From a virus: 64,000 nucleotides of DNA. Both the position numbers and the translations under genes were made by a program. The stretch is from the UHGV virus genome UHGV-0236300, one strand, 5' to 3'. Positions 1 to 64,000 of this stretch are shown in pieces. How positions within the stretch are numbered: the stretch's first letter is position 1; the number at the start of each line of letters is the position of its first letter. Below the pieces are notes generated by a model. The model made no database searches and was not told the origin of the DNA. It worked only from the letters and a program-made list of their open reading frames with translations.

Positions 1-106
1 TTATTTAGTATTTAACGACGGAGACGGCAAATATAACCGGAATAAGTGTAACTACTTAAGCGAGATTACCGGACGCAACGTTTTCTATTGCCGTAACACG
101 GATCTG

Positions 107-847
107 GTGAAAGAGTTTAAAGAGGCGGCACACCATCCGTTTTTTGCAGATACGGTCAAATTGTTATCGGAGCTTCCACGCCGACCTACGAAGAAAGGTG
201 AAACCAAAACCCGTTACGAACCAGGCTATTGGGTTAAAAAACTTGAGAAGGATGGTTACTTCCGGCGTGAGCGTATTACTAAGGCAGAGTTCAGGAAGAT
301 TAAGCACTGCATACCGTATGAGGGGGATATCCAACGCGGAAGTTGTTGGCTAGGGCAGATGAGCAACATCTACCAGCAAGATTATGACCGTGTGCGTGCG
401 GCACTCCAGATTCCTGAAGGGGAAGATCTGTACCTGGTGTCGGAATCTCGTCTGCTTTGGACTGATCCTGATTGCCAATATGTTACAGAGAAGAATGTGG
501 AACATTTGTTGAAAGAGGATGCTTGGAAATTCTTACTAACTCGCGCAGCAAATGAAACTTCATATGACAGCCTGTACAGACAGTTAGGTAAAATTATCCC
601 CATGCAGGATTTTGGAAGTTATCGGCCACATTTCCACAAGTGGGAAGGTAGCACCACGTGGAAGTACGGTGAGCTAAATCATCGTGCCAAAATCTTAATC
701 GCCAACCGGGTTAAGTGCGGGAAGGCCTATATTGCAAGATTGGAAAAGAAATATCCACTTTTGAAGCATGTAGGCTTGAAATATTGGGATACTCCTGCTA
801 TGATTGAATACCGTGAACTGATTGATACAAAGAATAACATCAAATAA
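107..847 (+). CDS. hypothetical protein (possibly 5'-truncated by the window edge)
   Basis: ORF track; frame stays open back to nt 2 with no ATG, so the gene may begin upstream of the window or at GTG 107; no recognisable motif. Confidence 0.45.
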   Translation: MKEFKEAAHHPFFADTVKLLSELPRRPTKKGETKTRYEPGYWVKKLEKDGYFRRERITKAEFRKIKHCIPYEGDIQRGSCWLGQMSNIYQQDYDRVRAALQIPEGEDLYLVSESRLLWTDPDCQYVTEKNVEHLLKEDAWKFLLTRAANETSYDSLYRQLGKIIPMQDFGSYRPHFHKWEGSTTWKYGELNHRAKILIANRVKCGKAYIARLEKKYPLLKHVGLKYWDTPAMIEYRELIDTKNNIK

Positions 848-857
848 GGAGACCAAG

Positions 858-2063
858 ATGATTTTCATCTACGAACATTTCAAAACTCGTAAAGAAGCAC
901 GTGACCGCCGTGCAGAGCTTGAGAAGAAGGGTTTCACATGCGCTATTGAGAAAGGTAACACAACCTGGACACTGGCAGTAGGTGCCCCAGAGTTGTTCGA
1001 TCCTGACCGTGACAGCGTCTGCTACACCCGTGAGGATTTTGAAACCCGTGAAGAGGCCCGTTTATTTCGATATGGGCTGGAAGATAACGGTAAGTACGCC
1101 ATGATCTTAGACTTAGGCGAAGGTTCCGTTAAACGTTGGGGCGTGGTATATCCGCTGTGTGTTGTTCACGGTGTAGGGTTCACTGGGGTAGCAATCAAGT
1201 CAGAAGAACCTTTAGTAGAAGTCAAAGACCCGGTGCTGGAGGTGGTGAGCAGTGTGTCTCAGCAACAGACCCGAAGCATCGAGCCTTTGGTGGTTATTTG
1301 CGGGGAACTCCTCCAGATCACCTGCAACGAAGGTATTTTTGAAATTCGCCGCAGTGAAAGTGAGGAAGTTTACCAGAAAGTCTTCGACCATATCTCTGTT
1401 CAGGAATATGACGAGGCAATTGGTGAAATCCTTGTCTGGCTGGAACGCAAGAATGAGTTCACCACACTTGCAGACAACCTGATCATGAAAGATGGTAAGC
1501 TCTACTACTACGGTGTAGAGATGCGATCCACCATTGCAAAGAAAATTGAGAAAGATTATGCAGACGGAACACTGGATGACCGCTATGTGAAATTCCTCGT
1601 TCGCCTGCTACGCAATCCTTCTGCAAAATCTGTAAACATGCTCTACGATTTTATGCAGGCAAACGACATTCAGATTGCAGAAGATGGTCGAATCATTTGC
1701 TACAAAGGGGTTCAGTTTAACGGCGACAAGTGGGTGGATTGGCACAGTGGTAAAGTCCCACAATACCAGGGGGCTTTTGTATCCATGCCTCGTAACTTTG
1801 TAGAGGATGATCCGGAAGCTGCATGCTCTTATGGCCTGCACTGTGCCAGCAAAGAGTATGCAAAGAGCTACGGAACTGTGATGACGGTTATGGTTGACCC
1901 TGCTGATGTAGTTAGTGTACCTTACCGACACAACAGCGCCAAGTGCCGTGCATGCCGCTACGAAATCGTAGTAGCTCCAGAATCGCGCAAAGATGGCGAC
2001 CCAATTGAGTACGTGGTTGACCGCGACGGTAATACTATCGACATTATCTACGAGGAGGCGTAA
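858..2063 (+). CDS. hypothetical protein
   Basis: Long ORF (track 822..2063); ATG 858 preceded by AAGGAG; no recognisable catalytic motif. Confidence 0.6.
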   Translation: MIFIYEHFKTRKEARDRRAELEKKGFTCAIEKGNTTWTLAVGAPELFDPDRDSVCYTREDFETREEARLFRYGLEDNGKYAMILDLGEGSVKRWGVVYPLCVVHGVGFTGVAIKSEEPLVEVKDPVLEVVSSVSQQQTRSIEPLVVICGELLQITCNEGIFEIRRSESEEVYQKVFDHISVQEYDEAIGEILVWLERKNEFTTLADNLIMKDGKLYYYGVEMRSTIAKKIEKDYADGTLDDRYVKFLVRLLRNPSAKSVNMLYDFMQANDIQIAEDGRIICYKGVQFNGDKWVDWHSGKVPQYQGAFVSMPRNFVEDDPEAACSYGLHCASKEYAKSYGTVMTVMVDPADVVSVPYRHNSAKCRACRYEIVVAPESRKDGDPIEYVVDRDGNTIDIIYEEA

Positions 2064-3433
2064 TGGAAAAAGGGCAGTACGATGTAGGCACAGATGCTGC
2101 CCTTGTTGCAATCATGAGCGGTGAGAATGTCTTCGTAAGTGGACCTGGTGGAACCGGGAAGACATATCTTATCAACATGATCCAGTCCATGTATGGAGAC
2201 TCTTGCATAACGGTTGCCCCGACAGGGGTAGCCGCTTTAAACGTTAATGGAGCAACAGCGCACCGAACTTTCGATCTTGCCGCAGGTGTGAGCATGGAGT
2301 CAGACTGGACAGCAATAAGGGCAAAAACAGCAAAGCCTCTGAAAAGCAAGGCATTTACCATCCTGATTATCGATGAAATCTCTATGATCCGTGCTGACAA
2401 GTTCATAGAGATGGATAGAAAACTCCGCTTTCTTCGGAAAAATGACAAACCTTTCGGAGGCATTCAGGTGTTATTGTTTGGAGATTTCTACCAAGCACCT
2501 CCAGTTGTCTCTTCTATGGAGAAAGAAGCCTACTTCAACTTCTACCACACAGATCTGTGTTGCTATACAGAATCTTGGGAGGATCTTAATCTTCACAACA
2601 TAGCCTTGGTAGACCAGTTCCGTCAGGAATCTGTTCGCTTCGCCACAATGTTGAACTGTGTTCGTGAAGGTCGTCGCATAAAAGAGGTTGTAGCAGAGCT
2701 TAACACTCGTTGCTATCATGGTGGTGTCCCAACAGATGCCTTGACCATCTGTGCCACCAATAAGCAAGCAGAGGAGGTGAACAGACGTTTCTATGATGCC
2801 ATCAAGGCCCCAGAGAAGACCTACATTGGTAAAATGAAAGGTAAGTTCCCTTCCACACTACCTGTGGAGCAGGAAATGAGGCTGAAGATAGGGATGAAGG
2901 TTATGATAACCTCAAACGATGTTGACCCTACTCACAAAGTTCCGTATTATGTTAACGGGACACGTGCCACAGTGGTAAAATTCAAGACCAAATCCGTAGT
3001 AGTTGAGCTAGAAGACGGAACACAGGTTGAAATTGAGCCGAGATTGTGGGAGAATAACGAGTACAAACCTTCCCAGAGGTACAATATTGCCGAAAGGAAG
3101 ATGGAGAAGTTCATAGAGAGGGTTGTGATCGGGTCTTATGAGCAACTTCCTTTGAAATCTGGGTACGCAGTAACATCGCATAAAAGTCAAGGACTTACGT
3201 TAGATTGTTACAACCTAGACCTCGGAAAGAACGGAGCTTTCTCTCCCGGAATGACGTATGTTGCCTTGAGTCGGGTTAAGACGATACAAGGAATAAACTT
3301 GTTGCGTCCATTAAGAGAGGTGGATATTATTGTTGACCCGAGAGTCGTAGAGTTTTATAATACAACTTTCCCTGGCTTAGACGAGAAAGTCAGGAAAGAT
3401 TTTGAAACTAGAGCAGAAAAGGGGGACGTATGA
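2063..3433 (+). CDS. SF1B DNA helicase (Dda/RecD/Pif1-like)
   Basis: Walker A GPGGTGKT, Walker B LIIDEISMI, FGDFYQAPPV, and C-terminal TSHKSQGLT motif typical of RecD/Dda helicases. Confidence 0.85.
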   Translation: MEKGQYDVGTDAALVAIMSGENVFVSGPGGTGKTYLINMIQSMYGDSCITVAPTGVAALNVNGATAHRTFDLAAGVSMESDWTAIRAKTAKPLKSKAFTILIIDEISMIRADKFIEMDRKLRFLRKNDKPFGGIQVLLFGDFYQAPPVVSSMEKEAYFNFYHTDLCCYTESWEDLNLHNIALVDQFRQESVRFATMLNCVREGRRIKEVVAELNTRCYHGGVPTDALTICATNKQAEEVNRRFYDAIKAPEKTYIGKMKGKFPSTLPVEQEMRLKIGMKVMITSNDVDPTHKVPYYVNGTRATVVKFKTKSVVVELEDGTQVEIEPRLWENNEYKPSQRYNIAERKMEKFIERVVIGSYEQLPLKSGYAVTSHKSQGLTLDCYNLDLGKNGAFSPGMTYVALSRVKTIQGINLLRPLREVDIIVDPRVVEFYNTTFPGLDEKVRKDFETRAEKGDV

Positions 3434-3771
3434 GTTTGTGGAGAAATATCGTTAACTACGTGTGTGGCAATCCGACTCCTGAAGAGAAGGATGTTGTGAT
3501 TCACGATTTTACTAAAAGATCTCGTGAAAAAGATCTACTGCTAACAAAGGTGACTGATAAAGATCCTGCAGTAGGGGACTGGGCAGGTTTTGCGTTTACA
3601 TCGGACAAATACACCTTTAACAAAGGTGACTACCTTGTTGTGGATTTTAACGAAGATATTGAGGGTGCTGAACCTTACTATCAAACCCTTATTGTTGCAG
3701 GGTGTGTTGATCTCTCTGCAGGCATGCACAGTTTGATTCTTTTTGAGCTTGACTCTGAAGACCTTGAGTAG
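3430..3771 (+). CDS. hypothetical protein
   Basis: ORF overlapping the helicase stop by 4 nt (coupled); no motif. Confidence 0.5.
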   Translation: MSLWRNIVNYVCGNPTPEEKDVVIHDFTKRSREKDLLLTKVTDKDPAVGDWAGFAFTSDKYTFNKGDYLVVDFNEDIEGAEPYYQTLIVAGCVDLSAGMHSLILFELDSEDLE

Positions 3772-3832
3772 TAAGATGTGAGTATAAAGGGGAGGCACTC
3801 CTCCCCACAAAAACTAAGGAGAGCACCAAACG

Positions 3833-5176
3833 ATGAGTAAAACCAAATTAGAACTTACCTGGATAGGTAAGAACGAGCGCAAAAAGCTAGAGCCTCACAT
3901 TTTGTTAGAAGATTCGAGCAAGTCTTATTACGCCAGTAAAAAGGTGACCGAAAACGATATTTTTGATAATAAACTGATTTTTGGAGATAACTTACTGGCA
4001 TTGAAGGCACTAGAGCAAGAGTATGCAGGCAAAGTGAAGTGTGTTTACATAGACCCGCCATTCAATACCGGAAGGGATTTTGAGCACTACGATGATAGCC
4101 TGGAGCACTCCATTTGGCTGGGCTTAATGCGGGACAGATTAGAAATAATTCGTAATCTGCTAAGCGATGATGGAGTGATATTCGTTCACTTAGATGACTG
4201 CGAAATGGCTTATTTAAAAGTCTTGATGGACGAGATTTTTGGTCGTGCAAATCAGTTAAATACCATATCGATGACTACAAATTGCCCTTCAGGCTTTAAG
4301 GCAACAGGAACTACAGTTTTCTCCACAGCAAACTTTTTGCTTGTATATGCAAAAGATCGTACCAAGAAACCACTTAACAAAATCTATATACCTAAAGAGT
4401 ATGATACGGGATATAACAAATATCTATTAAACCCAGATGACCATTATAAAAGTTGGACGTGGTGCGGTATTGCCGATGCGTTTGCAAAGGCCAATGGCTA
4501 TAAAGATACAAAAGAAGCCAAGAAAAAACTGCCTGATACATTTGATGATGAATTAGCACAATTTGCAATTGATAATGCAGAACGTGTATTTCAATCCGTT
4601 GCAATTGGCGGTGGTGCCAAAATAAAGAGAAAAGAAACTATCGAGAAGTCAAAGAAAGATAGGGATAAGGTTTATGTACATCCAAATGAGGATGTCGAAG
4701 GCTTTTATATCGCAAATGGTAGGCAAATGGTCTTTTATTCCAATAGGCTTTTGGAAATTGACGGCAAGATGCAGCCTGCTGAACTAATAACTGATGTTTG
4801 GACTGACATTAGTTGGAATGGAATAGCAAATGAAGGCGGCGTTAGTTTCAAAAATGGAAAAAAGCCCGAAGCGCTTTTGAAGCGAATTTTCGAAATGTGT
4901 ACGCGAGAAGGAGATTTAGTCTTGGATTCATTCGGCGGTTCAGGAACTACTGCTGCCGTAGCTCACAAGATGAAAAGACGTTGGATCTCTGTCGAGTTAG
5001 GTGATCATTGTCATACCCATATCATCCCGCGCTTGCAAAAAGTGATCGATGGCAAAGATCAAAGTGGTATTTCTAAATCTGTAAACTGGCAAGGTGGCGG
5101 GGGCTTTCGCTATTACAAACTTGCCCCGAACTTAGTTATGAAAGATAAGCTTGACTCAGAAGAAGATTTAGAGTAA
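3833..5176 (+). CDS. DNA methyltransferase, beta-class amino-MTase (N6-adenine or N4-cytosine)
   Basis: Motif IV IDPPFNT precedes motif I VLDSFGGSGTT (beta-class order); SD AAGGAGA 10 nt upstream. Confidence 0.8.
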   Translation: MSKTKLELTWIGKNERKKLEPHILLEDSSKSYYASKKVTENDIFDNKLIFGDNLLALKALEQEYAGKVKCVYIDPPFNTGRDFEHYDDSLEHSIWLGLMRDRLEIIRNLLSDDGVIFVHLDDCEMAYLKVLMDEIFGRANQLNTISMTTNCPSGFKATGTTVFSTANFLLVYAKDRTKKPLNKIYIPKEYDTGYNKYLLNPDDHYKSWTWCGIADAFAKANGYKDTKEAKKKLPDTFDDELAQFAIDNAERVFQSVAIGGGAKIKRKETIEKSKKDRDKVYVHPNEDVEGFYIANGRQMVFYSNRLLEIDGKMQPAELITDVWTDISWNGIANEGGVSFKNGKKPEALLKRIFEMCTREGDLVLDSFGGSGTTAAVAHKMKRRWISVELGDHCHTHIIPRLQKVIDGKDQSGISKSVNWQGGGGFRYYKLAPNLVMKDKLDSEEDLE

Positions 5177-5235
5177 TATTTAAAATATCTAAGGGTAGGT
5201 CTACTCTTCACACAAGATAAGGAGAACACCAAACG

Positions 5236-5478
5236 ATGAAGCGTTATAAACCATACACTTTTGAAATCGATTTCGAACTTGACGATATGCTCACTGTAGA
5301 AGCTCAGGCAGTTGTCCAGTTGCCAGATCCGGAGTGCCGTGATTCTGATGTTGATTATTATGGATTTAGACAGATTACTGATGTGCATGTTTACCACACA
5401 ACGGAGAAGAGGTGGATTTTCACCAGTTACCAAACGATCTGCGCCACTCGATTTACAAACGTGCAGCACGTGAACTAG
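5236..5478 (+). CDS. hypothetical protein
   Basis: ORF with 5' leader nearly identical to that of the MTase at 3833 (TAAGGAGARCACCAAACGATG). Confidence 0.45.
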   Translation: MKRYKPYTFEIDFELDDMLTVEAQAVVQLPDPECRDSDVDYYGFRQITDVHVYHTTEKRWIFTSYQTICATRFTNVQHVN

Positions 5479-5539
5479 AGTCCTATCTGGATGCAGCGAC
5501 GACAGCGGCAGCATTTGCTGAAGAAGTAGGAGGCTTCTA

Positions 5540-5938
5540 ATGATTACAGATGTGAAGATTATCCAATACCACCTAACCAAATTAGAAGATGCTGAAAAAG
5601 AGCTTGCAGAAGTTCTGAACAGTGGGTATACTTTACTGACATGCTCCTGCTCAGACACATACATTGTGTGGACACTTGCTAAGAAGGAAGAGCCTGCATG
5701 GATCTTGGTGCCAAACCCAGAGATCGCTAGTGAAGTTGATGGCTACTCCCAAGATAACGGCTTGCCAGAAGGTTGGGAAGTGTGGGAAGGTGGTGAAAAC
5801 CCTGCACCAGGTAAGTGGGTAAAATACAAACTACGTAGCGGTGCACAGTATGCTGACTACTCTGATGACCTAGACTGGAGTCACTCTTCACCAGGATCAT
5901 CTGCAAGTGCATATGATATTGTTGCTTTTCAGGAATAA
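5540..5938 (+). CDS. hypothetical protein
   Basis: ORF with SD GGAGG upstream; no motif. Confidence 0.5.
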   Translation: MITDVKIIQYHLTKLEDAEKELAEVLNSGYTLLTCSCSDTYIVWTLAKKEEPAWILVPNPEIASEVDGYSQDNGLPEGWEVWEGGENPAPGKWVKYKLRSGAQYADYSDDLDWSHSSPGSSASAYDIVAFQE

Positions 5939-5950
5939 GGAGAGGGTGTT

Positions 5951-6433
5951 ATGTCAGATTTTATGTGGAAGGTAGGTTATGCCTCTCCTGAAATGTGTGA
6001 GGCTTGTTTTGTGAAAATAGGCCGCGAGGATATTGACAAAGTGATCCTTAAGTTTCGTGATGTGTCTGTAATCGGCAACCGAGTTCTTAAGCACTTAAAG
6101 AATCTGAAGCTCACCAAGAAGAAGTTCTTCGGACTTTTCGAAGAGAAAGTTGATGCTTGGACCCATTGCATTCAGGAAGCTAAATCTCACTACAGTGCTA
6201 TCGTTACTCCGGAACGGGTAGCCAAGATGGAAGGATTCATCAACAGCACGGAGTTTGAGTGCCTAAAGGCTGCCCTTGATAGCTATCCAAAGTGCCTCAA
6301 ACACCTTGACAAGTATGTAGAAAAGGATGGTGAAATGTATCTCACCCTGGACGCATACTATGAGATGCAAGAAATTTTAAATTTAGATTTGACATTGGTA
6401 TCCACCGAGTATACAATAGGTATCCGGGTTTAA
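5951..6433 (+). CDS. hypothetical protein
   Basis: ORF followed by a strong intrinsic terminator. Confidence 0.5.
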   Translation: MSDFMWKVGYASPEMCEACFVKIGREDIDKVILKFRDVSVIGNRVLKHLKNLKLTKKKFFGLFEEKVDAWTHCIQEAKSHYSAIVTPERVAKMEGFINSTEFECLKAALDSYPKCLKHLDKYVEKDGEMYLTLDAYYEMQEILNLDLTLVSTEYTIGIRV

Positions 6434-6439
6434 CACTAT

Positions 6440-6468
6440 GCCCTGCCCGAAAGGGTGGGGCTTTTTGC
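6440..6468 (+). terminator. rho-independent terminator (GAAA tetraloop hairpin + T5)
   Basis: GCCCTGCCC-GAAA-GGGTGGGGC stem-loop followed by TTTTT; near-identical copy at 17441. Confidence 0.7.
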
Positions 6469-6484
6469 ATTAGGAGACAGCAAA

Positions 6485-7249
6485 TTGAAATTTATCTACA
6501 AAGAACACTACCACAAAGGTGTCGTGTGGAGTCTATTTGACGGGTCTGGTGGTGCAGTTATTGACTGGGCAAAAGCTGGGTACCTGTGCCTGTGCTTTAA
6601 TGCAGAAGGTGCTGACCACGGTAGTTATGCAGAGGTGATAACCGATCATCCTAACATTCACTATGTGGATTATTGGATTGATCCATGGTTCCCTCAAGAA
6701 ACTTTTTGCATGTATCCAGCTCCAGACTTTATTCTTGCATTTCCTCCGTGCACGCATTTAGCAGTATCCGGAGCTGCACACTTTAAGAAAAAGCTGGCTA
6801 AGGACCCACTGATCCAAATTAATGCTGTGAAAGATGCTCGGGTTGCAGAAGAGTTGGGAGAGATTTATGATTGCCCGTGGCATGTAGAGAACCCTGTAGG
6901 AGTTATGTCAACACTGTGGCGAAAACCTGATTACCGTTTTCATCCTTCGGATTATGGTGGGTATCTACCAGAGGACGATGTAAACCCATGGTTTCCTGAA
7001 TTTATAGCTCCACGTGATGCCTACCCAAAAATAACTTGCGGTTGGATAGGCAATGGATTTATAATCCCCGCCACAAAACCTGTCCCGCAAATAGTTGATG
7101 TGGTTAGTGGTTATTCCATGCAACACGCTAAGCTAGGTGGAAAGAGTGCAAGGACGAAGATGATTCGAAGCCTTACACCACGTGGCTGGGCAAGAGCTGT
7201 ATTCTTAGCAAACGAGCCTGCAGTAAGGAGAAGAATTAATGGGCAGTAA
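6485..7249 (+). CDS. C5-cytosine DNA methyltransferase-like protein (divergent, short)
   Basis: FDGSGG (motif I-like), FPPCTHLAVSG (PCQ-like motif IV with Thr for Gln), ENPVGV (ENV-like motif VI); start uncertain (TTG 6485 after SD AGGAGA; track start 6455 lies inside the terminator hairpin). Confidence 0.5.
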   Translation: MKFIYKEHYHKGVVWSLFDGSGGAVIDWAKAGYLCLCFNAEGADHGSYAEVITDHPNIHYVDYWIDPWFPQETFCMYPAPDFILAFPPCTHLAVSGAAHFKKKLAKDPLIQINAVKDARVAEELGEIYDCPWHVENPVGVMSTLWRKPDYRFHPSDYGGYLPEDDVNPWFPEFIAPRDAYPKITCGWIGNGFIIPATKPVPQIVDVVSGYSMQHAKLGGKSARTKMIRSLTPRGWARAVFLANEPAVRRRINGQ

Positions 7250-9317
7250 ATTCATGGCATCTGCATACAACCGTTTCGGTGAGCCAAACCCGAAAGCAAC
7301 TAAGTATAAAAGTGGGGGAAGTGTGAAACGAGACTATCGTGATGAAAAAGAAGTTGAAACTGTAGAGACTGTTTTAGAAAATACTAAAATTGTCCCTGTT
7401 CCACAACAAAATATTGGACTGATGGCTGCACAATATTTTGGTGTACGATCATCGCTATCCCAAGAGGATGGTGTAACTGTTACTGCCACCTACTTTCCGT
7501 ATTATGACCGCTACGGTAATCTATCTGGCTTTAAAAAGCGGGACTGGACAATCCCTAAAGAGCAAAGGGGCCATTTCTCGGTTGTTGGCATAGTAAAGGC
7601 CAACTCCCAGATGTTTGGTCAAAAGCTGTGTGCATCCTCCAACAACCGCAAGCAGATTAACGTTTGTGAGGGGGAAGGAGATGTTATTGCAGCGTGGCAG
7701 GCTGCATATCAGGTACAAGTAAAAGGAATTCTCACCAATACTAAAGCCCCGGCGAAGGTGAAGCAGTGGGCTAAAGAAGTCCAGGATGGGATTGATGCAG
7801 TTATCAACGGCGGTGATCTGGCAGGAAAACCATGCCTGCCTTTTGTCGGAATTAACTGCGGGTGTGCAAACGCCGTAGACACTTTTGCGAACAATGAGAA
7901 ATTTATCCGTAGCTACGGAACAGTAGTCCTTGCAATGGACAACGATGCAGCTAACGAGGTAGAGAAGCAAAAACACGTTATCAAAGGTGTTGAAGCTACG
8001 CATAATATCGCAGCATTTTTGATGGCTGACAACGTTTACCACGTGGAATACCCAGGTGAGGTAAACGACCCTGATGGTGTAAAAGATATTCGTGACATGC
8101 TGAAGGCTAAAAAGCTGGAAGATATTGTCAACATGTTCCGTCACCCAGTCAAATATGTGCCTGATGCTGTATCTGATTTAGAAGACTTCTCCATTGAATC
8201 TCTTCGTAAGAAGACTTCCAATGGCGTGGATATCAGTGCAGAGTTCCCTAAACTGCAGAAGATGCTGAAAGGACTCCACAAAGGCACCTTGATGATGCTG
8301 ACAGGCCCGTCTGGCGGTGGTAAAACAACTGTAGCCAAGAAGCTGGAACATTGCATTGCAAGATACTTGATGGACCCAACATGCCCTAAAGCTGATGATT
8401 ATGAAGAGGATGATCGCCTGTGCCTGATTCACCTTGAAGAGGATCCTGAGGAAGCAATCAACTCTCTGTACGCTAACCAGCTGGGGTTTGATGTTAAAGA
8501 GTTTGTTGAAGACCCCAGTCAGTTCCTGACCGATCAGGAGCACGCTGAGATTCATCAATCTTGGGCCAAGGCCGGAAAAATCAAAGTGTTCAAGCATTTC
8601 GGCTCCATCCCTGTAGATGAGCTGATCACTAAGCTTAAACAAATGGTGTGCCTGTATCACTGCCGTTACATTGTGCTGGATCACTTGTCTATGGTGATTT
8701 CAGGGCTTAATGTTAAGGATGAGCGTAAAGAGCTTGACATGGCTATGACTCAACTAGCCGCGTTCTGTAAGCAGTTTAATGTGTTTATCTTGGTGATTGC
8801 TCACCTGAAGCGCACAGAGATTGTACCTCCGAAGGATAAGGATGGAAATCCGTTACCTTTCTGGTACCCTGTACGAAAAGAGAACCTTCGCGGTAGTGCC
8901 GGATTGGAGCAACTTAGCTGGGTGGTTGTCGGGGTAGAGGCAGAGGAGATGGTGGATCGTTCCCGTGGGCGTGTCCGGCTGGTAGGTCTTAAAAACCGCC
9001 CAGCAAAAACCTTAGGTATTGCGGACACTCTAGTTATGGATCCCCACACAGGCAAGTTCCACGATGCCAGCAATTGGTATTGGGATAAAGAGATGCAGAT
9101 GTTTACAGACGGGGAAGGTGGAGAGGTTGTTTGGAGACCTCAAGCTATGTTTGAGGATCAGGAGCATGCAGTTGTAGAAACACCTGTGGGCAAGGTTGTG
9201 GCTGATAAGGTTATAACTCCTGCTGTTAACCCTGTTGACACACAGGAAGATCTTCAGTATGATGATCCGTCCTCTAACCACGTTCCTGGTTTTGAAGACG
9301 ACGAAACACCTTTTTAA
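7239..9317 (+). CDS. bifunctional primase-helicase (toprim primase + DnaB-like helicase, T7 gp4-like)
   Basis: Toprim-like CEGEGD and MDNDAAN; helicase Walker A TGPSGGGKTT, Walker B IVLDHL, LVIAHLKR; acidic C-terminus ending DDETPF. Confidence 0.85.
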   Translation: MGSKFMASAYNRFGEPNPKATKYKSGGSVKRDYRDEKEVETVETVLENTKIVPVPQQNIGLMAAQYFGVRSSLSQEDGVTVTATYFPYYDRYGNLSGFKKRDWTIPKEQRGHFSVVGIVKANSQMFGQKLCASSNNRKQINVCEGEGDVIAAWQAAYQVQVKGILTNTKAPAKVKQWAKEVQDGIDAVINGGDLAGKPCLPFVGINCGCANAVDTFANNEKFIRSYGTVVLAMDNDAANEVEKQKHVIKGVEATHNIAAFLMADNVYHVEYPGEVNDPDGVKDIRDMLKAKKLEDIVNMFRHPVKYVPDAVSDLEDFSIESLRKKTSNGVDISAEFPKLQKMLKGLHKGTLMMLTGPSGGGKTTVAKKLEHCIARYLMDPTCPKADDYEEDDRLCLIHLEEDPEEAINSLYANQLGFDVKEFVEDPSQFLTDQEHAEIHQSWAKAGKIKVFKHFGSIPVDELITKLKQMVCLYHCRYIVLDHLSMVISGLNVKDERKELDMAMTQLAAFCKQFNVFILVIAHLKRTEIVPPKDKDGNPLPFWYPVRKENLRGSAGLEQLSWVVVGVEAEEMVDRSRGRVRLVGLKNRPAKTLGIADTLVMDPHTGKFHDASNWYWDKEMQMFTDGEGGEVVWRPQAMFEDQEHAVVETPVGKVVADKVITPAVNPVDTQEDLQYDDPSSNHVPGFEDDETPF

Positions 9318-9375
9318 TGTTTAACCAAGAGTGGGAGGGGTAGTACAACCGCCTCCCCTTTAAGGAGAACTGTAT

Positions 9376-11799
9376 ATGAGCATGTGGTCGTTCGATTTTG
9401 AGGCCTCTGGCTTGCTGGAAGACCCAGATCTTTATTATCACTGCGGTTTGTTTAAAGAGCTGAATAAGAACCGTTTTATGCTGTTCCTTCCCCTAAATGA
9501 CCGCACACACTACTCTGAAGAGGATGTGGAGAAAGCTAAGAACTTCATTCTGGCAAAGAAGACCCTTTATACAGATTTTGAGGCTCGCATAGCAGATTTT
9601 TCAGAGTTGGAAGGCTGGCTTACAGGCAATTCAGACTGGTCACCTACGGCTTTGAACTGTCATAACTGCTACAGTTACGACTTTATGCTGATGGAAAGAT
9701 TATCCGGTATTCATTTTGATATGTTCCGTGATCCTAAATGCATGGGAACTATCAACGACCACCAGGTTAATCTGTTTGATACGTTAGCGATGAGTCGAAT
9801 CTTGTGGCCTGACCGCCCTTTGCCAAAAGGTTGTCCAGACGCAGTATTCAATCCAGTTACCAAGAAAATGCAGCCTGTTGGACCTCATGGTCTTATGGCA
9901 TGGGGCTATGCCCTTGGTAACCAGAAAGTTCAAATCGATGACTGGCGGGAGCTTCCGCTGTGGAAGTATGTGGATCGTGTGTTCGAGGACGTTATCATTC
10001 AGGAGTTGCTCTGGAAGGAGTTGGTAGCGGAATCAAAAGGTGTATTCTACGGCAAATCTGACATGCAGAACTTTATGTACGATCCTGCCAAAGAGAAGCC
10101 GAAAGGCTTCAAGAAGATCACCTGGAAGAACGCATTACGCCGAGGCATGTTACAGCACTTCCTGATGGAGCTGCAGGCTCGACAGGGGGTGTATTTCGAC
10201 ATAGATGGGGCTATTGCTTTACGTGATCGTTGCGATGCGTGGATGAAAGAGATCGCTGATCGTGTTGAACCACAGCTTCCTTTAAAAGAGTTATCAATGT
10301 CTCAGCGGCCTAAGTTCCCTGAAAAGCCGTTTAACCAGGATGGGACAATCTCCAATAATGGTTGGAAATGGTTAAAAGACAAGCTTGGCTATCCTGTGGA
10401 CATGAGTGCTTTAGAATTTAAAGCCCCTCCTAAGCGAGCATTTACCTCCACAGGGGATGTAAGTAAGATGGGGATAAAATGGTGTGAAGAGATGGGCTGT
10501 AAAGACCCCGATAAGATGGCTGATTTCTTGAGGGGGTATATCAAAGGAACTTCTACACCACACCCTTTACCTAAAGAGCTGATGGATCAGGCGATAAGTG
10601 ACCTACAGCAGAAGCGAATGCCTGACTGCAAGATACCCATGAAAATCAGCAATCAGGACGACATCAAGCGATACCTGATCAGTGCTGGTTGGCTCCCAAC
10701 AATGTGGAGAACTAAGGATGTAACTAAGGATAGCAAGAAGAAAGCTTTACCTGATGCAGATGTTGATGCACGAGTATATGCATATATGGACGAGCTTTTG
10801 GAGTCAGAGTATTGTGACCTAATTATCAACTTCTGGAACAAAACTGATGCTAAGTTCCAGACAACTGTACATAAGTTCAGAAGCTTCCCTAACTCTGAAA
10901 GAATTAAAAAGGAAGTGTTCGGGAAAATACGTAGAAAAGCCAGAGCGCTTATTACTTCTCCGCAACTGAAAGATACGTTTGGGCACCTGTGCCCGAATCT
11001 TGAAAAATTGAACGGAGAGATGGCTAAAGATATCGTTTTGTGGTTATCATTGCGAAACCGTAGATCGGTCCTTGATCCAATCAAGGAAGATAAGGTTGAT
11101 ACTGGTCTTCTTAATCATCCACGTTTGAAGATTGACCACAAACTTCCTGCTAAAAGTTCTGGATTAACAAACACTTCCAGACAGAAACATAGTATTTGTG
11201 CAAACATGCCTAAACCATCTCCTAAAGTGGTTATGGGTAAAGAGATGCGTAGTCTGTGGGGTGTTCCTCCGGGATACTTTGAGATCGGTATTGACGGGTC
11301 CAACTTAGAGCAGCTCATCGGGGCCTGGGGTGCCTTTGAGTTTGACAACGGTCTGTATTATGATGTTGTAAGTAACGGGGACGCGCACCAAAACAATGCT
11401 GAGGCATATACAAAAGTAGCAGGTAGAGAGGTGTCCCGTAACGATGGTAAACCTATCACGTATGGGGTTATGTATGGGGCACAAAAAGATAAAGTTGCAG
11501 ATATGCTGGATATCTCTCCCGAACTGGGGCAGAGAGTAATCGATGCTCTCTGGGATGCCAACCCAGGTCTTAAGGGGCGCAAAGAGGATCTGGAGAAATT
11601 CTGGGAAGCAACAGGTAAGAAATTTATCTACTCTTTTGACGGGCATGCTATTTGGACACGCTCTAAACACTCTTTGCTTAATGCATATCAGCAAAATGGC
11701 GGTGCATCACTGTGTGACCTAGTTGGGATACTCATGCACCACCAGATGGTGAAGCGTGGATGGTATGATGAGGGTGTTCGTCGTATTATTTATTACCAT
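9376..11799 (+). CDS. DNA polymerase, family A (T7 gp5-like), exon 1
   Basis: N-terminal exo motif FDFEASGL and AWGYALG; motif A IDGSNLE, motif B KPITYGVMYG; ORF stops right after ...IIYYH-K, the H being the His of motif C (HDE). Confidence 0.8.
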
Positions 11800-12641
11800 A
11801 AATAACATTGTGGCTTCGTGCAGTGATGCACGTCGAAAACCTCTTTAATTGACGGGAAGGCTAAGTTGACTTTTACGCCTAAACATGGTAAAAGCTCAAT
11901 ATGCTAATCCGCAGCGAAGACTAAAGGGGTGTAGTTAAAATGGCTAGATCAGTTGATTATCACGGATATACCGTGTTTGATGATGGAACAATACCTTTAT
12001 CGAAACGTGATCATACAACAATGTTTTGTTTTGATAATGGTAGAGGTTACCTTTGCGTAACCATGCTCATCGAGGGGAAGCAGTGCACAAAAGGTGTCCA
12101 CCACTTGGTTGCTGAATGCTTTGTACCGAACCCTGATCCTGAAAAGCTCACATGGGTGAACCATAAGGATGGAAATAAGTACAACAATGCATACTGGAAC
12201 TTGGAATGGACTACCCCTGGCGGAAATATCAAACACGCCTACGATAATGAACTCAGAGTAAGGCCAGTCGGTGAGTATAATGCCAACGCTGTACTGACCG
12301 AGGATGAGGTAACGGAGATTTGTGAACTGTTGCAGAGTGGTCTACGACAATGCGAGATTAGGGATCTTGGGTATCCTTATGAGACGGTTAGGGCCATAAA
12401 GCAAAGAAGACAGTGGAAACATATCTCTAAAAACTACACCTGGTAGTAACGTTCAGAGACTATCGAAAGCATAGCTCCAACATAGTTTGGTGTGAAGAAG
12501 CGAGTAGAGTAGGCCAGCAAGTGCGGTCGAAATGAGAGGTGCCTTGGTGACAAGGCAGTGAGATAGTCCGATCCATACAGGAAACCGTATGGCTGTGCAC
12601 GTAATGGTGCGGGGTAGCTTAACGACCTACCTGAACTATTG
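11800..12641 (+). mobile_element. group I intron interrupting the DNA polymerase gene at motif C, carrying an HNH homing endonuclease ORF
   Basis: Exon 1 ends in U, intron ends in G before GATGAG; IGS-like GUGG near 5' end; conserved P (AATTGACGGGAAGG ~11847), Q (AATCCGCAGC ~11906), R (GTTCAGAGACTA ~12451), S (AGATAGTCC ~12561) elements. Confidence 0.8.
11940..12446 (+). CDS. HNH homing endonuclease (intron-encoded)
   Basis: HNH motif VNHKDGNKYNN...NLEW; lies between intron elements Q and R. Confidence 0.8.
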   Translation: MARSVDYHGYTVFDDGTIPLSKRDHTTMFCFDNGRGYLCVTMLIEGKQCTKGVHHLVAECFVPNPDPEKLTWVNHKDGNKYNNAYWNLEWTTPGGNIKHAYDNELRVRPVGEYNANAVLTEDEVTEICELLQSGLRQCEIRDLGYPYETVRAIKQRRQWKHISKNYTW

Positions 12642-12995
12642 GATGAGTACCAACTTCAAGTGCCTGACACACCTAAGTATAAAACTGTATACACCTTCGA
12701 CACAATTGAAGAGCTGGAAACATTTAAAGCCCAACAAGAGGCTAAACTTCATGTGTTCGACGGTCATAAGTACAAAAAGGCACGCAAAGATGAGGACGGA
12801 AACGAAGTGGTTGACAAGGACGGAAATACGGTATACGATCCTATCTTGAACGATGACGGAAAGCTTGAACTTATCTGGAGCCCTGTGGGCGAAATGGTGG
12901 TGCATTGCTTCTGGCAGGCTTCTAAAATGATGGGCGTTCCGTTCCAGATCACAGGTGAATACTTGTGCGGTCGTAACTGGGGCGATTGTCACTAA
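12642..12995 (+). CDS. DNA polymerase, family A (T7 gp5-like), exon 2
   Basis: Begins DEYQLQV (completes HDE motif C); ends ...GRNWGDCH, matching the T7 DNA polymerase C-terminus ...GPNWAICH; in frame with exon 1 after removing the intron. Confidence 0.8.
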   Translation, partial: DEYQLQVPDTPKYKTVYTFDTIEELETFKAQQEAKLHVFDGHKYKKARKDEDGNEVVDKDGNTVYDPILNDDGKLELIWSPVGEMVVHCFWQASKMMGVPFQITGEYLCGRNWGDCH

Positions 12996-13046
12996 TGTAA
13001 ACTATCAACACACGGAAGTGTTGTTAGACAAAGAGAGGAGACTTTT

Positions 13047-13331
13047 ATGGTAGTAGAACCAACAAAAACATTTACCTCCATGACTATCCCTGTCATTATG
13101 CAGGTAGAGTGCGTTCAGGTGTCCCAAGTGTGGCCCGGTACTAAAATTCCAACAGGGCCTGATTTCTTTCAGGTCGGCAAAGTGTATAATGTCTGGAAGG
13201 CACCGGATTGTTACCCTTTCATTAAAGATGACCGTGGAATGTTATGGTATCTGGGGAATGATTTGACACTGCATCTTGGAAATGCTATTATTGCAGTGTT
13301 CCGGCTCAACAAGAAGGAGACAGATCAATGA
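13047..13331 (+). CDS. hypothetical protein
   Basis: ORF with SD GAGAGGAG upstream. Confidence 0.5.
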   Translation: MVVEPTKTFTSMTIPVIMQVECVQVSQVWPGTKIPTGPDFFQVGKVYNVWKAPDCYPFIKDDRGMLWYLGNDLTLHLGNAIIAVFRLNKKETDQ

Positions 13332-13555
13332 CAACTTTGGTTAAAGCTACGTTTGTAGAAGAAAAGATGACAGACCTGTCATTCTTTGAAGAAGGTAAGG
13401 TCTACAAGGTTTATTACGATAAGGATCGCAGGAACAATATGATCGAAGACGAGGACGGTATCTCCTGGTATATCTCCCATCTGTCAAATGGTGAGTATCA
13501 TATCTATGGGACCACCCTACTTGCCAAGTTTGCAGTTGTTGAAGAGGATCTATGA
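13328..13555 (+). CDS. hypothetical protein
   Basis: ORF with start overlapping the upstream stop (ATGA coupling). Confidence 0.5.
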   Translation: MTTLVKATFVEEKMTDLSFFEEGKVYKVYYDKDRRNNMIEDEDGISWYISHLSNGEYHIYGTTLLAKFAVVEEDL

Positions 13556-13746
13556 AAGTAAAGTATCTGGCTGAAGGTATGAGTAGGTATTTTACCCTTG
13601 GGGAAGAGTATTGGCCCTTCACGGAAAATGGAGATGTATACGTGAAGGATGACCAAGGTGTGCCGTGGTTTCTGCACCCTAATGGGTTGGGATATTCCAT
13701 CTACTGCGGTGCGGTGAACAACACAACCCTTGCAGAGTTTGTATAG
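13552..13746 (+). CDS. hypothetical protein
   Basis: ORF with ATGA overlap with the upstream gene. Confidence 0.45.
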   Translation: MKVKYLAEGMSRYFTLGEEYWPFTENGDVYVKDDQGVPWFLHPNGLGYSIYCGAVNNTTLAEFV

Positions 13747-13756
13747 AGGAGGTAGA

Positions 13757-14128
13757 ATGTTAGTAAAAGGTACCCACACAGTCAAGCAACGTATTGAAGT
13801 TGAGATTGATGATTGTGAGCTGAAGCATATTTTACGGTCATGCTCCAACGTTTTGCTCCTTAGTATTCTTCAGGAGCGAGCGGAGAACGAGTTCTTAAAT
13901 GCACTGGCAGGCCGTCCTGGGGACTTCTGTGTGCGTAAGCGTGAAGATCGTAAGTCATGGTTGTGGGAAATCGATGCCGACTGGGATTACCACAAAAATG
14001 AGGGTATAGATGAGCCTATTCGTGAATTGACAGACAAAGAGATTCAGATGTACAATGAAGTTTGTCATTGGGCAAAACGCCAACAAATTTACCTCGACCC
14101 TGTGTGGATGATTGAAAATAGTCATTGA
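13757..14128 (+). CDS. hypothetical protein
   Basis: Track ORF 13730..14128; ATG 13757 preceded by GGAGGTAG. Confidence 0.5.
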   Translation: MLVKGTHTVKQRIEVEIDDCELKHILRSCSNVLLLSILQERAENEFLNALAGRPGDFCVRKREDRKSWLWEIDADWDYHKNEGIDEPIRELTDKEIQMYNEVCHWAKRQQIYLDPVWMIENSH

Positions 14129-14153
14129 CAAGAGGTAAGATTGGATATAAGAT
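14125..14153 (+). promoter_or_regulatory. candidate sigma70 promoter (TTGACA-N17-TAAGAT)
   Basis: Consensus -35 with weak -10, upstream of gene 14205. Confidence 0.35.
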
Positions 14154-14204
14154 TCTTCACACAAACAGAGATTTGATTTTTAAATAATTGAGGAGACTGC
14201 TAAG

Positions 14205-14459
14205 ATGCAAATCACTTTGAAGCCAGAATGCGTTGCAAATGACCGAGCTTTTAAAGATTGCACACTCGGTGCAATTTATGAAGCAGAATTTTGTGAGAAC
14301 CCTCTGGTAAAAGCCCTTCTGGAAGAAGGAACCTATTTATCACAAGAAGAGCTTGATGAGTTGGAAAACTCGGCCCAGTGTCTTACCTTTAAAGATGATG
14401 AAGGGGATTCTGTCTGGTGCACTGTTAACGAAGTAGTTTTTGTAAAACCTGAGCATTAA
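14205..14459 (+). CDS. hypothetical protein
   Basis: ORF with SD GGAG upstream. Confidence 0.55.
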   Translation: MQITLKPECVANDRAFKDCTLGAIYEAEFCENPLVKALLEEGTYLSQEELDELENSAQCLTFKDDEGDSVWCTVNEVVFVKPEH

Positions 14460-14462
14460 TAC

Positions 14463-14491
14463 TTGACAATAGAGATGGGGTCTAATATAAT
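14463..14491 (+). promoter_or_regulatory. sigma70 promoter, perfect consensus TTGACA-N17-TATAAT
   Basis: Exact -35 and -10 hexamers with 17-nt spacer, upstream of gene 14523. Confidence 0.6.
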
Positions 14492-14522
14492 GGCCCTATC
14501 AAAACGAAAGGAGACCACAGCA

Positions 14523-14795
14523 ATGACCAAACAATATCAACGAATTAAAGCCAAGGTTAAGCCAGACTATCTGGAGAAGGACTCTGCTTTTCGGGACTGC
14601 ACAGCAGACAAAATTTACACAGGGGCCGTCCTGCTAAACGATGAATTTGAAGTGGATGTGCTAGGTAAGGAGGCTACTATCAAGGATGACCAGGGGGATT
14701 ATGTTTGTTGCACCACCAGAGAGCTGGAGGTATTAGAATACTTCGGTGAAATCTTCACCTCTCTTGATGATTACTTAGATGACGAGGAAGCGTGA
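14523..14795 (+). CDS. hypothetical protein
   Basis: Track ORF 14463..14795; ATG 14523 with SD AAAGGAG, downstream of the consensus promoter. Confidence 0.5.
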   Translation: MTKQYQRIKAKVKPDYLEKDSAFRDCTADKIYTGAVLLNDEFEVDVLGKEATIKDDQGDYVCCTTRELEVLEYFGEIFTSLDDYLDDEEA

Positions 14796-15196
14796 TGAAA
14801 AACATTTGGGATATTAATATCTTTGAAGCCTCTGAGCTTGACGGTGCCGATGGAGTTATTATAGTCTCTGATGGAAAGGTAACATTGACCTCTGGACTGA
14901 CCTATGAGGACACTACCTACGCACTGGGAGATCTTGCCTTGTTGAAATCAACAGGTGACTCTCTGGAAGAACGTCTGCAAGGATTTGCCTTTAAAGAAGG
15001 CACAAGCACCACACTGATGTGCACTACACGCACTGTTCAGTTGGGCAACGGGGTCTATATGGTCATTGCAGTGTGCCCCAAATTCAGCAACATCAATAAA
15101 GATGATGCTGACGCTGTCAACGACGTGGTTGTCCTCTTCGTTGGTGACGCTATGGCAGATCTGATGAATGCAGGAGAAGCAGCAAATGAAGACTGA
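14792..15196 (+). CDS. hypothetical protein
   Basis: ORF with ATGA overlap with the upstream gene. Confidence 0.55.
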   Translation: MMKNIWDINIFEASELDGADGVIIVSDGKVTLTSGLTYEDTTYALGDLALLKSTGDSLEERLQGFAFKEGTSTTLMCTTRTVQLGNGVYMVIAVCPKFSNINKDDADAVNDVVVLFVGDAMADLMNAGEAANED

Positions 15197-15488
15197 AAAC
15201 ATCAACCCAACAGGATTCTTGAAAGTATACCGTGAACTGCTATATACTACAGAGGACAGTGTTCTAGAGTACCCAGAATACCTTTTGCTGTATAAGTATC
15301 TACAAGAAGCTGGTGAAAATCTACCAGTTAGTGCAGAAGGCGGTCCGAACTGGATATACAGCGCATGGAGAAAGGTTGACATTCTCCCAGATCCAGGAAA
15401 AGATATGGTAGTTTGGCAGCTTATCAACAACATCGGGATTCCAATCTTTGATGAAGCTGTTAAAATCTATTTTGAACTTGACGATTAA
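15186..15488 (+). CDS. hypothetical protein
   Basis: Track ORF 15168..15488; internal ATG 15186 is the likelier start. Confidence 0.5.
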   Translation: MKTENINPTGFLKVYRELLYTTEDSVLEYPEYLLLYKYLQEAGENLPVSAEGGPNWIYSAWRKVDILPDPGKDMVVWQLINNIGIPIFDEAVKIYFELDD

Positions 15489-15505
15489 TATCAGGAGACC
15501 TTAAG

Positions 15506-15751
15506 ATGGCTGGAGTAGTTGCTCGCGCAGGACAGAAAGTACGTTGTGTTGAAGTTGGTTTCGGCGGCAAAGGTTGCCAGAACCTAACACAAGGTAAGGA
15601 ATACGCTGTTATTTCTGGTGGTGGAGATAAGAGCATTGTGTTCGATGATCATATTCTGGATGCTGAAAACTTTGAAATATTTGACGATGATGGCGATCCG
15701 ATCACCTGCCTGCTGAACGGAAGCTGGGGCACTTTCGAAGTAATTGGCTAA
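15506..15751 (+). CDS. hypothetical protein
   Basis: ORF with SD AGGAGA upstream. Confidence 0.5.
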   Translation: MAGVVARAGQKVRCVEVGFGGKGCQNLTQGKEYAVISGGGDKSIVFDDHILDAENFEIFDDDGDPITCLLNGSWGTFEVIG

Positions 15752-15833
15752 CAAATAGCTGTTGTAATTTACAGAAGGAGATGCTAAAATGGTGTCTCCT
15801 TTATGTTGTTCAAATAAAATCGGAGATTCCACA

Positions 15834-16199
15834 ATGGAACAAATGAACGATCAAGCGTCGGTTGCGATGAACGAGCAAGAACAACCTCAAGAATTTTTCT
15901 TAGGGTTAAGCAAAGATCAAGTGTCTCTTCTGCTGGTACTTTCTTCTTTCATGGGGAGACTTCAGGAGCTCACACAACAACCAGAGGCTGAACAGTTATT
16001 CCAGGCTCTGCGAGAAGAAGAGAAATATCGTCGTTTGGATTATGCCTTAGGTTGGGTAGCTCAACAACGAGATATGCTAATGGCCCTTTCTGGGACGACG
16101 AGTTTTGCAATGGGCCTGTTAGCTCAAGTCCAGGACAAATTAATTCAAGCAGGGTTTGCACATACATCAACCACTAACGAAGAACAAGGAGATAAATAA
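15834..16199 (+). CDS. hypothetical protein
   Basis: Track ORF 15789..16199; ATG 15834 (MEQMNDQ) is the likelier start. Confidence 0.5.
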   Translation: MEQMNDQASVAMNEQEQPQEFFLGLSKDQVSLLLVLSSFMGRLQELTQQPEAEQLFQALREEEKYRRLDYALGWVAQQRDMLMALSGTTSFAMGLLAQVQDKLIQAGFAHTSTTNEEQGDK

Positions 16200-17425
16200 T
16201 GAGCGTTATCCAACAATTTGCTAACCCGATGAATCCGCGTGAAACTGTTTTACTGGCTCACGGTATGATTAAACGTGTCAGCATCAAGCCCATTAAAGGT
16301 GCTGATCCTACAACAGGTATTAAAACCACTGTGTGGCAAGGTAAGAAAATTGAATCCAGCCACACCATCTCTTTACTGATTTCTGAACTGGACTCCTCTG
16401 ATAACCTGCTCCAAGGTGGTGAAGAAGTTTGGATCAGCATGGGTGATAAGCTGCTTAAGCCTGGTCATCAAGACTCCGTCTCTGTTAAAATTGATGACAA
16501 GTGGGAAACAGTAACGCCAGGATGGATCGTAAATATCCCTTTAAAGGCAAATGAGCATAACGGTAAGACCTACTACAAAGGCTCACTGGCTAAAATGGTT
16601 AAGTTGGGGGCAGGAGAGGCTCCATCAGCTCCACAGCAACAAAAACAGCAACAAGGCACACAATCACAAGGCCAGAAGCAGAAACCTCAGCAGAATGCCA
16701 ATCAGGACGTTTTACGCATCTATGGTGATGTGACTCAGATTGTTGGTAACGTGGTTACTGTCAATGACCACAAGATTGGCGAAGGTGCTATGGTTGTCTC
16801 CGATGAGCAGCTTAAAGACCTGGTGGTTGGCGGTCGTGTTGCAGCTATTGTTGACAAAGACACCGGGAATATTATCAGCGGCTTCAAGGCCTACCCGCCT
16901 AAAGCAGAGAACGGTACACAAGGTTCTGGTGGTAAGCGTAAATCCTCTTACGACCCCATCGGTGTAGAGACAGGGCACAGTATCAATGCATTGCAGATCA
17001 TCCTGGATCGCGGGTTTAAGATTGACAGCCCTTTAGATGTGGCTAAAACACTGCACGTGGTCACCATCGAGCTTAAGAAAGAGTACGCTCAAGCCACTAA
17101 CCGAACTGAAGATGAAGTAGGTGCCAGTGTTGGTAATGCGGTATTGAACGCTTGTCGCCGTATTGACAAGAAAACGAAAGTTGATGATTTTGCAGTAGCA
17201 ATTACTGCAGAGGCAAAAGATGTCTTGACTAATCTTGCTGAACCGTTGTATGATTGGATCAAGAACGGTGCTGGAGCCACTGACCATCAAGAGCCTCAAG
17301 CTGCCAAACAGGAAGCCGCCCCACAGCAAAACACTGTAGACGCTCCTCCTGTAGATGATGCGGAAGACGACCCGATGGATCAGAATCCGGCACAGTACGC
17401 CTTTGATGATGACATACCTTTTTAA
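16199..17425 (+). CDS. putative ssDNA-binding protein with host-SSB-like acidic C-terminal tip
   Basis: Q/G-rich linker then C-terminus ...AFDDDIPF, almost identical to the E. coli SSB tip DFDDDIPF; an N-terminal OB fold is not verifiable by eye. Confidence 0.5.
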   Translation: MSVIQQFANPMNPRETVLLAHGMIKRVSIKPIKGADPTTGIKTTVWQGKKIESSHTISLLISELDSSDNLLQGGEEVWISMGDKLLKPGHQDSVSVKIDDKWETVTPGWIVNIPLKANEHNGKTYYKGSLAKMVKLGAGEAPSAPQQQKQQQGTQSQGQKQKPQQNANQDVLRIYGDVTQIVGNVVTVNDHKIGEGAMVVSDEQLKDLVVGGRVAAIVDKDTGNIISGFKAYPPKAENGTQGSGGKRKSSYDPIGVETGHSINALQIILDRGFKIDSPLDVAKTLHVVTIELKKEYAQATNRTEDEVGASVGNAVLNACRRIDKKTKVDDFAVAITAEAKDVLTNLAEPLYDWIKNGAGATDHQEPQAAKQEAAPQQNTVDAPPVDDAEDDPMDQNPAQYAFDDDIPF

Positions 17426-17440
17426 CATCTAGTTAACATA

Positions 17441-17470
17441 GCCCTACCCGAAAGGGTGGGGCATTTTTGT
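17441..17470 (+). terminator. rho-independent terminator (GAAA tetraloop hairpin + T-run)
   Basis: GCCCTACCC-GAAA-GGGTGGGGC followed by ATTTTTGT; paralogous to the terminator at 6440. Confidence 0.7.
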
Positions 17471-17487
17471 ATAGAGAGGACTGAAAA

Positions 17488-17904
17488 ATGACATTAGAAG
17501 ATATCATTGTTAAACCTGAGAACTATGACCAATACAATCTATCAACCCAATCTGTGGACCTTGGATGCGCCACTGTCAGTGCGTGGCTGGTTAACGGAAA
17601 AGAGTTGGATAAATGCTTAGAAGCTCACATGACTGTGAACAAGTTCCTTGATGAAAATACTCACTGGCTGGAAGGTGCAGGTGTATACGCTTCGTGGCTA
17701 GAGAGTATGGGATTTGACTACCAATCTGAAGAGGGGTGGTGGAGCTATCTGGCTATCTGTCCAGAGACATTGCAATGCTTCATGAAATATTCTGAAGATT
17801 TGGAGTACCGGGCGGTGGTTGACAGTGCTATTGCTCGTTATAGCCGTAAACCTTTTTCCCACGACATTAAAACTGTGGAAGAATTTGTTGAAGTTTTCTG
17901 TTGA
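17488..17904 (+). CDS. hypothetical protein
   Basis: ORF with SD AGAGGA upstream. Confidence 0.55.
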   Translation: MTLEDIIVKPENYDQYNLSTQSVDLGCATVSAWLVNGKELDKCLEAHMTVNKFLDENTHWLEGAGVYASWLESMGFDYQSEEGWWSYLAICPETLQCFMKYSEDLEYRAVVDSAIARYSRKPFSHDIKTVEEFVEVFC

Positions 17905-18000
17905 CACAGGTTGTAAGGTGTGCAATTATAACCTTGTAGAGCTGGAGGATGTGATGAACGAAGAAAACTGGGATGTGTAACTAACAGGAGGCCACTGCCC

Positions 18001-18198
18001 ATGATTTATCGAATCCGTGTGAGAGAAGATGCACCAGGTTGTTACTTTGACTGGCGTGGGTGGTGGTTTCTCCACCCAATGGATGGACTCACAGATAGAA
18101 TGCTGGATGCTGCCCTTTACACAGATACCGACATAGAGTATAATCTTTACTTGAAAGATGGTATCGATAACGGCCTGTTTGAAGCAATTCCTGCGTAA
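18001..18198 (+). CDS. hypothetical protein
   Basis: Short ORF with SD AGGAGG upstream. Confidence 0.45.
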   Translation: MIYRIRVREDAPGCYFDWRGWWFLHPMDGLTDRMLDAALYTDTDIEYNLYLKDGIDNGLFEAIPA

Positions 18199-18263
18199 GA
18201 GAATGTGATCGCCATGTTTTATGATCTTCCTGTAGCACCACCTATTGATCCTGGAGAACTACG

Positions 18264-18689
18264 ATGATTTATGAAATGCCAAAACTGATTCGTGACGATG
18301 CACGAAACGCCCACACCTTTATTATGGGCAAGCGCATGGATATTATTTGTCACAAAGACTTCTGGGAAGGGAGCTACTTCACAGAATATTTTGGAAAAAT
18401 GGATGATGGCCTACTGATCCAGTTTTACACCGATGCGGAAAACAACATTAGTTGGGAGTTCGAGACCGAAGATATCCATAAACTTTTCACCTTCCTTGGT
18501 ATTAAGATTAAGGCCAAGTTTGAAGAGGGAGAGTGCGACGATTGTGGATTTTATGAGGTAACAGATTTCTATCTTCCGAGCGGTAAAAACCTTTACTATG
18601 AAAGCCACTTCGGTAACTCCAATATGCCACAGTGCTGGACTGAGTTTTTTGAAATTGTGGAAGAGGAGCTGGAATATCGTGATTATTGA
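18264..18689 (+). CDS. hypothetical protein
   Basis: ORF; Cys pair ECDDCG; no assignable family. Confidence 0.5.
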   Translation: MIYEMPKLIRDDARNAHTFIMGKRMDIICHKDFWEGSYFTEYFGKMDDGLLIQFYTDAENNISWEFETEDIHKLFTFLGIKIKAKFEEGECDDCGFYEVTDFYLPSGKNLYYESHFGNSNMPQCWTEFFEIVEEELEYRDY

Positions 18690-19137
18690 TACTGTAGAGG
18701 GAGATTTAATCTCCCTTTTTAAGAGCGGTGCTGGTCACCTGATCCACGGTTGTAACTGCTTCCACACAATGGGTAAGGGTGTAGCAAAACAGATTGCCCG
18801 TGAGTTCCCTCAAGCATTGGAAGCTGATAAAATGACTATGCACGGTTGCCTAAGTAAACTGGGCGCGTTCTCCCGCTGGGAGCACTTATCTCCGAGAGGT
18901 ATTGTCTACGGAATAAATCTGTATACTCAGTTCTACCCAGGGCCTAATGCTGAATATTTCTCAATACTGAAAGGATTTGAGCGAGTCAATGAAGTATTTG
19001 AGGGGTCGATTTTACCATTCTACATCCCTAAGATCGGGTGCGGCATAGGCGGTTTGAAGTGGGAACATGTAGAGGACATTATTAACCTTGCCACTTTTGA
19101 TATAGATATTATCGTGGTGGAGTACAAAGAGTGTTGA
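18679..19137 (+). CDS. macrodomain protein, TARG1/OARD1/DarG-like (putative ADP-ribose hydrolase)
   Basis: HGCNCFHTMGKGVAKQIAREF and IPKIGCGIGGLKWEHVEDII...IIVVEY closely parallel TARG1 H-CISEDCRMGAGIA and MPRIGCGLDRLQWENV motifs; start uncertain (GTG 18679 or upstream ATG 18598). Confidence 0.65.
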   Translation: MIIDTVEGDLISLFKSGAGHLIHGCNCFHTMGKGVAKQIAREFPQALEADKMTMHGCLSKLGAFSRWEHLSPRGIVYGINLYTQFYPGPNAEYFSILKGFERVNEVFEGSILPFYIPKIGCGIGGLKWEHVEDIINLATFDIDIIVVEYKEC

Positions 19138-19162
19138 CAGCTATATTTTAAGGTGGTATAGT
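19134..19162 (+). promoter_or_regulatory. sigma70 promoter (TTGACA-N17-TATAGT)
   Basis: Consensus -35 and near-consensus -10, upstream of gene 19192. Confidence 0.5.
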
Positions 19163-19191
19163 CACCACAACGATTAAGACAGGGGAGCACT

Positions 19192-19386
19192 ATGGAGACT
19201 AAAATCTTAATTCTAGCTGTGATAGATACAACAGAAGGAGCCATGTTTGAATCTGCAGGAGGGTATTTCTACCTGCCCTACGGAAAAAGAACTTCCGAGC
19301 CGAGTAAAGATTCAATCCTCAAAGTGTTCCCGTGTGCTTTCTGGCTGGAGATTCTGGTAGAAGATTGCAGAGGCTTGGGGAGATAA
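19192..19386 (+). CDS. hypothetical protein
   Basis: ORF with SD AGGGGAG upstream. Confidence 0.45.
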   Translation: METKILILAVIDTTEGAMFESAGGYFYLPYGKRTSEPSKDSILKVFPCAFWLEILVEDCRGLGR

Positions 19387-19388
19387 TT

Positions 19389-19583
19389 ATGAGAAACAAG
19401 AAAGAGCTTTACTCTGGCGAGTGGATAAACGATCAACAGGTAGGAGAGGTAACCTGCTTCCGTTGCTTTACTCGGTACAATCTTAAAACTGCACCAAAAA
19501 GTGTTCCAAAGACTGACGGTTATTACATAAAAGAACCTCATTGCCCGAAGTGTAAATGCCGAGTATACTGGAGTAACCTGTAA
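19389..19583 (+). CDS. small zinc-ribbon protein
   Basis: Track ORF 19332..19583; ATG 19389 after SD GGGGAG; CxxC...CxxC pattern (CFRC, CPKCKC). Confidence 0.5.
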   Translation: MRNKKELYSGEWINDQQVGEVTCFRCFTRYNLKTAPKSVPKTDGYYIKEPHCPKCKCRVYWSNL

Positions 19584-19587
19584 AAGG

Positions 19588-19615
19588 TTGACATCTGAAA
19601 ACTGCGGTATATAAT
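19588..19615 (+). promoter_or_regulatory. sigma70 promoter (TTGACA-N16-TATAAT)
   Basis: Consensus hexamers upstream of gene 19647. Confidence 0.55.
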
Positions 19616-19646
19616 ATAAACATAAACTAGCAGAGAGGGATAAATT

Positions 19647-19838
19647 ATGGTAATTTTTAATCGAGACGGTATCATAGTTAGACAGCACCCATTCCTTGAA
19701 TACTATCAGGTTGAGCAATGGTGTTACGGTGATTGCAGTCATTCCTATGGGCAAAGTTGGGGATATCGCACAGTTTTTGAATCAACAGATCTTGATAAAG
19801 TAAAACAGAAAGTCTTAGAACTTCTTAACAACAAGTGA
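19647..19838 (+). CDS. hypothetical protein
   Basis: ORF with SD AGAGAGGGA upstream. Confidence 0.5.
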   Translation: MVIFNRDGIIVRQHPFLEYYQVEQWCYGDCSHSYGQSWGYRTVFESTDLDKVKQKVLELLNNK

Positions 19839-19848
19839 GTATTATACT

Positions 19849-20181
19849 ATGGTAACATTAGAAAGACGTAAAGCTATCGCCGCCACACTGGCAGACATCT
19901 TTTGGGATTGCAATTTAAAAGATACCCGATATTGCGGCGCATCTGTAGATGTATTATTCCCACGGCCCACCATTGTTGCAATGGGTAGCCTGCTGGGTGT
20001 AGTTGCAGGTGCATGGGATAAGGAAGGTGGTTTCTATATCTGGCAGCCTGACTACGGGACCTGGAAAGAAGTAAGGGGTGCTGATGACTTTGGGCCTGCA
20101 GTTGCTAAGATGGATGGCTGGGAAATTTATGTTGGAAACGACATGAAGCTGAAAGGTGAGATTGTTTACTGGTTACCTTAA
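19849..20181 (+). CDS. hypothetical protein
   Basis: ORF; no motif. Confidence 0.55.
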   Translation: MVTLERRKAIAATLADIFWDCNLKDTRYCGASVDVLFPRPTIVAMGSLLGVVAGAWDKEGGFYIWQPDYGTWKEVRGADDFGPAVAKMDGWEIYVGNDMKLKGEIVYWLP

Positions 20182-20201
20182 TAAAACGCAGGAGATAAAG
20201 T

Positions 20202-20447
20202 ATGAACAAAGGGTGGACATTTGTAGACGGCGTTAAAAACATGCCTCTAGGAAAGTATATTGTAGCCATGGCAGATGAGAATGGCAAGGTGGATTTCGGA
20301 GTTTGCGAGATTGTTCTTGCAGGATCTGGTGACTATGCCCACAAAACTGGGATAATTAACGGTCATTTCTACTTTGATTACAACCCTGTTGTGGCGTATA
20401 TGGCTATGCCAGAGTTAGAGCTCCCAAAGGAGGGTGCAGATGTTTAA
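20202..20447 (+). CDS. hypothetical protein
   Basis: ORF with SD GGAGA upstream. Confidence 0.55.
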   Translation: MNKGWTFVDGVKNMPLGKYIVAMADENGKVDFGVCEIVLAGSGDYAHKTGIINGHFYFDYNPVVAYMAMPELELPKEGADV

Positions 20448-20637
20448 GCTTAAATCTGCATGGAACATTGCTGTGGGTGATGAGATCCGCATCCCTGGTG
20501 GGAAGACCGTTATGAAGATATCTCGTATTGAATACGAAGGCGACCGTGTATTCCACATCTTTGCAGAAGATGGTCGGGAAATTTATGTACAAGCGGGCTC
20601 TCACATCTATATCCGTAAGAAAGGGGATGACAAATGA
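20434..20637 (+). CDS. hypothetical protein
   Basis: ORF overlapping its neighbours (coupled). Confidence 0.5.
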   Translation: MQMFKLKSAWNIAVGDEIRIPGGKTVMKISRIEYEGDRVFHIFAEDGREIYVQAGSHIYIRKKGDDK

Positions 20638-20963
20638 CAGAGATCATTATTTCAACTGCAGGGTATGTATTCCTGACAATCATTGCTCTGACCATTTTGG
20701 TGGCGGTATATGGATTTGTTATTCTACCTATTCTTGAGACAATTAGTTTGTGTCGGTGTTGGAGAAAGGCTTACGGTCCACAGCCGTGGAGGGACTGGCC
20801 CCACCTGGTTCGCATAGCGTTCTCTTATGCTTATGATCACGCCAGCAGTGCATGCATAACCGGGTATCACGCTCACAATTGGAACTGGGAGGGGTTGGGT
20901 AGATGGAATGTTATAAAGACCATACCTCTACGTATGCACAAGCCTAAAAACAAAGACAGTTGA
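20634..20963 (+). CDS. putative membrane protein
   Basis: N-terminal hydrophobic segment GYVFLTIIALTILVAVYGFVILPIL. Confidence 0.5.
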   Translation: MTEIIISTAGYVFLTIIALTILVAVYGFVILPILETISLCRCWRKAYGPQPWRDWPHLVRIAFSYAYDHASSACITGYHAHNWNWEGLGRWNVIKTIPLRMHKPKNKDS

Positions 20964-21274
20964 TACTTGAAAATCCCTGGCACATCAAGTATAAGGAGGA
21001 TTTCTAAAATGGACTTCCTCCTTTTGATATTTTACCTGGCCGGATATTTTAAAATTCTTAGAAAATCAGAAAATGGATCGAAAACTAAAATGGATTTTTC
21101 AAGACAGGCGCGATAAGATGTGCTGCTCATTCTATCGTTCGCACCGTACTTTAAGTTACTATTCCAGATTTTCCGCACATACTCTCACCCTTCTACCAGA
21201 ACTTTCCCAGCTTACCTTTGACCCTTTATAACAATAAACCCATTATTCTCAGTAGGTTTTGATACATCTCTCTC

Positions 21275-21440
21275 AGTACTCGATCTGTTTTTCGTTTCAA
21301 AGATTGAATTTTCTGAAAATTTTTCTCGATAAATTTCTTAGTACTCGATCTGTTTTTCGTTTTCTGAATCAGATTTTCTGGAAATCGTTCCGGAGCTCGA
21401 CCTGAAATTTTTGGGGACGAAATCGATTTTTCGTTTTCGG
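21275..21440. repeat. AT-rich tandem repeats (about 65-bp period; core TCGATCTGTTTTTCGTTT)
   Basis: AGTACTCGATCTGTTTTTCGTTT at ~21275 and ~21340, degenerate third copy ~21420; iteron-like. Confidence 0.6.
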
Positions 21441-21554
21441 AAATGGATTTTTAAAATTTGTATATGGAAATACTTAAGGAGGTATTATTTTATATAGAAT
21501 TGTCACGGTAGGTAATTAGCATGCTAACTAAATTTATGAAATGCGAAAAGTTCT

Positions 21555-21780
21555 CATTTAGAATTTTGAATGATAATCATTCTCGTTTGCAGAATAACGG
21601 GCACCCCCGGTGATTGTCTCCCGGCCCCTGTTGCCCCGGCTTGTTATTATAGTATCACACAGGACAAAGAAAGCAAGGATTTTTTGCATAAATTTTTAAA
21701 TGATAATGATAACCGTTCTCATTTTATGCAGCGCCCATCCCCGGTGGTTGTCTCCCCCGTCACCGGTGCCTGCCGTCCTT
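21555..21780. repeat. pair of GC-rich ~90-bp direct repeats in an AT-rich, ORF-poor region
   Basis: AATGATAAT...CCCCGGTGATTGTCTCCCGGCCCC versus AATGATAATGATAA...CCCCGGTGGTTGTCTCCCCCGTCACCGG; ACCTGGCGGGGCC also recurs at ~21800 and ~21862. Confidence 0.55.
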
Positions 21781-21941
21781 TCGATAGGTATATTGTGCCA
21801 CCTGGCGGGGCCGCTGTCAACACTTTTCAAAAAAATTCTAACCTGATGCGCTAACCGTTGCAACCTGGCGGGGCCAGCCTGGCAGGGCTATGCTATAGGG
21901 TAGGCAACAACTGAAGAGGAGGTACAAAAATAAAAGGTAAT

Positions 21942-22103
21942 ATGATCCCTGGAAATGTAGCGATTAATGACGCTGAGGCTATCGCCCTGGTTGAAAAGGC
22001 TATGGCGGGAGCGTTGGAACATAAAGAAGAGTACGAAAAAATGATGGTTAACCTGGCAGGGGCGGCGGCTGGAGAATTCTGCCCAAAAAATAATTCTAAC
22101 TAA
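21942..22103 (+). CDS. small hypothetical protein (53 aa)
   Basis: ORF below the track cut-off (MIPGNVAINDAEAIALVEKAMAG...); weak SD. Confidence 0.3.
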   Translation: MIPGNVAINDAEAIALVEKAMAGALEHKEEYEKMMVNLAGAAAGEFCPKNNSN

Positions 22104-22106
22104 TGG

Positions 22107-22134
22107 TTGACAGCTCGGATAGTTCTGTTATTCT
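22107..22134 (+). promoter_or_regulatory. candidate sigma70 promoter (TTGACA-N16-TATTCT)
   Basis: Consensus -35 with moderate -10, upstream of gene 22187. Confidence 0.4.
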
Positions 22135-22186
22135 TATCCTCGCAAGGTGAACAACACCACACTAATTAACAGAGAGGATAAAAATC

Positions 22187-22384
22187 ATGAACGCCTACGG
22201 AATTAAAGTACGTCGCAACACTCGCCAGGCCGTCACCGATCAAATGATTTGCCAGGTGGACGTAACCATCAACAACGGGCAAGGCCTTTATAAATTCCGT
22301 CGCGGTCAGAGCTACACCCGGCAACAGCTTAATCGTTGCGCCCTGACAAAAGGCCAGATCAACCACTGGTTTAATAAAAAATAA
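22187..22384 (+). CDS. hypothetical small basic protein
   Basis: ORF with SD GAGAGGA upstream. Confidence 0.55.
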   Translation: MNAYGIKVRRNTRQAVTDQMICQVDVTINNGQGLYKFRRGQSYTRQQLNRCALTKGQINHWFNKK

Positions 22385-22387
22385 GTA

Positions 22388-22416
22388 TTGACATACAGTC
22401 TGACACCAAATACACT
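22388..22416 (+). promoter_or_regulatory. candidate sigma70 promoter (TTGACA-N17-TACACT)
   Basis: Consensus -35, upstream of gene 22449. Confidence 0.45.
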
Positions 22417-22448
22417 AAAAGCACAAAAGACACTAAGAGGATAAAATC

Positions 22449-22847
22449 ATGAAAACCACTACCTTTAATTTTGATAATGCGGACTTTTCTTTTTCTGATG
22501 TCAAGAACTGCCGCCGTGATCGTGGATTTTACAAGGCCTATAATCTGGTGGGCCTGGACGATGACAATAATTTGCACGAAGTAGCTGAGATCCGGTATTA
22601 TGCCGCCGCCAGCGGGAACACTCAATACTGCGTTTTTTGGATTCACGACAACAAGAACAATAAGTACGGTTATACTGGCGGGAAGGCGAGCGGTCACGGT
22701 TACGATAAAGCTAATGCAGCACTTGAGAGCGCATTAAATGCTATGGGGATCACTGCCAACGGCTGGATCTATGAAGAAGAGTTTTTGTCGGCACTTGCTA
22801 ACCACCTGGGCTATAAAAAGCACATTGTAACATGCGCCCACGAATAA
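22449..22847 (+). CDS. hypothetical protein
   Basis: ORF with SD AAGAGGA upstream. Confidence 0.6.
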   Translation: MKTTTFNFDNADFSFSDVKNCRRDRGFYKAYNLVGLDDDNNLHEVAEIRYYAAASGNTQYCVFWIHDNKNNKYGYTGGKASGHGYDKANAALESALNAMGITANGWIYEEEFLSALANHLGYKKHIVTCAHE

Positions 22848-22853
22848 AAATTG

Positions 22854-22881
22854 TTGACACGCTGCAAAATTCAAGTAAACT
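22854..22881 (+). promoter_or_regulatory. candidate sigma70 promoter (TTGACA-N16-TAAACT) followed by a 5'-UTR hairpin
   Basis: Consensus -35; hairpin GGCGGGAA-TGT-TTCCCGCC at ~22892-22910 before gene 22930. Confidence 0.45.
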
Positions 22882-22929
22882 AATCACAAAAGGCGGGAAT
22901 GTTTCCCGCCAACACAAAGGAAAAAGATC

Positions 22930-23334
22930 ATGAATAAGAACGTACGCCGCATCATGAATGAACTGGCAAACGATGAAAAAATTATTGATATGCATTTGGT
23001 GAACATTTGCCGCCGTTGTGTAACATATAACAACCGCGCCGCAAAAGCGCGTGAGATGAACGCAAAAGGCACCTTAAAGCCCTTCCAGGTGGTGGTAAAG
23101 GCCATCAAAGATGTAACTAATACGGCAAACCAGGTACAGGGGAACACCAACGAGAGTACCGATATTGATCCGGCTTACATCATGAAACGGATCCGGACCT
23201 GCAAGAACAAAGAGCAAGTGTATAACGTCATAGACTGGTTGGATTCTATGGGCGACGTGGTGTACAATAGGTTTTCTGCAGCTATCGAGATCCAGCTTGA
23301 CAGGTTGGACGGGAAAGTACTGAAAACTTATTAA
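22930..23334 (+). CDS. hypothetical protein
   Basis: ORF with SD AAGGAAAAAG upstream. Confidence 0.6.
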   Translation: MNKNVRRIMNELANDEKIIDMHLVNICRRCVTYNNRAAKAREMNAKGTLKPFQVVVKAIKDVTNTANQVQGNTNESTDIDPAYIMKRIRTCKNKEQVYNVIDWLDSMGDVVYNRFSAAIEIQLDRLDGKVLKTY

Positions 23335-23382
23335 GTTTATTTTTAGATGGCCTTGACTCCAGGGCCATCAATAAAGTAAACT
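23335..23382. repeat. repeated intergenic element, copy 1 (T-tract + palindrome ATGGCC-TTGACTCCAG-GGCCAT + TAAACT)
   Basis: Near-identical to 23955-24003; embeds a TTGACT-N18-TAAACT promoter-like arrangement. Confidence 0.6.
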
Positions 23383-23414
23383 AGTCTCAACTAAGCGAAA
23401 AAGGGGGCTTTAAG

Positions 23415-23534
23415 ATGAGCACTACACGCCAATACACAAAGGTAACTATTATCGTTTGCGTTGTCGGTTACATCCTGGCGCAAATGTTAATGAGTAGCGC
23501 CAACAGTTTTGCAAAATTTTTCTTAAATTTTTAA
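23415..23534 (+). CDS. small putative membrane protein (39 aa)
   Basis: ORF below the track cut-off; SD AAAGGGGG; hydrophobic core VTIIVCVVGYILAQMLM. Confidence 0.35.
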   Translation: MSTTRQYTKVTIIVCVVGYILAQMLMSSANSFAKFFLNF

Positions 23535-23562
23535 TTGACAAGCTAACCCAAATCAGTATACT
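23535..23562 (+). promoter_or_regulatory. sigma70 promoter (TTGACA-N16-TATACT) followed by a 5'-UTR hairpin
   Basis: Consensus hexamers; CGGGAA-AAC-TTCCC hairpin ~23575-23588; upstream of gene 23614. Confidence 0.55.
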
Positions 23563-23613
23563 TAAGCACGTAAACGGGAAAACTTCCCAGAACACACAAA
23601 AGGAGAAAACACC

Positions 23614-23946
23614 ATGACTACTATGACCGCCGCAGAAAAAGCTATTCAGGTTGCCGCACTGAAAAAACAGATCGCAGACCTTGAGAACAAGATCGATAAC
23701 TTTGAAATCGACGAGGACAAGTACGACGAAAACTATGATGAATGGTTAGACGAGGTCTACGGCGAAATCATGATCGGAAACATTTCTTTTCTTCCGTCGC
23801 GTATCCTCAAGGAGCTAGATCCTATCGCTTACCGCTGCGGATTTAGCGACTACATCGACAGCCTGGATATTGAGGACGATGAAGAGTACCAAGAATTGCA
23901 AACAGAGTTGGAAGAAGCAAAAGAAGAGCTTGCAGAACTGGAATAA
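23614..23946 (+). CDS. hypothetical acidic protein
   Basis: ORF with SD AAAGGAGAAAA upstream; highly acidic C-terminal half. Confidence 0.6.
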   Translation: MTTMTAAEKAIQVAALKKQIADLENKIDNFEIDEDKYDENYDEWLDEVYGEIMIGNISFLPSRILKELDPIAYRCGFSDYIDSLDIEDDEEYQELQTELEEAKEELAELE

Positions 23947-23954
23947 AACGAGTA

Positions 23955-24003
23955 AATTTATTTTTAGATGGCCTTGACTCCAGGGCCATCAATAAAGTAA
24001 ACT
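23955..24003. repeat. repeated intergenic element, copy 2
   Basis: Same T-tract + ATGGCC...GGCCAT palindrome + TAAACT as at 23335. Confidence 0.6.
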
Positions 24004-24041
24004 TTACACTGTTAACACTGAACTAATGAGGAGTTAAAACC

Positions 24042-24287
24042 ATGGCAGCACTAATCACCAAATATTATGCGCCTACCAACACCAAAAGCGCCCGTATCAT
24101 GGTAAAAGGCTTCGGACGTAAAAAGGTCTACACCTGGGATTATGCCTTAGATATGGAAGACAACTACACCAACGCAATGACCGATTTTATTAATGATCTG
24201 AATAAACAGATCTTAACCGACTACAAAGTGACCGATATTGCCTACGTCGGGGAAGGCGGGATCTGTTTTGTGGGCATTGTGAAATAG
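24042..24287 (+). CDS. hypothetical protein
   Basis: ORF with SD GAGGAG upstream. Confidence 0.55.
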   Translation: MAALITKYYAPTNTKSARIMVKGFGRKKVYTWDYALDMEDNYTNAMTDFINDLNKQILTDYKVTDIAYVGEGGICFVGIVK

Positions 24288-24337
24288 TTATTTTTTCGGT
24301 GGTCCTGGCTGCAGGGCCATCTATAAAGATAATTTAT
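24288..24337. repeat. repeated intergenic element, copy 3 (degenerate)
   Basis: T-tract + GGTCCTGGCTGCAGGGCCAT + TATAAAG; diverged relative of the elements at 23335 and 23955. Confidence 0.45.
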
Positions 24338-24362
24338 TAACACCATGAAAGGAGAAAGTAAC

Positions 24363-24716
24363 ATGATCAGCGGTGCAAGTTTTATCATTGGCGCTATTGC
24401 TACGGCTTTAATTGTAAACAAGATCCAGGATAAAAAGGAAAGAGGAAGCACCGCCCTTGCAGAATATCCATTTTGGGCATTCAACGATAACGAAGATTAT
24501 ATTATAAAGTATAAAAATAAAGAAGGTGACCAAGTAACACCGCGACCGATCCCGGCTTACAAGATGCAGGAAACACTATACCGCCTGGAGGCGGGGGGCG
24601 CAAAAATTGTGGACTTTTGGGGATACGATCACACAGATCAGGAAGTTATAAAGCGCCGTATCCGGGCTATTCAGGCCAATATTGAAGTTAGCAAGGGGGG
24701 AATATATGAAGATTAA
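24363..24716 (+). CDS. hypothetical protein with N-terminal transmembrane anchor
   Basis: Track ORF 24345..24716; ATG 24363 after SD AAAGGAGAAAG; N-terminal ISGASFIIGAIATALIV. Confidence 0.55.
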   Translation: MISGASFIIGAIATALIVNKIQDKKERGSTALAEYPFWAFNDNEDYIIKYKNKEGDQVTPRPIPAYKMQETLYRLEAGGAKIVDFWGYDHTDQEVIKRRIRAIQANIEVSKGGIYED

Positions 24717-24903
24717 TTTTGAGAAGATTGTAAAGCGATCTCATGATTCCGAAGAGTTGCCGGAACGCCGCCAGCGTAACAATAAACTGAATAAGCCAAA
24801 AAGATTTGGAAAGATCTGGCGAAATCATTATGATCGTAAATTGCCTGGCCTACTTTTGGAACGTGAACGACAGGCAGAACGATACCGCCATAAAGACAAA
24901 TAA
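24706..24903 (+). CDS. hypothetical small basic protein
   Basis: Track ORF 24682..24903; ATG 24706 after a G-rich SD; Arg/Lys-rich. Confidence 0.5.
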   Translation: MKINFEKIVKRSHDSEELPERRQRNNKLNKPKRFGKIWRNHYDRKLPGLLLERERQAERYRHKDK

Positions 24904-24910
24904 CAACCAA

Positions 24911-24940
24911 CGCCCCGCCATTGTGCGGGGCTTTTTATTT
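24911..24940 (+). terminator. rho-independent terminator
   Basis: GCCCCGC-CATTGT-GCGGGGC hairpin followed by TTTTTATTT. Confidence 0.7.
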
Positions 24941-25083
24941 CTATTCTACGAATAGCGCCCCTGGTTGGCCCTGTAAGCGCCAAAAAGGCCCCCACCTATG
25001 CAATCGCCCCTTTAACCTGAAAACATCGCCCAGGGCCGTTTTATGGCGTTAAAAATATTATTGGCAGTGATTTTATTTAAAGC

Positions 25084-25111
25084 TTGACATCTTAAACAGG
25101 TTAGCTATACT
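25084..25111 (+). promoter_or_regulatory. sigma70 promoter (TTGACA-N16-TATACT)
   Basis: Consensus hexamers upstream of gene 25144. Confidence 0.55.
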
Positions 25112-25143
25112 AACCACATCAAAGAGAGAAAGGAGTAAACGCC

Positions 25144-25404
25144 ATGCGTAAATTAAAAAATTTTGATAAAGTTGATGTTATCCTGAATAATTTTTACTAC
25201 TGCAACAACAAGGCCATTTGGTGGCGTGATAGTTCCACCGATAAAGTCAAGGCGCGCTTTCTCCAGGGGCACTGGCAAGGCCGTCCAGTGATTAAAATCA
25301 TGGGGCAATTGGTAGCGTTTAAAAATTGCCGCCGTGTTGATGACGTTGAAGAGATTTTAAACATTTTGCGCCACAATAATTTAAAAAATAGTGTTGACAA
25401 GTAA
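25144..25404 (+). CDS. hypothetical protein
   Basis: ORF with SD AAAGGAG upstream. Confidence 0.55.
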   Translation: MRKLKNFDKVDVILNNFYYCNNKAIWWRDSSTDKVKARFLQGHWQGRPVIKIMGQLVAFKNCRRVDDVEEILNILRHNNLKNSVDK

Positions 25405-25421
25405 ATCTCGATAAGTATACT
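25394..25421 (+). promoter_or_regulatory. sigma70 promoter (TTGACA-N16-TATACT) followed by a 5'-UTR hairpin
   Basis: Consensus hexamers; CGGGAA-AAC-TTCCCG hairpin ~25434-25448; upstream of gene 25479. Confidence 0.55.
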
Positions 25422-25478
25422 TAAACACGTAAACGGGAAAACTTCCCGCCACTAACAAAGAAAATAGGAGAAAATATC

Positions 25479-26102
25479 ATGACCACCGTTAACATTACCA
25501 CAGGTTGCAATTTATCTTTCGACGTGCTGACCGACGAACAAAAAGAAAAAGCTATTGAAATGGTCCGCGAAAGAGAAGAACACAGCGGAGAGGATTTTTT
25601 CGCAGAAAGTGTAATTGAATATTATAAAGAACAAGTTTTTCCAGAGTACGGCCTTGAAGATACCGAAGTACATTGGTCCGGCTTTTGGTGCCAGGGTGAC
25701 GGCGCGTCAATCAGTGCTGAAAACGTGGATTTAGAAAAATTCTTGCGTAAAGTAAAGGCCCTGACCAAGTTCCGATCAATTCGTCACTTGTTCGGCACAA
25801 TGCACGATGGCGAGTTATCAGCCAGTATTGAACGCGACAAGTACAGCCATTACAGCCATGAAAACACTGTAAGCGGATACATTGATACCACCTGGCTAGA
25901 TCTGACCGCCAAACAAGAAAACAAAGTGGAAGACCTGGAAGAGCTGATCACCGAGACGGTACGGGAGCTATCCCGCAAGGTTTATGTAGACCTGGAGGAG
26001 TCCTATCTTGAACAGTTTACTACCGAAAACCTGATCGGCCTTATTGAAGCCAATGATTGGCGGTTTGATGTGGATGAATATGGTGAGATGAGTTTTTCAT
26101 AA
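25479..26102 (+). CDS. hypothetical protein
   Basis: ORF with SD AGGAGAAAA upstream; acidic; HWSGFWCQGDGA segment of unknown family. Confidence 0.6.
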   Translation: MTTVNITTGCNLSFDVLTDEQKEKAIEMVREREEHSGEDFFAESVIEYYKEQVFPEYGLEDTEVHWSGFWCQGDGASISAENVDLEKFLRKVKALTKFRSIRHLFGTMHDGELSASIERDKYSHYSHENTVSGYIDTTWLDLTAKQENKVEDLEELITETVRELSRKVYVDLEESYLEQFTTENLIGLIEANDWRFDVDEYGEMSFS

Positions 26103-26110
26103 ATAAAGTG

Positions 26111-26138
26111 TTGCAATAATCTAAAAACCTGCTATATT
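26111..26138 (+). promoter_or_regulatory. candidate sigma70 promoter (TTGCAA-N16-TATATT)
   Basis: Near-consensus hexamers upstream of gene 26158. Confidence 0.4.
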
Positions 26139-26157
26139 TAAAACTCAAGGGGGTGAG

Positions 26158-26457
26158 ATGACTTGCCTCCCACAAAACAAAGAGGAAAACATCATGAAAC
26201 GTCTTGACCAGCTCAAACTAGTTCAGTACATGGCTTACAGAATTCTTGAAGTCCAAAAAGGTAGCAAAAAAGAAGTTTGCGAGAAAGCGTACAAGATCTT
26301 TACTCGCAAAAAAGACGATTGGATGTTACGCCAGACCAAAAAAGCCGATATCTTGGGGTACCTGGAAGAAGAGATCCGGCTTGAAGAACAAGAAGAGATC
26401 CGCCGTAGTGAGGCAGATTATCAGGCAGCTTGGGAAAACTGGATGAGCAACAAATAA
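26158..26457 (+). CDS. hypothetical protein
   Basis: ORF with SD GGGGGTGAG upstream; alternative start at ATG 26194. Confidence 0.55.
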   Translation: MTCLPQNKEENIMKRLDQLKLVQYMAYRILEVQKGSKKEVCEKAYKIFTRKKDDWMLRQTKKADILGYLEEEIRLEEQEEIRRSEADYQAAWENWMSNK

Positions 26458-26523
26458 TACAACAGGTTGCATGGTCAGGGGCGATAAAGCCCCTTGATCA
26501 CATAAAAATTATGCTATCCCTTG

Positions 26524-26552
26524 TTGACAGGGATCGGCAGTTTTGCTATATT
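26524..26552 (+). promoter_or_regulatory. sigma70 promoter (TTGACA-N17-TATATT)
   Basis: Consensus -35 and near-consensus -10 upstream of gene 26602. Confidence 0.5.
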
Positions 26553-26601
26553 CTTTTTTGAAGGGAAGTTGTAAGAAAATTAACTAAGAGGTAAAAACAC
26601 C

Positions 26602-27021
26602 ATGAACATTAAATCTGATAATCCGGCATATAGCTTTGATAACGCTTTTTGTCACGGTCCGGCGGCGAAAGGATTCGAAATCGATGGTAAACTAATTATT
26701 GTCAATGTTGACGGGGAAGAGGTTGCAGTATATCCGGTGGCAGACGTTAAAAGCCGTCTACAATGCCGCATAGATGTTACCGCCTATCAGCTTGATCCGG
26801 TCCGGGTAGTTGCCCTGGTCCTGGAAGAAGAAATTAAAGCAATGCACCACAGCAACAAGTTTATTGGTGACGCTCAAGATAATATGCAGGTATGCCGCTA
26901 TAAAGTTAATGAAGTGCTTAAAGAGTACGGCTATAAGGATTTAATGATCAAGCGCGATGAAAAATTCCGCTACCGTAACGACCTGGCAAATCGGATTTTT
27001 GAAATATACGAATCATTATAA
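26602..27021 (+). CDS. hypothetical protein
   Basis: ORF with SD AAGAGGTAAAAA upstream; followed by a terminator. Confidence 0.6.
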   Translation: MNIKSDNPAYSFDNAFCHGPAAKGFEIDGKLIIVNVDGEEVAVYPVADVKSRLQCRIDVTAYQLDPVRVVALVLEEEIKAMHHSNKFIGDAQDNMQVCRYKVNEVLKEYGYKDLMIKRDEKFRYRNDLANRIFEIYESL

Positions 27022-27039
27022 TTTCTTAACTGAATTATC

Positions 27040-27068
27040 AAGGGGCTTAAAGGCCCCTTTCTTTTTGT
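27040..27068 (+). terminator. rho-independent terminator
   Basis: AAGGGGC-TTAAAG-GCCCCTT hairpin followed by TCTTTTTG; closes the plus-strand cassette array. Confidence 0.7.
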
Positions 27069-27526
27069 CTGCTCTTCTCCTACCATAAACGGCCCTACCT
27101 GGCAAGTGGAATAATTGACTAGCCATCAATCCCACATACTGTACAAATATACATGGAAAATAACTATTGCATAATCTTTCATTGTGTGGTAGCAGGGCCA
27201 TTTTTACCCGTTTTCTCTCCCAAAAGTGCACGTAATGCCGCTATTGCACAAATTTTAACCTGATGCACATCTCCAATATCTTGTCAACAACTAAAAATCT
27301 TTATAAGTCATACACTTACACAGCATCGAAAGCGTGTTCTACGCGAAAAATCGAGTATAACTATAGCCGCCAGATCTCAGAATTCACGTACGCACGCCAT
27401 TCTATAGTCTGCAAAGTATTTATTCCAACCACAGAATAACGGAATAGTCAATACCTGCATAAAATAATTATTCGTGTAAACTGCATAACATAAATCAGCT
27501 CAGGTGTCAACATTTTTCGTAAACAG

Positions 27527-28322
27527 TTCGAAATTGTCACGATAAGTTATTATACACAGAGAAATCTTTAGTCGTCTAATGTTTACTGTACATTACTATA
27601 CTGACTGGAATCATTAGATGACTAAGAGAAAGATAAGAAATAATTAATAATGTAATTGTTTTACCTGTAACAATAAGGCAACTATGCAAACGAATGGCAT
27701 GGCGCGACGGAGTCGCGACATAATATAAAAGCAGTAACAATCACCCCCGTGATAGTTTTTCTGCAATCTATTATTCAGATCATAGTTGCCTTGTATTTAG
27801 TTAATCATGACATAACAAGCAAGGCAACTATAGATCTTCTAATAGTTGCCCTGCTTTTATATTATGTCATAGATTGTTATCTTGTTAATTGTTTTCATGC
27901 AAACGAATGTCATGGCTTATCATCTCTGTGTAAACAATTTGGGCGTAAACTATTCAGATGAAAACTATTCAGGCGTAAACAGTCTATGCGTAAACAGTGA
28001 GATATGGAATAGTAACAGCCGTTATTGTGTCATATTGTGTCATTGTGTCAAAGGTAAAAGTGTCAAAAGTGACAATTTTGTCACATTGTGTCAGACAAGT
28101 TTTTCTCCTCTTTGTCAAGTGCCGCATGAAAAATTTACAAACTGGTATGGTAGCATTTTTGCGGCCCTGTTTACATTCAGGAATGTATGTATAATCCTTG
28201 CTGTGTGGGCGTTTAGACGTCTGGACGGTCAGAAGTCAGCAGGTCAATATCTAATCTATTGGTTGCTAACTATATCCCACACAAATAGTAAGAAATATAA
28301 TTGTTATGTGCGTAAACAGTAA
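27527..28322. repeat. iteron-like repeats (core GCGTAAACAGT) in a noncoding region
   Basis: (T/G)CGTAAACAGT at ~27527, ~27974, ~27988, ~28310; GCGTAAACT at ~27944; AAGGCAACTAT and its reverse complement recur at ~27673, ~27783, ~27821, ~27843. Confidence 0.55.
28025..28120. repeat. array of TTGTGTCA-type short repeats
   Basis: TTGTGTCAT x2, TTGTGTCAA, GTGTCAAAAGTGACA, TTGTCACA, TTGTGTCAG, TTGTCAAG within ~95 bp. Confidence 0.55.
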
Positions 28323-28622
28323 CTCATGTTATCAATCCCTGTATGTATCGCCAGTGGTGCGCATAATGGGTATTATGTTAAATTGCCCGTAATGATAACC
28401 ATTCTCACAATGATAGGTATTCTCATTCATCCCCACAAGATAGATTGCAAATGTTGTGCCACTGTGTGAACGGCCTCACCTATTAATTTGCCTCACTGCC
28501 TCGATATTTGAGAATTATTATAAAAAATGAGAAGTATTCCCATTCCGTCCGCCTGGCAGCACTCCTGTAGGACAAGCACAACATCGGGGTATAACTGGAC
28601 CTGTTCAGATATTTCTGGCTGA

Positions 28623-29162
28623 CTCTTCAGGCCTGTGTGGGAAAAGCCAACCTCTCCGGCGGCGGGGAGGGGGGTCAATTAAAAAATTTACGTGGTGTAT
28701 GAAGCGCTCTTCAGGCAAGGTGTGTATTATGGGATGAAACCCTCTTCAGGTGATGATATTTGTGGGGGGATATTTGCTGGAAAGCCAGATATGACGGGGC
28801 TCCCGGCGGGGATGGGGTAGTACAGACAGGGAAAATGTGGGGATGTGGTGGGAGTAAATTGATCAAGTAGGTAGGATATGGAATATGTTACAAGTATGTT
28901 AAATATAGAGGTAGGATATTTGTGAGATTTGTGTGTAAAATCAAAGACTTAGGTGGTGTTGTGGTATTTTCTATAAATAATTCAAGTTTAATAGGTGATA
29001 TTTGTCTCCATCCACTTTGTGTGGTAAACAGCTCCTAATTGAATTGGTTTACAAGTGTATATAAAGTATACAAATTAAAGATATAAGAAACCCCCCTCCC
29101 CCTTCGGCTACCATTCACCTTTTCCTCTGACTGGTACTTAAACACTTATTCAGACTCTTCAG
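28623..29162. repeat. dispersed 9-mer CTCTTCAGG (4 copies here, 5th at ~29814)
   Basis: Exact 9-mer at ~28623, ~28707, ~28742, ~29154 and ~29814; about 0.5 copies expected by chance in 64 kb. Confidence 0.55.
28664..29101. repeat. 12-bp G-rich inverted repeat pair (GGGGAGGGGGGT / ACCCCCCTCCCC) flanking a GT-skewed segment
   Basis: Perfect reverse complements at ~28664-28675 and ~29090-29101; the intervening plus strand is almost devoid of C and holds G-runs. Confidence 0.5.
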
Positions 29163-29526
29163 GTTATCACCCCTATACTATATGGCAGTGACTGGTGTCC
29201 TCCGGCCCCTCTTTCGCCACCCGTCCGCTTCGCCATGCTAATGCCATAGCCAAAGGTTCGGTTGTTCACCCTGTTCACTCAGGTGTATCTCCATACCCCT
29301 TCAAACCGAAGAGAACAGAAAACCCGAATTACTCGGTAAAAGAAAAGAGAAGAACTTAATTTTATCAAGATAGGCAAGAATGTCAAGGGATGACTGCTCA
29401 CTAAACAAGCAAACAGTCATGTGTGGTAGGTAAGTAACTGGGTTGGTAGGAAATTTAGTTGGAAGATGTTATAGGTGCCTCCAGAACCTTAGCTGGGCAG
29501 CTAAACCTGCAAAGCAGACTTGTGTG

Positions 29527-29808
29527 TCAGTCCAAAGGTTCATCTACTACTTCACTGAAATCAATGTTCAGGGTCTCTTCCCAACCATCAATCTCAGCAC
29601 CAGAGTAGAGATCTTTAGGGTCTACATCAAGGGCTTCCGCAACAGCATCTATATTTAACACTTCTGGCAGGTAAGATTCATCGAATTCAAGGTAAATCAG
29701 GCCACGAGTGTTGTCAGTCCCACCAAATATTTCTATTTTCATGAAATCTCCTCTGGAAATGAGAGTGTGAACAGGGTTTATACGTTCCAATACGCTGGAA
29801 TTATGCAC
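29527..29808 (-). CDS. hypothetical acidic protein
   Basis: ORF with GTG start; very acidic composition. Confidence 0.5.
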   Translation of the reverse strand: MHNSSVLERINPVHTLISRGDFMKIEIFGGTDNTRGLIYLEFDESYLPEVLNIDAVAEALDVDPKDLYSGAEIDGWEETLNIDFSEVVDEPLD

Positions 29809-29862
29809 GTTTGCCTCTTCAGGCCATGCTTTAGCATGATAAACTTATGTGGGCTCGGTGCT

Positions 29863-30048
29863 TCATAGTCTCCCACCTCTGAACTCTTCGTGCTCGGGCA
29901 TAATAGAGAACCAGATGGCTATGATATCTTCCCACGTTAGGTCATCAGCCTCAGGATCCACCTGGGACGGAGATAGAGAATCCTCAGAATTGAAGTTTTC
30001 CTCTATCACTCCTTCAGATGTCTCTGTAGATGCATGTGTGTTGGTCAT
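29863..30048 (-). CDS. hypothetical acidic protein
   Basis: Short acidic ORF. Confidence 0.4.
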   Translation of the reverse strand: MTNTHASTETSEGVIEENFNSEDSLSPSQVDPEADDLTWEDIIAIWFSIMPEHEEFRGGRL

Positions 30049-30546
30049 GTTCCACCCGTGAGTATTCCGGCAACATGTTTAAAAAATAAGACTTTATCAA
30101 CATATGGCCGGAACGTGTCGATGCCATAAGCATATTCCTGCAACAGCCGCTATGGACGTAATGATCATCAGGATCACCACTAAAACCTCTGACAATGTTT
30201 TCATTGTGTATTCCATATTATCCAAACAATGTGTGGATACTATCACAGGGGCGGTAATGTGTCAACAGAAGCGCCGCGAGGGTTTGGTTAAAATCCGAGC
30301 GTATGGTGATTTGGGTCAAAACGGGCGTGCGTTCTCGCTACGCTCGAAATAGAGAGTTGTTTGTAGGATGACTTTAAACGCTCTGTAAGGAGATTAATTG
30401 TCTAAGGTATGGAATCGTGCACCAGATAAAGAAAAGGACGCCACAGAGCGTCCTAGGTGCCTTAAATTTGATATTTTGCTATACCCATGAGGGCTTGTCT
30501 AGGTTGGAGTAACTGAAGGGGGTCAAAAGGTGACTGTCAAAATCTT

Positions 30547-30789
30547 TCAAACTGTCCAAGTCTTTTCCTCGTCCTGACACCATCTGTGCCTGCATTTATT
30601 GTTGTAGTGCATGGAATGCATAGCGTTCTGCAACTTAATAGGTACAAGTGATTCAGGAGTAGATAGAATTGTTGGGTATGCCAGGACTATCTCGAACAAT
30701 GGAAACACATCGAAACTGAAGTCTATTTCTGCTGAGGTTGCTGGCATATAGGAGTATTTAGCTGTCGTTGTAGACATAATCCACCTCAC
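30547..30789 (-). CDS. hypothetical protein
   Basis: ORF coupled to the upstream gene. Confidence 0.45.
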   Translation of the reverse strand: MRWIMSTTTAKYSYMPATSAEIDFSFDVFPLFEIVLAYPTILSTPESLVPIKLQNAMHSMHYNNKCRHRWCQDEEKTWTV

Positions 30790-31112
30790 ACAGGCTTGAT
30801 AATACCTTCACCGAATAACTCTTCATATTTAATCTTATCAGGATCCCACTCCTGGATAATTTCGAAGACAATATCCAGCCCAGGGATAATCACTTCTCCG
30901 GTATCAAGTCTGGCAAGAACAAAACCGGAAGGTTGAATGGTTTCCCAGTTGCGACGATTAGAATAGAGAACTTCGAAAATATCGCCAACCGCAATCTGCT
31001 GATCAAGGTGCTCAAGATTCTCTTTCATATAAACGCAGCGTATTTTCCGTGCAGGCCACAGGCCCCCTGCATCACGTTCATTTAGCTCTTTTACAGTAAT
31101 CGGCATTAGCAT
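30786..31112 (-). CDS. hypothetical protein
   Basis: ORF with SD GGAGA upstream. Confidence 0.5.
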   Translation of the reverse strand: MLMPITVKELNERDAGGLWPARKIRCVYMKENLEHLDQQIAVGDIFEVLYSNRRNWETIQPSGFVLARLDTGEVIIPGLDIVFEIIQEWDPDKIKYEELFGEGIIKPV

Positions 31113-31132
31113 TTCTGATCTTCTCCATAGAT

Positions 31133-31158
31133 AGTAAAAAGAGGGGCCAAGACCCCTC
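31133..31158 (-). terminator. rho-independent terminator (minus strand)
   Basis: On the minus strand GAGGGG-TCTTGG-CCCCTC hairpin followed by TTTTTACTAT. Confidence 0.6.
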
Positions 31159-31165
31159 CTCGTTG

Positions 31166-31471
31166 TTATTCTGCAGAGCGTTTGAACAGAATGTCTGCTT
31201 CAGACATGTGCTCAACCTCTTCTTCGATTTTAGCTCGACGTTTTTCAGCTTCGTAGCGGATATCGAATTCGGTAGCCACCAATGACTTGATAAACTTAGG
31301 AGAATACAGGTGATCCTGTTTCTCGACAAGAATAATATCCTTGATAGCGTCTTTCAGATCTTTAATCTGAAGCTGAAGTTCCACCAGCTCTTCAATTGTT
31401 TTACGGAGGCGATCACGCTCTGCAGTGTCAGAAGGCAGAGAGGTGAACAGTTCAACTTTAGATTTAGCCAT
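31166..31471 (-). CDS. hypothetical protein (predicted helical)
   Basis: ORF; Lys/Glu-rich repeats suggest coiled-coil. Confidence 0.55.
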   Translation of the reverse strand: MAKSKVELFTSLPSDTAERDRLRKTIEELVELQLQIKDLKDAIKDIILVEKQDHLYSPKFIKSLVATEFDIRYEAEKRRAKIEEEVEHMSEADILFKRSAE

Positions 31472-31499
31472 AGTAAGAGTCTCCTTATATTGTTTTAAA

Positions 31500-31751
31500 T
31501 TAACGTTCTACAAAAATACCGTTCAGTTCAATAACCAGGAATTTCTGGTCTTCACTATCGTCACGTGCCAGCACCTCACAGACGTAACGGTCATCTCCGT
31601 CATCATCACAGTCAAACACAAGGCTGAGGACTTTATCATGATAAACCTTCGCCACTACCGCCTCGTAAGTGTTGCCGATTGTGAATCCAAGATAATCCCC
31701 GATGCATTTGACAACAACATGGTCGCCAGCATTTAAGTCAATCTTCGTCAT
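31500..31751 (-). CDS. hypothetical protein
   Basis: Track ORF 31500..31817; ATG 31751 (MTKIDL) after SD AAGGAG is the likelier start. Confidence 0.5.
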   Translation of the reverse strand: MTKIDLNAGDHVVVKCIGDYLGFTIGNTYEAVVAKVYHDKVLSLVFDCDDDGDDRYVCEVLARDDSEDQKFLVIELNGIFVER

Positions 31752-31878
31752 TACTGTGCTCCTTGGGTGATAATACGGTATGTAAAACTCTAACCAGAGA
31801 TGTGAATAACGCCCCAAAACACACCGATAGCGCTAAAACAGATAAGGCCATCATTAAAGCTTCAGTAAAATCAGTCAT
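31738..31878 (-). CDS. small putative membrane protein (46 aa)
   Basis: ORF below the track cut-off; SD GAGGTGAGGA; hydrophobic MMALSVLALSVCFGALF; stop overlaps the next start. Confidence 0.3.
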   Translation of the reverse strand: MTDFTEALMMALSVLALSVCFGALFTSLVRVLHTVLSPKEHSNDED

Positions 31879-31906
31879 TCCTCACCTCTTGTTAGTCACT
31901 ATACTA

Positions 31907-32221
31907 TTATTTATCTTTGCCGTCAAGAACTTTTTTAAATCTCTCAGGAATATCTCCTGTTCTTAGATAGTTCATGACCTCACAAGGTTCCCACTTAAAC
32001 TTCTTGCACAGCAGAGCGGCTGAGATTGTCTCATTGCGAAAAGAAAGGATATCAATATCCCACTCTGAGAACCCTAATTTCCGAAGAGTGGCTATAGAAA
32101 TCCTCACAGCAACCCAACAAGAGAGGCACGCAACAAACGCCACTGCCACAACCCACACCAAGATGTTCATACAGCCCCTTAATGAAATACAAGACATAGT
32201 GCCAAGGTCACTATTCAGCAA
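31907..32221 (-). CDS. putative membrane protein
   Basis: Hydrophobic segment ILVWVVAVAFVACLSCWVAV. Confidence 0.45.
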   Translation of the reverse strand: MLNSDLGTMSCISLRGCMNILVWVVAVAFVACLSCWVAVRISIATLRKLGFSEWDIDILSFRNETISAALLCKKFKWEPCEVMNYLRTGDIPERFKKVLDGKDK

Positions 32222-32258
32222 ATAATTAACAGTGCCGTTGCAACCTTGGCAAGATTTA

Positions 32259-32546
32259 TCATAGCGTCTCTAAAATTTCATACCCTTCGGGTCGGAAAAC
32301 AAGCCACTCAGGTGCTCCATTTGGTCGATACGCTTTATACAGAACAACCTGATCTCGGCACATACACATTGCTACATAGTTTTCATCCACACCTGCAGCC
32401 TGCATTGCATCTTCTTCTCCGGCAACCGCTTTGCTTACAACTTCCTTGGTAGGCAGGTGGGCGATCAGCTCGTCACCATCGTTAATTCCAAAATGGCTGA
32501 GTTCTCCATTGGTGTCTTTAATCTTGATCTTAACCAAATCTTTCAT
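32259..32546 (-). CDS. hypothetical protein
   Basis: ORF coupled to the upstream gene. Confidence 0.5.
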   Translation of the reverse strand: MKDLVKIKIKDTNGELSHFGINDGDELIAHLPTKEVVSKAVAGEEDAMQAAGVDENYVAMCMCRDQVVLYKAYRPNGAPEWLVFRPEGYEILETL

Positions 32547-32875
32547 TAGTCTTCCCCCAAGTTCAAAGGTCCTAAGATTTCATATGCCAGATTAGAAGTT
32601 ACCAGGGGATCTTCTGCATCTTTAGTATTATACCACCCGTGAATAACCAGAGTCCCACTTTTCTTCATGTCTAACTGGAACTGTTCTGCCGTTTCCTCAT
32701 CCACCTCCAAGATCTCCATGAGGTATTTGATGTTAGGAAGGTATGCAGCTGTTACAGTCCCCTCTACCCGGCCTTCAGGCCAACCTACATCCGGATGACA
32801 AGTAGGGACCAGAGAGGTCAGCTTGATAGTGTATGCTTTTTCTGCACGAGCCTTCAGTAACGGATCAATCTTCAT
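32546..32875 (-). CDS. hypothetical protein
   Basis: ORF coupled to the upstream gene. Confidence 0.5.
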   Translation of the reverse strand: MKIDPLLKARAEKAYTIKLTSLVPTCHPDVGWPEGRVEGTVTAAYLPNIKYLMEILEVDEETAEQFQLDMKKSGTLVIHGWYNTKDAEDPLVTSNLAYEILGPLNLGED

Positions 32876-33225
32876 TATTCTTCCTCCTCTTCGGTGCCTG
32901 CTTCCAGTAGTAAGTTAAGAACATCTTCAGCAGAAGGTTCGTAGAACTCTTGGCCTTCGTTGTCGATGATGCGATAGTCATCACCACGAATAATCAGAGG
33001 ATCGTCATCAAAACCTTCAAGACCTTTAACAACGACAACACGGTCGATTGCCATCATTGTAAGAACTTTATCGACATCTTCCTCTGCTACACCATACTGC
33101 AGCAGAATGTCTTTGGTAGGAGGGACAGCATCCACCACAACACCGTTACTAAAACCTTCCGGAAGTTTAGCTAAAATATCTTCCGGAACCACATTCATAT
33201 CAAAACCTGTGATCTCTACTTTCAT
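32875..33225 (-). CDS. hypothetical acidic protein (paralog family B)
   Basis: Similarity by eye to 33226..33486 and 34651..34920; poly-Glu C-terminus. Confidence 0.55.
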   Translation of the reverse strand: MKVEITGFDMNVVPEDILAKLPEGFSNGVVVDAVPPTKDILLQYGVAEEDVDKVLTMMAIDRVVVVKGLEGFDDDPLIIRGDDYRIIDNEGQEFYEPSAEDVLNLLLEAGTEEEEE

Positions 33226-33486
33226 TTACAGCACCTCTTCGTCAACTACTTCATAAAAATGGCTAGGGATTGCAATAGCGTTCTCACCTTCACCTACAAA
33301 CACAGTCCCGTCAAGGATCAACATCATAAGAATGTCTGTAATATCCTCCTCCGGAACGTTGCCAAAACCTTTAATCAACTTATATGTCGGGACATTCGCC
33401 TCTAGGATGTCGCCATCTTTAGAACGGAAATCCACACCTTCCTGAATCTCTGCCATTTCAAGGTTTTTCAATCTAATCTTCATCAA
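33226..33486 (-). CDS. hypothetical acidic protein (paralog family B)
   Basis: Shares an MKI/MKV start and an YEVV(D/E)EE-type C-terminus with 34651..34920. Confidence 0.55.
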   Translation of the reverse strand: MMKIRLKNLEMAEIQEGVDFRSKDGDILEANVPTYKLIKGFGNVPEEDITDILMMLILDGTVFVGEGENAIAIPSHFYEVVDEEVL

Positions 33487-33515
33487 TCAGTCTCCTGTCT
33501 TGTTAAGATGAAGGT

Positions 33516-33544
33516 ATTATTGCACACAGGGTTGGTGTTGTCAA
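33516..33544 (-). promoter_or_regulatory. candidate sigma70 promoter (minus strand) overlapped by a 15-bp palindrome
   Basis: Minus-strand TTGACA at 33544-33539 with an AATAAT/TAATAC -10 candidate; perfect palindrome GGTGTTG-T-CAACACC (33534-33548) covers the -35. Confidence 0.35.
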
Positions 33545-33562
33545 CACCTGTGTGGCATAAAA

Positions 33563-33958
33563 TTACTGAAACAGTGCAGATAAATTACCTTCTGGTGGGA
33601 ACTTATCTGCCAGGAATGGGGTTAGAACAGTGGCCTTCTGAAGATCTGGGGTCCACTCGTTGTTCAGAACATCCCAGTAATACGCAATGTTGCTATGTGG
33701 GTGCCGCATTACGAACTTTTTCCCTTCGTAGTCAGTTGAAACCTCTACAGAAGAAATAACAACAGAATCTTCAAGGGTTTCTTCATAGAAAGATCCACCC
33801 TCAAATTTCCAACGAGATGCAAGAGCTCCTGCCTTGAACGCTGCAGATAACGGACTGTCTGCAAGAACATACATTTCTTGCACTCTGTCACTGCGATCTT
33901 TGCTTCTTACGTTGTATACAGTATCCGAGCTATACTCAACACGGTATAGACTTACCAT
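33563..33958 (-). CDS. hypothetical protein (paralog family C)
   Basis: Paralogous to 35766..36164 (HP(D/H)S...YW...WTP motif). Confidence 0.55.
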   Translation of the reverse strand: MVSLYRVEYSSDTVYNVRSKDRSDRVQEMYVLADSPLSAAFKAGALASRWKFEGGSFYEETLEDSVVISSVEVSTDYEGKKFVMRHPHSNIAYYWDVLNNEWTPDLQKATVLTPFLADKFPPEGNLSALFQ

Positions 33959-34317
33959 TACCGAGCCTCCTCAATAACTTCCACATCTGAACCCACCACA
34001 AATGCAAAAGGGCAGGTTTCATGAAAGATATCCGGATCTCCACCAAGCTTGCTAACTATCTCTCCACCACTAATAAACACAAGCTCACCAATATTCATCA
34101 GATTGCTAAAATAGTAGCCATAATGATTGAAGAATGCAGCTGGGTCAGGTAGACTGGTGGCCTCAAGCTCTACATTGCTTGAGATCACTTTCTTATCATA
34201 CCCTCTCGCCTTTTGAGATGCAAGATCTGCAGAGTCTTCAGGAGACCGGAGATGCACAGGAATTGTTTCACCAATAAAGCGTACTTTCATATTCTTACCC
34301 CACAACCATAGCTTCAA
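33958..34317 (-). CDS. hypothetical protein (possible family A relative)
   Basis: C-terminal FVVGSDVEVIEE resembles family A tails; start may be an internal ATG. Confidence 0.5.
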   Translation of the reverse strand: MKLWLWGKNMKVRFIGETIPVHLRSPEDSADLASQKARGYDKKVISSNVELEATSLPDPAAFFNHYGYYFSNLMNIGELVFISGGEIVSKLGGDPDIFHETCPFAFVVGSDVEVIEEAR

Positions 34318-34558
34318 AAGGTGTCATAAACGAATAAACAGCATCATCATCTGCTTCAGGGAATGCCCCCAAAGACTTTATGTCTGATCCCTTGACAAAT
34401 ACAAGGTTTTGATCAAAAGCTTCTTGTGGATCAATCCGATACATATCTCGTAGGATACCACTTACCTCCTCATCAAGAGGCGAGTATGCTGTGCACGTTT
34501 TTCCAATCAAGCTTTGAGAATCAGGGTATCCACCTGAAGTTTTAAAATAAACAATCAT
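34295..34558 (-). CDS. hypothetical protein (paralog family A)
   Basis: LVFVKGSDIKSLGAFPE resembles VFILGSDLIAAGAPE of 36177..36431. Confidence 0.5.
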   Translation of the reverse strand: MIVYFKTSGGYPDSQSLIGKTCTAYSPLDEEVSGILRDMYRIDPQEAFDQNLVFVKGSDIKSLGAFPEADDDAVYSFMTPFEAMVVG

Positions 34559-34650
34559 ATAGTATCACCTCTGGTAAGAGATGGGGATTCCTTTCCCACA
34601 AATAATTACAAACCTTTCTTGTCGAGGAAAGTATGCTAACCCAAGTAGGA

Positions 34651-34920
34651 TTACTCTTCTACAACCTCATACACATCCGGAGTTACAATCAACTCTTCTC
34701 CGTTACCTGGTGCAACAAACACTACCAAACCTTCCGGTGTGTGCTTTTTAGCCATCTCGATGACATCTTCTCGCAGAGCTGGCTCCATCAGATCAAAACC
34801 TTCACCCAGAGCATCACGAACCACCTTCATGTAGTCAACTGGTTGTGCTTCAACGATCATGCCTTCAACCAGTCCACAGTTTTTGTCTGCCAGCTCAGTT
34901 TGGAATAATTTAATTTTCAT
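34651..34920 (-). CDS. hypothetical acidic protein (paralog family B)
   Basis: MKIKL start and YEVVEE end shared with family B. Confidence 0.55.
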   Translation of the reverse strand: MKIKLFQTELADKNCGLVEGMIVEAQPVDYMKVVRDALGEGFDLMEPALREDVIEMAKKHTPEGLVVFVAPGNGEELIVTPDVYEVVEE

Positions 34921-35063
34921 TTAGAGGTCTCCTCAATTATTTGATATTAATAGCCGTAACCTAACACATTAACTACAACTGCGATTGCAAACATAATTTC
35001 AAAGCATGCAATCTCTACATTTGGGACTAATTTCTTAATCATGCCCATTGTAGCACCTCAATC

Positions 35064-35375
35064 TCAAAAGTCAATCTTTACTTTACCTTTTCCCTTACCT
35101 TTCTTTCCACCGCATTTAGCCAACTGGCGTGCTGCAACATCCACCATACGGTCAGTTGCCTCGTAAGCATCGCTACCTTTAGCTTTGGCGATAACTTCTT
35201 TCCCAGAATTGTCAAAAATGAAAGCCATAACTTCCTGGTGATCATTTTCAACTTTTACACTCACACGTGCATAGTTGGCAGAGGGGTGCAAACGCTCCAG
35301 CTTGGACATTTTGTGGGAAATGAAAGACACCATACCTTCAGTGATCTCTACGTTGCCAGTGATTTCAATCTGCAT
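35064..35375 (-). CDS. hpf: ribosome hibernation promoting factor / RaiA-like protein
   Basis: MQIEITGNVEITEGM...VSVKVEN...AKAKGSDAYEATDRMVDVAARQLAK parallels E. coli HPF MQLNITGNNVEITEAL...; basic C-terminal tail. Confidence 0.8.
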   Translation of the reverse strand: MQIEITGNVEITEGMVSFISHKMSKLERLHPSANYARVSVKVENDHQEVMAFIFDNSGKEVIAKAKGSDAYEATDRMVDVAARQLAKCGGKKGKGKGKVKIDF

Positions 35376-35422
35376 AACGTGCTCCTTTTAAAGAAGAGGG
35401 AACCAAACCCTCTTTGAAAATA

Positions 35423-35451
35423 ATGATACTAAAGATCAAATGTTGTGTCAA
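35423..35451 (-). promoter_or_regulatory. hpf: sigma70 promoter (minus strand, TTGACA-N17-TATCAT) with a 5'-UTR hairpin
   Basis: Minus-strand TTGACA at 35451-35446, TATCAT at 35428-35423; hairpin AGAGGG-N7-CCCTCT (35395-35413) then SD AAGGAG before the hpf ATG. Confidence 0.5.
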
Positions 35452-35457
35452 CAGTTT

Positions 35458-35748
35458 TTACAGCTTGTCGTCGATAGTTTTTAAAATATCCACTGCAAGA
35501 TCTGCCATTTTACGAACATACTCTGCAAACTCAACAGGATCCTTGATCAATGAGTTCACAGGGTCATACCCTAAAGCGTTTAAAATGGCTACAGCATCCA
35601 CAACCTTCTCATCATTTGCGAAGATCTCACCGTCAAACTTGTAAGTCCATTTTGAGTCAATCTTGGCATGGCAGGATTGGTCCATGCTTATTACACCATC
35701 TTTTTTAAACGATTCGGTGTTATCAGTATCCAAAACTAAATCCATCAT
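35458..35748 (-). CDS. hypothetical protein
   Basis: ORF; no motif. Confidence 0.5.
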   Translation of the reverse strand: MMDLVLDTDNTESFKKDGVISMDQSCHAKIDSKWTYKFDGEIFANDEKVVDAVAILNALGYDPVNSLIKDPVEFAEYVRKMADLAVDILKTIDDKL

Positions 35749-35765
35749 GTAAGTACCCCACTATT

Positions 35766-36164
35766 TCAGCTTATCTTTTCTTCAACAACCCCGTAGCTCG
35801 GGGCAGAGTCAAGAGCTTTCTGGTTTAAAAGTGGTGTAGCAGAATCTGCAAACGGTGTCCAGGTTTTTGTTCTGGCATTCCAGTAATGCTTTACTCTGGA
35901 ATCTGGATGCACTATAACAAAAACTTTTTCACTTGTCAACACATTAATTTCTTCTACACCCTTGCTGATAATCTCTCCGTCATAGCCACCAGTCTGGTAT
36001 CCTTCGTACCAGGTTCTTGCATAGGCATAGCCAGCCTGCCAGCATGCAGCCTCCTCCGAGGTGGAGACTACGTAGAAGTCTTTCTCAAATTCGGGGATAC
36101 GCCCTTGCTTTACGCTCCAAGCTCCGCGAATTTTCATTGTAACTTTGAACAGTTTATTTTTCAC
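35766..36164 (-). CDS. hypothetical protein (paralog family C)
   Basis: Paralogous to 33563..33958. Confidence 0.55.
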   Translation of the reverse strand: MKNKLFKVTMKIRGAWSVKQGRIPEFEKDFYVVSTSEEAACWQAGYAYARTWYEGYQTGGYDGEIISKGVEEINVLTSEKVFVIVHPDSRVKHYWNARTKTWTPFADSATPLLNQKALDSAPSYGVVEEKIS

Positions 36165-36176
36165 AACAGTTCCCCA

Positions 36177-36431
36177 TCACAGCTCTAAAATATCTGCATC
36201 TGACCCTGTCCCAAAGGCATAATACGAGTCCTCTCCGAAATAATATTCCGGGGCACCAGCCGCGATCAGGTCTGATCCCAAGATGAACACCACATTGTGG
36301 CCTACATGGCTGTGATTTTGCCGCACAGGATCGTCCCACGGCAACCCTTCGAAGTATACAGCAGGTACTACCTTTCCTTTCAGGAAGGATTGTCCCAAGT
36401 AGACGTTAGAGTCAAGAATTTTAACCTTCAT
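36177..36431 (-). CDS. hypothetical protein (paralog family A)
   Basis: MKVKILD... and GSDLIAAGAPE shared with 36421..36645 and 40069..40302. Confidence 0.55.
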   Translation of the reverse strand: MKVKILDSNVYLGQSFLKGKVVPAVYFEGLPWDDPVRQNHSHVGHNVVFILGSDLIAAGAPEYYFGEDSYYAFGTGSDADILEL

Positions 36432-36645
36432 GATCGTCCTCCACTATCTCCACATCCTCTCCTAGGGCAAAGTTGTAGGTCCACTGACTGTCAAAGCATT
36501 CCTGGGATGCACCAGCGGCAATAAGATCTGCACCTTTTATTTTTAAAAGGTCAGGATAATCTTCGTTAGGGATAGCGGTAAACACTTTCCCCACTAAGGG
36601 CTCCTGACCAATATAGAAGCTTGAATCTAAAACTTTAACTTTCAT
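36421..36645 (-). CDS. hypothetical protein (paralog family A)
   Basis: MKVKVLD... and GADLIAAGAS motif. Confidence 0.55.
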   Translation of the reverse strand: MKVKVLDSSFYIGQEPLVGKVFTAIPNEDYPDLLKIKGADLIAAGASQECFDSQWTYNFALGEDVEIVEDDHEG

Positions 36646-36929
36646 CAGCGGTCTCCATCGGGCGGTTGTGGAACGTAAACACTGTTACGAATCTCGTCAG
36701 CAGTATAGTAACAAGTTTTCCCCTCTCTGTCTCTGGCAGCAATGTATTCAGCTATACCAATAAGTGCCATAGCCTTGGTTGCGTATCTCTTAAGCTCGTT
36801 AGCTCCCCAGCAAAATCTCTGCCAAAACGGTATGAAACCGAATAGGTACACTTTCTGTTTCACTATCCAATAAGTTCCTTTACAGATCACTTTAAACTCT
36901 GCAGCACTATTGCTAACACCATTGCTCAT
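36645..36929 (-). CDS. hypothetical protein
   Basis: ORF coupled to its neighbours. Confidence 0.45.
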   Translation of the reverse strand: MSNGVSNSAAEFKVICKGTYWIVKQKVYLFGFIPFWQRFCWGANELKRYATKAMALIGIAEYIAARDREGKTCYYTADEIRNSVYVPQPPDGDR

Positions 36930-36941
36930 TATCTTCTCCTT

Positions 36942-37226
36942 TTATTTTTCTGGATTTGGCAGATATTGCACATTGGCAGGAGGAACACCGGATAGCTCCC
37001 AAACAACCATAGTGCTGTACCCTGGCACACTTCTAACATTTAAAAGAGTAGGAGCACCAACACATTTAAACTTCCTTTTCCCAAATCCGTTCTCCATCAT
37101 AACCCAGTATCCGGTATCCTGATCACCGGGAATTTGTGTTCCATCATCGTCCACCCAGCGGACGGTCCATTTCGATACAGCAACAGCCTGGTATTTAAAC
37201 TTTTTAAACCACTCGAACAGTTTCAT
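36942..37226 (-). CDS. hypothetical protein
   Basis: ORF; no motif. Confidence 0.45.
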   Translation of the reverse strand: MKLFEWFKKFKYQAVAVSKWTVRWVDDDGTQIPGDQDTGYWVMMENGFGKRKFKCVGAPTLLNVRSVPGYSTMVVWELSGVPPANVQYLPNPEK

Positions 37227-37321
37227 AATTCAGCCTCGCATAGCCATAATAACTATAAACAGACAAAGAATGAATCCGAATGCCACGCCACCCATAAACG
37301 TTAATATTGATGCGACCATAA

Positions 37322-37507
37322 TCAATCAGCCTCGTTTGGCAGCTCTTCCATTTTGACATACCGGAAAGTGTTGCCGTAATAGTTGATCCATGACATCAGC
37401 TCACTTTCTTGCTCTTCCTCTGGGATGGACTCTCGAACGCTGACAAGTTTTAAGAAAACCCAATCACAATCCACCCCCATCCTACCAGACAGACAATAGT
37501 GCTTCAT
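37322..37507 (-). CDS. hypothetical protein
   Basis: Short ORF. Confidence 0.4.
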   Translation of the reverse strand: MKHYCLSGRMGVDCDWVFLKLVSVRESIPEEEQESELMSWINYYGNTFRYVKMEELPNEAD

Positions 37508-37525
37508 AAAACCCTCCCGCCTGGT

Positions 37526-37720
37526 TTAGAATACTGCTTCTTCCATTGCACCTGAGAGCAACAAAGAGGTAATCTGGCTAACATTCATCTCAGACTCCAC
37601 TTCCTCCCCTTTGAAAGGTTCGCGGCAGAATAGGACTGTTTCAGGATTTTTACTTCGAACAATATAATACAAATCATTCAAAGTGTTGTAGTAATAAGTG
37701 TTAAAACGTAAGTTTTTCAT
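37526..37720 (-). CDS. hypothetical protein
   Basis: Short ORF. Confidence 0.4.
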   Translation of the reverse strand: MKNLRFNTYYYNTLNDLYYIVRSKNPETVLFCREPFKGEEVESEMNVSQITSLLLSGAMEEAVF

Positions 37721-38004
37721 TTTCTAGTCCCCTTTTTAGATTTTTGTGCAGAAACGCTTTCTGCAATACGAGACAGGCGTTCTTCTGAAGCTTTACCTAC
37801 TCCAGGTTTCTTGAGCGGGCTATCTTTATGACCGCAATCCAATTGGATGCTAGATACATCCCCAACCTTGTAAGTCAATTCTAGCAAAAGGTTGTCGTCC
37901 TTGTCAAATGTTTTTACGATAAATTTTTTATCGTCCTCCTTAACTTCATATCTAGTACCTGCAGTGTACAGCATGGTGCCATCAGCGTAGGATATCCAGA
38001 TCAT
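37717..38004 (-). CDS. hypothetical protein
   Basis: ORF coupled to its neighbours. Confidence 0.45.
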   Translation of the reverse strand: MIWISYADGTMLYTAGTRYEVKEDDKKFIVKTFDKDDNLLLELTYKVGDVSSIQLDCGHKDSPLKKPGVGKASEERLSRIAESVSAQKSKKGTRK

Positions 38005-38321
38005 TGCACCTCCTTCTGCTGCAACAGCATCAACTCTTTGTTGGAAATCTTTACTGCTGTCTTTATTGTCCCATCTTCACGGAACCACGACCAGAATTCT
38101 ACAGTGTCACCACTATCAAGCAAGGCATGACCATGGTAAAAATCTTTGTCCTTAGACAGTTTCTCATCTATATCTGCATCGACACATTCGTGATCCATAG
38201 CATTCTGCCTGAATGCATCGGTTATGCCAATGCACGCCTTACTCTCAAGGCTGGTATACCCAATATCTTTTAATTCAGTTCCCAAGTCCAGTATCCTACA
38301 AAAGCTACAACAGCCACCCAC
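38001..38321 (-). CDS. hypothetical protein
   Basis: ORF with GTG start per track; start uncertain; a 26-codon hydrophobic mini-ORF overlaps the 5' end. Confidence 0.4.
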   Translation of the reverse strand: MGGCCSFCRILDLGTELKDIGYTSLESKACIGITDAFRQNAMDHECVDADIDEKLSKDKDFYHGHALLDSGDTVEFWSWFREDGTIKTAVKISNKELMLLQQKEVQ

Positions 38322-38407
38322 ATTAATATCGATTTAATCTTTGACATTCTCTCTACCTCTTTCTTAGTTTATTTAATTATGGCACATCCTTTGTGCCATA
38401 ATGCACA

Positions 38408-38869
38408 TTACTTAAACAACAGTTCAAAATAGTGCAAAATTAACAGAAGTTGAATTACGCCTAGCACAACGGCGAGTATGTTGATCTTAGAATCAAAAAA
38501 CTTCTTAACTTTTACCCTAAAAGGCTCCTTAATGTCCTTTACGATCCTATTTATAGATGATTTCATATCCCTGATTACCATCCTAAACATTAGGGACGGA
38601 TCTTCCTTCTCTGTAACGGAATCGAAAACATACTCTCTTCGGTCATAAGGACCTCCAGATCTGCGTATTAACCTCTCCACAGATACCTCGTACGACACAC
38701 CTGTAACGTAATCATCTATGACAAGTAGTGACGGATCTTTATCGTCCAAAGGTATTAAAGTTATCTTTCCAGATTTTGTTAAAATTTCTCCTTTTTCAAG
38801 CAGTGTGTACCAATGCTCTCTACCAAGGTTGTTGAGGCACGTTTTTACATATTTAACAAACATCGTCAC
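38408..38869 (-). CDS. hypothetical protein with C-terminal hydrophobic helix
   Basis: C-terminal ILAVVLGVIQLLLILHYF. Confidence 0.5.
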   Translation of the reverse strand: MTMFVKYVKTCLNNLGREHWYTLLEKGEILTKSGKITLIPLDDKDPSLLVIDDYVTGVSYEVSVERLIRRSGGPYDRREYVFDSVTEKEDPSLMFRMVIRDMKSSINRIVKDIKEPFRVKVKKFFDSKINILAVVLGVIQLLLILHYFELLFK

Positions 38870-39069
38870 CCCTCATCGCACGTCTGATATAGCCATTCTA
38901 TGAAATCTTGATACCACTCTCCCTCTGAGCGCTCCGTAGGCCAATAATCTTCCCCCTCTCTTGCATTAAAATCTGAGTATTCAACTTTCCACTCCTTTAC
39001 CAGCTCGTGGAGAAGGTTTTCAGCCTGTTCTAAGGATTTATTTTTTGTCATTACTGTCCCCTTTTTCAA
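38866..39069 (-). CDS. hypothetical protein
   Basis: Short ORF; likelier start at internal ATG (MTKNKSL) after SD AAAAGGGGA. Confidence 0.45.
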   Translation of the reverse strand: MKKGTVMTKNKSLEQAENLLHELVKEWKVEYSDFNAREGEDYWPTERSEGEWYQDFIEWLYQTCDEG

Positions 39070-39271
39070 GATAATTATACATCAGCGCCGCACCACCCAA
39101 AATGGCTACCAGCAGTAATACCCCAGAGAGCATTTCAATAAACATGGCTTGAAACATTAGAAGGCCCCCTCTAATTTCACGCACCATTTTAAATACATAT
39201 TCTTTTCCCATAAAGGTGCCCGGCTAAGATCTGTGTAGAACGCAATCTCTTTAAGAACAGTATAAACAGTT

Positions 39272-39508
39272 TTAGGTGCGGTATCCATCCCTACTCTCCT
39301 TTTTCTCCTTACGGGTATTCTTGTAGTAATCAACCAGACACATTATTACGATGAAGACAACCACAGGCCAAAAAGGTGCAGCAGTGATGATGGTGATAAA
39401 ATCATCAAACTTCACCCTTCGTGTAGACACGATGCATATACCTGTCAAGATTACTGCTGTTATAACAGCTACTACTAGGTAACCTATTAGCACAGCATTT
39501 ATACTCAT
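39272..39508 (-). CDS. small two-TM membrane protein with charged C-terminal tail (holin-like topology)
   Basis: Two hydrophobic segments (LIGYLVVAVITAVILTGICIV; ITAAPFWPVVVFIVIMCLV) and a Lys/Arg/Glu-rich C-terminus. Confidence 0.45.
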   Translation of the reverse strand: MSINAVLIGYLVVAVITAVILTGICIVSTRRVKFDDFITIITAAPFWPVVVFIVIMCLVDYYKNTRKEKKESRDGYRT

Positions 39509-39526
39509 TGGCTCCTCCTTCGTAGG

Positions 39527-40072
39527 TTAAATTGTGCACTTCAGGTGGTTGTCGATGGTGTCAAGAAAATTATCCCGTTCTTTCTCAGAGTTTTCACGGA
39601 TGTAGCTGAAAAACATATCTAGAATAACCTTATTGATATATTCCAACTCCTCTGTGTTCAAGTACTTAGCAGGATCTACAATGACATCCCAAGTATCATA
39701 CAGACCGCACTCATGATACCCCCAACGCCGCTCAATTGTCAAACTGATCGGCAAATCTTTACCGTCACAAACAACCCTCCATCTACAGATACTGGTATCT
39801 GGGCGTACCTGTGCACGGTATACCTGTACAAAATCCAATTTGAATTTGAGGTACTCGTCATACAATTTAAGCACAAAGCTCTCGATTTGTGGAGACACTT
39901 TTGCAGCAAACTGTGCGTATTTGTACTTGCACTGGATGATCTTTCTGCGTTTTGCAGTTAAATTTTTTGCAGCCAGTTGTTCTTCAGTGTACCTCCACCT
40001 ACGATCAACAAACGCAACAGGGTCTTTGTCCCCATAGAGGTCTTCCCAGTTAATCAGAAGCATACCTGTCAC
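39527..40072 (-). CDS. hypothetical protein
   Basis: ORF; no motif. Confidence 0.55.
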   Translation of the reverse strand: MTGMLLINWEDLYGDKDPVAFVDRRWRYTEEQLAAKNLTAKRRKIIQCKYKYAQFAAKVSPQIESFVLKLYDEYLKFKLDFVQVYRAQVRPDTSICRWRVVCDGKDLPISLTIERRWGYHECGLYDTWDVIVDPAKYLNTEELEYINKVILDMFFSYIRENSEKERDNFLDTIDNHLKCTI

Positions 40073-40302
40073 TCCTCCACAACTTCAAGGCCTTTACCGC
40101 CTCGCTCTGGCAGATTGCCTAAAGATAGGTAATACGTATAATCAGGAGAGATCCTACCAGACTCTGCACCTGCAGCTAGTAAATATTTTCCCTTAACCAT
40201 GACAACATTATCGTTTGCAGATAGCCGTTTTGCTTCCACAATTTTACCAACGCAGTCAACCAAGGAAGGGTACCCTAAATCTGTAAGAAATTTAACTTTC
40301 AT
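40069..40302 (-). CDS. hypothetical protein (paralog family A)
   Basis: MKVKFLTD... and KYLLAAGAESG resemble family A. Confidence 0.55.
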   Translation of the reverse strand: MKVKFLTDLGYPSLVDCVGKIVEAKRLSANDNVVMVKGKYLLAAGAESGRISPDYTYYLSLGNLPERGGKGLEVVEE

Positions 40303-40341
40303 GCTACCTCCTACTTCTACCGTCCCTGGTAAGATAAATTA

Positions 40342-40740
40342 TTACTGAACAGAGCGCGGAGCTGGGAAGGATAACTCTTCTAAAGAGAATATTTCATTTC
40401 CCACAATCCATGTTGCCGGATCATCCGGGTTGACTGGATAGATAATCATCACCTCATCAGTGTTACATACCCGCTTTTTACCTGTGGAGTTATCAGCAAC
40501 TAGCATGCGAGGCTCTTCAGAGATACACAGGTATCCGCCACGTCCAACTGTCCCTTCTACAGGGTCCTGACCTTTTATTACGATGAATATCTTCTCTCCT
40601 GAGGTGATATTACCTTGCACACTTACCGTTTGACCAACCTTGGATGTACCAATCTTAGTGACTTCGAACATTACATCACGGATAACTGTTGCATAGTTAC
40701 CAGAGACTTTCTTACCTTCTTCAGTAATCTCAATCTTCAT
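40342..40740 (-). CDS. hypothetical protein
   Basis: ORF; no motif. Confidence 0.55.
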   Translation of the reverse strand: MKIEITEEGKKVSGNYATVIRDVMFEVTKIGTSKVGQTVSVQGNITSGEKIFIVIKGQDPVEGTVGRGGYLCISEEPRMLVADNSTGKKRVCNTDEVMIIYPVNPDDPATWIVGNEIFSLEELSFPAPRSVQ

Positions 40741-40976
40741 AATCTAGGCTCCTTAAATGAATCTATATAGTCAATTAAATCCCAAGCATCCCTATGACCT
40801 GTCAGAGGGTATACTTCTCCAAGAGGGATCATAGCAATAAGCCTATCAAAAACCCAGTCTGGACGCAACATTTTATGATGATATTCCCACTCACCTTCCA
40901 CAGATTTTTTCTGAGTGATCAGAATCTCTGTGTAGTGTTTTGCCTGTCTTGAGTAAATTGAAAATGACTTATACAT
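40737..40976 (-). CDS. hypothetical protein
   Basis: ORF coupled to the downstream gene. Confidence 0.5.
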   Translation of the reverse strand: MYKSFSIYSRQAKHYTEILITQKKSVEGEWEYHHKMLRPDWVFDRLIAMIPLGEVYPLTGHRDAWDLIDYIDSFKEPRL

Positions 40977-41013
40977 AGATGACCCCCCCTCTTGTTGAAA
41001 ACAAAATACACTA

Positions 41014-41298
41014 CTACCAGGTCACTGTCAAGTAGGCAACTGTGTTATTTTTCTCCGGGGAGATGCCAACAACATCCACCCGCAGACCTCCTGCCCTCAA
41101 ATCCCCAACGATGTGTGGGAAGTAGTCTGAGAGGTGTGATGGAAGATTTATCGAAAATCCGCATCCCAGAAAGCCTGCTAACGCCTTATTTTGTATCTCC
41201 CCTACAATCGCATCATAAATGGAGTTAAGCTCGTCAGGGAGAGTTACAGGACGTTTTAGCGCTAACTGGTGCAACTTGTCCTTAGCACTCATTTTCAT
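41014..41298 (-). CDS. hypothetical protein
   Basis: Track ORF 41014..41367; likelier start is the internal ATG forming an ATGA overlap with the MTase stop. Confidence 0.45.
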   Translation of the reverse strand: MKMSAKDKLHQLALKRPVTLPDELNSIYDAIVGEIQNKALAGFLGCGFSINLPSHLSDYFPHIVGDLRAGGLRVDVVGISPEKNNTVAYLTVTW

Positions 41299-41828
41299 TT
41301 CAAGTCTGCCTCCGGAGGTGCCAACCACATAAATGGTGGTAGGTCTAAACGGTTCTTCTTGTCCCACACAAAATATGCATATGCTTGCCCGTCAGTTCTG
41401 CCATTAGATTGGAATGATGGACGCTTAGATATTGTGATCACAGTGGTAGGGGCATTATCAAGCCACCATTCAAATCTGGCCTTGCTTTCCAGAAAATTAA
41501 GACGCAAAAGCATAATAACTACGTCAGCATCTTTCAACGCCTTGTCCACAAACTCACGAGCCAGGCTGTACGGCGGGTTGGTGATAATACAGTCAACATG
41601 GTTGTATTCCGTATTCAGATAGTCAACACCTTCTTGGATTTCTCCCCATGCAGATCCTAACGGCATACGGGAGTAGAATACACCTGAGGCGCTATTCCTG
41701 CAAGGCTCCAAATAGGTCCAATCTTCTGGGAACGGAATGAGGTTATACAACCCTTCTGCACACCACTCTGGTGTCACATATTCATCATAGGCGTTACGTT
41801 GTTCGTCAGGTTTTCTAGCACAAGTCAT
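41295..41828 (-). CDS. small DNA N6-adenine methyltransferase (phage Dam-like)
   Basis: Catalytic motif IV ITNPPYS; small size (177 aa) as in phage T1-type Dam proteins. Confidence 0.6.
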   Translation of the reverse strand: MTCARKPDEQRNAYDEYVTPEWCAEGLYNLIPFPEDWTYLEPCRNSASGVFYSRMPLGSAWGEIQEGVDYLNTEYNHVDCIITNPPYSLAREFVDKALKDADVVIMLLRLNFLESKARFEWWLDNAPTTVITISKRPSFQSNGRTDGQAYAYFVWDKKNRLDLPPFMWLAPPEADLK

Positions 41829-41840
41829 GCAAATCTCCAG

Positions 41841-41865
41841 ATCATAAAAGCCCTCCGAAGAGGGC
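41841..41865 (-). terminator. rho-independent terminator (minus strand)
   Basis: On the minus strand GCCCTC-TTCG-GAGGGC followed by TTTTATGAT, directly after the ClpP-like gene stop. Confidence 0.6.
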
Positions 41866-41879
41866 TTTAAGATTAATGT

Positions 41880-42929
41880 TTAAGCTTCTTCGACAATTCC
41901 TGCGCCCAGGATTTTTTCATTGAGCTCTTTTGCTGTTTTAATAATATTGTCAACCAGACGCTTGCGGGTCTTATCTTTAACCTGAACTTCTTCACCTCCG
42001 TTCAGGGTGGTTTTCAATTGGGACAAAATGTCCTGAAGCTCTACCACAGAGAATCGCTGCAGATCTTCCGAGGTAATCTCACCCAGTGCAATCTTAACGG
42101 TCTCACCACTCTCCATCTGCAGATTCAGGAACACAGTGTGAACATCACCTTTCATACCATTTGCTTTTGCAGACTCAACAGCATGAACCAGCTCGTCCAG
42201 AGATGTGCATTGGTGAATCTCTGGCAAACCTGCTTCACCTAGCACACCTTCTTCATCACTTTTTGCCAAAAGCTTTTTCGGTTTCTGTCCATTCTGAATG
42301 TGCTGAATGTTTTCATCGTCCAGAATGATAGCACCAGTTCGAGATGCCAGCTCTTCTCCATCCAACCACACTTCGCCACCAGCTGTGATGGATGCGATCT
42401 CATCTTCTGTCAGAACCCCACCGTAGTATTTTTCAATCAGGCGTTCAAAACGTTTCTTCCAGTAGTTAACCTGGGTATTCATGTTCACACCGTTGCCATA
42501 GGTGCCACCTTGATAGTAGTGGAACATAAACTCTGTGTCCGGAGCCACAGTTCGTTCTTTGCACCCCAGCCATAAGATTGTTCCTGCTGAGCAGCACATC
42601 CCTTCAGCGTGTACAACAACGCTTGCCTGAGACTCGCGAAATGCCTGCAAATACGCCATAGCAATGTGAACGCAACCACCAGGGCTGTTAATGATTACAC
42701 GGATACTTTCTTCTGGCTGTGCCATACGAATTGTTTGCAAACGTGACATATGATCCTGCAAGTCTTCAAGATCGTCAATATAAAGGACGTGGTCAACAAC
42801 TGGCGTTGGGTAGCTATATGTTTCCATAATACCACCAGGCATACCGAACATTTTATTACTCATCGGTTCGAAGCCGTTCTGTTTTTCTTTCATACCGTGT
42901 ACCATGGTGCTACGAGGTGTTAAATTCAT
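41880..42929 (-). CDS. ClpP-family serine protease-like protein with C-terminal extension
   Basis: INSPGG motif, candidate catalytic Ser in GMCCSAG and His in FMFHYY; ~150-aa acidic C-terminal extension; start uncertain. Confidence 0.65.
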   Translation of the reverse strand: MNLTPRSTMVHGMKEKQNGFEPMSNKMFGMPGGIMETYSYPTPVVDHVLYIDDLEDLQDHMSRLQTIRMAQPEESIRVIINSPGGCVHIAMAYLQAFRESQASVVVHAEGMCCSAGTILWLGCKERTVAPDTEFMFHYYQGGTYGNGVNMNTQVNYWKKRFERLIEKYYGGVLTEDEIASITAGGEVWLDGEELASRTGAIILDDENIQHIQNGQKPKKLLAKSDEEGVLGEAGLPEIHQCTSLDELVHAVESAKANGMKGDVHTVFLNLQMESGETVKIALGEITSEDLQRFSVVELQDILSQLKTTLNGGEEVQVKDKTRKRLVDNIIKTAKELNEKILGAGIVEEA

Positions 42930-42990
42930 GTGAGGTCCTTAATGTTGGAAAGTTAAAAGCGATCTATTTAAACCTGATTATCATTTACCT

Positions 42991-43302
42991 TTATTTAGCA
43001 ATTACCATGGAATACTTACAATTGTCAGAAGCATCACAGGTCAACGATTGCCAGTCTACAACATACCACGTATCATTGTCAACAATTACTTTATCGCCTG
43101 TTCTGTAAAAGGTGTTGCTTTCAATAACACGAGACTCAGTGAAGAATCGGTGTCTCCGCTCACGCAGTAGTGCTAAGTTGATTATATTACCACCGCTGTC
43201 CTTAATCCACACATTCTTGTATCCTTTGTTTGCCAAAATTGTCTCGCCGTTATAGACAAATAGGCAGTATATTTTATTCAGTCTCTCTTGTATTGTAGCC
43301 AT
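42991..43302 (-). CDS. hypothetical protein
   Basis: ORF; no motif. Confidence 0.5.
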   Translation of the reverse strand: MATIQERLNKIYCLFVYNGETILANKGYKNVWIKDSGGNIINLALLRERRHRFFTESRVIESNTFYRTGDKVIVDNDTWYVVDWQSLTCDASDNCKYSMVIAK

Positions 43303-43401
43303 ACTGTCATTCTCCTTGCCTTGTTCGATAATATCTAAAACTTATCCGTTTGTCAACAATTGTTTTAGGTATTTAAGGGTGGAATAAACCACCCTTTTGT
43401 A

Positions 43402-44190
43402 TTACTCGGAAACAGGGGTCCAAATATGATTTGCACGATCCTCAATGAGATTGAGTGCAATCTGACGACCCAACCCGGAACGAACAACATCGTCTGGACT
43501 ATCAAAGCTGATCATTCCGACCTCAGGATCTGGATGGCGAGTAAAGAAATCCGTAACCCACGCAAGGCCAGATTTACCAGGAATGTCACGTTGGCTGTTA
43601 TCGCCCATAATTACAAGGGTTGCCTGATCAGAGATCCTTGTGATGATTGACAACATCTCTTCAGGGTTGGTTTGCTGTGCTTCATCAATAAGGACAAAGC
43701 ATCGTTCATCAAAACTACGACCACGAATGCTTTCAACCTCACAAATCTCGATACGGCTGTTCTGACCATCCCCAAGCATTGCTGCAAAAGCACCTTTGCC
43801 GACACGTTTGCAAATCGTGTCCATCATACTGCGAAGGTAAGGCCACAGTTTCTGCATTGCATTTCCAGGTTTAAATCCTGAAGTCTTTCCTGTTTGAACG
43901 TAAGGGCGTGCAACAATGATCTTATCAATCTCGTTCTTACGCAAAAGATCACCTGCATATGCGGATGCCATGAATGTCTTACCGGATCCAAACACACCGT
44001 TTACAATAATAATCTTACGCGATCCTAGATAATCAAGATACTTTTGCTGCTTTTTGTTCATTGGTCTAAGAGCTGGAGCTGTGTGCTCTCGTTCGTCAGC
44101 AAATTTCTCAGCAGCCTTACGCAGGCGATCAGATTTGCGAGCCTCTCTGGCTTCATCACGCATGCGTTTTGTTTCTTTAGCTCGACCCAT
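43402..44190 (-). CDS. phoH: PhoH-like ATPase
   Basis: Walker A GVFGSGKTF, Walker B-like VLIDEAQ; PhoH family architecture. Confidence 0.8.
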   Translation of the reverse strand: MGRAKETKRMRDEAREARKSDRLRKAAEKFADEREHTAPALRPMNKKQQKYLDYLGSRKIIIVNGVFGSGKTFMASAYAGDLLRKNEIDKIIVARPYVQTGKTSGFKPGNAMQKLWPYLRSMMDTICKRVGKGAFAAMLGDGQNSRIEICEVESIRGRSFDERCFVLIDEAQQTNPEEMLSIITRISDQATLVIMGDNSQRDIPGKSGLAWVTDFFTRHPDPEVGMISFDSPDDVVRSGLGRQIALNLIEDRANHIWTPVSE

Positions 44191-44228
44191 GTTGGGACTC
44201 CTTTCAGATTGAGATGTGTCAAGGACTT

Positions 44229-44579
44229 TTACTGCAACAGTTTTTCAATAGCCGCTTCCATGCTGCTTGCAACAGCCTGAACTCGGATATTCATCTCTTC
44301 TTGGCGGATCAGCTCCTTAAGCTCTTTAACGGTAAATTCTTTAGAGAAACCTTCCACCATAATCTTGTGCAAGGCTTCTTGCGTGTCTACTTGCAAGAAC
44401 TTTTCCAGTTTGTTGGCAGAGGCCTCTAAATCGGCCCGAATACGTGGGTCATCTGTTCGGTTCAGCATTAGGCGTAAGCCATCAAGATTGGTAGAAATAG
44501 CGTCTGCATGTTGAGTAACCAACCGTGGCAAAATGAGATCTACAAACTTACTGGCTAAATCAATACGCTCTTGTGTCAC
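44229..44579 (-). CDS. hypothetical protein
   Basis: ORF with GTG start overlapping the upstream small ORF stop. Confidence 0.5.
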   Translation of the reverse strand: MTQERIDLASKFVDLILPRLVTQHADAISTNLDGLRLMLNRTDDPRIRADLEASANKLEKFLQVDTQEALHKIMVEGFSKEFTVKELKELIRQEEMNIRVQAVASSMEAAIEKLLQ

Positions 44580-44689
44580 TGTTGCACCCCCTCTTCATCT
44601 TCATGATATTTCTTTTCACGCTTGTGTTTTTTCTTAAGCTCAAGCGCAATCTCTTTCTTGTACGCCTTCTTCAAGGCTTTTTTAGCCAT
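44576..44689 (-). CDS. small Lys-rich protein (37 aa)
   Basis: ORF below the track cut-off; strong SD GGAGGTG; MAKKALKKAYKKEIALELKKKHKREKK... Confidence 0.35.
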   Translation of the reverse strand: MAKKALKKAYKKEIALELKKKHKREKKYHEDEEGVQQ

Positions 44690-44751
44690 TTGGCACCTCC
44701 TCTGCTTTCATTATGATAATTATAACCAACTTATCAAAGCTTTGTCAACGA

Positions 44752-45225
44752 TTAGTCAACCTGAACCCAACCGCCTGCTACCTTTTTAAACATTCTTTGG
44801 TTATCGCTGCCTCGGAATGGTTTCTTTGTTGGTAAATCTTTTACATACTTTCCATCAATGACGATATCAGCCAGTTTAAGAACATCACTAGAGATATGCT
44901 CAAATGTGAACCCAGTATACACAAGAATAGTTTTCTTGTCACCAAACTTTTCCTTAATTCTCCTCATAAGGTCTATAATACCTGGCTCATTATAAGGAGC
45001 CAAAGGCTCTCCACCAAGTAAAGAAATACCGCATACAGATTCATTGTCTAAATCCGACAAAATTTTCTGCAAATCTTCTTCGGTGAACTCCCTTCCTTTA
45101 TCTTTTGACCAAAATGCTTGATTAAAGCAACCAGGACAAGCGTGTGGGCACCCAGATACCCACAAAGCTGTCCTAATGCCTGGCCCCTCGGTGTAAGATA
45201 TCTCTGTATACCCGACAATATTCAT
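44752..45225 (-). CDS. nrdG: anaerobic ribonucleotide reductase activating protein (radical SAM)
   Basis: CPHACPGCFN (CxxxCxxC radical-SAM cluster motif); directly downstream of nrdD; track ORF 44752..45243, start set at MNIVGYT. Confidence 0.8.
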   Translation of the reverse strand: MNIVGYTEISYTEGPGIRTALWVSGCPHACPGCFNQAFWSKDKGREFTEEDLQKILSDLDNESVCGISLLGGEPLAPYNEPGIIDLMRRIKEKFGDKKTILVYTGFTFEHISSDVLKLADIVIDGKYVKDLPTKKPFRGSDNQRMFKKVAGGWVQVD

Positions 45226-45338
45226 ACGTACTCCGCATCGCATTTAGGACAATGCCAAATAAAATCGTCCAGTGCCTTACACCAACGAAGATTGCAATGA
45301 CAACCACACTTGCAAATTTTATAAATACCTGTAGACAT
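45222..45338 (-). CDS. small Cys-rich zinc-ribbon protein (38 aa)
   Basis: ORF below the track cut-off between nrdD and nrdG; SD GGAGGTG; CKCGCHC...CPKC; stop overlaps the nrdG start. Confidence 0.4.
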   Translation of the reverse strand: MSTGIYKICKCGCHCNLRWCKALDDFIWHCPKCDAEYV

Positions 45339-45401
45339 ATTGCACCTCCTAGTTTACTGTGTGACAACAATATGCCACATCCTTGTGACTTTTGTCAAGT
45401 A

Positions 45402-47522
45402 TCAGCAACCACAACTTCCGTAGTGCTTAACCCGTTCTATAACCTCAGCCTGCTTACCCTTATTGTAAGGGCGGGAGTTTGGACTAGACAGATACCCGGA
45501 TACGCGTCTGATCACACTGATCGTTCCTTCTTCATGGTTTCCACACTCTGGGCATACAAAGCCTTTAGCTGTTGCACTGAACTCGCCAGAGAATCCACAC
45601 TTAAGACATTTATCCACAGGCTGGTTAATACCAAAATACATAATGTGTTTATACCCGAAATCGACAAGAGCTTCTAAAGCATCTAAGTTGTTTTTCAGGT
45701 TAGGTGTTTCTATGTATCCAATGTTGCCGCCAGAAGAGATCATAGCAAAACCTTCCTCATACTTCCACTTGTCAAAAGGTGAGCTATTGATCCACACGGG
45801 TTGGTGGAAACTGTTGGTAAGGTATTCGTGCTCGTGCTTCAACACTTCAGGATATTCACGATCTAGACATGTTGCAGCCTTATAGCACAAGCTCTCTGAA
45901 GGAGTGCCGTACAAGCTGAATGCCAGACCACTTTCTTTTTTGTACCGATCACAAGCATCTTTCATGTGTTGAAGGATCCCAAGAGCTAAGGACTTGTCTC
46001 CCTCTCTGCCTAAAATCTGGCAGGTTTCATACACACCAATATACCCAATACTTATGGAAGCATACCCGTCATAGAAGAGTTTATCAATACTCTCTTCAGG
46101 ATCCAGGCGAGCAAGGGCCCCTTCACACCACATGATGGGGTTCTGCCCTGCCTTTGTTCCTTTTAGACGGTTAACTCTTACAAGGTGAGCCTCGTATGCC
46201 AGATCCAAGTACTCGTCAAGAACTGCAAAGAAATCAACACCTTCCGTTTTAGCTTTTGCCGCAATCATTGGTAGGTTAAGGCTAACAACACCCAAGTTGA
46301 ATCTGCCAAGGTATTTTTCATCACCCTCCGAGGTAACGTATTTGCCAAGGAACGACCTACATCCCATGCTTGTTACTTTGCCATCTGTTGAACCTGTCAC
46401 TTTACGATTTAGCGGAACAGAAACAAAGTCAGGATAAATCCGCTCTGCAGAGCATTCTAGGGCCAATCGTTTCAAATCATAGTTAGGATCCCCAGGGTTC
46501 ATGTTGACACCATCTTCTAAGAAGAACAGCACTTTAGGGAACACAGGCGTGATCCGTTCTTCACCAAGACCCATTTTGTGGACTTTCAAGTAGTTTTTGG
46601 TAATCATTCTACCAAAGACCGAAGTATCCAGCCCTAAACTTAATGTGATGAATGGGGTTTGCCCGTTGACAGAAGTTAACGTATTGATTTGGTAGAGCAA
46701 AGTTTGCATACTATCAAACACGTCTTTATCGGTCATTTGCATTGCAACAGTCTCAGCATCTGGCAACCAATGTTCCTGACAAAATTTAAGGTTCTTCTCA
46801 TAAGTTGCTTCAGCATATTGTGCCAGATAATGATCAATATGGCTCATAGTTTGACCACCATATTGAGCACTAGCTACTGCACTAGAGATTTGACTAAGGA
46901 TTGTTGTTGCAACCCCTATTGACTTCGGCTTACTGACATGGGCGTTGCCAATGTTGAATCCGTTTTCCAGCATATCCGGATAATTTACCAAACAACAGTT
47001 TGTTAACGGACTGATCAGGTAGTCAAGATCATGCACATGGATGAAGCCCTTGTTGTGCTCTTCTGAGACACGATCTGGCAGGATCTGTGTTGATGCAAGG
47101 TGTTTGCTAAGGATGCCTGCAAGCAGGTCACGATGAGTGTGTACATGATTAGTAGGCTTATTTGCGTTTTCTTTTGTAAATTCATCACAAGTACGATCCA
47201 AAAAGCCACTAATATCTGCAAGCAGTTTTCCACCTGCCTCTCTGTTATTATCTCTTGTCTGTCTATACTGGATGTATTCTCTGGCTGCACATTTTAAACC
47301 CATATCCATAAGAGCATCTTCAACAAGGATATGGATATTTTTTACAGAGATCGTGCACTGGTCGGTTGGCAGATTGTTGGCAACAACTTCATTAACCGCG
47401 CAGGCAATCCGGTAAGCTTCTTCTTCAGTATGCCCAGACTCAAGTAAGGCGGACTCTGCCGCCTTGATCACCTTAATTCCGTTATAAAACTCTTCTCTAC
47501 CGTCCCGTTTTACAACTTTCAC
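45402..47522 (-). CDS. nrdD: anaerobic ribonucleoside-triphosphate reductase (class III)
   Basis: C-terminal zinc site CLKCG...CPECG and glycyl-radical motif RRVSGYL. Confidence 0.9.
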   Translation of the reverse strand: MKVVKRDGREEFYNGIKVIKAAESALLESGHTEEEAYRIACAVNEVVANNLPTDQCTISVKNIHILVEDALMDMGLKCAAREYIQYRQTRDNNREAGGKLLADISGFLDRTCDEFTKENANKPTNHVHTHRDLLAGILSKHLASTQILPDRVSEEHNKGFIHVHDLDYLISPLTNCCLVNYPDMLENGFNIGNAHVSKPKSIGVATTILSQISSAVASAQYGGQTMSHIDHYLAQYAEATYEKNLKFCQEHWLPDAETVAMQMTDKDVFDSMQTLLYQINTLTSVNGQTPFITLSLGLDTSVFGRMITKNYLKVHKMGLGEERITPVFPKVLFFLEDGVNMNPGDPNYDLKRLALECSAERIYPDFVSVPLNRKVTGSTDGKVTSMGCRSFLGKYVTSEGDEKYLGRFNLGVVSLNLPMIAAKAKTEGVDFFAVLDEYLDLAYEAHLVRVNRLKGTKAGQNPIMWCEGALARLDPEESIDKLFYDGYASISIGYIGVYETCQILGREGDKSLALGILQHMKDACDRYKKESGLAFSLYGTPSESLCYKAATCLDREYPEVLKHEHEYLTNSFHQPVWINSSPFDKWKYEEGFAMISSGGNIGYIETPNLKNNLDALEALVDFGYKHIMYFGINQPVDKCLKCGFSGEFSATAKGFVCPECGNHEEGTISVIRRVSGYLSSPNSRPYNKGKQAEVIERVKHYGSCGC

Positions 47523-47797
47523 TTTTTCTCTCCAAAACCATTCTTAACAAAAGAGATGAAATCGTCAGCACCACCTATGTGGAGACTGTCAAGGTTGCTT
47601 TCCAAGAAGATCTGAGGCAACGTTCTAGGAACAAATGGGCTACACTTCTCGATAAGCTCTTCTTTTGTGTATCCTTCACCCAGCGTCTTGTATACGAAAG
47701 GTATGCCTTTGCTGACTGCAAATTCTTTTGCTCTTACACAATGTGGGCAGTTATCCTTGCCGTAAATGATGATGAAAAAAGATTTTTCGCAGCTCAT
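47519..47797 (-). CDS. glutaredoxin-like protein
   Basis: CPHC active-site motif in a ~90-aa protein within the RNR cluster. Confidence 0.7.
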   Translation of the reverse strand: MSCEKSFFIIIYGKDNCPHCVRAKEFAVSKGIPFVYKTLGEGYTKEELIEKCSPFVPRTLPQIFLESNLDSLHIGGADDFISFVKNGFGEKK

Positions 47798-47800
47798 ATA

Positions 47801-48889
47801 TTAAAACTCCCAAATTTCTTCTTCAGCGTCGTTAACAGTTGTGTTGACGCGGTAGTCAGTGTTAGACATTTCCTGGTTAGCCGTCTGTTGCAGTGAAGGT
47901 TTCATCCACACCTGCATAAACGGTAGCGGGTCTTTTGTTGGCGGCACAAAGTCTTTGTCGATATTGTAGTAATCATAAATCGGTGAGCAGTTATAGTCAA
48001 CCCATTCTTTAAGTAATGGTGAGTTAAGACCTATAATTGCTCTTCCTTCGCTGAAAATATAGTCACTCCAACCGTACTCCTTGATTCGCACTTCGTCAAG
48101 AATTTCTTTTAACTCACCCTTAATCTCAAGAAAGCTTTGCTCCCATGCAGGGTCATCAAGCAGGATATCGATGATAGCAAAATCACCTTTCGAATGCAGC
48201 ATTTCATCAAGCATAATTTTTTGAACGAGTTGTGCAACTTGAACAAAAATACCTTGCTCAGCTACTGCGAACGTACATGCAAAACTTGCAATAAACTCAA
48301 TACTCTCTAGAGCTAAAAGTGCAAAAAGTGCTCTAAGGATACATTTCCGTACAACATCTTCTTCAACACTGGAAGGATCCAGTCGGTATTTTGCACCAAT
48401 AACCTCAAGCTCTTGCATATATTTGACAATAACTCCAGACCTGCTCAGCACGTTCTGGTTTTCCTGAATCTCTTCTATAATCTCACGAGCATTAGGAAGG
48501 CATTGTCTAACAATCTCTGAGTAAGTTAGTGCATGAAGAACCTCAATCTCAGACTGCTTCATCAACAAGGTGAAAAGTTCACTATTGGTGATAAATGGTG
48601 AAAACAGACAAATGATAGATCTTGCTGCAACACTGTCTGCCTCCCATTGCCACATCAGTGTCTGCACCATCACATCGTAAGTTGACTTTGAGCATGTTAC
48701 GAAATCCGAAATAGACTGTGACAGATCTACTTCGTCCTCTGCCCAATCTTGTTCTTTTTGTTTTTTGTATAGTTCAAACAGCTGTGGGTACTTTTTGTTA
48801 ATAGAGTCGTACATCCCCATCTGCTGTCCTAAAAACAGTGGATAATCACCAGTTTTATGAGCAGTGTTCTCAGTATTAAATACAGCCAT
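47801..48889 (-). CDS. nrdB: ribonucleoside-diphosphate reductase beta subunit (class Ia)
   Basis: PLFLGQQ, EIEVLHALTYSE and ALESIEFIASFACTFAVAEQG parallel E. coli NrdB; track start 48979 overlaps nrdA, start set at MAVFNTE after SD. Confidence 0.85.
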   Translation of the reverse strand: MAVFNTENTAHKTGDYPLFLGQQMGMYDSINKKYPQLFELYKKQKEQDWAEDEVDLSQSISDFVTCSKSTYDVMVQTLMWQWEADSVAARSIICLFSPFITNSELFTLLMKQSEIEVLHALTYSEIVRQCLPNAREIIEEIQENQNVLSRSGVIVKYMQELEVIGAKYRLDPSSVEEDVVRKCILRALFALLALESIEFIASFACTFAVAEQGIFVQVAQLVQKIMLDEMLHSKGDFAIIDILLDDPAWEQSFLEIKGELKEILDEVRIKEYGWSDYIFSEGRAIIGLNSPLLKEWVDYNCSPIYDYYNIDKDFVPPTKDPLPFMQVWMKPSLQQTANQEMSNTDYRVNTTVNDAEEEIWEF

Positions 48890-48929
48890 TATTCTACCTC
48901 TAAAATGGGGCCGAAGCCCCTTTTTTAAA

Positions 48930-51245
48930 TTACAGTGCACAACTTTCGCAATATGGATCTTCAACTGAACTATCTGCAATCAAAGGATAGTTCTTTCTGG
49001 TTTCATCTTCAGCCTGTTTCTTCGCGTGAAGCTCCTCTGTCAAAGAGTCACCAGCACCAACCCGAGAGTTTAAGTAATACCATGTCTTCATCCCGAATTT
49101 AGTAGCACGGATAAGATACCCCAGCTGCTCCTTCATTGAAATTTTACCATCTTTCAACTTGGTGTAATCAATATATAGGTCAGCACTGATTGCCTGTCCT
49201 GTGAATTTTTGAATCACAGCATACATATCAATCATGTCGTTAGTATCAACGTCCCAAGCCGAGGTATAATACTCTTTCAGTTCATCATATTCAGGAACGA
49301 TAAACAGCACCTGTCCTTGTGGCGACTTTTTAAAGATAATGTGCTCACGGACAGGATAAACCCCGTTAGTGGTGTTTGTTGCCAGCGAAGAGCTTTCATT
49401 AGGCATATATGCTTCAAGAACGCTATTACGTAGCCCACCATTTTCAATGATTTCTTTACGTAACCCTTCCCAATCCTGCTTAAGAGAAGGATCTTTCACC
49501 ACACTATCGACCTCTTTGTTATAGGTGTCGATTGGTAACCAACCATCCGGGTATTTTGTTTTATGCATCCACTCACAGACACCACGCTCTTTTGCCAATC
49601 GTAAACTTGCCTTATGCAAGCTGTAGCTGTGGAGCTCTGCAAGATCGTGAACAAGCTGTTTACTTTCAGGAGACCCGTAAGCAACCTTGTGGCTGGCAAT
49701 AAAATGTGCAACATTGGTAAGGCCAACCCCGATGGATCTGCGTTTTTTAACAGTGCTCTCCATATTTTCATACGGATATGTCATGATTTCCATAACATTG
49801 TCAATCATAAGCACAGTGTAGTATGCAACATCCTCATACTCCTCTGGGGTAACCCTTCCAGCTACAAGAGATGACAGGAAGCACAATGCAACTTCGCCAT
49901 CATCAACATCGTACTTGAAGATATTACGCATATCTGAATAGCCTTTTGTCGGGAGGGCTATTTCTGCACACAGGTTACTTGAATAGATCACATCTTTAAA
50001 AGGTGTATGTCTATTCATCTCATCTGTCCAGTATACGTACAGCCTGCCAACCTCGGTACGCTGCGTGATCAGTTCAACAGCAAGGTCTCTAGCACGGATC
50101 CATGTTTTAGGAATGCTGTCATCTTTAGCAATACGATCAACCTCTGCATCAAACTCCTCCATAGACATGGTGAAGATACCCTCATGCAGTTGAGGCGCGT
50201 GCTTATAAGAAACAAGCATCCAATCTAAATTCTTAGCCACACGGTTGATAAACGACCTATTAATACCTATAGAGTAATCCATGGTGTTGATTCTTTTTGA
50301 AGCAACAGTCATAGGGTTTCTCAAACGGATTAGCTCATCAATCTGCGGGTCCAGTGCAAGGAATGATACTGTTGCAGAACCGCCACGTGATTGTTGTCTG
50401 TTCTCCTTAACCCCAGCATCAATACCTCGATAATATGGAATCTTGCCCATATGTTTAATAGTGTTACCACGAACACCATCACCTGCAGATCTTGATGATA
50501 AATAGTATCCAATACCTGCTTGGTTAACCGTCATTGTGTATGCAACTTCACGTGCCACACCAATAGATTTTGCTGTATCGTCAGCTTTTATTACACAACA
50601 AGATGCATACCCTGTCTTGCCTGTGCGTAGACCGTTTAAGTACGGTGTCGGGGCATTGATCTTTAAGTCTGACAGATAAGTGTATAATTTTACAACATCG
50701 TCAATACGGCGTTCTTTCGGCATATTTTTCATGACAGCCATCGCTATCCCCATAAACATCATCTGTGGAGATTCGAACAGGGTGTCTTTAAGAGTATCCT
50801 TGATCCCGTATTTGTCTCGAAACTGTTTAAGGACTGCATAGCCATAACCAAGGTCTTTACTGTGATCAATAACAGTGTCTAAAGTGTTTAACTCGGTAAA
50901 GCTATAACCCATATCCTCCCAATACCCTTTATCAACCATGGTATTGTAAAATGATGGTAAGGAAGGGATCTTTGTGAATCCTCCAAAAGCCTCTTTATAA
51001 ATCTGACCGATAAGAACACGACCAGCCATACGAGAATGTGCTTCGTCCTTACGGCTAACACAGGAGTCTATAATAGCTTGGTTAACTTCTTTGGTTGTGC
51101 ATCCATCATACAGCCGTTTGTATGCATCAAGTGCAATATGTGACCAATTGCCGTTACCGTCGTCACCGAAAATAGCTGCCTTATTTAAACGTTCCGGATC
51201 GAATGCCACTTCACATCCGTTGCTTTTAATTACCTTAGTGATCAA
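48930..51245 (-). CDS. nrdA: ribonucleoside-diphosphate reductase alpha subunit (class Ia)
   Basis: N-terminal ATP-cone-like segment, active-site NLCAEI, C-terminal CESCAL cysteine pair. Confidence 0.9.
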   Translation of the reverse strand: MITKVIKSNGCEVAFDPERLNKAAIFGDDGNGNWSHIALDAYKRLYDGCTTKEVNQAIIDSCVSRKDEAHSRMAGRVLIGQIYKEAFGGFTKIPSLPSFYNTMVDKGYWEDMGYSFTELNTLDTVIDHSKDLGYGYAVLKQFRDKYGIKDTLKDTLFESPQMMFMGIAMAVMKNMPKERRIDDVVKLYTYLSDLKINAPTPYLNGLRTGKTGYASCCVIKADDTAKSIGVAREVAYTMTVNQAGIGYYLSSRSAGDGVRGNTIKHMGKIPYYRGIDAGVKENRQQSRGGSATVSFLALDPQIDELIRLRNPMTVASKRINTMDYSIGINRSFINRVAKNLDWMLVSYKHAPQLHEGIFTMSMEEFDAEVDRIAKDDSIPKTWIRARDLAVELITQRTEVGRLYVYWTDEMNRHTPFKDVIYSSNLCAEIALPTKGYSDMRNIFKYDVDDGEVALCFLSSLVAGRVTPEEYEDVAYYTVLMIDNVMEIMTYPYENMESTVKKRRSIGVGLTNVAHFIASHKVAYGSPESKQLVHDLAELHSYSLHKASLRLAKERGVCEWMHKTKYPDGWLPIDTYNKEVDSVVKDPSLKQDWEGLRKEIIENGGLRNSVLEAYMPNESSSLATNTTNGVYPVREHIIFKKSPQGQVLFIVPEYDELKEYYTSAWDVDTNDMIDMYAVIQKFTGQAISADLYIDYTKLKDGKISMKEQLGYLIRATKFGMKTWYYLNSRVGAGDSLTEELHAKKQAEDETRKNYPLIADSSVEDPYCESCAL

Positions 51246-51472
51246 TTTGCTTCCTCCACTTCATCAACGTATTTATCAAGGCAGGTATCAGTATCTTGTT
51301 GGGTAAAGGTATCCTCTTCTACAGAGATATTTATAATTTTACCTGTATACTCGTCATAATAAACATCATCATACATTTTAATATCGTTTGTCAGGCCATT
51401 GAACCAAAGCCAACCAACATATTCTGCCCGACTTGCAAAACCAAGATCCTTCCACTTGGAGTTATGACTCAT
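51242..51472 (-). CDS. hypothetical protein
   Basis: Track ORF 51242..51550; ATG 51472 after SD AAGGTGG is the likelier start. Confidence 0.45.
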   Translation of the reverse strand: MSHNSKWKDLGFASRAEYVGWLWFNGLTNDIKMYDDVYYDEYTGKIINISVEEDTFTQQDTDTCLDKYVDEVEEAN

Positions 51473-51482
51473 CTTCACCACC

Positions 51483-51944
51483 TTAGCTTTCAATACCGAA
51501 TAATTTTTCCAGGAGATGCAGATCTTCAAAATTGAAAGGTTCATCAACAATATGAATATCTTCAGCCTTTTCAGATTGTTTTGTATACTTTCTTACATTA
51601 ACACGATCTTCTACAGGGATATCATATGGAAGATCTTGAACAAGCATTGTCTCACCGGGTGCTTTATCTACATCGAGAATATCTACACCATTATACATTT
51701 GTGGGTATCTAAAGTCTGCACGCATGACACCAGCAAATACATCGGCCTTTCGATAATGAGTTGGTTTATTTTTGCATCTAACGTTTTTTCCACGAAGAAC
51801 ATCAATATTTTTTAAATCAAACCCTACGGCAAAGAGTGCAGCTCGAAGACCGTTTCGTGTGCGAACGTTAAACCCGGGAACGGTAGATAGGAAATCTAAA
51901 GTAACTGAAATAAATGTCTTTTTAGGAATCATAACATCACTCAT
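51483..51944 (-). CDS. hypothetical protein
   Basis: Track ORF 51483..51983; ATG 51944 after SD AAGGGAGA is the likelier start. Confidence 0.5.
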   Translation of the reverse strand: MSDVMIPKKTFISVTLDFLSTVPGFNVRTRNGLRAALFAVGFDLKNIDVLRGKNVRCKNKPTHYRKADVFAGVMRADFRYPQMYNGVDILDVDKAPGETMLVQDLPYDIPVEDRVNVRKYTKQSEKAEDIHIVDEPFNFEDLHLLEKLFGIES

Positions 51945-52042
51945 ATCTGTCTCCCTTTCTGGCTCACCAACAAAGTGAGCCACTATTATAGATTATCTAA
52001 TGCTATTAGTCAACACAAAAGTTACCTATCGCTGTGATAGGC

Positions 52043-53026
52043 TTACCCTTTCATGAAGTGGTTATTAAGCAACTGTCTGTGCTGAACCCACCCACAAAAG
52101 TTGGCAGACCAGAATTTACCATCGCGGTCTTGATGGGTTACACCTTCCTGCCAAACACAACTATCTTGTGTGATTTCACATGAAGACAGGTAGTAGTTTA
52201 AACGTTCCATTGCATTGTCGTGATCCATAGGTGTCGCCTGGTGCTCGTAAGGGCTTGCATGAATACGATCCCCACCAATCAATTTTTTAGCCACACTATC
52301 TGCTTTTTCAAACGTGCTGTCAATATTGCGATAAGATACTTGTGCACAGCAGCTCGCACTAATAGATAGAGCTTCTCCAGTATCGAGAATGCATAGCTTC
52401 CCTTCTGTGTCACGCACAGCATAGTTAAACTCACCGTCCAAATAAACGTGTTCTACATATGGGGTGTGCCATTGACCTGGTTTAAGGACTTCAGGAGTGC
52501 TATTCACAAGAGCCTCCCACATACAATTAGCCAACATCTGAATCGTAGGATCCGCATCGTGCCAGCAACGGAGGTGGAAAAAATTATTCCACTCGGTGCT
52601 TGTTACAACTGTTTTCATGCGTTGAAAAGGTTCCACTAAGCGGTTACATACTTGCTTATGGTAACCAGCAAGGGCGAACTTCTCTGCATGCCAAGCGGCG
52701 TTTTTTGCAGCTTCTTTCCAAAACTCTTCAGGAGTCAGCTCCATGTCAGTGTATTCTACACGGATCTTTTGATCGTGTTCCCCACCATCTTCCATCCCTC
52801 GCTTATTTACACCGAAGCGAACTGGCATTGCCGGATTCTCCACGATCTGCTGCAGCATCTTGCTGACAGGTACTGCACGAGAAGACATAGCGTTTCGGCT
52901 GAACACTCGATGTGTCATAAGCTCTGAGTGAATAATTCGAGGATATTCTAGCTCAAAAGTGGTGATACGCTTACCTTTCTCGGAAATGCTGTCGGCAATA
53001 ATCTTTGCAGTGCACAGTTTTAGCAT
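52043..53026 (-). CDS. thyX: flavin-dependent thymidylate synthase-like protein (ThyX family)
   Basis: ELMTHRVFSRNAMSSRAV parallels the ThyX signature (RHRxxxxxxxS...R), with Thr in place of the first Arg; longer than typical ThyX. Confidence 0.65.
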   Translation of the reverse strand: MLKLCTAKIIADSISEKGKRITTFELEYPRIIHSELMTHRVFSRNAMSSRAVPVSKMLQQIVENPAMPVRFGVNKRGMEDGGEHDQKIRVEYTDMELTPEEFWKEAAKNAAWHAEKFALAGYHKQVCNRLVEPFQRMKTVVTSTEWNNFFHLRCWHDADPTIQMLANCMWEALVNSTPEVLKPGQWHTPYVEHVYLDGEFNYAVRDTEGKLCILDTGEALSISASCCAQVSYRNIDSTFEKADSVAKKLIGGDRIHASPYEHQATPMDHDNAMERLNYYLSSCEITQDSCVWQEGVTHQDRDGKFWSANFCGWVQHRQLLNNHFMKG

Positions 53027-53226
53027 TATTTAGCTCTCCTTGTTTTAATTTTGGAAATTTCGTCTGGGTTTATGTTGGCCTTAAATGCAAGGTATCTGTT
53101 GAACATATCGGAGCACATATCTTGGGTGATCCTAGAGGCATACACCAGCTTACCACCCAGATCATACACCTCTAGCCAGTCACCGTATCTGACTACAGGA
53201 TCGCCACCCTTAGAACATCTGCCCAT
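53026..53226 (-). CDS. hypothetical protein
   Basis: Short ORF coupled to thyX. Confidence 0.45.
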   Translation of the reverse strand: MGRCSKGGDPVVRYGDWLEVYDLGGKLVYASRITQDMCSDMFNRYLAFKANINPDEISKIKTRRAK

Positions 53227-53227
53227 T

Positions 53228-53821
53228 TCAAATACCTTCTAAAAACTTCCCTATTTTATACCAGCTGTTAGCGGTATAGTCAACACTAACCTTCAACTCC
53301 TCGAATTGCTCATAAGGAGTGTCTTTTAAGATTTTAATAACTTCAGGGCGTGAAGCGAATTGGTTCAGGTATTCATGCCTGTCGTCAATTATAACATCTA
53401 CAGCCACATTACCTTTGAAATGTGTGGCGTAGAAGCCGTGACCCTGGGTGTGATCGTCCAGATCCATAAAATCGCTGGTCCAACGCTTTAAGAACCTTGA
53501 TTTAGATGCAAGGTGACCTTTCTTGCATACAGAGATAAATGCAAGCTTGTGACCACGAGCCACCAAATCTTTCATAACCTCAATAGCCCCCTCTTCAGGC
53601 TTAAGAAAGTCGTAGAGGAACGGGTCACTCCAGAAATCAAAAGGTCCTATGATGTTTTCTTTGGGGCGATCAGGCCAATACTTTGACAGATCGTAATACA
53701 TCAGCCCGTTAGAAGGTTTAGCAACTGTCTTGCTGGCTGGACCATATAAACGCTCTAGCCACTCCCACCATGCTGTTCCTGAGTCTACCAGTGTTAAATC
53801 TACATCAATTCCGATCAGCAT
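53228..53821 (-). CDS. HAD-family phosphatase (putative 5'(3')-deoxyribonucleotidase)
   Basis: N-terminal IGIDVDLTLVDS (DxDxT HAD motif I); sits between thyX and a dNMP kinase. Confidence 0.5.
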   Translation of the reverse strand: MLIGIDVDLTLVDSGTAWWEWLERLYGPASKTVAKPSNGLMYYDLSKYWPDRPKENIIGPFDFWSDPFLYDFLKPEEGAIEVMKDLVARGHKLAFISVCKKGHLASKSRFLKRWTSDFMDLDDHTQGHGFYATHFKGNVAVDVIIDDRHEYLNQFASRPEVIKILKDTPYEQFEELKVSVDYTANSWYKIGKFLEGI

Positions 53822-53826
53822 TGTTC

Positions 53827-54429
53827 TCAGACCTCTTTAGCATCAATATACTTGCACACAATCTCAGATGCGCACTCCCAAGGAGACCCCTCAGGGTTAA
53901 CAACATCAAACTCGATACCTTTTATCCCGTTCTTCTCTAGGCTAAGGTAAGTTCTGGAATCATTCCCCCAATCATACCCTGCACGGTGGATACGGAACAG
54001 TAGAAGATCACCACCTGTGCTGTATGCGTACTCGCCAAGGCATGCCAGCTCCTCTTTGAAGCCACCATCGGAGTAAACAACAACCCCTTTACCTTCAGGG
54101 AAATCTTTCTTCAAGGATGCTACTGCGGCCTTACCGAAAGCGTCTTCACCAAAGATAGGTTTAATCAGATTTTCACTACAATGGATCATCCATTCTCGCG
54201 GAGAAACATGCTTGCCGTCTATCATTAAGAACGGGCACGGTTCTTCTTTGTAGCGGCGATCATAGAGTGCATTCCACAACTGTGGTGAAATACCAGCTGC
54301 CTTAATTGCCACACTGAATAGCATTTCCTTTACCTCGCGGTGATGCGAGTTTGGAATGGCTTCCAACAAAAGATCTGCGATATGGTCTTTTCCAGAACTT
54401 GGTGGAGCATTAAGAACAATAATATCCAT
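53827..54429 (-). CDS. deoxynucleoside monophosphate kinase (T4 gp1-like)
   Basis: MDIIVLNAPPSSGKDHIADLL parallels T4 gp1 MKLIFLSGVKRSGKDTTADFI (P-loop). Confidence 0.6.
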   Translation of the reverse strand: MDIIVLNAPPSSGKDHIADLLLEAIPNSHHREVKEMLFSVAIKAAGISPQLWNALYDRRYKEEPCPFLMIDGKHVSPREWMIHCSENLIKPIFGEDAFGKAAVASLKKDFPEGKGVVVYSDGGFKEELACLGEYAYSTGGDLLLFRIHRAGYDWGNDSRTYLSLEKNGIKGIEFDVVNPEGSPWECASEIVCKYIDAKEV

Positions 54430-54632
54430 TAAAAACCTCCGTGGTATTCTTCAACTGCATCAATAATACTTTTACACTTATCTACCAGCTCGTTAGCCAC
54501 TACAGCATCGTCTTCCCAAACAGCCTCCTCAATCTGGTCAAGCAGTGATCGCATCTTTCCCATCATTTCTGGAATAAAGCTTTCTGAAAAGCTGTCTGGG
54601 ATTGTTAACTCTGGTGTCATTGCGGTCTCCAA
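54429..54632 (-). CDS. hypothetical acidic protein
   Basis: Short ORF coupled to its neighbours. Confidence 0.45.
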   Translation of the reverse strand: METAMTPELTIPDSFSESFIPEMMGKMRSLLDQIEEAVWEDDAVVANELVDKCKSIIDAVEEYHGGF

Positions 54633-54647
54633 TCATACTGTGCGTTA

Positions 54648-55088
54648 TTAGAAGTTTGTTTTTACACGTCCCTTTTCATCTACTTCGTTGTTAGCTAAAA
54701 GCGTTACAAAGTCTGTAAAACGAACATGAAGAACTCTTTTCTTATCTAGGTATCCTAAAGCCACACCTGAGAAATTTACCATCAAAGGGGCTAAAGAAGC
54801 TCTGGCACTGAGATGTTGCTGTTCCACTCTTCCAACACCTTTAGTATAAGAAGGGTTGAGATTGTAAGTTCTGAATCCAAGTTTTGTTGGAGCTTTAGAA
54901 TTAAAAACAACTTTATAACGTTTCTTACTCAGCTTATGTTCCAGAATAAGCATCCCCTTTTCACCACGGATAAGCTGAAAATCTGTAAAATGCTCTTTTA
55001 AGACAAAAGGTAGTGCCAGGCCCATAGCCTGCCCCCTTTGCACAGCTGTCTCACCAAAAGCTTTTGCATCAGTAAGCTCTTTAGTCAA
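54648..55088 (-). CDS. hypothetical protein
   Basis: ORF; no motif. Confidence 0.5.
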   Translation of the reverse strand: MTKELTDAKAFGETAVQRGQAMGLALPFVLKEHFTDFQLIRGEKGMLILEHKLSKKRYKVVFNSKAPTKLGFRTYNLNPSYTKGVGRVEQQHLSARASLAPLMVNFSGVALGYLDKKRVLHVRFTDFVTLLANNEVDEKGRVKTNF

Positions 55089-55090
55089 GT

Positions 55091-55882
55091 CTATAGATCA
55101 TACCTGGTCTCCAAAATGTATTGTAGTTCTTTCTTGCCTATACTCTTCATTCCAGCAGTCTTACCTGCTTCTTCTTGAAAAGAAGAATAGCATTCAGCAA
55201 ACACTCTGTCAACACCGTCAACTAAAGATTTTATGAAATATGTTGATTCTTCAGATTTTGGGTCATCATCCCCCAATACTTTTCCAGCATTATACCCAAC
55301 ACGTCTTATGCAGAAGTCGTAGTCATCTGGTGTACTAAAAGAAAATAGCTTATTCTCCCCAATCTCTACAGGATCCCTATTGCACACCTTTTTCTCCCAA
55401 ATTTGGAAAACACATGGCACGTCATAAGGTTTGCCGTTGAGTAAAAACGAGTTCTTGGGGCACCTTTCACTGTAAATAAGGTGCATCGACATGTCCAGTT
55501 TGTTTGCAAAAAATATTTTTTCAAATGTCCGTGGCAAGATGAAGGCTATAGCCCCACCAGGCTCTAGCAATGATGCGCAGTGGTTAAAAAACTTGCAAGC
55601 TAAAGACGAATTTTTGCCGAATGGGGGATTACCTATGAAGACATCAGCCTTAGGGTACACCTCTAAGAAGTCTGCCTTAATACACGGTGTTGGGCCTTCA
55701 AATTCAGGATCTGGTACCAAATCGTACGACAGTATCTCTGAAAATAGTTTTGAAAAAGAACCCTTTCCAGCAGAAGGCTCAACGTATGCACAACTCCCAT
55801 ACTTACCTTTTACTTTACCAACAAGATATTCTGCATACTCAGGGTCTGTGTAATATTTGTCGTTGGACTCTTTCTTGCTCAA
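55091..55882 (-). CDS. DNA N6-adenine methyltransferase (gamma-class)
   Basis: YYTDPEYAEYLV, motif I VEPSAGKGSF before motif IV IGNPPFG (gamma order). Confidence 0.7.
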   Translation of the reverse strand: MSKKESNDKYYTDPEYAEYLVGKVKGKYGSCAYVEPSAGKGSFSKLFSEILSYDLVPDPEFEGPTPCIKADFLEVYPKADVFIGNPPFGKNSSLACKFFNHCASLLEPGGAIAFILPRTFEKIFFANKLDMSMHLIYSERCPKNSFLLNGKPYDVPCVFQIWEKKVCNRDPVEIGENKLFSFSTPDDYDFCIRRVGYNAGKVLGDDDPKSEESTYFIKSLVDGVDRVFAECYSSFQEEAGKTAGMKSIGKKELQYILETRYDL

Positions 55883-55928
55883 AGTGCCTCCAAAAATGAA
55901 AAGGGAGGCGCAAGCCTCCCTCTACTTG

Positions 55929-56912
55929 TCAGATTATCTGAATCAGGGTGTTTTTCATCTCTTCTCTGGTACGGATGTTGTTACGATCACGAACAACAGA
56001 TCCACAACCTTCGCAGCGGTATGTTTTAAATGCACTCAGCTGAGTATACGCCAAAGCTTCTTCCTCGTGAAGGTGTTCTCCACCACAACGTGGGCAACGA
56101 ACTTTTGACTCCTCATCTTGGTAGTACAATGACATGTTAGGGTGCTGCTTGGCAAACGGACGCGCCAGCAAATACAGGCCTTCCAGAGACAAGATGTCCC
56201 CAACATTATACTCCCGCATCTGTTTAAACGCCTCAAGATCACCATGAACACACTTGATCCACATTTCAAATGTGTGGTCAATCAGCTTCTGTCGGGCCAG
56301 TTGGAAGTATTTACATGCATACTCTAACGTGTTTGCATTCAAACGGAATGCCTTTTTAATCATCTTGAGGGTGTCAACCTCTTTGTATGGACTTGTTGGC
56401 GGCAAACCGTGAAATGCAAATCGTTGGTTGGCCCACCCACAGTCAAAACCAGAGTTGTGCGCTACTGCGACATCACATTTATCCAGATAATACCACAAAT
56501 CTTGAATCAGTTCAAGATCGTTGTGGATATCCTCGCCCCACATTTTGTAATCGGGAAGAGCACAGTCAACCACGCTAGGGCTGTCTAACCATTTACCTGC
56601 GAAAGTTAGCATATAAGGCATAATTTCAATACCGCAGGTTTGAATGTTGGTCTTATAGTGCCCAAAGAACCAGCCGTTTGTTGGGGATGTCTCTGTATCA
56701 TACACCCAAACTTTAGCGCCCTTGTGTTCTTCAAGGAAGCGCTCCGTTGCCTCCCCTACAATCTCTGACATATTCTCTTGTGCACGTTTAAGCTGTAGCC
56801 GGATCCAGCTCTCACGTGACTCACGACCTAAAAATTCACGAGCAATCTGTCTATTAGTGTATCCCTGTTGCTTTAGTGTTAAAATTTGCTCAAGAGTTAA
56901 CTTTGTCATCAT
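55929..56912 (-). CDS. DEDDy-type 3'-5' exonuclease with N-terminal HTH-like and C-terminal zinc-ribbon segments
   Basis: Exo I VWVYDTETS, Exo II AHNSGFD, Exo III YNVGD; C-terminal CPRCGG...CEGCG. Confidence 0.7.
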   Translation of the reverse strand: MMTKLTLEQILTLKQQGYTNRQIAREFLGRESRESWIRLQLKRAQENMSEIVGEATERFLEEHKGAKVWVYDTETSPTNGWFFGHYKTNIQTCGIEIMPYMLTFAGKWLDSPSVVDCALPDYKMWGEDIHNDLELIQDLWYYLDKCDVAVAHNSGFDCGWANQRFAFHGLPPTSPYKEVDTLKMIKKAFRLNANTLEYACKYFQLARQKLIDHTFEMWIKCVHGDLEAFKQMREYNVGDILSLEGLYLLARPFAKQHPNMSLYYQDEESKVRCPRCGGEHLHEEEALAYTQLSAFKTYRCEGCGSVVRDRNNIRTREEMKNTLIQII

Positions 56913-56924
56913 CGTTAAGATTCC

Positions 56925-57146
56925 TTAGTAAAACTGAAGAATGTCTTTTAAAGCGAAGTCACGATATTCGCCCTTGTCTACATCAAATGCATGCATCAAC
57001 CACTGATCTTCTTTATGATAATCTGTAGAGCCAAACCATAAACTAGGCTCAGTAACGCAGCGATCTGCAACAACACCTTTCCAGTTACGGTATTTCATCC
57101 TGATCAGAACTGAATCGCAAGGATTGAATACCTTTTTCATCTCCAT
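56925..57146 (-). CDS. hypothetical protein
   Basis: Short ORF overlapping the endonuclease VII 3' end; start probably internal. Confidence 0.4.
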   Translation of the reverse strand: MEMKKVFNPCDSVLIRMKYRNWKGVVADRCVTEPSLWFGSTDYHKEDQWLMHAFDVDKGEYRDFALKDILQFY

Positions 57147-57690
57147 AGAAATCTCTCTCCTCAGTTTTCTTTATAAACTCCTGCATGTAGGCCTCAATAG
57201 CCTCATGCTTGGTATACTCTGAATTAATGACAAGATCTAGATCCGATTCTGCCCGTGCAATAATCGTAGCTTTAGAGCATCTCCTCAAGAACTTTGTCAT
57301 ATCGTCCCTGTAGTTTTTGTGGAGCGGGAAGTCGCTGTAGTCTTTCTCCAGATAGTCAGCCATCCGGCGCAACGCCTCTGATAAACTGCAATCTGTATAC
57401 TCGTTACAGTATTTCATCCAGTATTTAAGCACATACCCCTCAAAGGTATTAGTGCATTGGGACAAAACACCCCTGCAACGACCAGTCAGATGATCATGAT
57501 CTAAACAAGGCTTACGAAGTGGTTCGCACAAGATCGGATCAAGACCATCCTGCTCTTCTGACAATTCTTTCCGAAAGTTAGCTATGTCCTTAGAATCTTT
57601 TAGCCACCCGCTATGAACGGGGGCTTTGACAGCTTTCTTTCTTATTTTACGCTTTGCGATAATCCCTCCAGATGCGCCCTGCCTATCCAA
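57085..57690 (-). CDS. endonuclease VII-like junction-resolving enzyme
   Basis: CLDHDHLTGRCRGVLSQCTNTFEG parallels the T4 gp49 zinc/active-site segment HLDHDHELNG...RGLLCNLCN..EG. Confidence 0.75.
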   Translation of the reverse strand: MDRQGASGGIIAKRKIRKKAVKAPVHSGWLKDSKDIANFRKELSEEQDGLDPILCEPLRKPCLDHDHLTGRCRGVLSQCTNTFEGYVLKYWMKYCNEYTDCSLSEALRRMADYLEKDYSDFPLHKNYRDDMTKFLRRCSKATIIARAESDLDLVINSEYTKHEAIEAYMQEFIKKTEERDFYGDEKGIQSLRFSSDQDEIP

Positions 57691-58271
57691 TAAGCATCTG
57701 CGAGATCGGCCTTACCTTGTACCAAATTGATCCCATCTAGGAACCCCGGTTCAGATACTTCGCAGGCCTTAACCATCAACTTTTTATCCATCGTAACAGG
57801 TTTCTTCACAGTAAGCTCCTTACCTGTCCTTTTGTCAAGCTTTTTCTTCTCCTCAAAAGCAAGTTCTTCAGGAAGATGACTACGAGCAAACTTTTTGGCA
57901 GTTGTTGGTGTCACTGTGTGAACCTTAAACAGGCCGTCATTTTCACAATCTGCTAAAGCATCCCAAAGCATAACTTCAAGACCGTAAAACAACCCAGCCA
58001 GTTCACGTGTGGCATCTCCTCGCGATCCGAAGGAGAGCCCTTCCATAACCACGGTGTCAACGCCGTGCGTGTGGATATAATATCTAACCTGTTTGCAGAT
58101 CCAGTCAATACGCTCAGCAGCTGTTGCAAAAGAAACCGTCCCTGGTTTCTTCTCTTTTGCAGACGAGCTTTGGGTTCGTAACACAACCTTATGAACAGGC
58201 CTACCATCGTCCCATACAACGCAGGCAGTGTGGGTAAGAGACTGGTCTATAGACAGCAGTCTTTCTCTCAT
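57642..58271 (-). CDS. putative RuvC-like Holliday junction resolvase
   Basis: N-terminal LSIDQSLTHTACVV (RuvC-like Asp motif) and VVMEGLSFGS...ATRELA (Glu motif); weak, by eye. Confidence 0.4.
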   Translation of the reverse strand: MRERLLSIDQSLTHTACVVWDDGRPVHKVVLRTQSSSAKEKKPGTVSFATAAERIDWICKQVRYYIHTHGVDTVVMEGLSFGSRGDATRELAGLFYGLEVMLWDALADCENDGLFKVHTVTPTTAKKFARSHLPEELAFEEKKKLDKRTGKELTVKKPVTMDKKLMVKACEVSEPGFLDGINLVQGKADLADAYWIGRAHLEGLSQSVK

Positions 58272-58594
58272 GCTGTTTCCTCTTCATCTGGGGCATAAGC
58301 TTTGTCTTTGAACAACACAAGGGAGCAAAGCTTAACATCTGTTTCCACACTGGTAAACATGCATAACCGCTCGCCCTCGATCAGCTCACAGTCCTCTTTT
58401 AAAACAGCAGACCATACACGATCATCTGCGTAATCATCAGTATACAAGATGTATGCAATAGTATCATCTTCATACAATCGCCACATACCTGTGGCAACAA
58501 TAAATGTATTTTTTGTTTTAATGGTGCCTGTTGTATGATCATCCTCAAAAACAGCTTCCATAATTGCATTATCTACAGAATTTTTAGTCATCAA
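58268..58594 (-). CDS. hypothetical protein
   Basis: ORF coupled to its neighbours. Confidence 0.5.
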   Translation of the reverse strand: MMTKNSVDNAIMEAVFEDDHTTGTIKTKNTFIVATGMWRLYEDDTIAYILYTDDYADDRVWSAVLKEDCELIEGERLCMFTSVETDVKLCSLVLFKDKAYAPDEEETA

Positions 58595-59730
58595 ATTGCT
58601 CCAACATTTCTAAGAACGTTAACAAGTTTTGTTTGATCATTGAATGTTCGCTTCATATACAAACAGTCAAAAATTATACTCATCCACTGGCCTACGGAAA
58701 TCCTACGGTCGATACCATTGAAATCAGTATACTTAACGGCACCTTTCGGAAACCATTTTTTATACTGATCAATAATTGCTAACCACATCTCTTTCGGTGT
58801 GCTGCACTGAGACAGTAAGGAGAATGCAGATGCATCTCCAAACTTTCCTTTACCAATAAGCCCTTGGTAAGGCTTAATATTGTCAGCCGAGTCACCACAC
58901 AGCATTTGATAACCGAAGAACAACATTCCATACCCACCAACATCGCCGTTTGGTTTCATGAATATGTTACCCATACCGTTATCAATGAGCATAGGTGTCT
59001 CTCTTACAAAATCACCTTTATCGTTCCTCATCGGATCGAATACAAGCCCAGGAAGTGTTCGCTGGTCCTTATCTATAGAGATAATAAACTTGTTGAACTT
59101 TCCTGTTTTCTGGTAGTGGTTCCAACCTTCAAATTGCTGGATAGCTAACCAGTCGTCAGCTTCAATACCGTTGATCACTTGAGCGTTATATTGCTTTTGT
59201 AGATACTGTCTTGCATCTTCAAGCAACAGTGGTCGAAGAGTATTGTTACGGTTGGCTTTATATCGTTCCGGCATGGGAAGATCTAGTCTGAAATTGCCTG
59301 TTCCTCCAAGCACCCCTACGCACCGATCTTCAGGAATACCGAGATAGTTAAGGACTGCATTAGCTTTACACTTAATTGTGTGCAAGCAGTTCTCTACAGG
59401 ATCAGGGGTTTGGATATCCAAGACATCAAAATCTTCGCGTGTCCACGGAATAAACTCCTTGCCAGCTTTTTTACATGCAGCTTCACGGTTGGTGTTCTCA
59501 GCCTTTAACCAACCGCCAACTGCGTTCTTCTGCCTCCCCCAAAATTCTGTTCGTGTTTTAAACACCTTCTTACGTCCGGAGGCTTTATGTGTTACCTCAA
59601 TTGTCCTTTTTTCACAACTTGCTGCAGCTTGATATGCAACCTGATCGAAGTCATAATAAACTATAGCGTCAGGTTCAAGAAGATCAGCTAGACAATCTAT
59701 AGACTCAATAAGTGGATATTCTCTACTCAA
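58591..59730 (-). CDS. 5'-3' exonuclease / flap endonuclease (FEN family)
   Basis: LCGDSADNIKPYQGLIGKGKFGDASAFSLL parallels the Pol I 5'-nuclease motif GDSSDNIPGVPGIGEKTA..LL. Confidence 0.7.
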   Translation of the reverse strand: MSREYPLIESIDCLADLLEPDAIVYYDFDQVAYQAAASCEKRTIEVTHKASGRKKVFKTRTEFWGRQKNAVGGWLKAENTNREAACKKAGKEFIPWTREDFDVLDIQTPDPVENCLHTIKCKANAVLNYLGIPEDRCVGVLGGTGNFRLDLPMPERYKANRNNTLRPLLLEDARQYLQKQYNAQVINGIEADDWLAIQQFEGWNHYQKTGKFNKFIISIDKDQRTLPGLVFDPMRNDKGDFVRETPMLIDNGMGNIFMKPNGDVGGYGMLFFGYQMLCGDSADNIKPYQGLIGKGKFGDASAFSLLSQCSTPKEMWLAIIDQYKKWFPKGAVKYTDFNGIDRRISVGQWMSIIFDCLYMKRTFNDQTKLVNVLRNVGAI

Positions 59731-60031
59731 AGACCCTCCTGTTAGTTACTCTGCAAGATGGTTGGATGCTGTAATGGAATGCATCATCACTCTCTGCAAT
59801 AAGAGACTCAACATCCCAATATTTTTCAAAAAGGAACGGATTAGACCCCCAGTGGTGGGTTATTTTCATCAAGGAGTCTGGTATCAGATAGCCACAAATC
59901 TTAATTACATCACCAGGTTGAATGGTGTTTTCATGAAGGTTGCTTGCCTTCTTCAGGATCATACCTTTATGATTCTCGTTTGCATACAACTGGACAATAT
60001 CTTTATCTTCAACAATAAAAATTTTAAGCAT
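59723..60031 (-). CDS. hypothetical protein
   Basis: ORF; no motif. Confidence 0.5.
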   Translation of the reverse strand: MLKIFIVEDKDIVQLYANENHKGMILKKASNLHENTIQPGDVIKICGYLIPDSLMKITHHWGSNPFLFEKYWDVESLIAESDDAFHYSIQPSCRVTNRRVFE

Positions 60032-60090
60032 GTCTAGTTCTCCTAGTTTATAAATATCTGACTGATAATATCAGATTAATAGAACTTTTG

Positions 60091-60384
60091 TCAAGACTTT
60101 TTAGTCTTTCTTGGAGAGCCTTTTGTTGATCTTTTCCTTTTGTGGTAGATTCCAAGTGCGGCGTTTTCTTGGGCGCACGTTTTAACAGTTCTCAGACAAG
60201 AACTTTCAGCTTTAGGCAGGTTTAACTCCCACCAACCAAGCCAGTAAAGTTCTGATTCAGACAATTGCTCAGATTCAGCCTTCCGATACAATGATTGCAT
60301 ACCTCTGATAATGTCGTCCAGAGGCGTATCAAATACAAAAGCTGTCTTATCGAATTTCTCTTTTACAGGTTTCTTAGCCATCAA
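60091..60384 (-). CDS. hypothetical basic protein
   Basis: ORF; Lys/Arg-rich C-terminus. Confidence 0.5.
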   Translation of the reverse strand: MMAKKPVKEKFDKTAFVFDTPLDDIIRGMQSLYRKAESEQLSESELYWLGWWELNLPKAESSCLRTVKTCAQENAALGIYHKRKRSTKGSPRKTKKS

Positions 60385-60838
60385 GGTAACCCTCTATCCA
60401 CGAAAAGTCAGTCTTCCATTCCGGAACTTTACTAAGCTCACGCCACTCTGCAAAGCAGTCTCGGTAATACGCCTCTGCCATACCCTTGGTGATCTTATTC
60501 ACCTTAGCCAACTGATTAACTGCCTGAGCATACTTTCCACGGATATTTGCTAACCCAGGATGCACCGATGTGTGACAATCTGGGCACAACGCTATCAGTC
60601 CGACAAGCCGGATCACTCCCTCTTCGAAAGTGTAAAGTTCATGACACTCCACCGGATGTTTGCTGCCTTTACCGCCGCACACCTCACAAGTATAGTTGGC
60701 TTCTCTGTAGCACTTCTTACGGATCTTATCCCACTCACTCTTCTTCACAGCGTTTCGGAGATTATTATACCAAGCTGTCTCTGGGATCAGCTGTACAATA
60801 AGCCTGCGTTCAGACTTCATTAAACGTCCGTCTTCCAC
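60374..60838 (-). CDS. zinc-binding protein, possible HNH-like nuclease fold
   Basis: CEVCGG...HPVECHELY...LCPDCH cysteine/histidine spacing reminiscent of zinc-bound HNH motifs. Confidence 0.4.
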   Translation of the reverse strand: MEDGRLMKSERRLIVQLIPETAWYNNLRNAVKKSEWDKIRKKCYREANYTCEVCGGKGSKHPVECHELYTFEEGVIRLVGLIALCPDCHTSVHPGLANIRGKYAQAVNQLAKVNKITKGMAEAYYRDCFAEWRELSKVPEWKTDFSWIEGYLDG

Positions 60839-60847
60839 GTATCCTCC

Positions 60848-61054
60848 TCATTCAAAGAAATGGGTGCGAGGGCAGGAACCTGCCTCGCCTTGTTTCACAA
60901 GCTCGTAGAGCTCACCTTGGCTTGTCTCATAAAGGCAAATACGTTTACCATTGTCCCGATATACATCCACAAGATACGCTGTTTCACCTGCAAACACGAC
61001 ACCACAGGCAAGGCATGCTGCCATGAACAAAATTGCCAACAGAAAATCTTTCAT
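60848..61054 (-). CDS. small secreted or lipoprotein-like Cys-containing protein
   Basis: N-terminal signal-like FLLAILFMAACLACGVVFAG; immediately downstream of the endolysin. Confidence 0.5.
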   Translation of the reverse strand: MKDFLLAILFMAACLACGVVFAGETAYLVDVYRDNGKRICLYETSQGELYELVKQGEAGSCPRTHFFE

Positions 61055-61117
61055 GGTTAAACCCTCTTGAGTACTTTATGAGGTAACAATACCACATCCA
61101 TGTGGTCATGTCAATGA

Positions 61118-61588
61118 CTAATCTAGGACAACACCGCCTGACTTTTTAAACACCTCGATCAACTTTTCGATCTTCTGTTCGTGCTGACCATACCCTGCAC
61201 CAGGAAGGCTTGCCCATCGGGATCTGCAAAGATGGATGGCCTGATGAATACGACCTTCATCAATATCATCGAGCGCCTTGCACTCACGGATCAATTGTAG
61301 TGCGATCTTATCCTGACTGGCAGGGCCAAAATCTGGTAATCCTAACTGTTTCATATAGTGTTTAGCAAACTTCTCCAAAACTTGGTAGCGACCCGCAGCA
61401 GAGGAGGTAAGTTTAGCATTTAGCTTAACGTACACACCTGGATGCTTACTGTAATCGCTAAACAGCTTGCCACCGACTATGACATCATAGCCACGATCCT
61501 TGGTAGGTTGTCTACCATTATCTGTGCCTTCTGAATATGCGATCATATCCAAGAAAGCTTTTCGTTGAACATTTTTATCAAGTTTCAT
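61118..61588 (-). CDS. endolysin, lambda R-like lytic transglycosylase
   Basis: NVQRKAFLDMIAYSEGTDNGRQPTKDRGYDVIVGG...GRYQVL...WASLPGAGYGQHE is near-collinear with lambda R, including the catalytic Glu in SEGTD. Confidence 0.9.
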   Translation of the reverse strand: MKLDKNVQRKAFLDMIAYSEGTDNGRQPTKDRGYDVIVGGKLFSDYSKHPGVYVKLNAKLTSSAAGRYQVLEKFAKHYMKQLGLPDFGPASQDKIALQLIRECKALDDIDEGRIHQAIHLCRSRWASLPGAGYGQHEQKIEKLIEVFKKSGGVVLD

Positions 61589-61712
61589 TTTTCATACTCT
61601 CCAGTTTACTCATAACTAACCAGATCAACAACACTGCATAATGTGGTTATGCAGGGGCCAATTGAAAAACCATCATTCAATTGGCTACCGTTATCTACTG
61701 AACATCCCTACA

Positions 61713-62996
61713 TTATTCCAGCACCTCCCAAGTGTCTGGGTTAACATTTCGGACACAGATGCCGACAGGGAATTGGTAGTTGTTGTCTTCTGTCCTTGCT
61801 TGATATTTGAAGGTGACAAACTTGCCGATCATTTCCTGCATCCTGTCATAGCTGCGCTCCTCGTGCGTACCTTTCATCTTCATTTTAACAACGATACCTT
61901 CCTTGTCAACACAGATAAGAACACCTTCATCATTCTTATCTTTCTCAACGTCAATAACTTTCACCTCAGCATCGTTGAACTTTTTCCATTTCAATGCTTC
62001 GGATGTTCGCTGACCGTATTCGTATTTACCACAGAAGTTACGCATGATAGTACCTTCATATCCTTCGGACATGAATACACCAACAGATTCTTCGCAATGA
62101 TCAACTGTGTACGCAAGCTCTGCGTCAACAACCTTGATATTGTCAAGCATCAGAGTGGCAATGGTATCTTCTGCATCCATGAGATCCTTGCATCGTCCAG
62201 ATTCTGTTTCCGGATCCCACCATACCTTGTCACTAGGGATGTCGAAAATATGATACTCTAAGTCATAGCTACAGTACCCTCCGTAACGCAAATCATCACG
62301 AACAGGCTCAACATCAACAGGAATATCTACCTTATTGAAGTTTTTGTATGTTGATAAGCCTGCCTTAATTGCGGCATGACGGCGTTTTTTATCTGCCTCG
62401 TAGTCTTTATCGATCTCGGCCTGAATCTCTTCCTGTGTGCGCCACCGTTTAGCAAGAGACACTATTTTCTGCAGAGGCAGACCATGAATATAGATCTCTC
62501 CGTCGAGCTGTTTAATCCCGGTGGTGAAGTGGAAAGAACGAAGTTGCTCCAGAAGCTTTCCTTGAATAGGGTAGGACTTATTACCACGGGAAATAAATTT
62601 AGGCTCACCGTTTTGGAAAACAACCAGTAGACGAAGGCCATCTAACTTACGCAAGATCCAGCAAGGCAATTTAAGTGCCTTTCCACGCTTCAGGTAGTCA
62701 TGCACCAGCATGGGTAAAAGGTCAACACCCTGCTCGCAATCTTCCATATTTTCAACATACCCCAGACGGACTTGTTTTTCCCACTTACTGATCGCTTCCA
62801 GCTCAGCCTGTTGCTCAGCTGTAGTTTCATTGGCACGACCCACGTTCTTAGGTGTGCAGATCGTCTCTTTGTATTGCAGTTTACCATCAAGCTTGCCAAA
62901 CTCTACGATAACCTTATCACCATCCGTGAATACTTTCCACTGTTGGTAGCTGCCATCTTTGTTCAGTGCGTACAGTGTTGTTTTAATCTGATGCAT
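61713..62996 (-). CDS. ATP-dependent DNA ligase
   Basis: Adenylation motif I KLDGLR (KxDGxR), motif IV-like EGTIMR, motif V-like KWKKF. Confidence 0.8.
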   Translation of the reverse strand: MHQIKTTLYALNKDGSYQQWKVFTDGDKVIVEFGKLDGKLQYKETICTPKNVGRANETTAEQQAELEAISKWEKQVRLGYVENMEDCEQGVDLLPMLVHDYLKRGKALKLPCWILRKLDGLRLLVVFQNGEPKFISRGNKSYPIQGKLLEQLRSFHFTTGIKQLDGEIYIHGLPLQKIVSLAKRWRTQEEIQAEIDKDYEADKKRRHAAIKAGLSTYKNFNKVDIPVDVEPVRDDLRYGGYCSYDLEYHIFDIPSDKVWWDPETESGRCKDLMDAEDTIATLMLDNIKVVDAELAYTVDHCEESVGVFMSEGYEGTIMRNFCGKYEYGQRTSEALKWKKFNDAEVKVIDVEKDKNDEGVLICVDKEGIVVKMKMKGTHEERSYDRMQEMIGKFVTFKYQARTEDNNYQFPVGICVRNVNPDTWEVLE

Positions 62997-63265
62997 TACT
63001 CAGCCTCTTCCTTAAAAATTTTAAACATCTCTTCTTTGCTCATTACCAACCAGTCTCCCATAAAGTCAACTAACCAATCCCCTTGGTACAAGACCAGGTT
63101 ACCAAACGGCTCGACAAGCTCACACATGCGGAGAATATCTCTGGTCCGAACAGGTGACGGTGTAAACACACCTGTATCAATCCACCGTTGCAGATCAGAT
63201 ACTGATGAAGAGCTTCCGTCAAACTGGTGTGCTTCTACAGGTTTAGCAAGATTAAATAACGGCAT
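62996..63265 (-). CDS. hypothetical protein
   Basis: ORF coupled to the ligase gene. Confidence 0.5.
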   Translation of the reverse strand: MPLFNLAKPVEAHQFDGSSSSVSDLQRWIDTGVFTPSPVRTRDILRMCELVEPFGNLVLYQGDWLVDFMGDWLVMSKEEMFKIFKEEAE

Positions 63266-63560
63266 TGCAGTCCTCCTTCTCTAATAGGTCTTTTATCGGG
63301 TAAACAAGTAGGTGTGGATCGTAATAATTTATAGTTTTATTCTGCCACACTATGAACTTAATTACAACTAAATTTACCACATCTTTATCTCCATGCAGTC
63401 CAACACACAGATTTGTCCATACTTTGTGGTTGAATACTTTGCTGTCGATATAGATCTTAGTGTCAAACTTATCCTCTATCCTACCTATAAGTTTAACCAA
63501 TTCTTTCATCTGATCCCCAAACACATCATCGTTTTCAAGATCTCTGGAGTGCTTGTACAT
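63252..63560 (-). CDS. hypothetical protein
   Basis: ORF; no motif. Confidence 0.5.
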   Translation of the reverse strand: MYKHSRDLENDDVFGDQMKELVKLIGRIEDKFDTKIYIDSKVFNHKVWTNLCVGLHGDKDVVNLVVIKFIVWQNKTINYYDPHLLVYPIKDLLEKEDCNAVI

Positions 63561-63584
63561 AACTTTCTACCTCACTTGCATACT

Positions 63585-63618
63585 TTCCGAAACAAGTAAA
63601 GCCGGGATCGCCCCGGCT
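63585..63618 (-). terminator. candidate rho-independent terminator (minus strand)
   Basis: On the minus strand AGCCGGG-GCGAT-CCCGGCT hairpin followed by TTACTTGTTTC. Confidence 0.45.
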
Positions 63619-63624
63619 ATGTTA

Positions 63625-63900
63625 TTAAATATATTCTGTTACATCCTTGAAGCTTGAAGGCTTCATAATCTTACCTTTACTGTCGAGGAATATGATAACT
63701 TTATTTCCGTTGTAGAATTCTTCTTTAGCAACAAAACCTTCATAGCGACCATCAAAGCGTCGCTCAAGATCTTTAATCTCCAACTCGATGAGTTGTTCAG
63801 CAGGCATATCTGCACTGGCACCGTGTGAATGCCGCAGATGGTTGACACGTGCAAACTTGCTGTCATTAGATTTTAGAACCTTCCGCATCATCCCGCACAC
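63625..63900 (-). CDS. hypothetical protein
   Basis: ORF; upstream region runs to the window edge. Confidence 0.5.
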   Translation of the reverse strand: MCGMMRKVLKSNDSKFARVNHLRHSHGASADMPAEQLIELEIKDLERRFDGRYEGFVAKEEFYNGNKVIIFLDSKGKIMKPSSFKDVTEYI

Positions 63901-64000
63901 ATCACCGCGAAGCTGGAACAGTAAAGCCGTTGACAGCTCTGCTAAGCGGTAAGCAGACGCTCTTTGCTTAGAGGTATTTTTCGCAGCGATCAGTGTATCA

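What the first reader, a model, noticed from the sequence alone, without database searches (positions are those of the whole stretch)
3833..55882. Four DNA methyltransferases of different classes and no cognate restriction endonuclease
There is a beta-class amino-MTase (3833-5176), a short C5-MTase-like protein (6485-7249), a small Dam-like NPPY enzyme (41295-41828) and a gamma-class N6A MTase (55091-55882). None has an adjacent restriction-endonuclease-like ORF. This looks like a multi-specificity self-methylation strategy against host restriction, or epigenetic marking of phage DNA.
Basis: partly seen in the sequence, partly recalled or inferred. Interest (0 to 1): 0.6.

Follow-up and report, generated by a model that had tools for sequence, protein, structure and literature searches.

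The report
Four phage DNA methylases, already known
This stretch of an rV5-like E. coli phage does carry four different DNA-methylating enzymes, but they are already annotated in over a hundred sister phages, one has been tested experimentally, and they do not make these phages generally resistant to bacterial restriction enzymes.

Summary
The window is about half of a Vequintavirus (rV5-like) genome, 95-98% identical to published phages. All four ORFs are real, intact and under strong purifying selection.

- A (3833-5176) is a type III Mod-like beta-class N6-adenine methyltransferase (MTase) with no Res partner.
- B (true start TTG 6485, to 7249) is a compact C5-cytosine MTase by motifs and predicted fold, with no Pfam hit.
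- C (41295-41828) is 99% identical to the Bas51 enzyme shown experimentally to make GATC m6A. It is not a Dam-family member.
- D (55091-55882) is a gamma-class type II MTase. Its relatives elsewhere sit next to type II restriction enzymes.

Published Bas51 data show a second, C-independent m6A motif, GTAC, about 99% methylated. I assign it to D by inference.

The claim that no neighbour is endonuclease-like is not quite right. The 146-aa ORF directly after D (54648-55088) is a conserved but catalytically dead homologue of those restriction enzymes.

A broad anti-restriction role is not supported. Sister phages are reported as exceptionally susceptible to the six R-M systems tested. Narrow, site-specific protection remains plausible but untested.

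Verdict: already known, ordinary, with one small new lead.

The parts
3833..5176 (+). MTase A: orphan type III Mod-like, beta-class N6-adenine DNA methyltransferase (447 aa). It sits between a RecD/Dda-like helicase and small ORFs of unknown function in the replication module.
   Evidence: Pfam N6_N4_Mtase 8e-43. PADLOC MTase_III 7e-205, covering profile positions 2-445 of 575. PDB sequence hits to an H. pylori Mod (6k0w, 1e-28) and EcoP15I Mod (4zcf, 2e-23). DPPF at 74 and FGGSG at 367. dN/dS 0.06-0.08. No Res-like gene in the annotated sister genomes.
6485..7249 (+). MTase B: compact C5-cytosine-MTase-like protein (254 aa, TTG start). Its 3' end overlaps the start of the primase/helicase gene by 11 nt.
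   Evidence: PHROG 757 at 6e-87. No Pfam hit for this protein, but homologues P0053 and P0067 pass the PF00145 cut-off. Family-invariant PPC and ENP, and near-invariant FDGSG. AF2 pLDDT 89.8; top PDB matches are DNMT3A/3B catalytic domains (E 1e-6, TM about 0.5) and the CP-933R prophage MTase 3g7u. SD plus TTG start. dN/dS 0.02-0.08.
41295..41828 (-). MTase C: minimal 177-aa N6-adenine MTase specific for GATC, next to the ClpP-like protease gene.
   Evidence: 99.4% identical to the Bas51 orthologue. It is the only window MTase with D69, D79 and T83, the positions mutated in the published retron escapers. PMC12548924 reports that T83P abolishes GATC m6A (1405 to 35 sites), that the enzyme is toxic, and that it triggers retrons Asa1 and Squ1. 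PHROG 799 at 9e-67. dN/dS about 0.01.
55091..55882 (-). MTase D: gamma-class type II N6-adenine MTase (263 aa, NPPF). It is the most probable author of the GTAC m6A seen in Bas51.
   Evidence: PADLOC MTase_II 1.9e-33. AF2 pLDDT 92.9; PDB matches include M.BseCI, CamA, M.TaqI and also TrmN. Family invariants D8, T12, EP-G-F, D54 and GNPPFG. Relatives in bacteria, phages and giant-virus MAGs lie directly next to REase_II-type genes. GTAC is the most depleted 4-bp palindrome in 5 of 7 groups of loci carrying this family, against rank 7 of 16 in control loci.
54648..55088 (-). p146: conserved 146-aa partner of D. It is a catalytically inactivated homologue of the type II restriction endonuclease family that accompanies D-type MTases elsewhere.
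   Evidence: It starts 2 nt after D's stop codon. PHROG 9938, function unknown. hmmsearch against the partner profile gives E 3e-5. hhalign of its family against the REase family gives 95.5%, E 1.4e-8 over 116 columns. The REase family hits PADLOC REase_II PDLC03550 at 3e-18 to 6e-11, and p146 does not. E, D and (D/E)xK are conserved in 23-24 of 24 REase members and replaced by P, V/L and K/R in all or nearly all of the 10 p146-type members, while PS.TKG.GR is kept. dN/dS 0.04-0.07. It co-occurs with D in about 120 Vequintavirus and about 64 Phapecoctavirus-type records, in swapped gene order in the latter.

Best explanation
The window is part of an rV5-like Vequintavirus genome. It encodes four solitary DNA methyltransferases from four unrelated families. 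All sit in the replication and nucleotide-metabolism modules, so they are probably made while phage DNA is being copied (inferred). They modify progeny DNA almost to completion.

- Shown in a 99%-identical orthologue: C writes m6A at GATC on both strands.
- Shown: a second phage-dependent m6A mark at GTAC exists and does not depend on C.
- Inferred: D, a gamma-class type II enzyme descended from an R-M pair, writes GTAC.
- Inferred: A, a Res-less type III Mod, writes an asymmetric site hidden among the roughly 350 'other' m6A calls.
- Inferred: B writes 5-methylcytosine at an unknown site.

There is no active cognate endonuclease. The ORF after D is a dead restriction-enzyme homologue kept under selection. 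The likeliest benefit is narrow. Progeny DNA would be pre-protected against R-M systems that recognise exactly these sites in the phage's broad host range. For GATC, full methylation is something host Dam cannot supply at phage replication speed. This is not a general anti-restriction shield.
For: Identity of the window: 95-98% nucleotide identity to published Vequintavirus genomes.

MTase nature of the four ORFs.

Experimental GATC assignment: the Bas51 escape mutations D69G, D79G and T83P fit only ORF C.

Methylation levels in Bas51 virion DNA, from S4 Table counts set against my site counts in MZ501111:
- GATC 1405 of 1406 adenines in wild type, 35 of 1406 in T83P.
- GTAC 509 of 516 in wild type, 511 of 516 in T83P.

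The near-total loss of GATC methylation in T83P occurred although the published methods name only ordinary laboratory E. coli strains, presumably dam+. This shows host Dam does not keep up.

D as a DNA MTase descended from an R-M pair, and its link to GTAC. M.HpyAXII, a proven GTAC m6A enzyme, is likewise a gamma-class, M.TaqI-like protein with its NPPY asparagine at residue 87 (PMC2588503).

The 349 residual 'other' sites fall within the range for one asymmetric 5-mer in Bas51 (median 264 occurrences, 10-90% range 120-445).

All genes are under purifying selection, with dN/dS 0.006-0.085.
Against: The BASEL paper reports these phages as exceptionally sensitive to all classes of R-M system tested, so any protection is at best site-specific.

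Mutants of C plate as well as wild type on K-12 without a retron. The enzyme is therefore dispensable in the laboratory.

GTAC is itself depleted in the phage (O/E 0.59-0.61). That would be unnecessary if methylation fully protected these sites.

The D-to-GTAC and A-to-'other' assignments are inferences. Bas51 carries both A and D, so the published data cannot separate them.

No 5mC data exist for B. B matches no R-M-derived MTase model.

D's fold also matches tRNA methylases such as TrmN. JGI names some D homologues 'predicted RNA methylase'.
Confidence: 0.72

Rival explanations
1. The methylation mainly serves the phage's own DNA transactions rather than defence against host restriction. Candidate roles are avoiding MutH nicking at unmethylated or hemimethylated GATC, marking DNA for packaging or replication timing, or regulating transcription.
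For: These phages are not protected from the R-M systems tested. Phage Dam enzymes have such roles elsewhere, for example P1 Dmt at pac sites (reviewed in PMC12707154). The MTase genes lie inside replication modules.
Against: GATC and GTAC sites are spread evenly with no significant clusters in 64 kb. C-null phages give the same titres on K-12. Four different specificities are hard to explain by one internal role.
Confidence: 0.18
2. At least one of A, B or D is not an active DNA methyltransferase on phage DNA. It could be an RNA methylase, be inactive, or act on another substrate, so the phage has fewer than four DNA specificities.
For: Only two discrete m6A motifs were reported for a phage with three adenine-MTase-like genes. 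D's top fold hit is the tRNA methylase TrmN, and some homologues are named 'predicted RNA methylase'. B has no Pfam, NCBIfam or PADLOC hit, and I could not find a canonical QxRxR motif VIII by eye. A is missing from about a quarter of Vequintavirus records (87 records against about 120).
Against: All catalytic motifs are intact and under strong purifying selection. D-family genes sit in R-M operons. A matches a type III Mod model at 7e-205. The 349 unexplained m6A sites leave room for a third motif.
Confidence: 0.25
3. D plus the downstream 146-aa ORF is a working restriction-modification system. The phage would use it to degrade unmethylated host or rival-phage DNA, as chloroviruses and marseilleviruses do.
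For: The two genes are adjacent (2-nt gap), conserved together in two genera, and homologous to MTase-REase pairs found in bacteria and giant viruses. GTAC is depleted in the phage genome. Precedent exists in giant viruses (PMC7253447).
Against: Every position of the E...D...(D/E)xK signature that is conserved in 23-24 of 24 REase-type members is substituted in the p146 subgroup: P in 9 of 10, hydrophobic or small residues, and K/R in 10 of 10. No acidic residue is conserved in the p146 family. p146 does not reach the PADLOC REase_II model.
Confidence: 0.05

Closest known systems
Phage solitary Dam-type methylases (T4/T2 Dam, P1 Dmt, and the small T1/HP1-type phage Dam of Pfam PF05869)
   Same: They are phage-encoded, have no endonuclease partner, and methylate GATC adenines on progeny DNA. 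C does exactly this in Bas51. A few remote C homologues carry a precomputed PF05869 hit.
   Different: C scores below the curated cut-offs of PF05869 (19.3 against 28.1 bits) and TIGR01712. Only about 33 residues separate motif I from NPPY, and there is no recognisable target-recognition domain in 177 aa. It is more closely related to D (both hit PHROG 799) than to Dam.
Type III R-M modification subunits (EcoP15I Mod, EcoP1I Mod, H. pylori Mod 6k0w)
   Same: A shares the beta-class motif order, the Pfam domain and strong profile similarity. Mod subunits are known to methylate without Res (established knowledge).
   Different: No Res gene is present anywhere in the annotated sister genomes. A covers only positions 2-445 of the 575-position model and is 447 aa long, against 618-644 aa for the solved Mod proteins. 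Its target site is unknown. It does not protect sister phages from the type III systems tested, EcoP1_I and EcoCFT_II.
Gamma-class type II GTAC adenine methylases (M.HpyAXII; also M.CviQI and M.PabI) and M.TaqI
   Same: D has an M.TaqI-like N-terminal catalytic domain with the NPP(F/Y) asparagine at residue 85, against 87 in M.HpyAXII. Family members are paired with small type II endonucleases. GTAC m6A is present on sister-phage DNA.
   Different: I could not obtain the M.HpyAXII or M.CviQI sequences, so homology to them is untested. D's GTAC specificity rests on site depletion and on elimination. D's endonuclease partner is catalytically dead.
C5-cytosine DNA methyltransferases (PF00145; DNMT3 catalytic domain, M.HhaI, E. 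coli Dcm)
   Same: B has motif I (FDGSG), the catalytic Pro-Cys, an ENV-like ENP motif and the overall fold. BASEL annotators call its orthologue 'Dcm-like'.
   Different: B has no Pfam hit of its own and only about 70 residues where the target-recognition domain should be. I saw no clear QxRxR motif. Activity and site are untested. Its family is very widespread in enterobacterial phages (1481 phage records).
Viruses that stack several solitary methylases (giant viruses such as pandoraviruses and molliviruses; Drexlerviridae; Bacillus phages with multispecific MTases)
   Same: They carry several orphan MTases of different origin on one viral genome. These are interpreted as self-defence against R-M systems with matching sites (PMC7253447; PMC12707154).
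   Different: Here the enzymes are four separate small genes rather than one multispecific protein. Direct phenotyping of sister phages shows high rather than low R-M sensitivity.

Membership tests
Beta-class amino-MTase / type III Mod (ORF A) | Pfam N6_N4_Mtase domain above the gathering score, with motif IV (DPPY/F) N-terminal to motif I (FxGxG) | tested here: met
   147.3 bits against a cut-off of 26.7. DPPF at 74 and FGGSG at 367. PADLOC MTase_III 7e-205.
Beta-class amino-MTase / type III Mod (ORF A) | Partner Res (helicase-nuclease) subunit encoded alongside | tested here: not met
   The neighbours are a 456-aa RecD/Dda-like helicase and small ORFs of unknown PHROGs. No Res-like product appears in the full annotations of NHEP1 and Bas51.
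Beta-class amino-MTase / type III Mod (ORF A) | Methylates one strand of a short asymmetric site | not testable with these tools
   The only hint is the 349 unexplained m6A sites in the Bas51 T83P mutant. That number lies within the range for one asymmetric 5-mer.
C5-cytosine DNA MTase, PF00145 (ORF B) | Pfam DNA_methylase hit above the gathering score | tested here: not met
   No hit for the window protein even at E 0.1. Homologues at 56-58% identity do pass (24.7 and 28.5 bits against a cut-off of 22).
C5-cytosine DNA MTase, PF00145 (ORF B) | Motif I FxGxG, motif IV catalytic Pro-Cys, motif VI ENV glutamate | tested here: met
   FDGSG at 18, PPC at 87 and ENP at 135. P87, P88, C89, E135, N136 and P137 are invariant in 30 family members.
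C5-cytosine DNA MTase, PF00145 (ORF B) | C5-MTase fold | tested here: met
   The AF2 model (pLDDT 89.8) has DNMT3A/3B catalytic domains as its top PDB hits (probability 1.00, E about 1e-6, TM about 0.5), plus 3g7u.
C5-cytosine DNA MTase, PF00145 (ORF B) | Motif VIII QxRxR and a target-recognition domain between motifs VIII and IX | tested here: inconclusive
   By eye, 'DYGGYL' aligns with the start of motif VIII but no QxRxR follows. About 70 conserved residues occupy the TRD position. No residue-level structural superposition was available.
C5-cytosine DNA MTase, PF00145 (ORF B) | 5-methylcytosine produced in DNA | not testable with these tools
   The published Bas51 nanopore analysis called only 6mA.
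Dam family (ORF C) | Profile membership in Pfam Dam (PF05869) or NCBIfam phage_N6A_met | tested here: not met
   PF05869 scores 19.3 bits against a cut-off of 28.1. TIGR01712 scores 16.4 against 97.
Dam family (ORF C) | N6 methylation of adenine in GATC | tested here: met
   This rests on published experiment, not on my own test. T83P in the 99.4%-identical Bas51 orthologue reduces methylated GATC adenines from 1405 to 35 of 1406.
Gamma-class type II N6A MTase (ORF D) | Motif order X-I-II-III-IV with NPP(Y/F), followed by a C-terminal recognition domain | tested here: met
   DxxYT at 8-12, EPSAGKGSF at 35-43, D54, D71 and GNPPFG at 84-89 are invariant or nearly so. A beta-rich C-terminal half spans residues 130-263 in the model. 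PADLOC MTase_II 1.9e-33.
Gamma-class type II N6A MTase (ORF D) | Acts on DNA as part of R-M systems (family level) | tested here: met
   Across the loci searched, dozens of neighbouring ORFs match the two partner profiles (40 and 31 hits). The closest sit directly beside the MTase (gaps of -16 to +36 nt) in the same or opposite orientation, and representatives match PADLOC REase_II models.
Gamma-class type II N6A MTase (ORF D) | GTAC specificity | tested here: inconclusive
   GTAC O/E is 0.36-0.54 and ranks 1-2 of 16 in the viral and REase-linked D-family loci, against 0.81 and rank 7 in control loci. C-independent GTAC m6A exists in Bas51. A is also present there, so it cannot be excluded.
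Solitary (orphan) MTase | No functional cognate restriction endonuclease encoded nearby | tested here: met
   A, B and C have neighbours of unknown function with no nuclease signature. D's neighbour is an REase homologue lacking the E/D/(D/E)xK residues. This is a prediction from sequence only.
PD-(D/E)XK type II restriction endonuclease (p146, 54648-55088) | Homology to a recognised REase family | tested here: met
   hhalign gives 95.5%, E 1.4e-8 against the family that hits PADLOC REase_II PDLC03550.
PD-(D/E)XK type II restriction endonuclease (p146, 54648-55088) | Catalytic E...D...(D/E)xK residues | tested here: not met
   The aligned positions are P27, L47 and K59 in the window protein, with a gap at the lysine column. 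The same replacements occur throughout the 10-member p146 subgroup.

The most novel reading that the evidence does not exclude
The 146-aa ORF after D is an exapted, nuclease-dead restriction enzyme. Two phage genera (Vequintavirus and Phapecoctavirus) and several uncultured phages keep it next to their GTAC-type methylase because it still reads the same DNA site. It might recruit or regulate the methylase, or shield unmethylated sites from host GTAC-specific restriction enzymes or glycosylases before methylation catches up.
Probability: 0.3. Interest if true: 0.55.

Novelty: already known. Interest (0 to 1): 0.3.

Why it matters
Vequintaviruses are among the most frequently isolated E. coli phages and are candidates for therapy and biocontrol. 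Their methylation pattern decides which restriction systems, methylation-dependent nucleases and retrons will act on them.

This check links the window's genes to existing experiments: GATC m6A by the 177-aa enzyme, and a second, fully penetrant GTAC m6A mark that nobody has yet assigned. It shows that having many methylases does not mean being restriction-proof. It also offers two cheap, testable assignments: D writes GTAC, and A writes a roughly 5-bp asymmetric site.

The dead restriction-enzyme homologue next to D is a small new observation about how R-M modules decay or are repurposed in phages.

Tried and rejected
1. Separating A from D as the GTAC enzyme through Bas51 gene content. I identified Bas51 as WalterGehring (MZ501111) from its locus tags, but it carries both genes.

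2. Finding a characterised close relative of D.
- A PDB sequence search gave only weak M.TaqI hits.
- Foldseek against PDB and BFVD gave generic gamma-class MTases or unnamed viral proteins.
- The AFDB50 library was not available.
- Literature on M.CviQI and giant-virus methylomes gave no usable sequence or assignment.
- PF26055, precomputed on many D homologues, is absent from the local Pfam copy, so I could not name it. From memory it may be an EDM2-type MTase domain; this is unverified.

3. Naming the two partner endonuclease families. Pfam, NCBIfam and PDB sequence searches found nothing. Only PADLOC recognised them, as REase_II. The 218-aa and 163-aa partner families are unrelated to each other (hhalign probability below 1%).

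5. Looking for GATC or GTAC clusters as regulatory or pac-like marks. None was significant.

6. A possible fifth methylase. Phage NHEP1 annotates a 'DNA methyltransferase' in the head module, outside this window. That protein has no MTase motifs by eye, and BASEL annotates the same position as prohead protease.

7. Inferring B's target from palindrome depletion in B-family loci. Only the usual enterobacterial CTAG and GGCC depletion appeared.

8. The 64-kb window holds no further MTase or Res-like gene according to the NHEP1 annotation.

Full report
WHAT THE WINDOW IS. Three separate stretches of the window match more than 100 GenBank phage records at 90-98% nucleotide identity. Nearly all are Escherichia phages of the genus Vequintavirus (rV5-like myoviruses of about 137 kb). 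The closest are ECP26, NHEP1, S127 BCL3, B9-1 and FV3. In those records the four ORFs are already annotated, under varying names: adenine methyltransferase, type III Mod, Dcm-like C5 methyltransferase, DNA N6-adenine methyltransferase. The finding therefore concerns known genes of a well-studied phage group.

CHECKING THE OBSERVATION. All four ORFs exist at the stated coordinates.

ORF A (3833-5176, 447 aa) is a clear beta-class amino-methyltransferase.
- It hits Pfam N6_N4_Mtase at 8e-43.
- DPPF at residue 74 precedes FGGSG at 367.
- PADLOC MTase_III scores 7e-205.
- Its best solved relatives are type III Mod subunits: 6k0w at 1e-28 and EcoP15I Mod at 2e-23.

ORF B has no Pfam, NCBIfam or PADLOC hit.
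- It belongs to a very large phage family: 4176 database hits at E up to 0.001 and 1481 phage records.
- Some members of that family pass the Pfam C5-methylase threshold.
- PPC and ENP are invariant across 30 family members, and FDGSG is nearly so.
- Its AlphaFold model (pLDDT 89.8) finds DNMT3A/3B catalytic domains first.
It is a TTG preceded by GGAG. The longer GTG 6455 start lies inside a terminator-like hairpin.

ORF C (177 aa, NPPY) reaches only sub-threshold Pfam scores for EcoRI_methylase and Dam. It matches PHROG 799 strongly.

ORF D (263 aa, EPSAGKG then NPPF) is gamma-class.
- PADLOC MTase_II scores 1.9e-33.
- Its model (pLDDT 92.9) matches M.BseCI, CamA and M.TaqI, and also tRNA methylases.

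All four genes, compared with their BASEL or NHEP1 orthologues, show dN/dS of 0.006-0.085.

WHAT EXPERIMENTS ALREADY SAY. A 2025 PLoS Biology paper (PMC12548924) selected Bas51 mutants that escape two retrons. It found mutations D69G, D79G and T83P in an 'N6 adenine methyltransferase'. The enzyme is toxic when expressed alone. Native nanopore sequencing showed GATC m6A, which T83P abolishes.

Of the window's four proteins, only C has D69, D79 and T83. I identified Bas51 as phage WalterGehring, MZ501111, from its locus tags. Its C orthologue is 99.4% identical to the window's C, and the co-mutated 'glycosidase' has R87 as published.

The paper's source data give the numbers of methylated adenines:
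- Wild type: GATC 1405, GTAC 509, other 576.
- T83P: GATC 35, GTAC 511, other 349.

I counted 703 GATC and 258 GTAC sites in MZ501111, which is 1406 and 516 adenines. GATC is therefore 99.9% methylated in wild type and 2.5% in the mutant. GTAC is about 99% methylated in both.

Two conclusions follow. First, host Dam does not keep up with phage replication, so the phage enzyme does the work. Second, a further phage enzyme fully methylates GTAC. From general knowledge, E. coli K-12 has no GTAC methylase. The authors did not assign this second motif.

WHICH ENZYME WRITES GTAC? Bas51 carries A, B, C and D, so its gene content cannot decide between A and D. I favour D, with probability about 0.65, for three reasons.

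(i) The proven GTAC adenine methylase M.HpyAXII is a gamma-class, M.TaqI-like enzyme with its catalytic asparagine at residue 87 (PMC2588503). D has the same layout, with N85.

(ii) D's family behaves as the methylase of type II R-M pairs. I examined 160 loci from bacterial genomes, phages and giant-virus MAGs. The gene next to the D homologue, in the same or opposite orientation and often overlapping by a few bases, recurrently belongs to one of two small protein families. Both families match PADLOC type II restriction-enzyme models: PDLC03550 at 3e-18 to 6e-11, and PDLC03460 at 8e-11.

(iii) GTAC is the most depleted of the 16 four-base palindromes in five of seven groups of these loci. O/E is 0.36-0.43 with z of -7.5 to -11.6 in the viral groups, and GTAC ranks 2-3 in the other groups. 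In 74 control phage loci chosen through the unrelated B family, GTAC has O/E 0.81 and ranks seventh. The control differs in taxonomy, so this is supporting evidence rather than proof.

Type III Mod enzymes normally methylate one strand of an asymmetric 5-6-bp site. The 349 residual 'other' sites fall within the range for one such 5-mer in Bas51 (median 264 occurrences, 10-90% range 120-445). That makes A a reasonable candidate for a third, unreported motif.

IS THERE REALLY NO ENDONUCLEASE? For A, B and C the flanking ORFs match only unknown-function PHROGs. No Res-like or type II REase-like product appears in the complete annotations of NHEP1 or Bas51. Those genomes list only homing or HNH endonucleases, endonuclease VII and exonucleases.

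D is different. Two bases after its stop codon begins a 146-aa ORF (54648-55088), PHROG 9938, function unknown.
- This ORF matches the profile of the 163-aa REase-type partner family (E 3e-5 among nine neighbour proteins).
- A profile-profile comparison of its own family (10 sequences, six of them from viral or MAG contigs where they lie directly beside a D-type methylase) against the REase family (24 sequences) gives 95.5% probability, E 1.4e-8, over 116 columns.
- The REase family conserves E, D and (D/E)xK in 23-24 of 24 members. This is the classic PD-(D/E)XK arrangement.
- The p146 subgroup has P, V/L/S and K/R at those positions in essentially every member. It keeps the shared PS.TKG.GR motif. 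No acidic residue is conserved in it.
- p146 is nevertheless under purifying selection (dN/dS 0.04-0.07).
- It travels with D in about 120 Vequintavirus and about 64 Phapecoctavirus-type records. In the latter the gene order is reversed.

I read D plus p146 as a former R-M pair whose nuclease has been disarmed but retained. What p146 does now is unknown.

WHAT THE METHYLASES ARE FOR.

The BASEL study phenotyped twelve such phages against two type I, two type II and two type III systems. It found them 'exceptionally susceptible', seemingly lacking 'any effective protection'. So the four enzymes are not a broad shield, and the type III Mod-like A does not protect against EcoP1_I or EcoCFT_II.

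None of the tested systems recognises GATC or GTAC. Narrow protection against MboI/DpnII-type or RsaI/Csp6I/PabI-type systems therefore remains the most economical explanation, but it is untested.

Two points argue against a localised regulatory role. Sites are spread evenly (1-kb variance/mean 0.86 for GATC), and the densest clusters are not significant.

GATC occurs at its expected frequency (O/E 1.01 in the window, 0.98 in Bas51). GTAC is depleted (0.61 and 0.59). This suggests past or present selection by GTAC-cutting enzymes despite methylation.

Methylation also has costs. The C enzyme triggers retrons. Fully methylated GATC would, in principle, expose the DNA to methyl-dependent nucleases.

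COMPARISON AND NOVELTY. Solitary methylases are commonplace in phages and giant viruses, often several per genome (reviews and studies cited). This window is another isolate of a genus in which all four genes are annotated and one is characterised. The finding as stated is therefore already known.

This check adds four things:
- the link from ORF C to the published GATC enzyme;
- the quantification showing a second, unassigned, fully penetrant GTAC mark;
- a reasoned assignment of that mark to D;
- the recognition that D's neighbour is a nuclease-dead restriction-enzyme homologue.

Only the last is a mildly novel lead.

LIMITS. The catalytic-residue argument for p146 rests on alignment, anchored by a conserved aromatic residue immediately before the (D/E)xK position. 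The specificities of A, B and D are unproven. The GTAC depletion test has an imperfect control.

Noticed in passing
window 54648-55088 (-): A 146-aa ORF lies 2 nt downstream of methylase D. It is homologous to the type II restriction enzymes that partner D-type methylases elsewhere, but all PD-(D/E)XK catalytic positions are replaced. It is conserved under purifying selection and linked to D in two phage genera.
   Followed up: yes
window 6438-6484 (+): A G+C-rich hairpin followed by a T run (gccctgcccgaaagggtggggcttttt) sits between the 160-aa ORF and methylase B. It looks like an intrinsic terminator. It contains the GTG at 6455 that a mechanical ORF call would take as B's start. The real start is TTG 6485, after a GGAG.
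   Followed up: partly
whole window; also Bas51 genome MZ501111: GTAC (O/E 0.61 in the window, 0.59 in Bas51) and CTAG (0.60, 0.56) are the most depleted 4-bp palindromes, while GATC is at expectation. Several 6-bp palindromes are absent although about 8 copies are expected: CGATCG and TGGCCA, both 0 observed.
   Followed up: partly
window 3833-5176 (ORF A), compared across GenBank phages: A is found at 90% identity or more in only 87 phage records, against about 120 for B, C, D and p146. The type III Mod-like gene therefore seems to be accessory within the genus. Its next relatives (37-40% identity) are in genuine Campylobacter phages of the CP81 group.
   Followed up: partly
GenBank records MG0656xx matched by window 3000-9000, 39000-44000 and 53500-58000: About 16-21 records labelled 'Campylobacter phage' with host Campylobacter jejuni are more than 90% identical to this E. 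coli Vequintavirus across the stretches searched. They are probably mislabelled or come from contaminating coliphages.
   Followed up: no
window 39527-40072 (-): This is the orthologue of the Bas51 'putative glycosidase', whose R87* mutation co-occurs with methylase mutations in retron escapers and relieves Retron-Asa1 defence. It holds the densest GTAC cluster in the window (5 sites in 300 bp), which is not significant after correction.
   Followed up: partly
L248:6021-6593 (phage NHEP1, outside the window): NHEP1 annotates a 190-aa 'DNA methyltransferase' in the head-gene module. The protein has no methylase motifs by eye, and BASEL annotates the same position as prohead protease, so this is probably a mis-annotation and not a fifth methylase.
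   Followed up: partly
ORFs C (41295-41828) and D (55091-55882): C and D both match PHROG 799. They share the N-terminal D..Y(V/Y)TP motif, an EP..G..F motif I and NPP(Y/F). They look like distant paralogues, with C being essentially the catalytic core without D's C-terminal beta-rich domain. How a 177-aa protein reads GATC is unexplained.
   Followed up: no
D-family loci L004-L163 (bacteria, phages, giant-virus MAGs): The D-type methylase family is common in giant-virus MAGs and in Sphingomonas and Paracoccaceae genomes. It pairs with two unrelated small endonuclease families of about 218 aa and about 163 aa. Many homologues carry a precomputed hit to Pfam PF26055, which is absent from the Pfam copy available here.
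   Followed up: partly

Follow-up and report, generated by a model that had tools for sequence, protein, structure and literature searches.

A compact Dcm-like gene of an rV5-like phage genome probably encodes an orphan DNA cytosine-5 methyltransferase

We analyzed a 64,000-nucleotide stretch of viral DNA (UHGV virus genome UHGV-0236300; hereafter the window) and consider it highly likely that its open reading frame at 6485–7249 encodes an orphan, AdoMet-dependent cytosine-5 DNA methyltransferase (C5-MTase) of a compact phage family often called 'Dcm-like'. The gene is already known: annotations of it exist for over a hundred rV5-like phages. The family has one experimentally studied member, the Dcm protein of phage K42. 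A preliminary description of this DNA had left the choice between a minimal cytosine-5 MTase and a C5-MTase-derived enzyme with altered chemistry, such as base hypermodification. Our results support the minimal MTase: neither the catalytic Cys nor the catalytic Glu varies across the family, and 5-methylcytosine (5mC) formation is reported for a family homologue. For the window protein itself, we infer the enzymatic activity and role.

The frame opens with TTG and closes with a stop codon at 7247–7249, giving a coding sequence of 765 bp and a protein of 254 aa; the longest-ORF version of the gene (6455–7249, plus strand) starts at a GTG. The following features were found in and before the gene.

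6389..6417, plus strand: putative sigma-70-like promoter, TTGACA-17 nt-TACAAT, assigned by consensus match only (11 of 12 positions)
6440..6466, plus strand: intrinsic terminator-like hairpin with a 9-bp stem at 6440–6461 (7 G-C pairs) and a GAAA loop, followed by TTTTT
6472..6476, plus strand: putative Shine-Dalgarno sequence AGGAG, read from the sequence, with 8-nt spacing to TTG 6485
6485..7249, plus strand: coding sequence of the predicted compact C5-cytosine DNA methyltransferase, 254 aa (PHROG 757; homologue of rV5 gp226; AlphaFold2 and Foldseek)

The start codon had been described as ambiguous, and rightly so, as GTG 6455 lies within the 3' arm of the hairpin, which closes the upstream gene. 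The ambiguity was settled in favor of the TTG: GTG 6455 appears to be a spurious start and TTG 6485 the credible one, because AGGAG stands 8 nt before it, the rV5 RefSeq annotation uses the equivalent start (the rV5 coding sequence is also 765 bp), and an 80%-identical homologue starts with MDFIYK in the same alignment column. The predicted promoter lies 5' of both the hairpin and the MTase gene, and its rV5 counterpart is annotated as P231.

The window belongs to a Vequintavirus, an rV5/FV3-like coliphage: over bases 6000–9400, upward of 100 Vequintavirus genomes, among them rV5, FV3, S127 BCL3, and NHEP1, showed 93–99% identity (up to 98.9%). The rV5 counterpart of the gene, gp226, bears the RefSeq name 'DNA methyltransferase', and several GenBank records use 'DNA cytosine methyltransferase'; near-identical genes in rV5, FV3, NHEP1, LL12, and others bear the DNA (cytosine) methyltransferase annotation. 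Two neighbors of the gene were assigned as follows.

3833-5176: N6/N4 DNA methylase, 447 aa (PF01555, 147 bits), a second DNA MTase near the gene
7239..9317, plus strand: primase/helicase gene with DnaB_C and AAA_25 domains, counterpart of rV5 gp225

Three small ORFs without a Pfam match separate the N6/N4 methylase from the C5-MTase gene. No restriction endonuclease partner was detectable beside the MTase, the neighboring small ORFs having no Pfam match, and we therefore regard the MTase as an orphan. The ATG of the primase/helicase gene overlaps the 3' end of the MTase gene by 11 nt, suggesting that the two genes are probably translationally coupled in a replication module; the primase/helicase is followed by the gene of a family A DNA polymerase.

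Profile searches placed the protein in PHROG 757, 'DNA methyltransferase' (E=8.9e-87, 291 bits), with residues 2–252 aligned to positions 5–227 of the 247-position profile. Homologues numbered 4,183 in a metagenomic protein collection, and tblastn detected the gene in 1,506 phage records, including 577 of Escherichia and 521 of Klebsiella phages. Besides Vequintavirinae, it is carried by Drexlerviridae (tinuso and the BASEL phages, for example), by many siphophages of Klebsiella, and by phages of Arthrobacter.

A search against the DNA methylase model PF00145, proposed as a check in the preliminary description, gave a marginal result. The window protein had no match even at E<10, and 22 of 38 relatives matched weakly (E<1). 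The gathering score of 22 bits was passed by P0053, P0067, and P0069 (24.7–28.5 bits), over profile positions 4–94 (motifs I–IV) only. NCBIfam returned nothing for the window protein or for the tinuso homologue, and in the PDB neither the single sequence nor the family profile found more than a motif I fragment of M.HaeIII (E=1).

The proposed structure prediction gave a clear answer. An AlphaFold2 model built on the homologue alignment (pLDDT 90, pTM 0.89) has the C5-MTase fold, and its best Foldseek matches were the catalytic domains of DNMT3A and DNMT3B, with E values of about 5e-7. DNMT3B/3A, 3g7u, M.HhaI, and M.HaeIII ranked above DNMT2, and generic Rossmann folds appeared only later. The tiny recognition regions that the family and the DNMT3 catalytic domains have in common account for the latter being the best structural matches. 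A thymidylate-synthase-type dCMP-modifying enzyme was also considered and was ruled out by its wrong fold.

The conserved parts of the protein were located as follows.

6536..6553, plus strand: motif I FDGSGG, residues 18–23, predicted AdoMet-binding loop after strand 1
6740..6772, plus strand: motif IV FPPCTHLAVSG, residues 86–96, with the predicted catalytic nucleophile Cys89
6887..6904, plus strand: motif VI ENPVGV, residues 135–140, with Glu135 as the presumed general acid protonating cytosine N3
6950..7060, plus strand: motif VIII-like region, 'SDYGGYLP' (155–162), a conserved insertion of ~17 aa, then 'YPKITCGWIGNGF' (180–192)
7061..7132, plus strand: short variable loop, residues 193–216, at the position of the target-recognition domain, '(Y/F/W)SxQ' variant
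7133..7204, plus strand: strongly conserved C-terminal block LGGKSARTKMIRSLTPRGWARAVF, residues 217–240, spanning the presumed equivalents of motifs IX and X

Motifs I, IV, and VI had been noticed from the sequence alone, and they are real, since they are invariant or nearly so among the homologues. In a 38-sequence alignment, G20 and S21 of motif I were invariant and F18 and G22 were at least 90% conserved; P87, P88, and C89 of motif IV were invariant, with T90 at least 90% conserved; and E135, N136, and P137 of motif VI were invariant. In the AlphaFold2 model, motif I is preceded by a strand (13–17) and followed by a helix (23–30), and motif VI lies at a strand (132–136). FDGSGG aligned with 'SLFDG' of DNMT3A and with motif I of M.HaeIII and CmoX, and hhalign paired motif IV with SPPCSAFSV of CmoX and SPCNDLS of DNMT3A. 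All of the family blocks (FDGSG, PPC(T), ENP, Y-x-K-x-T, and LGGKS..IRSLTPRG) were present in the window protein, each being invariant or at least 90% conserved in the sets of 38 and 120 homologues.

In the C-terminal half, we read motif VIII as split into 'DYGGYLP' (156–162) and 'YPK(K)TCxWxGNGF' (180–192), with the ~17-aa insertion between them. 'SDYGGYLP' resembles the canonical 'DYG(V/I)PQ', a strand is predicted at 184–189 within 'YPKITCGWIGNGF', and G158, G159, Y160, L161, D178, Y180, K182, T184, W187, and F192 were invariant or nearly so. The canonical Q-x-R-x-R of motif VIII was not evident in the MTase, which has Lys and Thr at the arginine positions. Within the C-terminal block, G218, G219, T224, K225, I227, R228, S229, L230, R233, G234, and A238 were invariant in the 38-sequence alignment. 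Alignments of the family profile to M.HhaI, DNMT3A, and SpCmoX by hhalign disagreed with one another in the C-terminal half: against DNMT3A, LGGKSxRTKxIRSL was paired with motif X LLGRSWSVPVIRHL, with K220 placed on R891, and against M.HhaI, RSLTPRGWARAV was paired instead with motif IX RKLHPRECARVM. K220, R228, and S229 are candidate equivalents of M.HhaI Asn304. An invariant basic residue was observed near the position of the motif X Asn, comparable to R891 of DNMT3A, R350 of CmoX, and the N374K substitution in M.MpeI.

The preliminary description had judged that the protein leaves too little room for a typical target-recognition domain. This was confirmed: 21–25 aa separate the motif VIII strand (W-x-G-N-G-F) from the C-terminal GGKS block in 116 of 120 homologues, and the homologues are 219–262 aa long. 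Read against the predicted secondary structure, the sequence has a target-recognition domain shrunk to a loop, and the short length is a trait of the family. The loops of the 120 homologues fell into two sequence classes, (Y/F/W)SxQ in 89, including the window protein, and xPGW in 25, including the tinuso type. We infer that the variable loop at 193–216 may set the specificity.

The studied homologue comes from K42, a Drexlerviridae phage related to KarlJaspers, in which all escapers from retron Ec86 were hit in a 711-bp gene, 'dcm' (10.1101/2023.08.16.553469). Wild-type K42 Dcm gave high 5mC in Ec86 msDNA by LC-MS, whereas 5mC was low with a C82A/E128A/K175A/K176A mutant or the empty vector, and the mutant also no longer triggered the retron (10.1101/2023.08.16.553469). 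The four residues were named as catalytic or binding residues, K175 being assigned to DNA binding by superposition on DNMT3A (10.1101/2023.08.16.553469). The substrate was the msDNA stem-loop of the retron, and 5mC was the only product monitored (10.1101/2023.08.16.553469).

K42 Dcm is very probably a PHROG 757-type member, as judged from its 711-bp gene length and the exact fit of the C82/E128/K175/K176 numbering, and not from direct sequence comparison. The tinuso (Warwickvirus) homologue, the closest sequenced stand-in for K42 Dcm and 54% identical to the window protein, is 711 bp and 236 aa long from an internal ATG; its PPC Cys is residue 82, its IENP Glu residue 128, and its YxK Lys residue 175. 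Several members, such as P0067 (236 aa), carry exactly C82, E128, K175, and K176. In the window protein, Cys89 corresponds to C82 of K42 Dcm, Glu135 to E128, and K182 to K175. The CCWGG specificity of K42 Dcm was assumed from E. coli Dcm and is backed only by mutation of the msDNA site (10.1101/2023.08.16.553469); it should not simply be carried over to the window protein, because the loop class differs, (Y/F/W)SxQ here and xPGW in the K42/tinuso type.

The conservation of the catalytic motifs, together with the C5-MTase fold, suggests the usual covalent mechanism. The target cytosine would flip out of the helix and be attacked at C6 by Cys89 of the PPC loop (motif IV), while Glu135 of ENP (motif VI) would protonate N3. 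AdoMet, presumably held by the FDGSGG loop and the conserved C-terminal block, would donate its methyl group to C5, and beta-elimination would free the 5-methylcytosine.

The most likely role would be methylation of new phage DNA at a short specific motif, which would protect it from cytosine-sensitive host restriction; such methylation may carry a cost, as host defenses such as retron Ec86 can sense it. The protective role stays at the level of a proposal because BASEL phenotyping found no correlation of phage MTase genes with restriction resistance in Drexlerviridae and rated Vequintavirinae 'exceptionally susceptible' when faced with restriction-modification systems of types I, II, and III. 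Site frequencies in the window were uninformative on the target, with observed/expected ratios of 0.8–0.85 for CCWGG, CCGG, GGCC, and GCGC (for CCWGG, 118 sites observed against 138 expected). Neither methylation nor restriction comes up in the rV5 genome paper, and a nanopore study of Bas51 analyzed adenines only (PMC12548924). The trigger of Dazbog is the SPR methylase, which is unrelated.

The preliminary description had also pointed out that the catalytic segment reads PCT instead of PCQ. The reading itself held and proved to be a family trait, with PPCT in 118 and PPCD in 2 of 120 homologues. As a sign of altered chemistry it did not hold: motif IV reads GGSPCNDLS in DNMT3A (PDB 2qrv; motif I, 'SLFDG') and SPPCSAFS in CmoX, so that PCN and PCS also occur and PCT is not diagnostic of new chemistry. 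It is the DNMT3A version that the family consensus, PPCTDLAVSG, most resembles.

Among alternative explanations, we consider it very unlikely that the enzyme is a transferase of C5-MTase descent with a different cofactor in place of AdoMet, such as carboxy-S-adenosylmethionine (Cx-SAM) from the host's CmoA, so that 5mC would be replaced or accompanied by 5-carboxymethylcytosine or some other hypermodification handle. CmoX, a natural C5-carboxymethyltransferase described in 2025, is defined by SPPC and by Arg350 replacing Asn304 of M.HhaI; it needs Cx-SAM from CmoA, and a ligase, CmoY, extends the product (PMC12783734). The CmoA of E. coli supplies enough Cx-SAM in vivo, and an engineered M.MpeI variant, N374K, accepts this cofactor (PMC12783734). 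The family has PPC, as CmoX does, but the published definition is not literally matched, the window protein having Phe instead of Ser before PPC. The family also has an invariant basic residue near motif X, K220 falling on DNMT3A R891 in one hhalign solution with R228 nearby; however, this is not diagnostic, because DNMT3A has Arg at the same position and uses AdoMet. 5-Carboxymethylcytosine would have escaped the K42 study, since only 5mC was looked for, but expression of the K42 homologue did raise 5mC on msDNA.

The genomic comparison likewise argues against a Cx-SAM-dependent enzyme. SpCmoA, SpCmoX, and SpCmoY were taken from phage S-B43 for comparison with the window. In tblastn searches of the 64-kb window, SpCmoA and SpCmoY had no homologue (best E=0.4). 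SpCmoA homologues occurred in 72 phage records, with no Escherichia or Klebsiella phage among the organism categories listed, against 577 and 521 records for the MTase family. SpCmoX is a full-length PF00145 protein (181 bits), whereas the window protein does not match this model at all. The high restriction sensitivity of Vequintavirinae also disfavors bulk cytosine hypermodification. Taken with the absence of CmoA and CmoY homologues from the window and the undiagnostic PCT, this leaves the earlier suggestion of a hypermodification enzyme unsupported. A related idea, to which we attach just as little probability, is that the family forms a distinct, near-minimal C5 transferase that reads DNA without a recognition domain, through the ~17-aa motif VIII insertion and the ~22-aa loop, and perhaps writes some 5-carboxymethylcytosine besides 5mC in enterobacterial hosts that make Cx-SAM.

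Slightly less probable still is an MTase with RNA as its substrate (such as tRNA, as for DNMT2), or one that modifies single-stranded or replicative intermediates instead of duplex phage DNA. The target-recognition region is very small, so that the mode of duplex recognition is unclear, and the K42 substrate was an msDNA stem-loop and not phage genomic DNA. On the other hand, DNA MTases outscored DNMT2 in the structural comparison, the K42 product was 5-methyl-deoxycytidine in DNA, and the gene has DNA replication genes around it and another DNA MTase close by. Least probable of all is a catalytically dead derivative, such as a DNA-binding or decoy protein with relic motifs: the failure of the window protein in the PF00145 model, the lack of a normal target-recognition domain, and the motif VIII arginines that are not evident would fit it, but over thousands of homologues from unrelated phage lineages every motif for catalysis and for the cofactor shows little or no variation, which points to selection on catalysis, and mutation of the equivalent Cys, Glu, and Lys in K42 Dcm ended both 5mC formation and retron triggering.

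A DNA cytosine-5 methyltransferase therefore remains the preferred reading. As it stands, the finding adds little, in that it re-finds an annotated gene of a family with a studied member, and the evidence for a recognition sequence is indirect, being CCWGG only and from the other loop class (K42). The family is nevertheless among the smallest of C5-MTases and structurally closest to the DNMT3 catalytic domain, and may offer a minimal scaffold for studying how a target is read without a recognition domain. MTases of this family can trigger retron Ec86, which is relevant to the choice of therapeutic Vequintaviruses against hosts with such defenses.

We compared the window protein with known systems. 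SpCmoX of Synechococcus phage S-B43 (PDB 8yf3) resembles it in the PPC motif and in being phage-encoded, but has 372 aa, a Ser ahead of PPC, and a clear motif X, GRMVPP, that contains Arg350, and is encoded beside CmoA and CmoY, neither of which is in the window. In M.HhaI, M.HaeIII, and the Dcm/EcoRII type of E. coli (3lx6), motifs I, IV, and VI follow one another as they do in the window protein, and the covalent catalysis is presumably the same. Canonical bacterial type II C5-MTases are, however, 320–480 aa long with a target-recognition domain of 80–150 aa between motifs VIII and IX, against 21–25 aa here, and combine a strong PF00145 match with PCQ and ENV, whereas the window protein has no match, PCT, and ENP. 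Neither the sequence kinship nor the CCWGG specificity of the E. coli Dcm/M.EcoRII type was found for the window protein, and the label 'Dcm-like' denotes a presumed function, not close kinship.

The catalytic domains of DNMT3A and DNMT3B are likewise compact, with a tiny target-recognition region, 'SLFDG' at motif I, PC(N/T)DL(S/A) and not PCQ at motif IV, and a basic residue in an 'LGxS' C-terminal block. Their sequence identity to the window protein is only 13–15%. The window protein has no PWWP or ADD domain and no DNMT3L-type partner, falls short of the DNMT3A catalytic domain by ~30 aa, and does not clearly contain the motif IX region. The closest likeness is to the 'Dcm-like' proteins of PHROG 757 (rV5 gp226, those of BASEL Drexlerviridae, and K42 Dcm), which belong to the same family and length class and carry the same invariant blocks. 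The window protein differs from K42 Dcm in having Ile183 in place of Lys176, and from the K42/tinuso type in a Vequintavirus-specific N-terminal extension of ~10 aa. To rV5 gp226 it is nearly identical over its full length, with a handful of substitutions.

The region upstream of the gene for the compact C5-cytosine DNA methyltransferase (C5-MTase; 6485-7249, + strand) contained the following features:

3833-5176, + strand, second DNA methyltransferase of the N6/N4 type (447 aa; PF01555 at 147 bits; DPPF motif)
5236-6433, + strand, trio of short ORFs encoding 80, 132 and 160 aa, flanked by the N6/N4 and C5 methyltransferase genes
6389-6466, + strand, putative near-consensus sigma-70 promoter (TTGACA-17-TACAAT, 11/12 positions) and intrinsic terminator hairpin

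The sigma-70-like promoter, which carries the annotation P231 in rV5, a published Vequintavirus relative, is followed by the terminator hairpin and then by the C5-MTase start, only 18 nt from the hairpin end. Transcripts from this site must pass through the hairpin or bear it as a 5' stem-loop. Judged from the sequence, this layout could serve attenuation or stabilisation. At the other end of the gene, the primase/helicase start codon (ATG at 7239) was located within the last 11 nt of the C5-MTase gene (7239-7249; stop codon 7247-7249), an overlap that points to coupled translation of this gene pair.

The short loop at the target-recognition position (7061-7132) was compared among 120 family homologues (P0001-P0120). 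Two discrete sequence classes were observed, (Y/F/W)SxQ in 89/120 and xPGW in 25/120, which, from the sequences, may represent two recognition specificities. Across the whole window (1-64000) of this one genome, RCCGGY occurred once against 11.3 expected (ratio 0.09), and this scarcity, a single-genome statistic uncorrected for multiple testing, may point to evasion of a Cfr10I/BsrFI-type restriction enzyme. The observed/expected ratios over the same window were 0.61 for GTAC and 0.60 for CTAG, while those of GATC (1.01) and CCWGG (0.85) indicated no avoidance.

The N6/N4 methyltransferase gene, 1.3 kb upstream of the C5-MTase gene, encodes a homologue of rV5 gp230. The three small ORFs had no Pfam match, and their rV5 counterparts, gp229-gp227, are annotated as hypothetical proteins. 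The N6-adenine methyltransferase of the Vequintavirus Bas51, a possible counterpart of the 3833-5176 product, is reported to have GATC and GTAC as methylation targets and to trigger retrons Asa1 and Squ1 (2025 paper). Six tRNA genes are reported for rV5, whereas ARAGORN detected zero across the 64-kb window; the tRNA cluster must be located outside it.

Follow-up and report, generated by a model that had tools for sequence, protein, structure and literature searches.

The polymerase locus and its exons

The window analysed here, 64,000 nucleotides in length, derives from an rV5/FV3-like coliphage of the genus Vequintavirus that is ~95% identical to phage FV3. Its DNA polymerase gene is in two pieces separated by a sequence that carries an HNH homing-endonuclease gene (Table 1). 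The upstream ORF (9376..11805) ends ...RRIIYYHK; its last His codon (11797-11799) is followed by AAA TAA, so an unspliced reading adds a Lys and stops at the TAA at 11803-11805. The downstream ORF opens with a TTG at 12639, reads (M)DEYQLQV...GRNWGDCH and terminates at 12995. On reading the sequence, no Shine-Dalgarno motif was seen upstream of this TTG. Exon 1 matches PF00476 (E 1.5e-6), the only family A polymerase match found in a search confined to the ORFs of this locus.

The joined 925-aa protein aligns with T7 gp5 (E 5.5e-16 by phmmer against the PDB, 3e-15 by BLASTP), unbroken across the junction, where IIYYH/DEYQL lies opposite MAWVHDEIQV. The predicted ligated product regains the His-Asp-Glu of motif C (YYHDEYQL, compared with WVHDEIQV in T7). 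It also regains the C-terminal His, ...GRNWGDCH corresponding to ...GPNWAICH in T7 with ...NW..CH at the terminal His in both; this segment alone scores weakly (E 0.24). The predicted junction peptide is ...IIYYHDEYQLQVPDTPK, and the predicted ligated nucleotide junction is ...TATTACCAT/GATGAGTAC..., 842 nt shorter than the genomic form. An initial annotation, made from the sequence alone, had described a polymerase ORF stopping one codon past ...IIYYH and a separate ORF at 12639 with a DEYQLQV start and a GRNWGDCH end like that of T7 gp5. Both descriptions hold, as does its expectation that the joined protein would align continuously with T7 gp5 through motif C.

In intron-less Vequintavirus alleles, present in S127 BCL3, typing phage 14, slur16, HdK5 and JohannBauhin, the 925-aa polymerase is encoded without a break. 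The S127 polymerase, a single piece, is 100% identical to the predicted ligated product over its last 259 aa. GenBank entry QXV77979.1, from phage EmilHeitz of the BASEL collection, is the exact product of the 11799/12642 splice sites in that phage. Sequence comparison thus supports an intron at motif C with the predicted coordinates 11799/12642 exactly. The ligated sequence equals that of the intron-less alleles and restores the host reading frame; the ligation itself we infer.

The intron is already known, near-identical copies being annotated as such in public records. Copies in sister Vequintavirus phages (FV3, APECc02, EmilHeitz, HeinrichReichert, WalterGehring and others) are 96-98% identical to it over all 842 nt, occupy the same site, contain the same HNH ORF and differ by point substitutions only. 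GenBank records of sister phages in the BASEL collection annotate the polymerase as a two-piece join, with intron boundaries set by comparative genomics (PMC8594841). In the original rV5 paper the polymerase is given as 775 aa long, and the terminase gene is the only one for which introns are mentioned (PMC3606486). In many public rV5-like genomes the locus still appears as a truncated 'DNA polymerase', a 'hypothetical protein' and a free-standing HNH gene; the correct annotation for these would be a single 925-aa enzyme joined at 11799/12642.

Table 1. Exons, intron, helices and endonuclease gene at the polymerase locus (window coordinates; helices as modelled).
Feature	Coordinates	Strand	Remarks
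DNA polymerase exon 1	9376..11799	+	808 codons, last residues ...IIYYH (His of motif C)
Group I intron	11800..12641	+	842 nt; 5' AAAUAA, 3' ...CUAUUG with terminal G12641; boundaries from intron-less alleles
P1	11796..11813	+	exon CCAU + intron AA (11796-11801) with internal guide UUGUGG (11808-11813)
P2 hairpin	11817..11832	+	CGUGCA-GUGA-UGCACG; 6/6 pairs covary, 100% of cells paired; also in minimum-free-energy fold
P3 5' strand	11839..11843	+	ACCUC, partner 12536-12540 (GAGGU); compensatory changes in 3/5 pairs
P4-P5-P5a-P5b domain	11850..11913	+	Rfam alignment, helix model, covariation, minimum-free-energy fold
P4	11850-11851 + 11853-11856 with 11908-11913	+	P and Q elements
P5	11859-11861 with 11903-11905	+	
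P5a	11866-11869 with 11896-11899	+	
P5b	11870-11876 with 11888-11894	+	
P6	11915..12451	+	C11915-G12451, G11916-C12450; both pairs covary
ORF-bearing insert in P6 loop	about 11917-12447	+	replaces 17-nt hairpin of ORF-less SYGMH1 intron (alignment)
HNH homing-endonuclease gene	11940..12446	+	168 aa, I-HmuI-like; in P6 loop
Catalytic core, 3' part	12458..12568	+	Rfam alignment, helix model, covariation
P7	12458-12462 (R) with 12564-12568 (S)	+	
P7.1	12463-12503	+	
P7.2	12512-12528	+	
P3 3' strand	12536-12540	+	
P8	12541-12556	+	
P9/P9.1/P9.2 + 3' tail to G12641	12573..12641	+	97-100% of cells paired in P9 helices
P9	12573-12592	+	GAAA loop; 3 pairs covary
P9.1	12596-12611	+	2 pairs covary
P9.2	12613-12631	+	3 pairs covary
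Candidate P10	GAUG 12642-12645 with CAUU 11806-11809	+	columns almost invariant: no covariation support
DNA polymerase exon 2	12642..12995	+	DEYQLQV...GRNWGDCH plus stop

Fold of the intervening RNA and its reading frame

Exon 1 closes with U11799 and the intron with G12641. The guide is GUGG (11810-11813), its pairing partner in the exon is CCAU (11796-11799), and the resulting helix has a U11799·G11810 wobble at the 5' splice site. P1 is recovered by both the Rfam alignment and the minimum-free-energy fold, and all six of its pairs are kept in 14/14 relatives; these pairs are nearly invariant, so they are consistent with the helix without showing covariation. By way of an ORF-less copy of the intron in phage SYGMH1, the P, Q, R and S elements and the conserved core P3-P4-P6-P7-P8 that define a group I intron were found.

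Across all 64 kb of the window, Rfam gives a single match, to RF00028. The score of the window copy, 31.1 bits (E 4.6e-4 for the whole window, 1.1e-5 for the locus), is below the gathering threshold of 50 bits, and the run places the 3' half wrongly, inside the ORF. We attribute the low score to the HNH ORF, which sits in the P6 loop and so interrupts P6. The SYGMH1 copy, 97.8% identical to the window intron outside the insert, reaches 75.6 bits (E 2.8e-19). Other relatives at the same site score 91.2, 64.7, 54.4 and 48.7 bits, within an overall range of 39-91.

A helix model was evaluated on 14 same-site introns. In it, 90.8% of cells are paired, compared with 34-41% in slid controls, and compensatory changes on both sides occur at 43 pairs. 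The covariation score of 0.376 (against 0.06-0.09) was reached by none of 500 shuffles, and the covarying helices are P2, P3, P6, P7, P7.2, P8, P9, P9.1 and P9.2. Minimum-free-energy folding of the 5' half recovers P1, P2, P4 and P5 (z = -2.58); the 3' half by itself is thermodynamically unexceptional (z = -1.06). The P5a/P5b periphery is variable, aligns poorly between genera and is 59.5% paired. Exon 2 begins GAC GAA in SPA01, weakening the candidate P10. All core helices are intact in the window copy, and the pattern of substitutions indicates a core under covariation-preserving selection. The fold would be that of a subgroup IA type group I ribozyme with extra P7.1/P7.2 and P9.1/P9.2 helices. 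No second copy of the intron or of the HNH gene was found elsewhere in the 64-kb window.

The HNH ORF has Q (the 3' strand of P4, 11908-11913) on its 5' side and R (the 5' strand of P7, 12458-12462) on its 3' side. A possible Shine-Dalgarno sequence, AAAGGGG, precedes it by ~10 nt, and no promoter-like site occurs on the plus strand within the intron ahead of it. The ORF matches PHROG 59 (E 1.9e-38) and, below the curated cut-off of 24.8 bits, PF13392 (HNH_3; 20.9 bits, E 2.9e-4). Its best solved-structure match is I-HmuI (PDB 1U3E, E 3.9e-5). An HNH/HNN motif is present, with ...VNHKDGNKYNNAYWNLEW...GGN aligning with I-HmuI His75, Asn87 and Asn96. The protein is 57% identical to the HNH protein of the SSE121 intron and 50% to that of SPA01.

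The initial annotation had attributed to 11800-12641 an exon-terminal U, an intron-terminal G, a GUGG guide and P, Q, R and S elements, and had set the HNH ORF (11940-12446) between Q and R. Each of these features was confirmed, the ORF falling in the P6 loop, and the covariance model found the group I fold it had predicted, above threshold in the ORF-less copy and below threshold in the window copy.

Proposed splicing and the alternatives to it

We propose, with a probability of about 0.93, that a group I intron carrying an I-HmuI-like HNH gene splits the polymerase at motif C and that splicing restores the 925-aa enzyme. The initial annotation had advanced the same reading, which is supported by the intron-less alleles, the EmilHeitz product, the Rfam match, the covariation and the splicing of a related intron in the Certrevirus CB7. 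The second polymerase intron of CB7 and phiTE occupies the same insertion site (...IIYYH/DEYQLE...). In phiTE it is a homologous ribozyme, which gives a blastn match to the 3' 140 nt of the window intron, scores 48.7 bits on RF00028 and fits the shared helix model. Removal of the CB7 counterpart from mRNA was demonstrated by RT-PCR and confirmed by sequencing (PMC7344957). The records and literature that we looked at contained no experimental splicing data for any Vequintavirus copy; catalysis in this phage, together with the activity and target of the endonuclease, we infer.

In the proposed mechanism, the polymerase gene would be transcribed as one pre-mRNA, of which the 842 intron nucleotides would fold into a ribozyme. 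The internal guide GUGG would pair with the exon end CCAU, free guanosine would attack after U11799, and the released exon would then attack after the terminal G12641. This would join ...TAC CAT to GAT GAG..., returning the His-Asp-Glu motif to a 925-aa T7-gp5-like polymerase. Unspliced RNA would yield only a truncated protein (...YYHK) lacking the catalytic Asp and Glu. When an intron-less relative infects the same cell, the HNH endonuclease may introduce a nick or a break into that relative's polymerase allele close to the insertion site, and repair of the allele would copy the intron in (homing).

It is improbable that the element is instead a decaying relic impaired in splicing, having lost self-splicing or come to need a protein cofactor, with an inactive endonuclease. 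The window copy is mismatched at one position of P9 (A·C) and at one of P7.1 (U·U), for which SYGMH1 shows G·U and U·G, the window endonuclease has Asn at the position aligned with I-HmuI Asp74, and the existence of ORF-less derivatives indicates that endonuclease loss does happen. Against decay, the core helices are unbroken, intact-ORF endonucleases at least 95% identical to this one occur in at least 31 phage records, and the exact protein is present on several ~135 kb contigs. Since no second polymerase was found among the ORFs searched, those of this locus, a non-splicing intron would be expected to be lethal.

Marginally less probable still is a split gene that dispenses with splicing, the cassette having fractured the polymerase into polypeptides of 809 aa and ~118 aa able to reassemble. 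Many GenBank records do annotate two separate 'DNA polymerase' CDSs. The CB7 study reported one HNH-associated insertion, in a nicotinamide phosphoribosyl transferase gene, that did not splice, and cited NrdA/mobE of Aeromonas phage Aeh1 as a precedent for a reassembling split gene (PMC7344957). In the window phage, however, the break separates His from Asp-Glu inside a single catalytic motif, and exon 2 would have to start at a mere TTG without a Shine-Dalgarno sequence. The intact ribozyme core with its covariation also argues against a split gene, as does the splicing of the homologous CB7 polymerase introns (PMC7344957).

An intein was rejected on account of the in-frame TAA two codons into the insert and the RNA-level group I fold. 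A free-standing endonuclease between two genes and a two-polypeptide polymerase were likewise rejected, since the ribozyme is intact and covaries and exon 2 has no translation signals of its own.

Relatives at the insertion site and possible homing

The element is a further instance of a mobile group I intron in an essential phage gene, placed where the encoded catalytic site is conserved, and biologically nothing about it is categorically new. In E. coli Pol I, motif C is His881-Asp882-Glu883. Bonocora and Shub reportedly described, in 2004, group I introns of phages ΦI and W31 that encode the HNH endonuclease I-TslI. Like the window element, these are group I introns that interrupt a family A polymerase gene and encode an HNH endonuclease; they are described as self-splicing. 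Both phages are T7-like and have their introns at Pol I site 881 (PMC3428280). As Pol I 881 is the motif C His, this is apparently the same position as in the window phage. ΦI and W31 are podoviruses, unlike the window phage, and no T7-like phage was among the matches listed in a blastn search with the window intron. The polymerase introns of SPO1, SP82, Bastille and Pf-WMP3 are elements of the same kind, with the nicking HNH endonucleases I-HmuI, I-HmuII, I-BasI and I-PfoP3I, but are inserted elsewhere, at Pol I site 674 in the fingers (PMC3428280). Similarity of the window endonuclease to those of this group is confined to ~65 residues around the HNH motif.

Among introns at the motif C site, the endonuclease and its placement vary. 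I-HmuI-like HNH genes lie in P6 in Vequintavirus, Avunavirus, SSE121, PBES02 and the Pakpunavirus SPA01, and the PVP-SE1 intron carries a LAGLIDADG endonuclease in P7.1. CB7 and phiTE encode a smaller HNH protein of 127 aa, 38% identical to the window HNH over 53 aa, around the HNH motif only. Its ORF starts upstream of Q and reads through P4'/P6, whereas the window ORF is wholly within the P6 loop; ORFs of 4L372D and phiA009 are placed like that of phiTE (a comparison of positions, not families). The CB7 and phiTE polymerase genes carry a further, upstream intron. ORF-free forms occur in SYGMH1, RudolfGeigy, TH18 and Vibrio K412. Scanning IMG/VR with the guide-sequence pattern TAACATTGTGGCYTYGT gave 24 loci. 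Six have the TACCAT exon end: those in the genomes of PVP-SE1, phiTE and 4L372D, one in a genome of 4L372D-like type, one on an SSE121-type contig and one on a contig whose shortness prevents a judgement. The remaining 18 matched by chance, and the scan added no new diversity. Tentatively, a single ribozyme lineage may have been fixed after the motif C His, with endonuclease genes of several kinds invading one or another of its loops, a reading on which we are close to evenly divided but lean slightly against.

Three states, namely intron with HNH gene, ORF-less intron and no intron, coexist among phages whose polymerase C-terminal regions are at least 95% identical. Across the insertion site, intron-less alleles of S127 type read …CAT GAC GAA TAT CAG… and those of JohannBauhin type …CAT GAT GAG TAC CAA…. 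Related coliphages in these states, with their distinct flanking synonymous variants, are of modest value as material for studies of homing and endonuclease specificity. If the single-lineage reading is correct, it would, together with the synonymous differences at the site, recommend rV5-like coliphages as a tractable system in E. coli for following endonuclease invasion, loss and target-site escape in real time. The differences in question number four, all within exon 2 nt +3 to +12, and separate the intron-containing alleles from four of the five intron-less ones.

Structure of the interrupted polymerase gene

The polymerase gene of this rV5-like coliphage lies in two open reading frames, with a third between them (see table). 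The first matches the family A polymerases (PF00476, E 1.5e-6), and its His codon at 11797-11799 is followed by AAA TAA. When the two coding segments are joined at 11799/12642, the resulting 925-aa protein aligns with T7 gp5 (E 5.5e-16). The alignment crosses the junction unbroken (...RRIIYYH/DEYQL against T7 motif C, ...AYMAWVHDEIQV), and both proteins end in ...NW..CH. The initial annotation had described a DNA polymerase split at motif C by a group I intron carrying an HNH endonuclease. Given these ORF readings and the motif C and C-terminal matches to T7 gp5, its sequence statements are all correct, including the ORF ends and the exon 2 ORF.

Coordinates of the polymerase locus and of related elements in other phages
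Feature	Sequence	Position	Strand	Remarks
σ70-type promoter-like site	window	9235-9263	+	TTGACA-17-TATGAT; 11/12 matches; near-consensus
Polymerase exon 1 ORF	window	9376-11805	+	ends ...GVRRIIYYHK, stop
168-aa ORF	window	11940-12446	+	between the two polymerase ORFs
Exon 2 ORF	window	12639-12995	+	start listed as TTG; (M)DEYQLQV...GRNWGDCH, stop
σ70-type promoter-like site	window	13263-13291	+	TTGACA-17-TATTAT with TG; 11/12 matches; near-consensus
LAGLIDADG gene, in P7.1	PVP-SE1 (L010)	592-1185		PF03161, E 1.4e-16
Small HNH gene	phiTE (L013)	2102-2485		ATG just upstream of Q element; reads through P4'/P6
ORF	4L372D (L011)	1093-1485		same place as phiTE small HNH

Escherichia phage FV3 shares 95% identity with the region, which matches 123 phage records, nearly all of them rV5-like Vequintavirus. 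A tblastn search with the final 259 aa of the ligated product showed that Vequintavirus genomes encode these residues as a single uninterrupted piece. S127 BCL3 is 100% identical over these residues, and the polymerase CDS annotated there, 2778 nt long, corresponds to 925 codons plus stop; the gene is likewise uninterrupted in typing phage 14, slur16, JohannBauhin, and HdK5. In the DNA, genes without the intron have ...TATTACCAT/GAYGAR..., and the 842-nt insert of the window falls exactly at this point. Comparison with natural alleles that lack the intron thus fixes the exon junction.

The polymerase intron is an already known element, since sister genomes annotate it as an intron and a homologue has been spliced experimentally. 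Records of the BASEL phage collection join the polymerase from two pieces around the same element, and translating EmilHeitz, one of these phages, with the window-derived splice sites reproduces QXV77979.1 exactly. Pol I site 881 is the His of His-Asp-Glu. Introns at site 881 were reported in the T7-like phages ΦI and W31, and introns at site 674 in SPO1, SP82, Bastille, and Pf-WMP3 (PMC3428280). By the reported site number, the insertion position in ΦI and W31 is apparently that of the window, so the site itself appears to have been known. The BASEL authors used comparative genomics to set intron boundaries (PMC8594841). The original rV5 paper, which gave a 775-aa polymerase and described introns in the terminase alone (PMC3606486), missed the polymerase intron. 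Many rV5-like records still present exon 1 as a complete polymerase and exon 2 as a 'hypothetical protein' (SYGMH1, L001 3250-3606; TH18, L006; phiWec196), and those of phages with ORF-less introns carry no flag of the split. The practical value of the finding is therefore annotation repair.

Group I fold and predicted splicing

The Rfam group I model RF00028 matches 11790-12046 with 31.1 bits (E 1.1e-5 locally, 4.6e-4 over the whole 64 kb), and an Rfam scan of the 64-kb window gave no other match. That it stays under the gathering score of 50 is due to the ORF, which the model cannot span. The 328-nt intron of SYGMH1 is 97.8% identical to that of the window outside the insert, a 17-nt hairpin standing in place of window ~11917-12447. 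In this ORF-less copy every core element aligns to the model, and the score reaches 75.6 bits (E 2.8e-19). Other introns at the same site score 91.2 (TH18), 64.7 (RudolfGeigy), 54.4 (PVP-SE1), and 48.7 bits (phiTE intron 2).

A helix model of the window intron (P1, P2, P3, P4, P5/5a/5b, P6, P7, P7.1, P7.2, P8, P9, P9.1, P9.2) was tested against 14 aligned introns of the same site, stripped of their ORFs and drawn from Vequintavirus, Avunavirus, Seunavirus, Certrevirus, Plateaulakevirus, Pakpunavirus, and a Vibrio phage. Standard pairs fill 90.8% of cells, against 34-41% when the 3' partners are slid by 1-3 columns, and the covariation score is 0.376 against 0.06-0.09; none of 500 shuffles attained the observed values. 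Changes on both sides occur in 43 of 83 pairs. These include all pairs in P2, 2-4 each in P3, P6, P7.2, P8, P9, P9.1, and P9.2, and one in P7. P1 (CCAUAA/UUGUGG, with a U11799·G11810 wobble) hardly varies, which is to be expected of a helix with one strand in a conserved block of codons; both the Rfam alignment and minimum-free-energy folding also find it. The last intron nucleotide is G12641. A possible 4-bp P10 pairs GAUG 12642-12645 with CAUU 11806-11809, but has no covariation support because its columns do not vary. By helix anatomy alone, the extra P7.1/P7.2 and P9.1/P9.2 helices give the intron the look of subgroup IA. Judged from sequence and covariation, the 842-nt insert is a group I intron, as first proposed.

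By established group I chemistry, guanosine would attack after U11799 and the freed exon would then attack after G12641. The fold, splice-site anatomy, and exact ligated sequence are established by the analysis; catalysis in this phage and activity of the endonuclease are predicted. A homologous intron in the Pectobacterium phage CB7 is removed from mRNA, as found by RT-PCR and confirmed by sequencing (PMC7344957). CB7 is a sister of phiTE, and its intron occupies the same YYH/DE site, providing indirect support for splicing in the window phage. A split polymerase functioning without splicing is unlikely, because selection preserves the structure of the ribozyme, exon 2 lacks a ribosome-binding site, and the break parts His from Asp-Glu inside a single catalytic motif. 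The interruption is thus confirmed, and its reading as a spliced intron is supported.

The HNH endonuclease gene and signs of intron mobility

The 168-aa ORF matches PHROG 59 'HNH endonuclease' (E 1.9e-38) and, at 20.9 bits against a curated cut-off of 24.8, PF13392 (E 2.9e-4). Its top solved-structure match is I-HmuI (1U3E, E 3.9e-5), the endonuclease of the SPO1 polymerase intron; the His75, Asn87, and Asn96 positions are kept, and Asp74 is replaced by Asn. These matches agree with the proposed homing-endonuclease gene, and the ORF, which lies in the P6 loop, is a putative gene for an I-HmuI-like HNH endonuclease. The SSE121 intron, also in its P6 loop, encodes an HNH 57% identical to the protein, and the one of Pseudomonas phage SPA01 is 50% identical, so the pairing of ribozyme and endonuclease is old. 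The identical sequence occurs on several ~135 kb contigs in public assemblies. A purine-rich AAAGGGG lies ~10 nt 5' of the ATG, and no σ70-like promoter was found ahead of the ORF within the intron.

Phages that share at least 95% identity over the polymerase C-terminal region show three states side by side: an HNH-bearing intron, an ORF-less intron (a 328-nt and a 276-nt version), and the absence of an intron. Exon 2 begins GAT GAG TAC CAA (12642-12653) in all intron-containing Vequintavirus alleles and GAC GAA TAT CAG in four of five intron-less ones, giving four consecutive synonymous differences (window compared with the intron-less L004, L044, L045, and L047, and with L046). JohannBauhin lacks the intron yet has the intron-type flank. 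Such a pattern is expected from co-conversion or target-site variation; the differences may reflect co-conversion, target-site escape, or recent precise intron loss. This natural allele series is convenient for homing experiments.

The MG0656xx records (about 16-21; C12, A147, A135, C7, and others) carry a Campylobacter jejuni phage label. They show 85-93% identity to the E. coli Vequintavirus region and share the intron polymorphism; their host label looks doubtful.

Related elements and neighbouring features

In PVP-SE1 and phiTE the same ribozyme at the same site carries different endonuclease genes in different loops, and 4L372D has an ORF at the position of the phiTE gene. phiTE also has a promoter-like TTGACA-N17-TATGAT in the P5 loop, upstream of its HNH ORF. 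Split genes for thymidylate synthase and for anaerobic ribonucleotide reductase in other phages contain short matches to the intron 3' core (75-84% identity over 55-82 nt), the loci being in Erwinia phage AH06 (L042, thymidylate synthase), Avunavirus 18-1-2 (L043, nrdD), and Pseudoalteromonas phage PH357 (L040). By this sequence similarity, other homing sites may hold related intron cores.

VB-EcoM-WM (PQ014731, L003) has an extra in-frame 323-aa insert in polymerase exon 1 (about 2514-3482), at a site equivalent to window position about 11389, after codon 671 (...SNGDAH). The insert begins with Cys and ends ...CGN followed by Cys. A Pfam search with it gave no match, but at the N-terminus it matches the AceL NrdHF intein (6ZGQ, E 7.7e-6), so this polymerase gene holds both an intein and the intron. 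Mangalyan probably has the same insert, given a shared ~970-nt length difference; the window polymerase lacks it.

The upstream σ70-type site in the window lies within the end of the primase/helicase gene, ~110 nt 5' of the polymerase start; overall, the count of such sites shows no excess over shuffled expectation. Just 3' of the polymerase, at 13047-13746 (+), are three adjacent small ORFs of 94, 75, and 64 aa. They look like tandem paralogues, sharing in a MAFFT alignment the pattern G-x-VY ... DD/E-x-G-x-xW(Y/F)(L/I) ... A-x-F.
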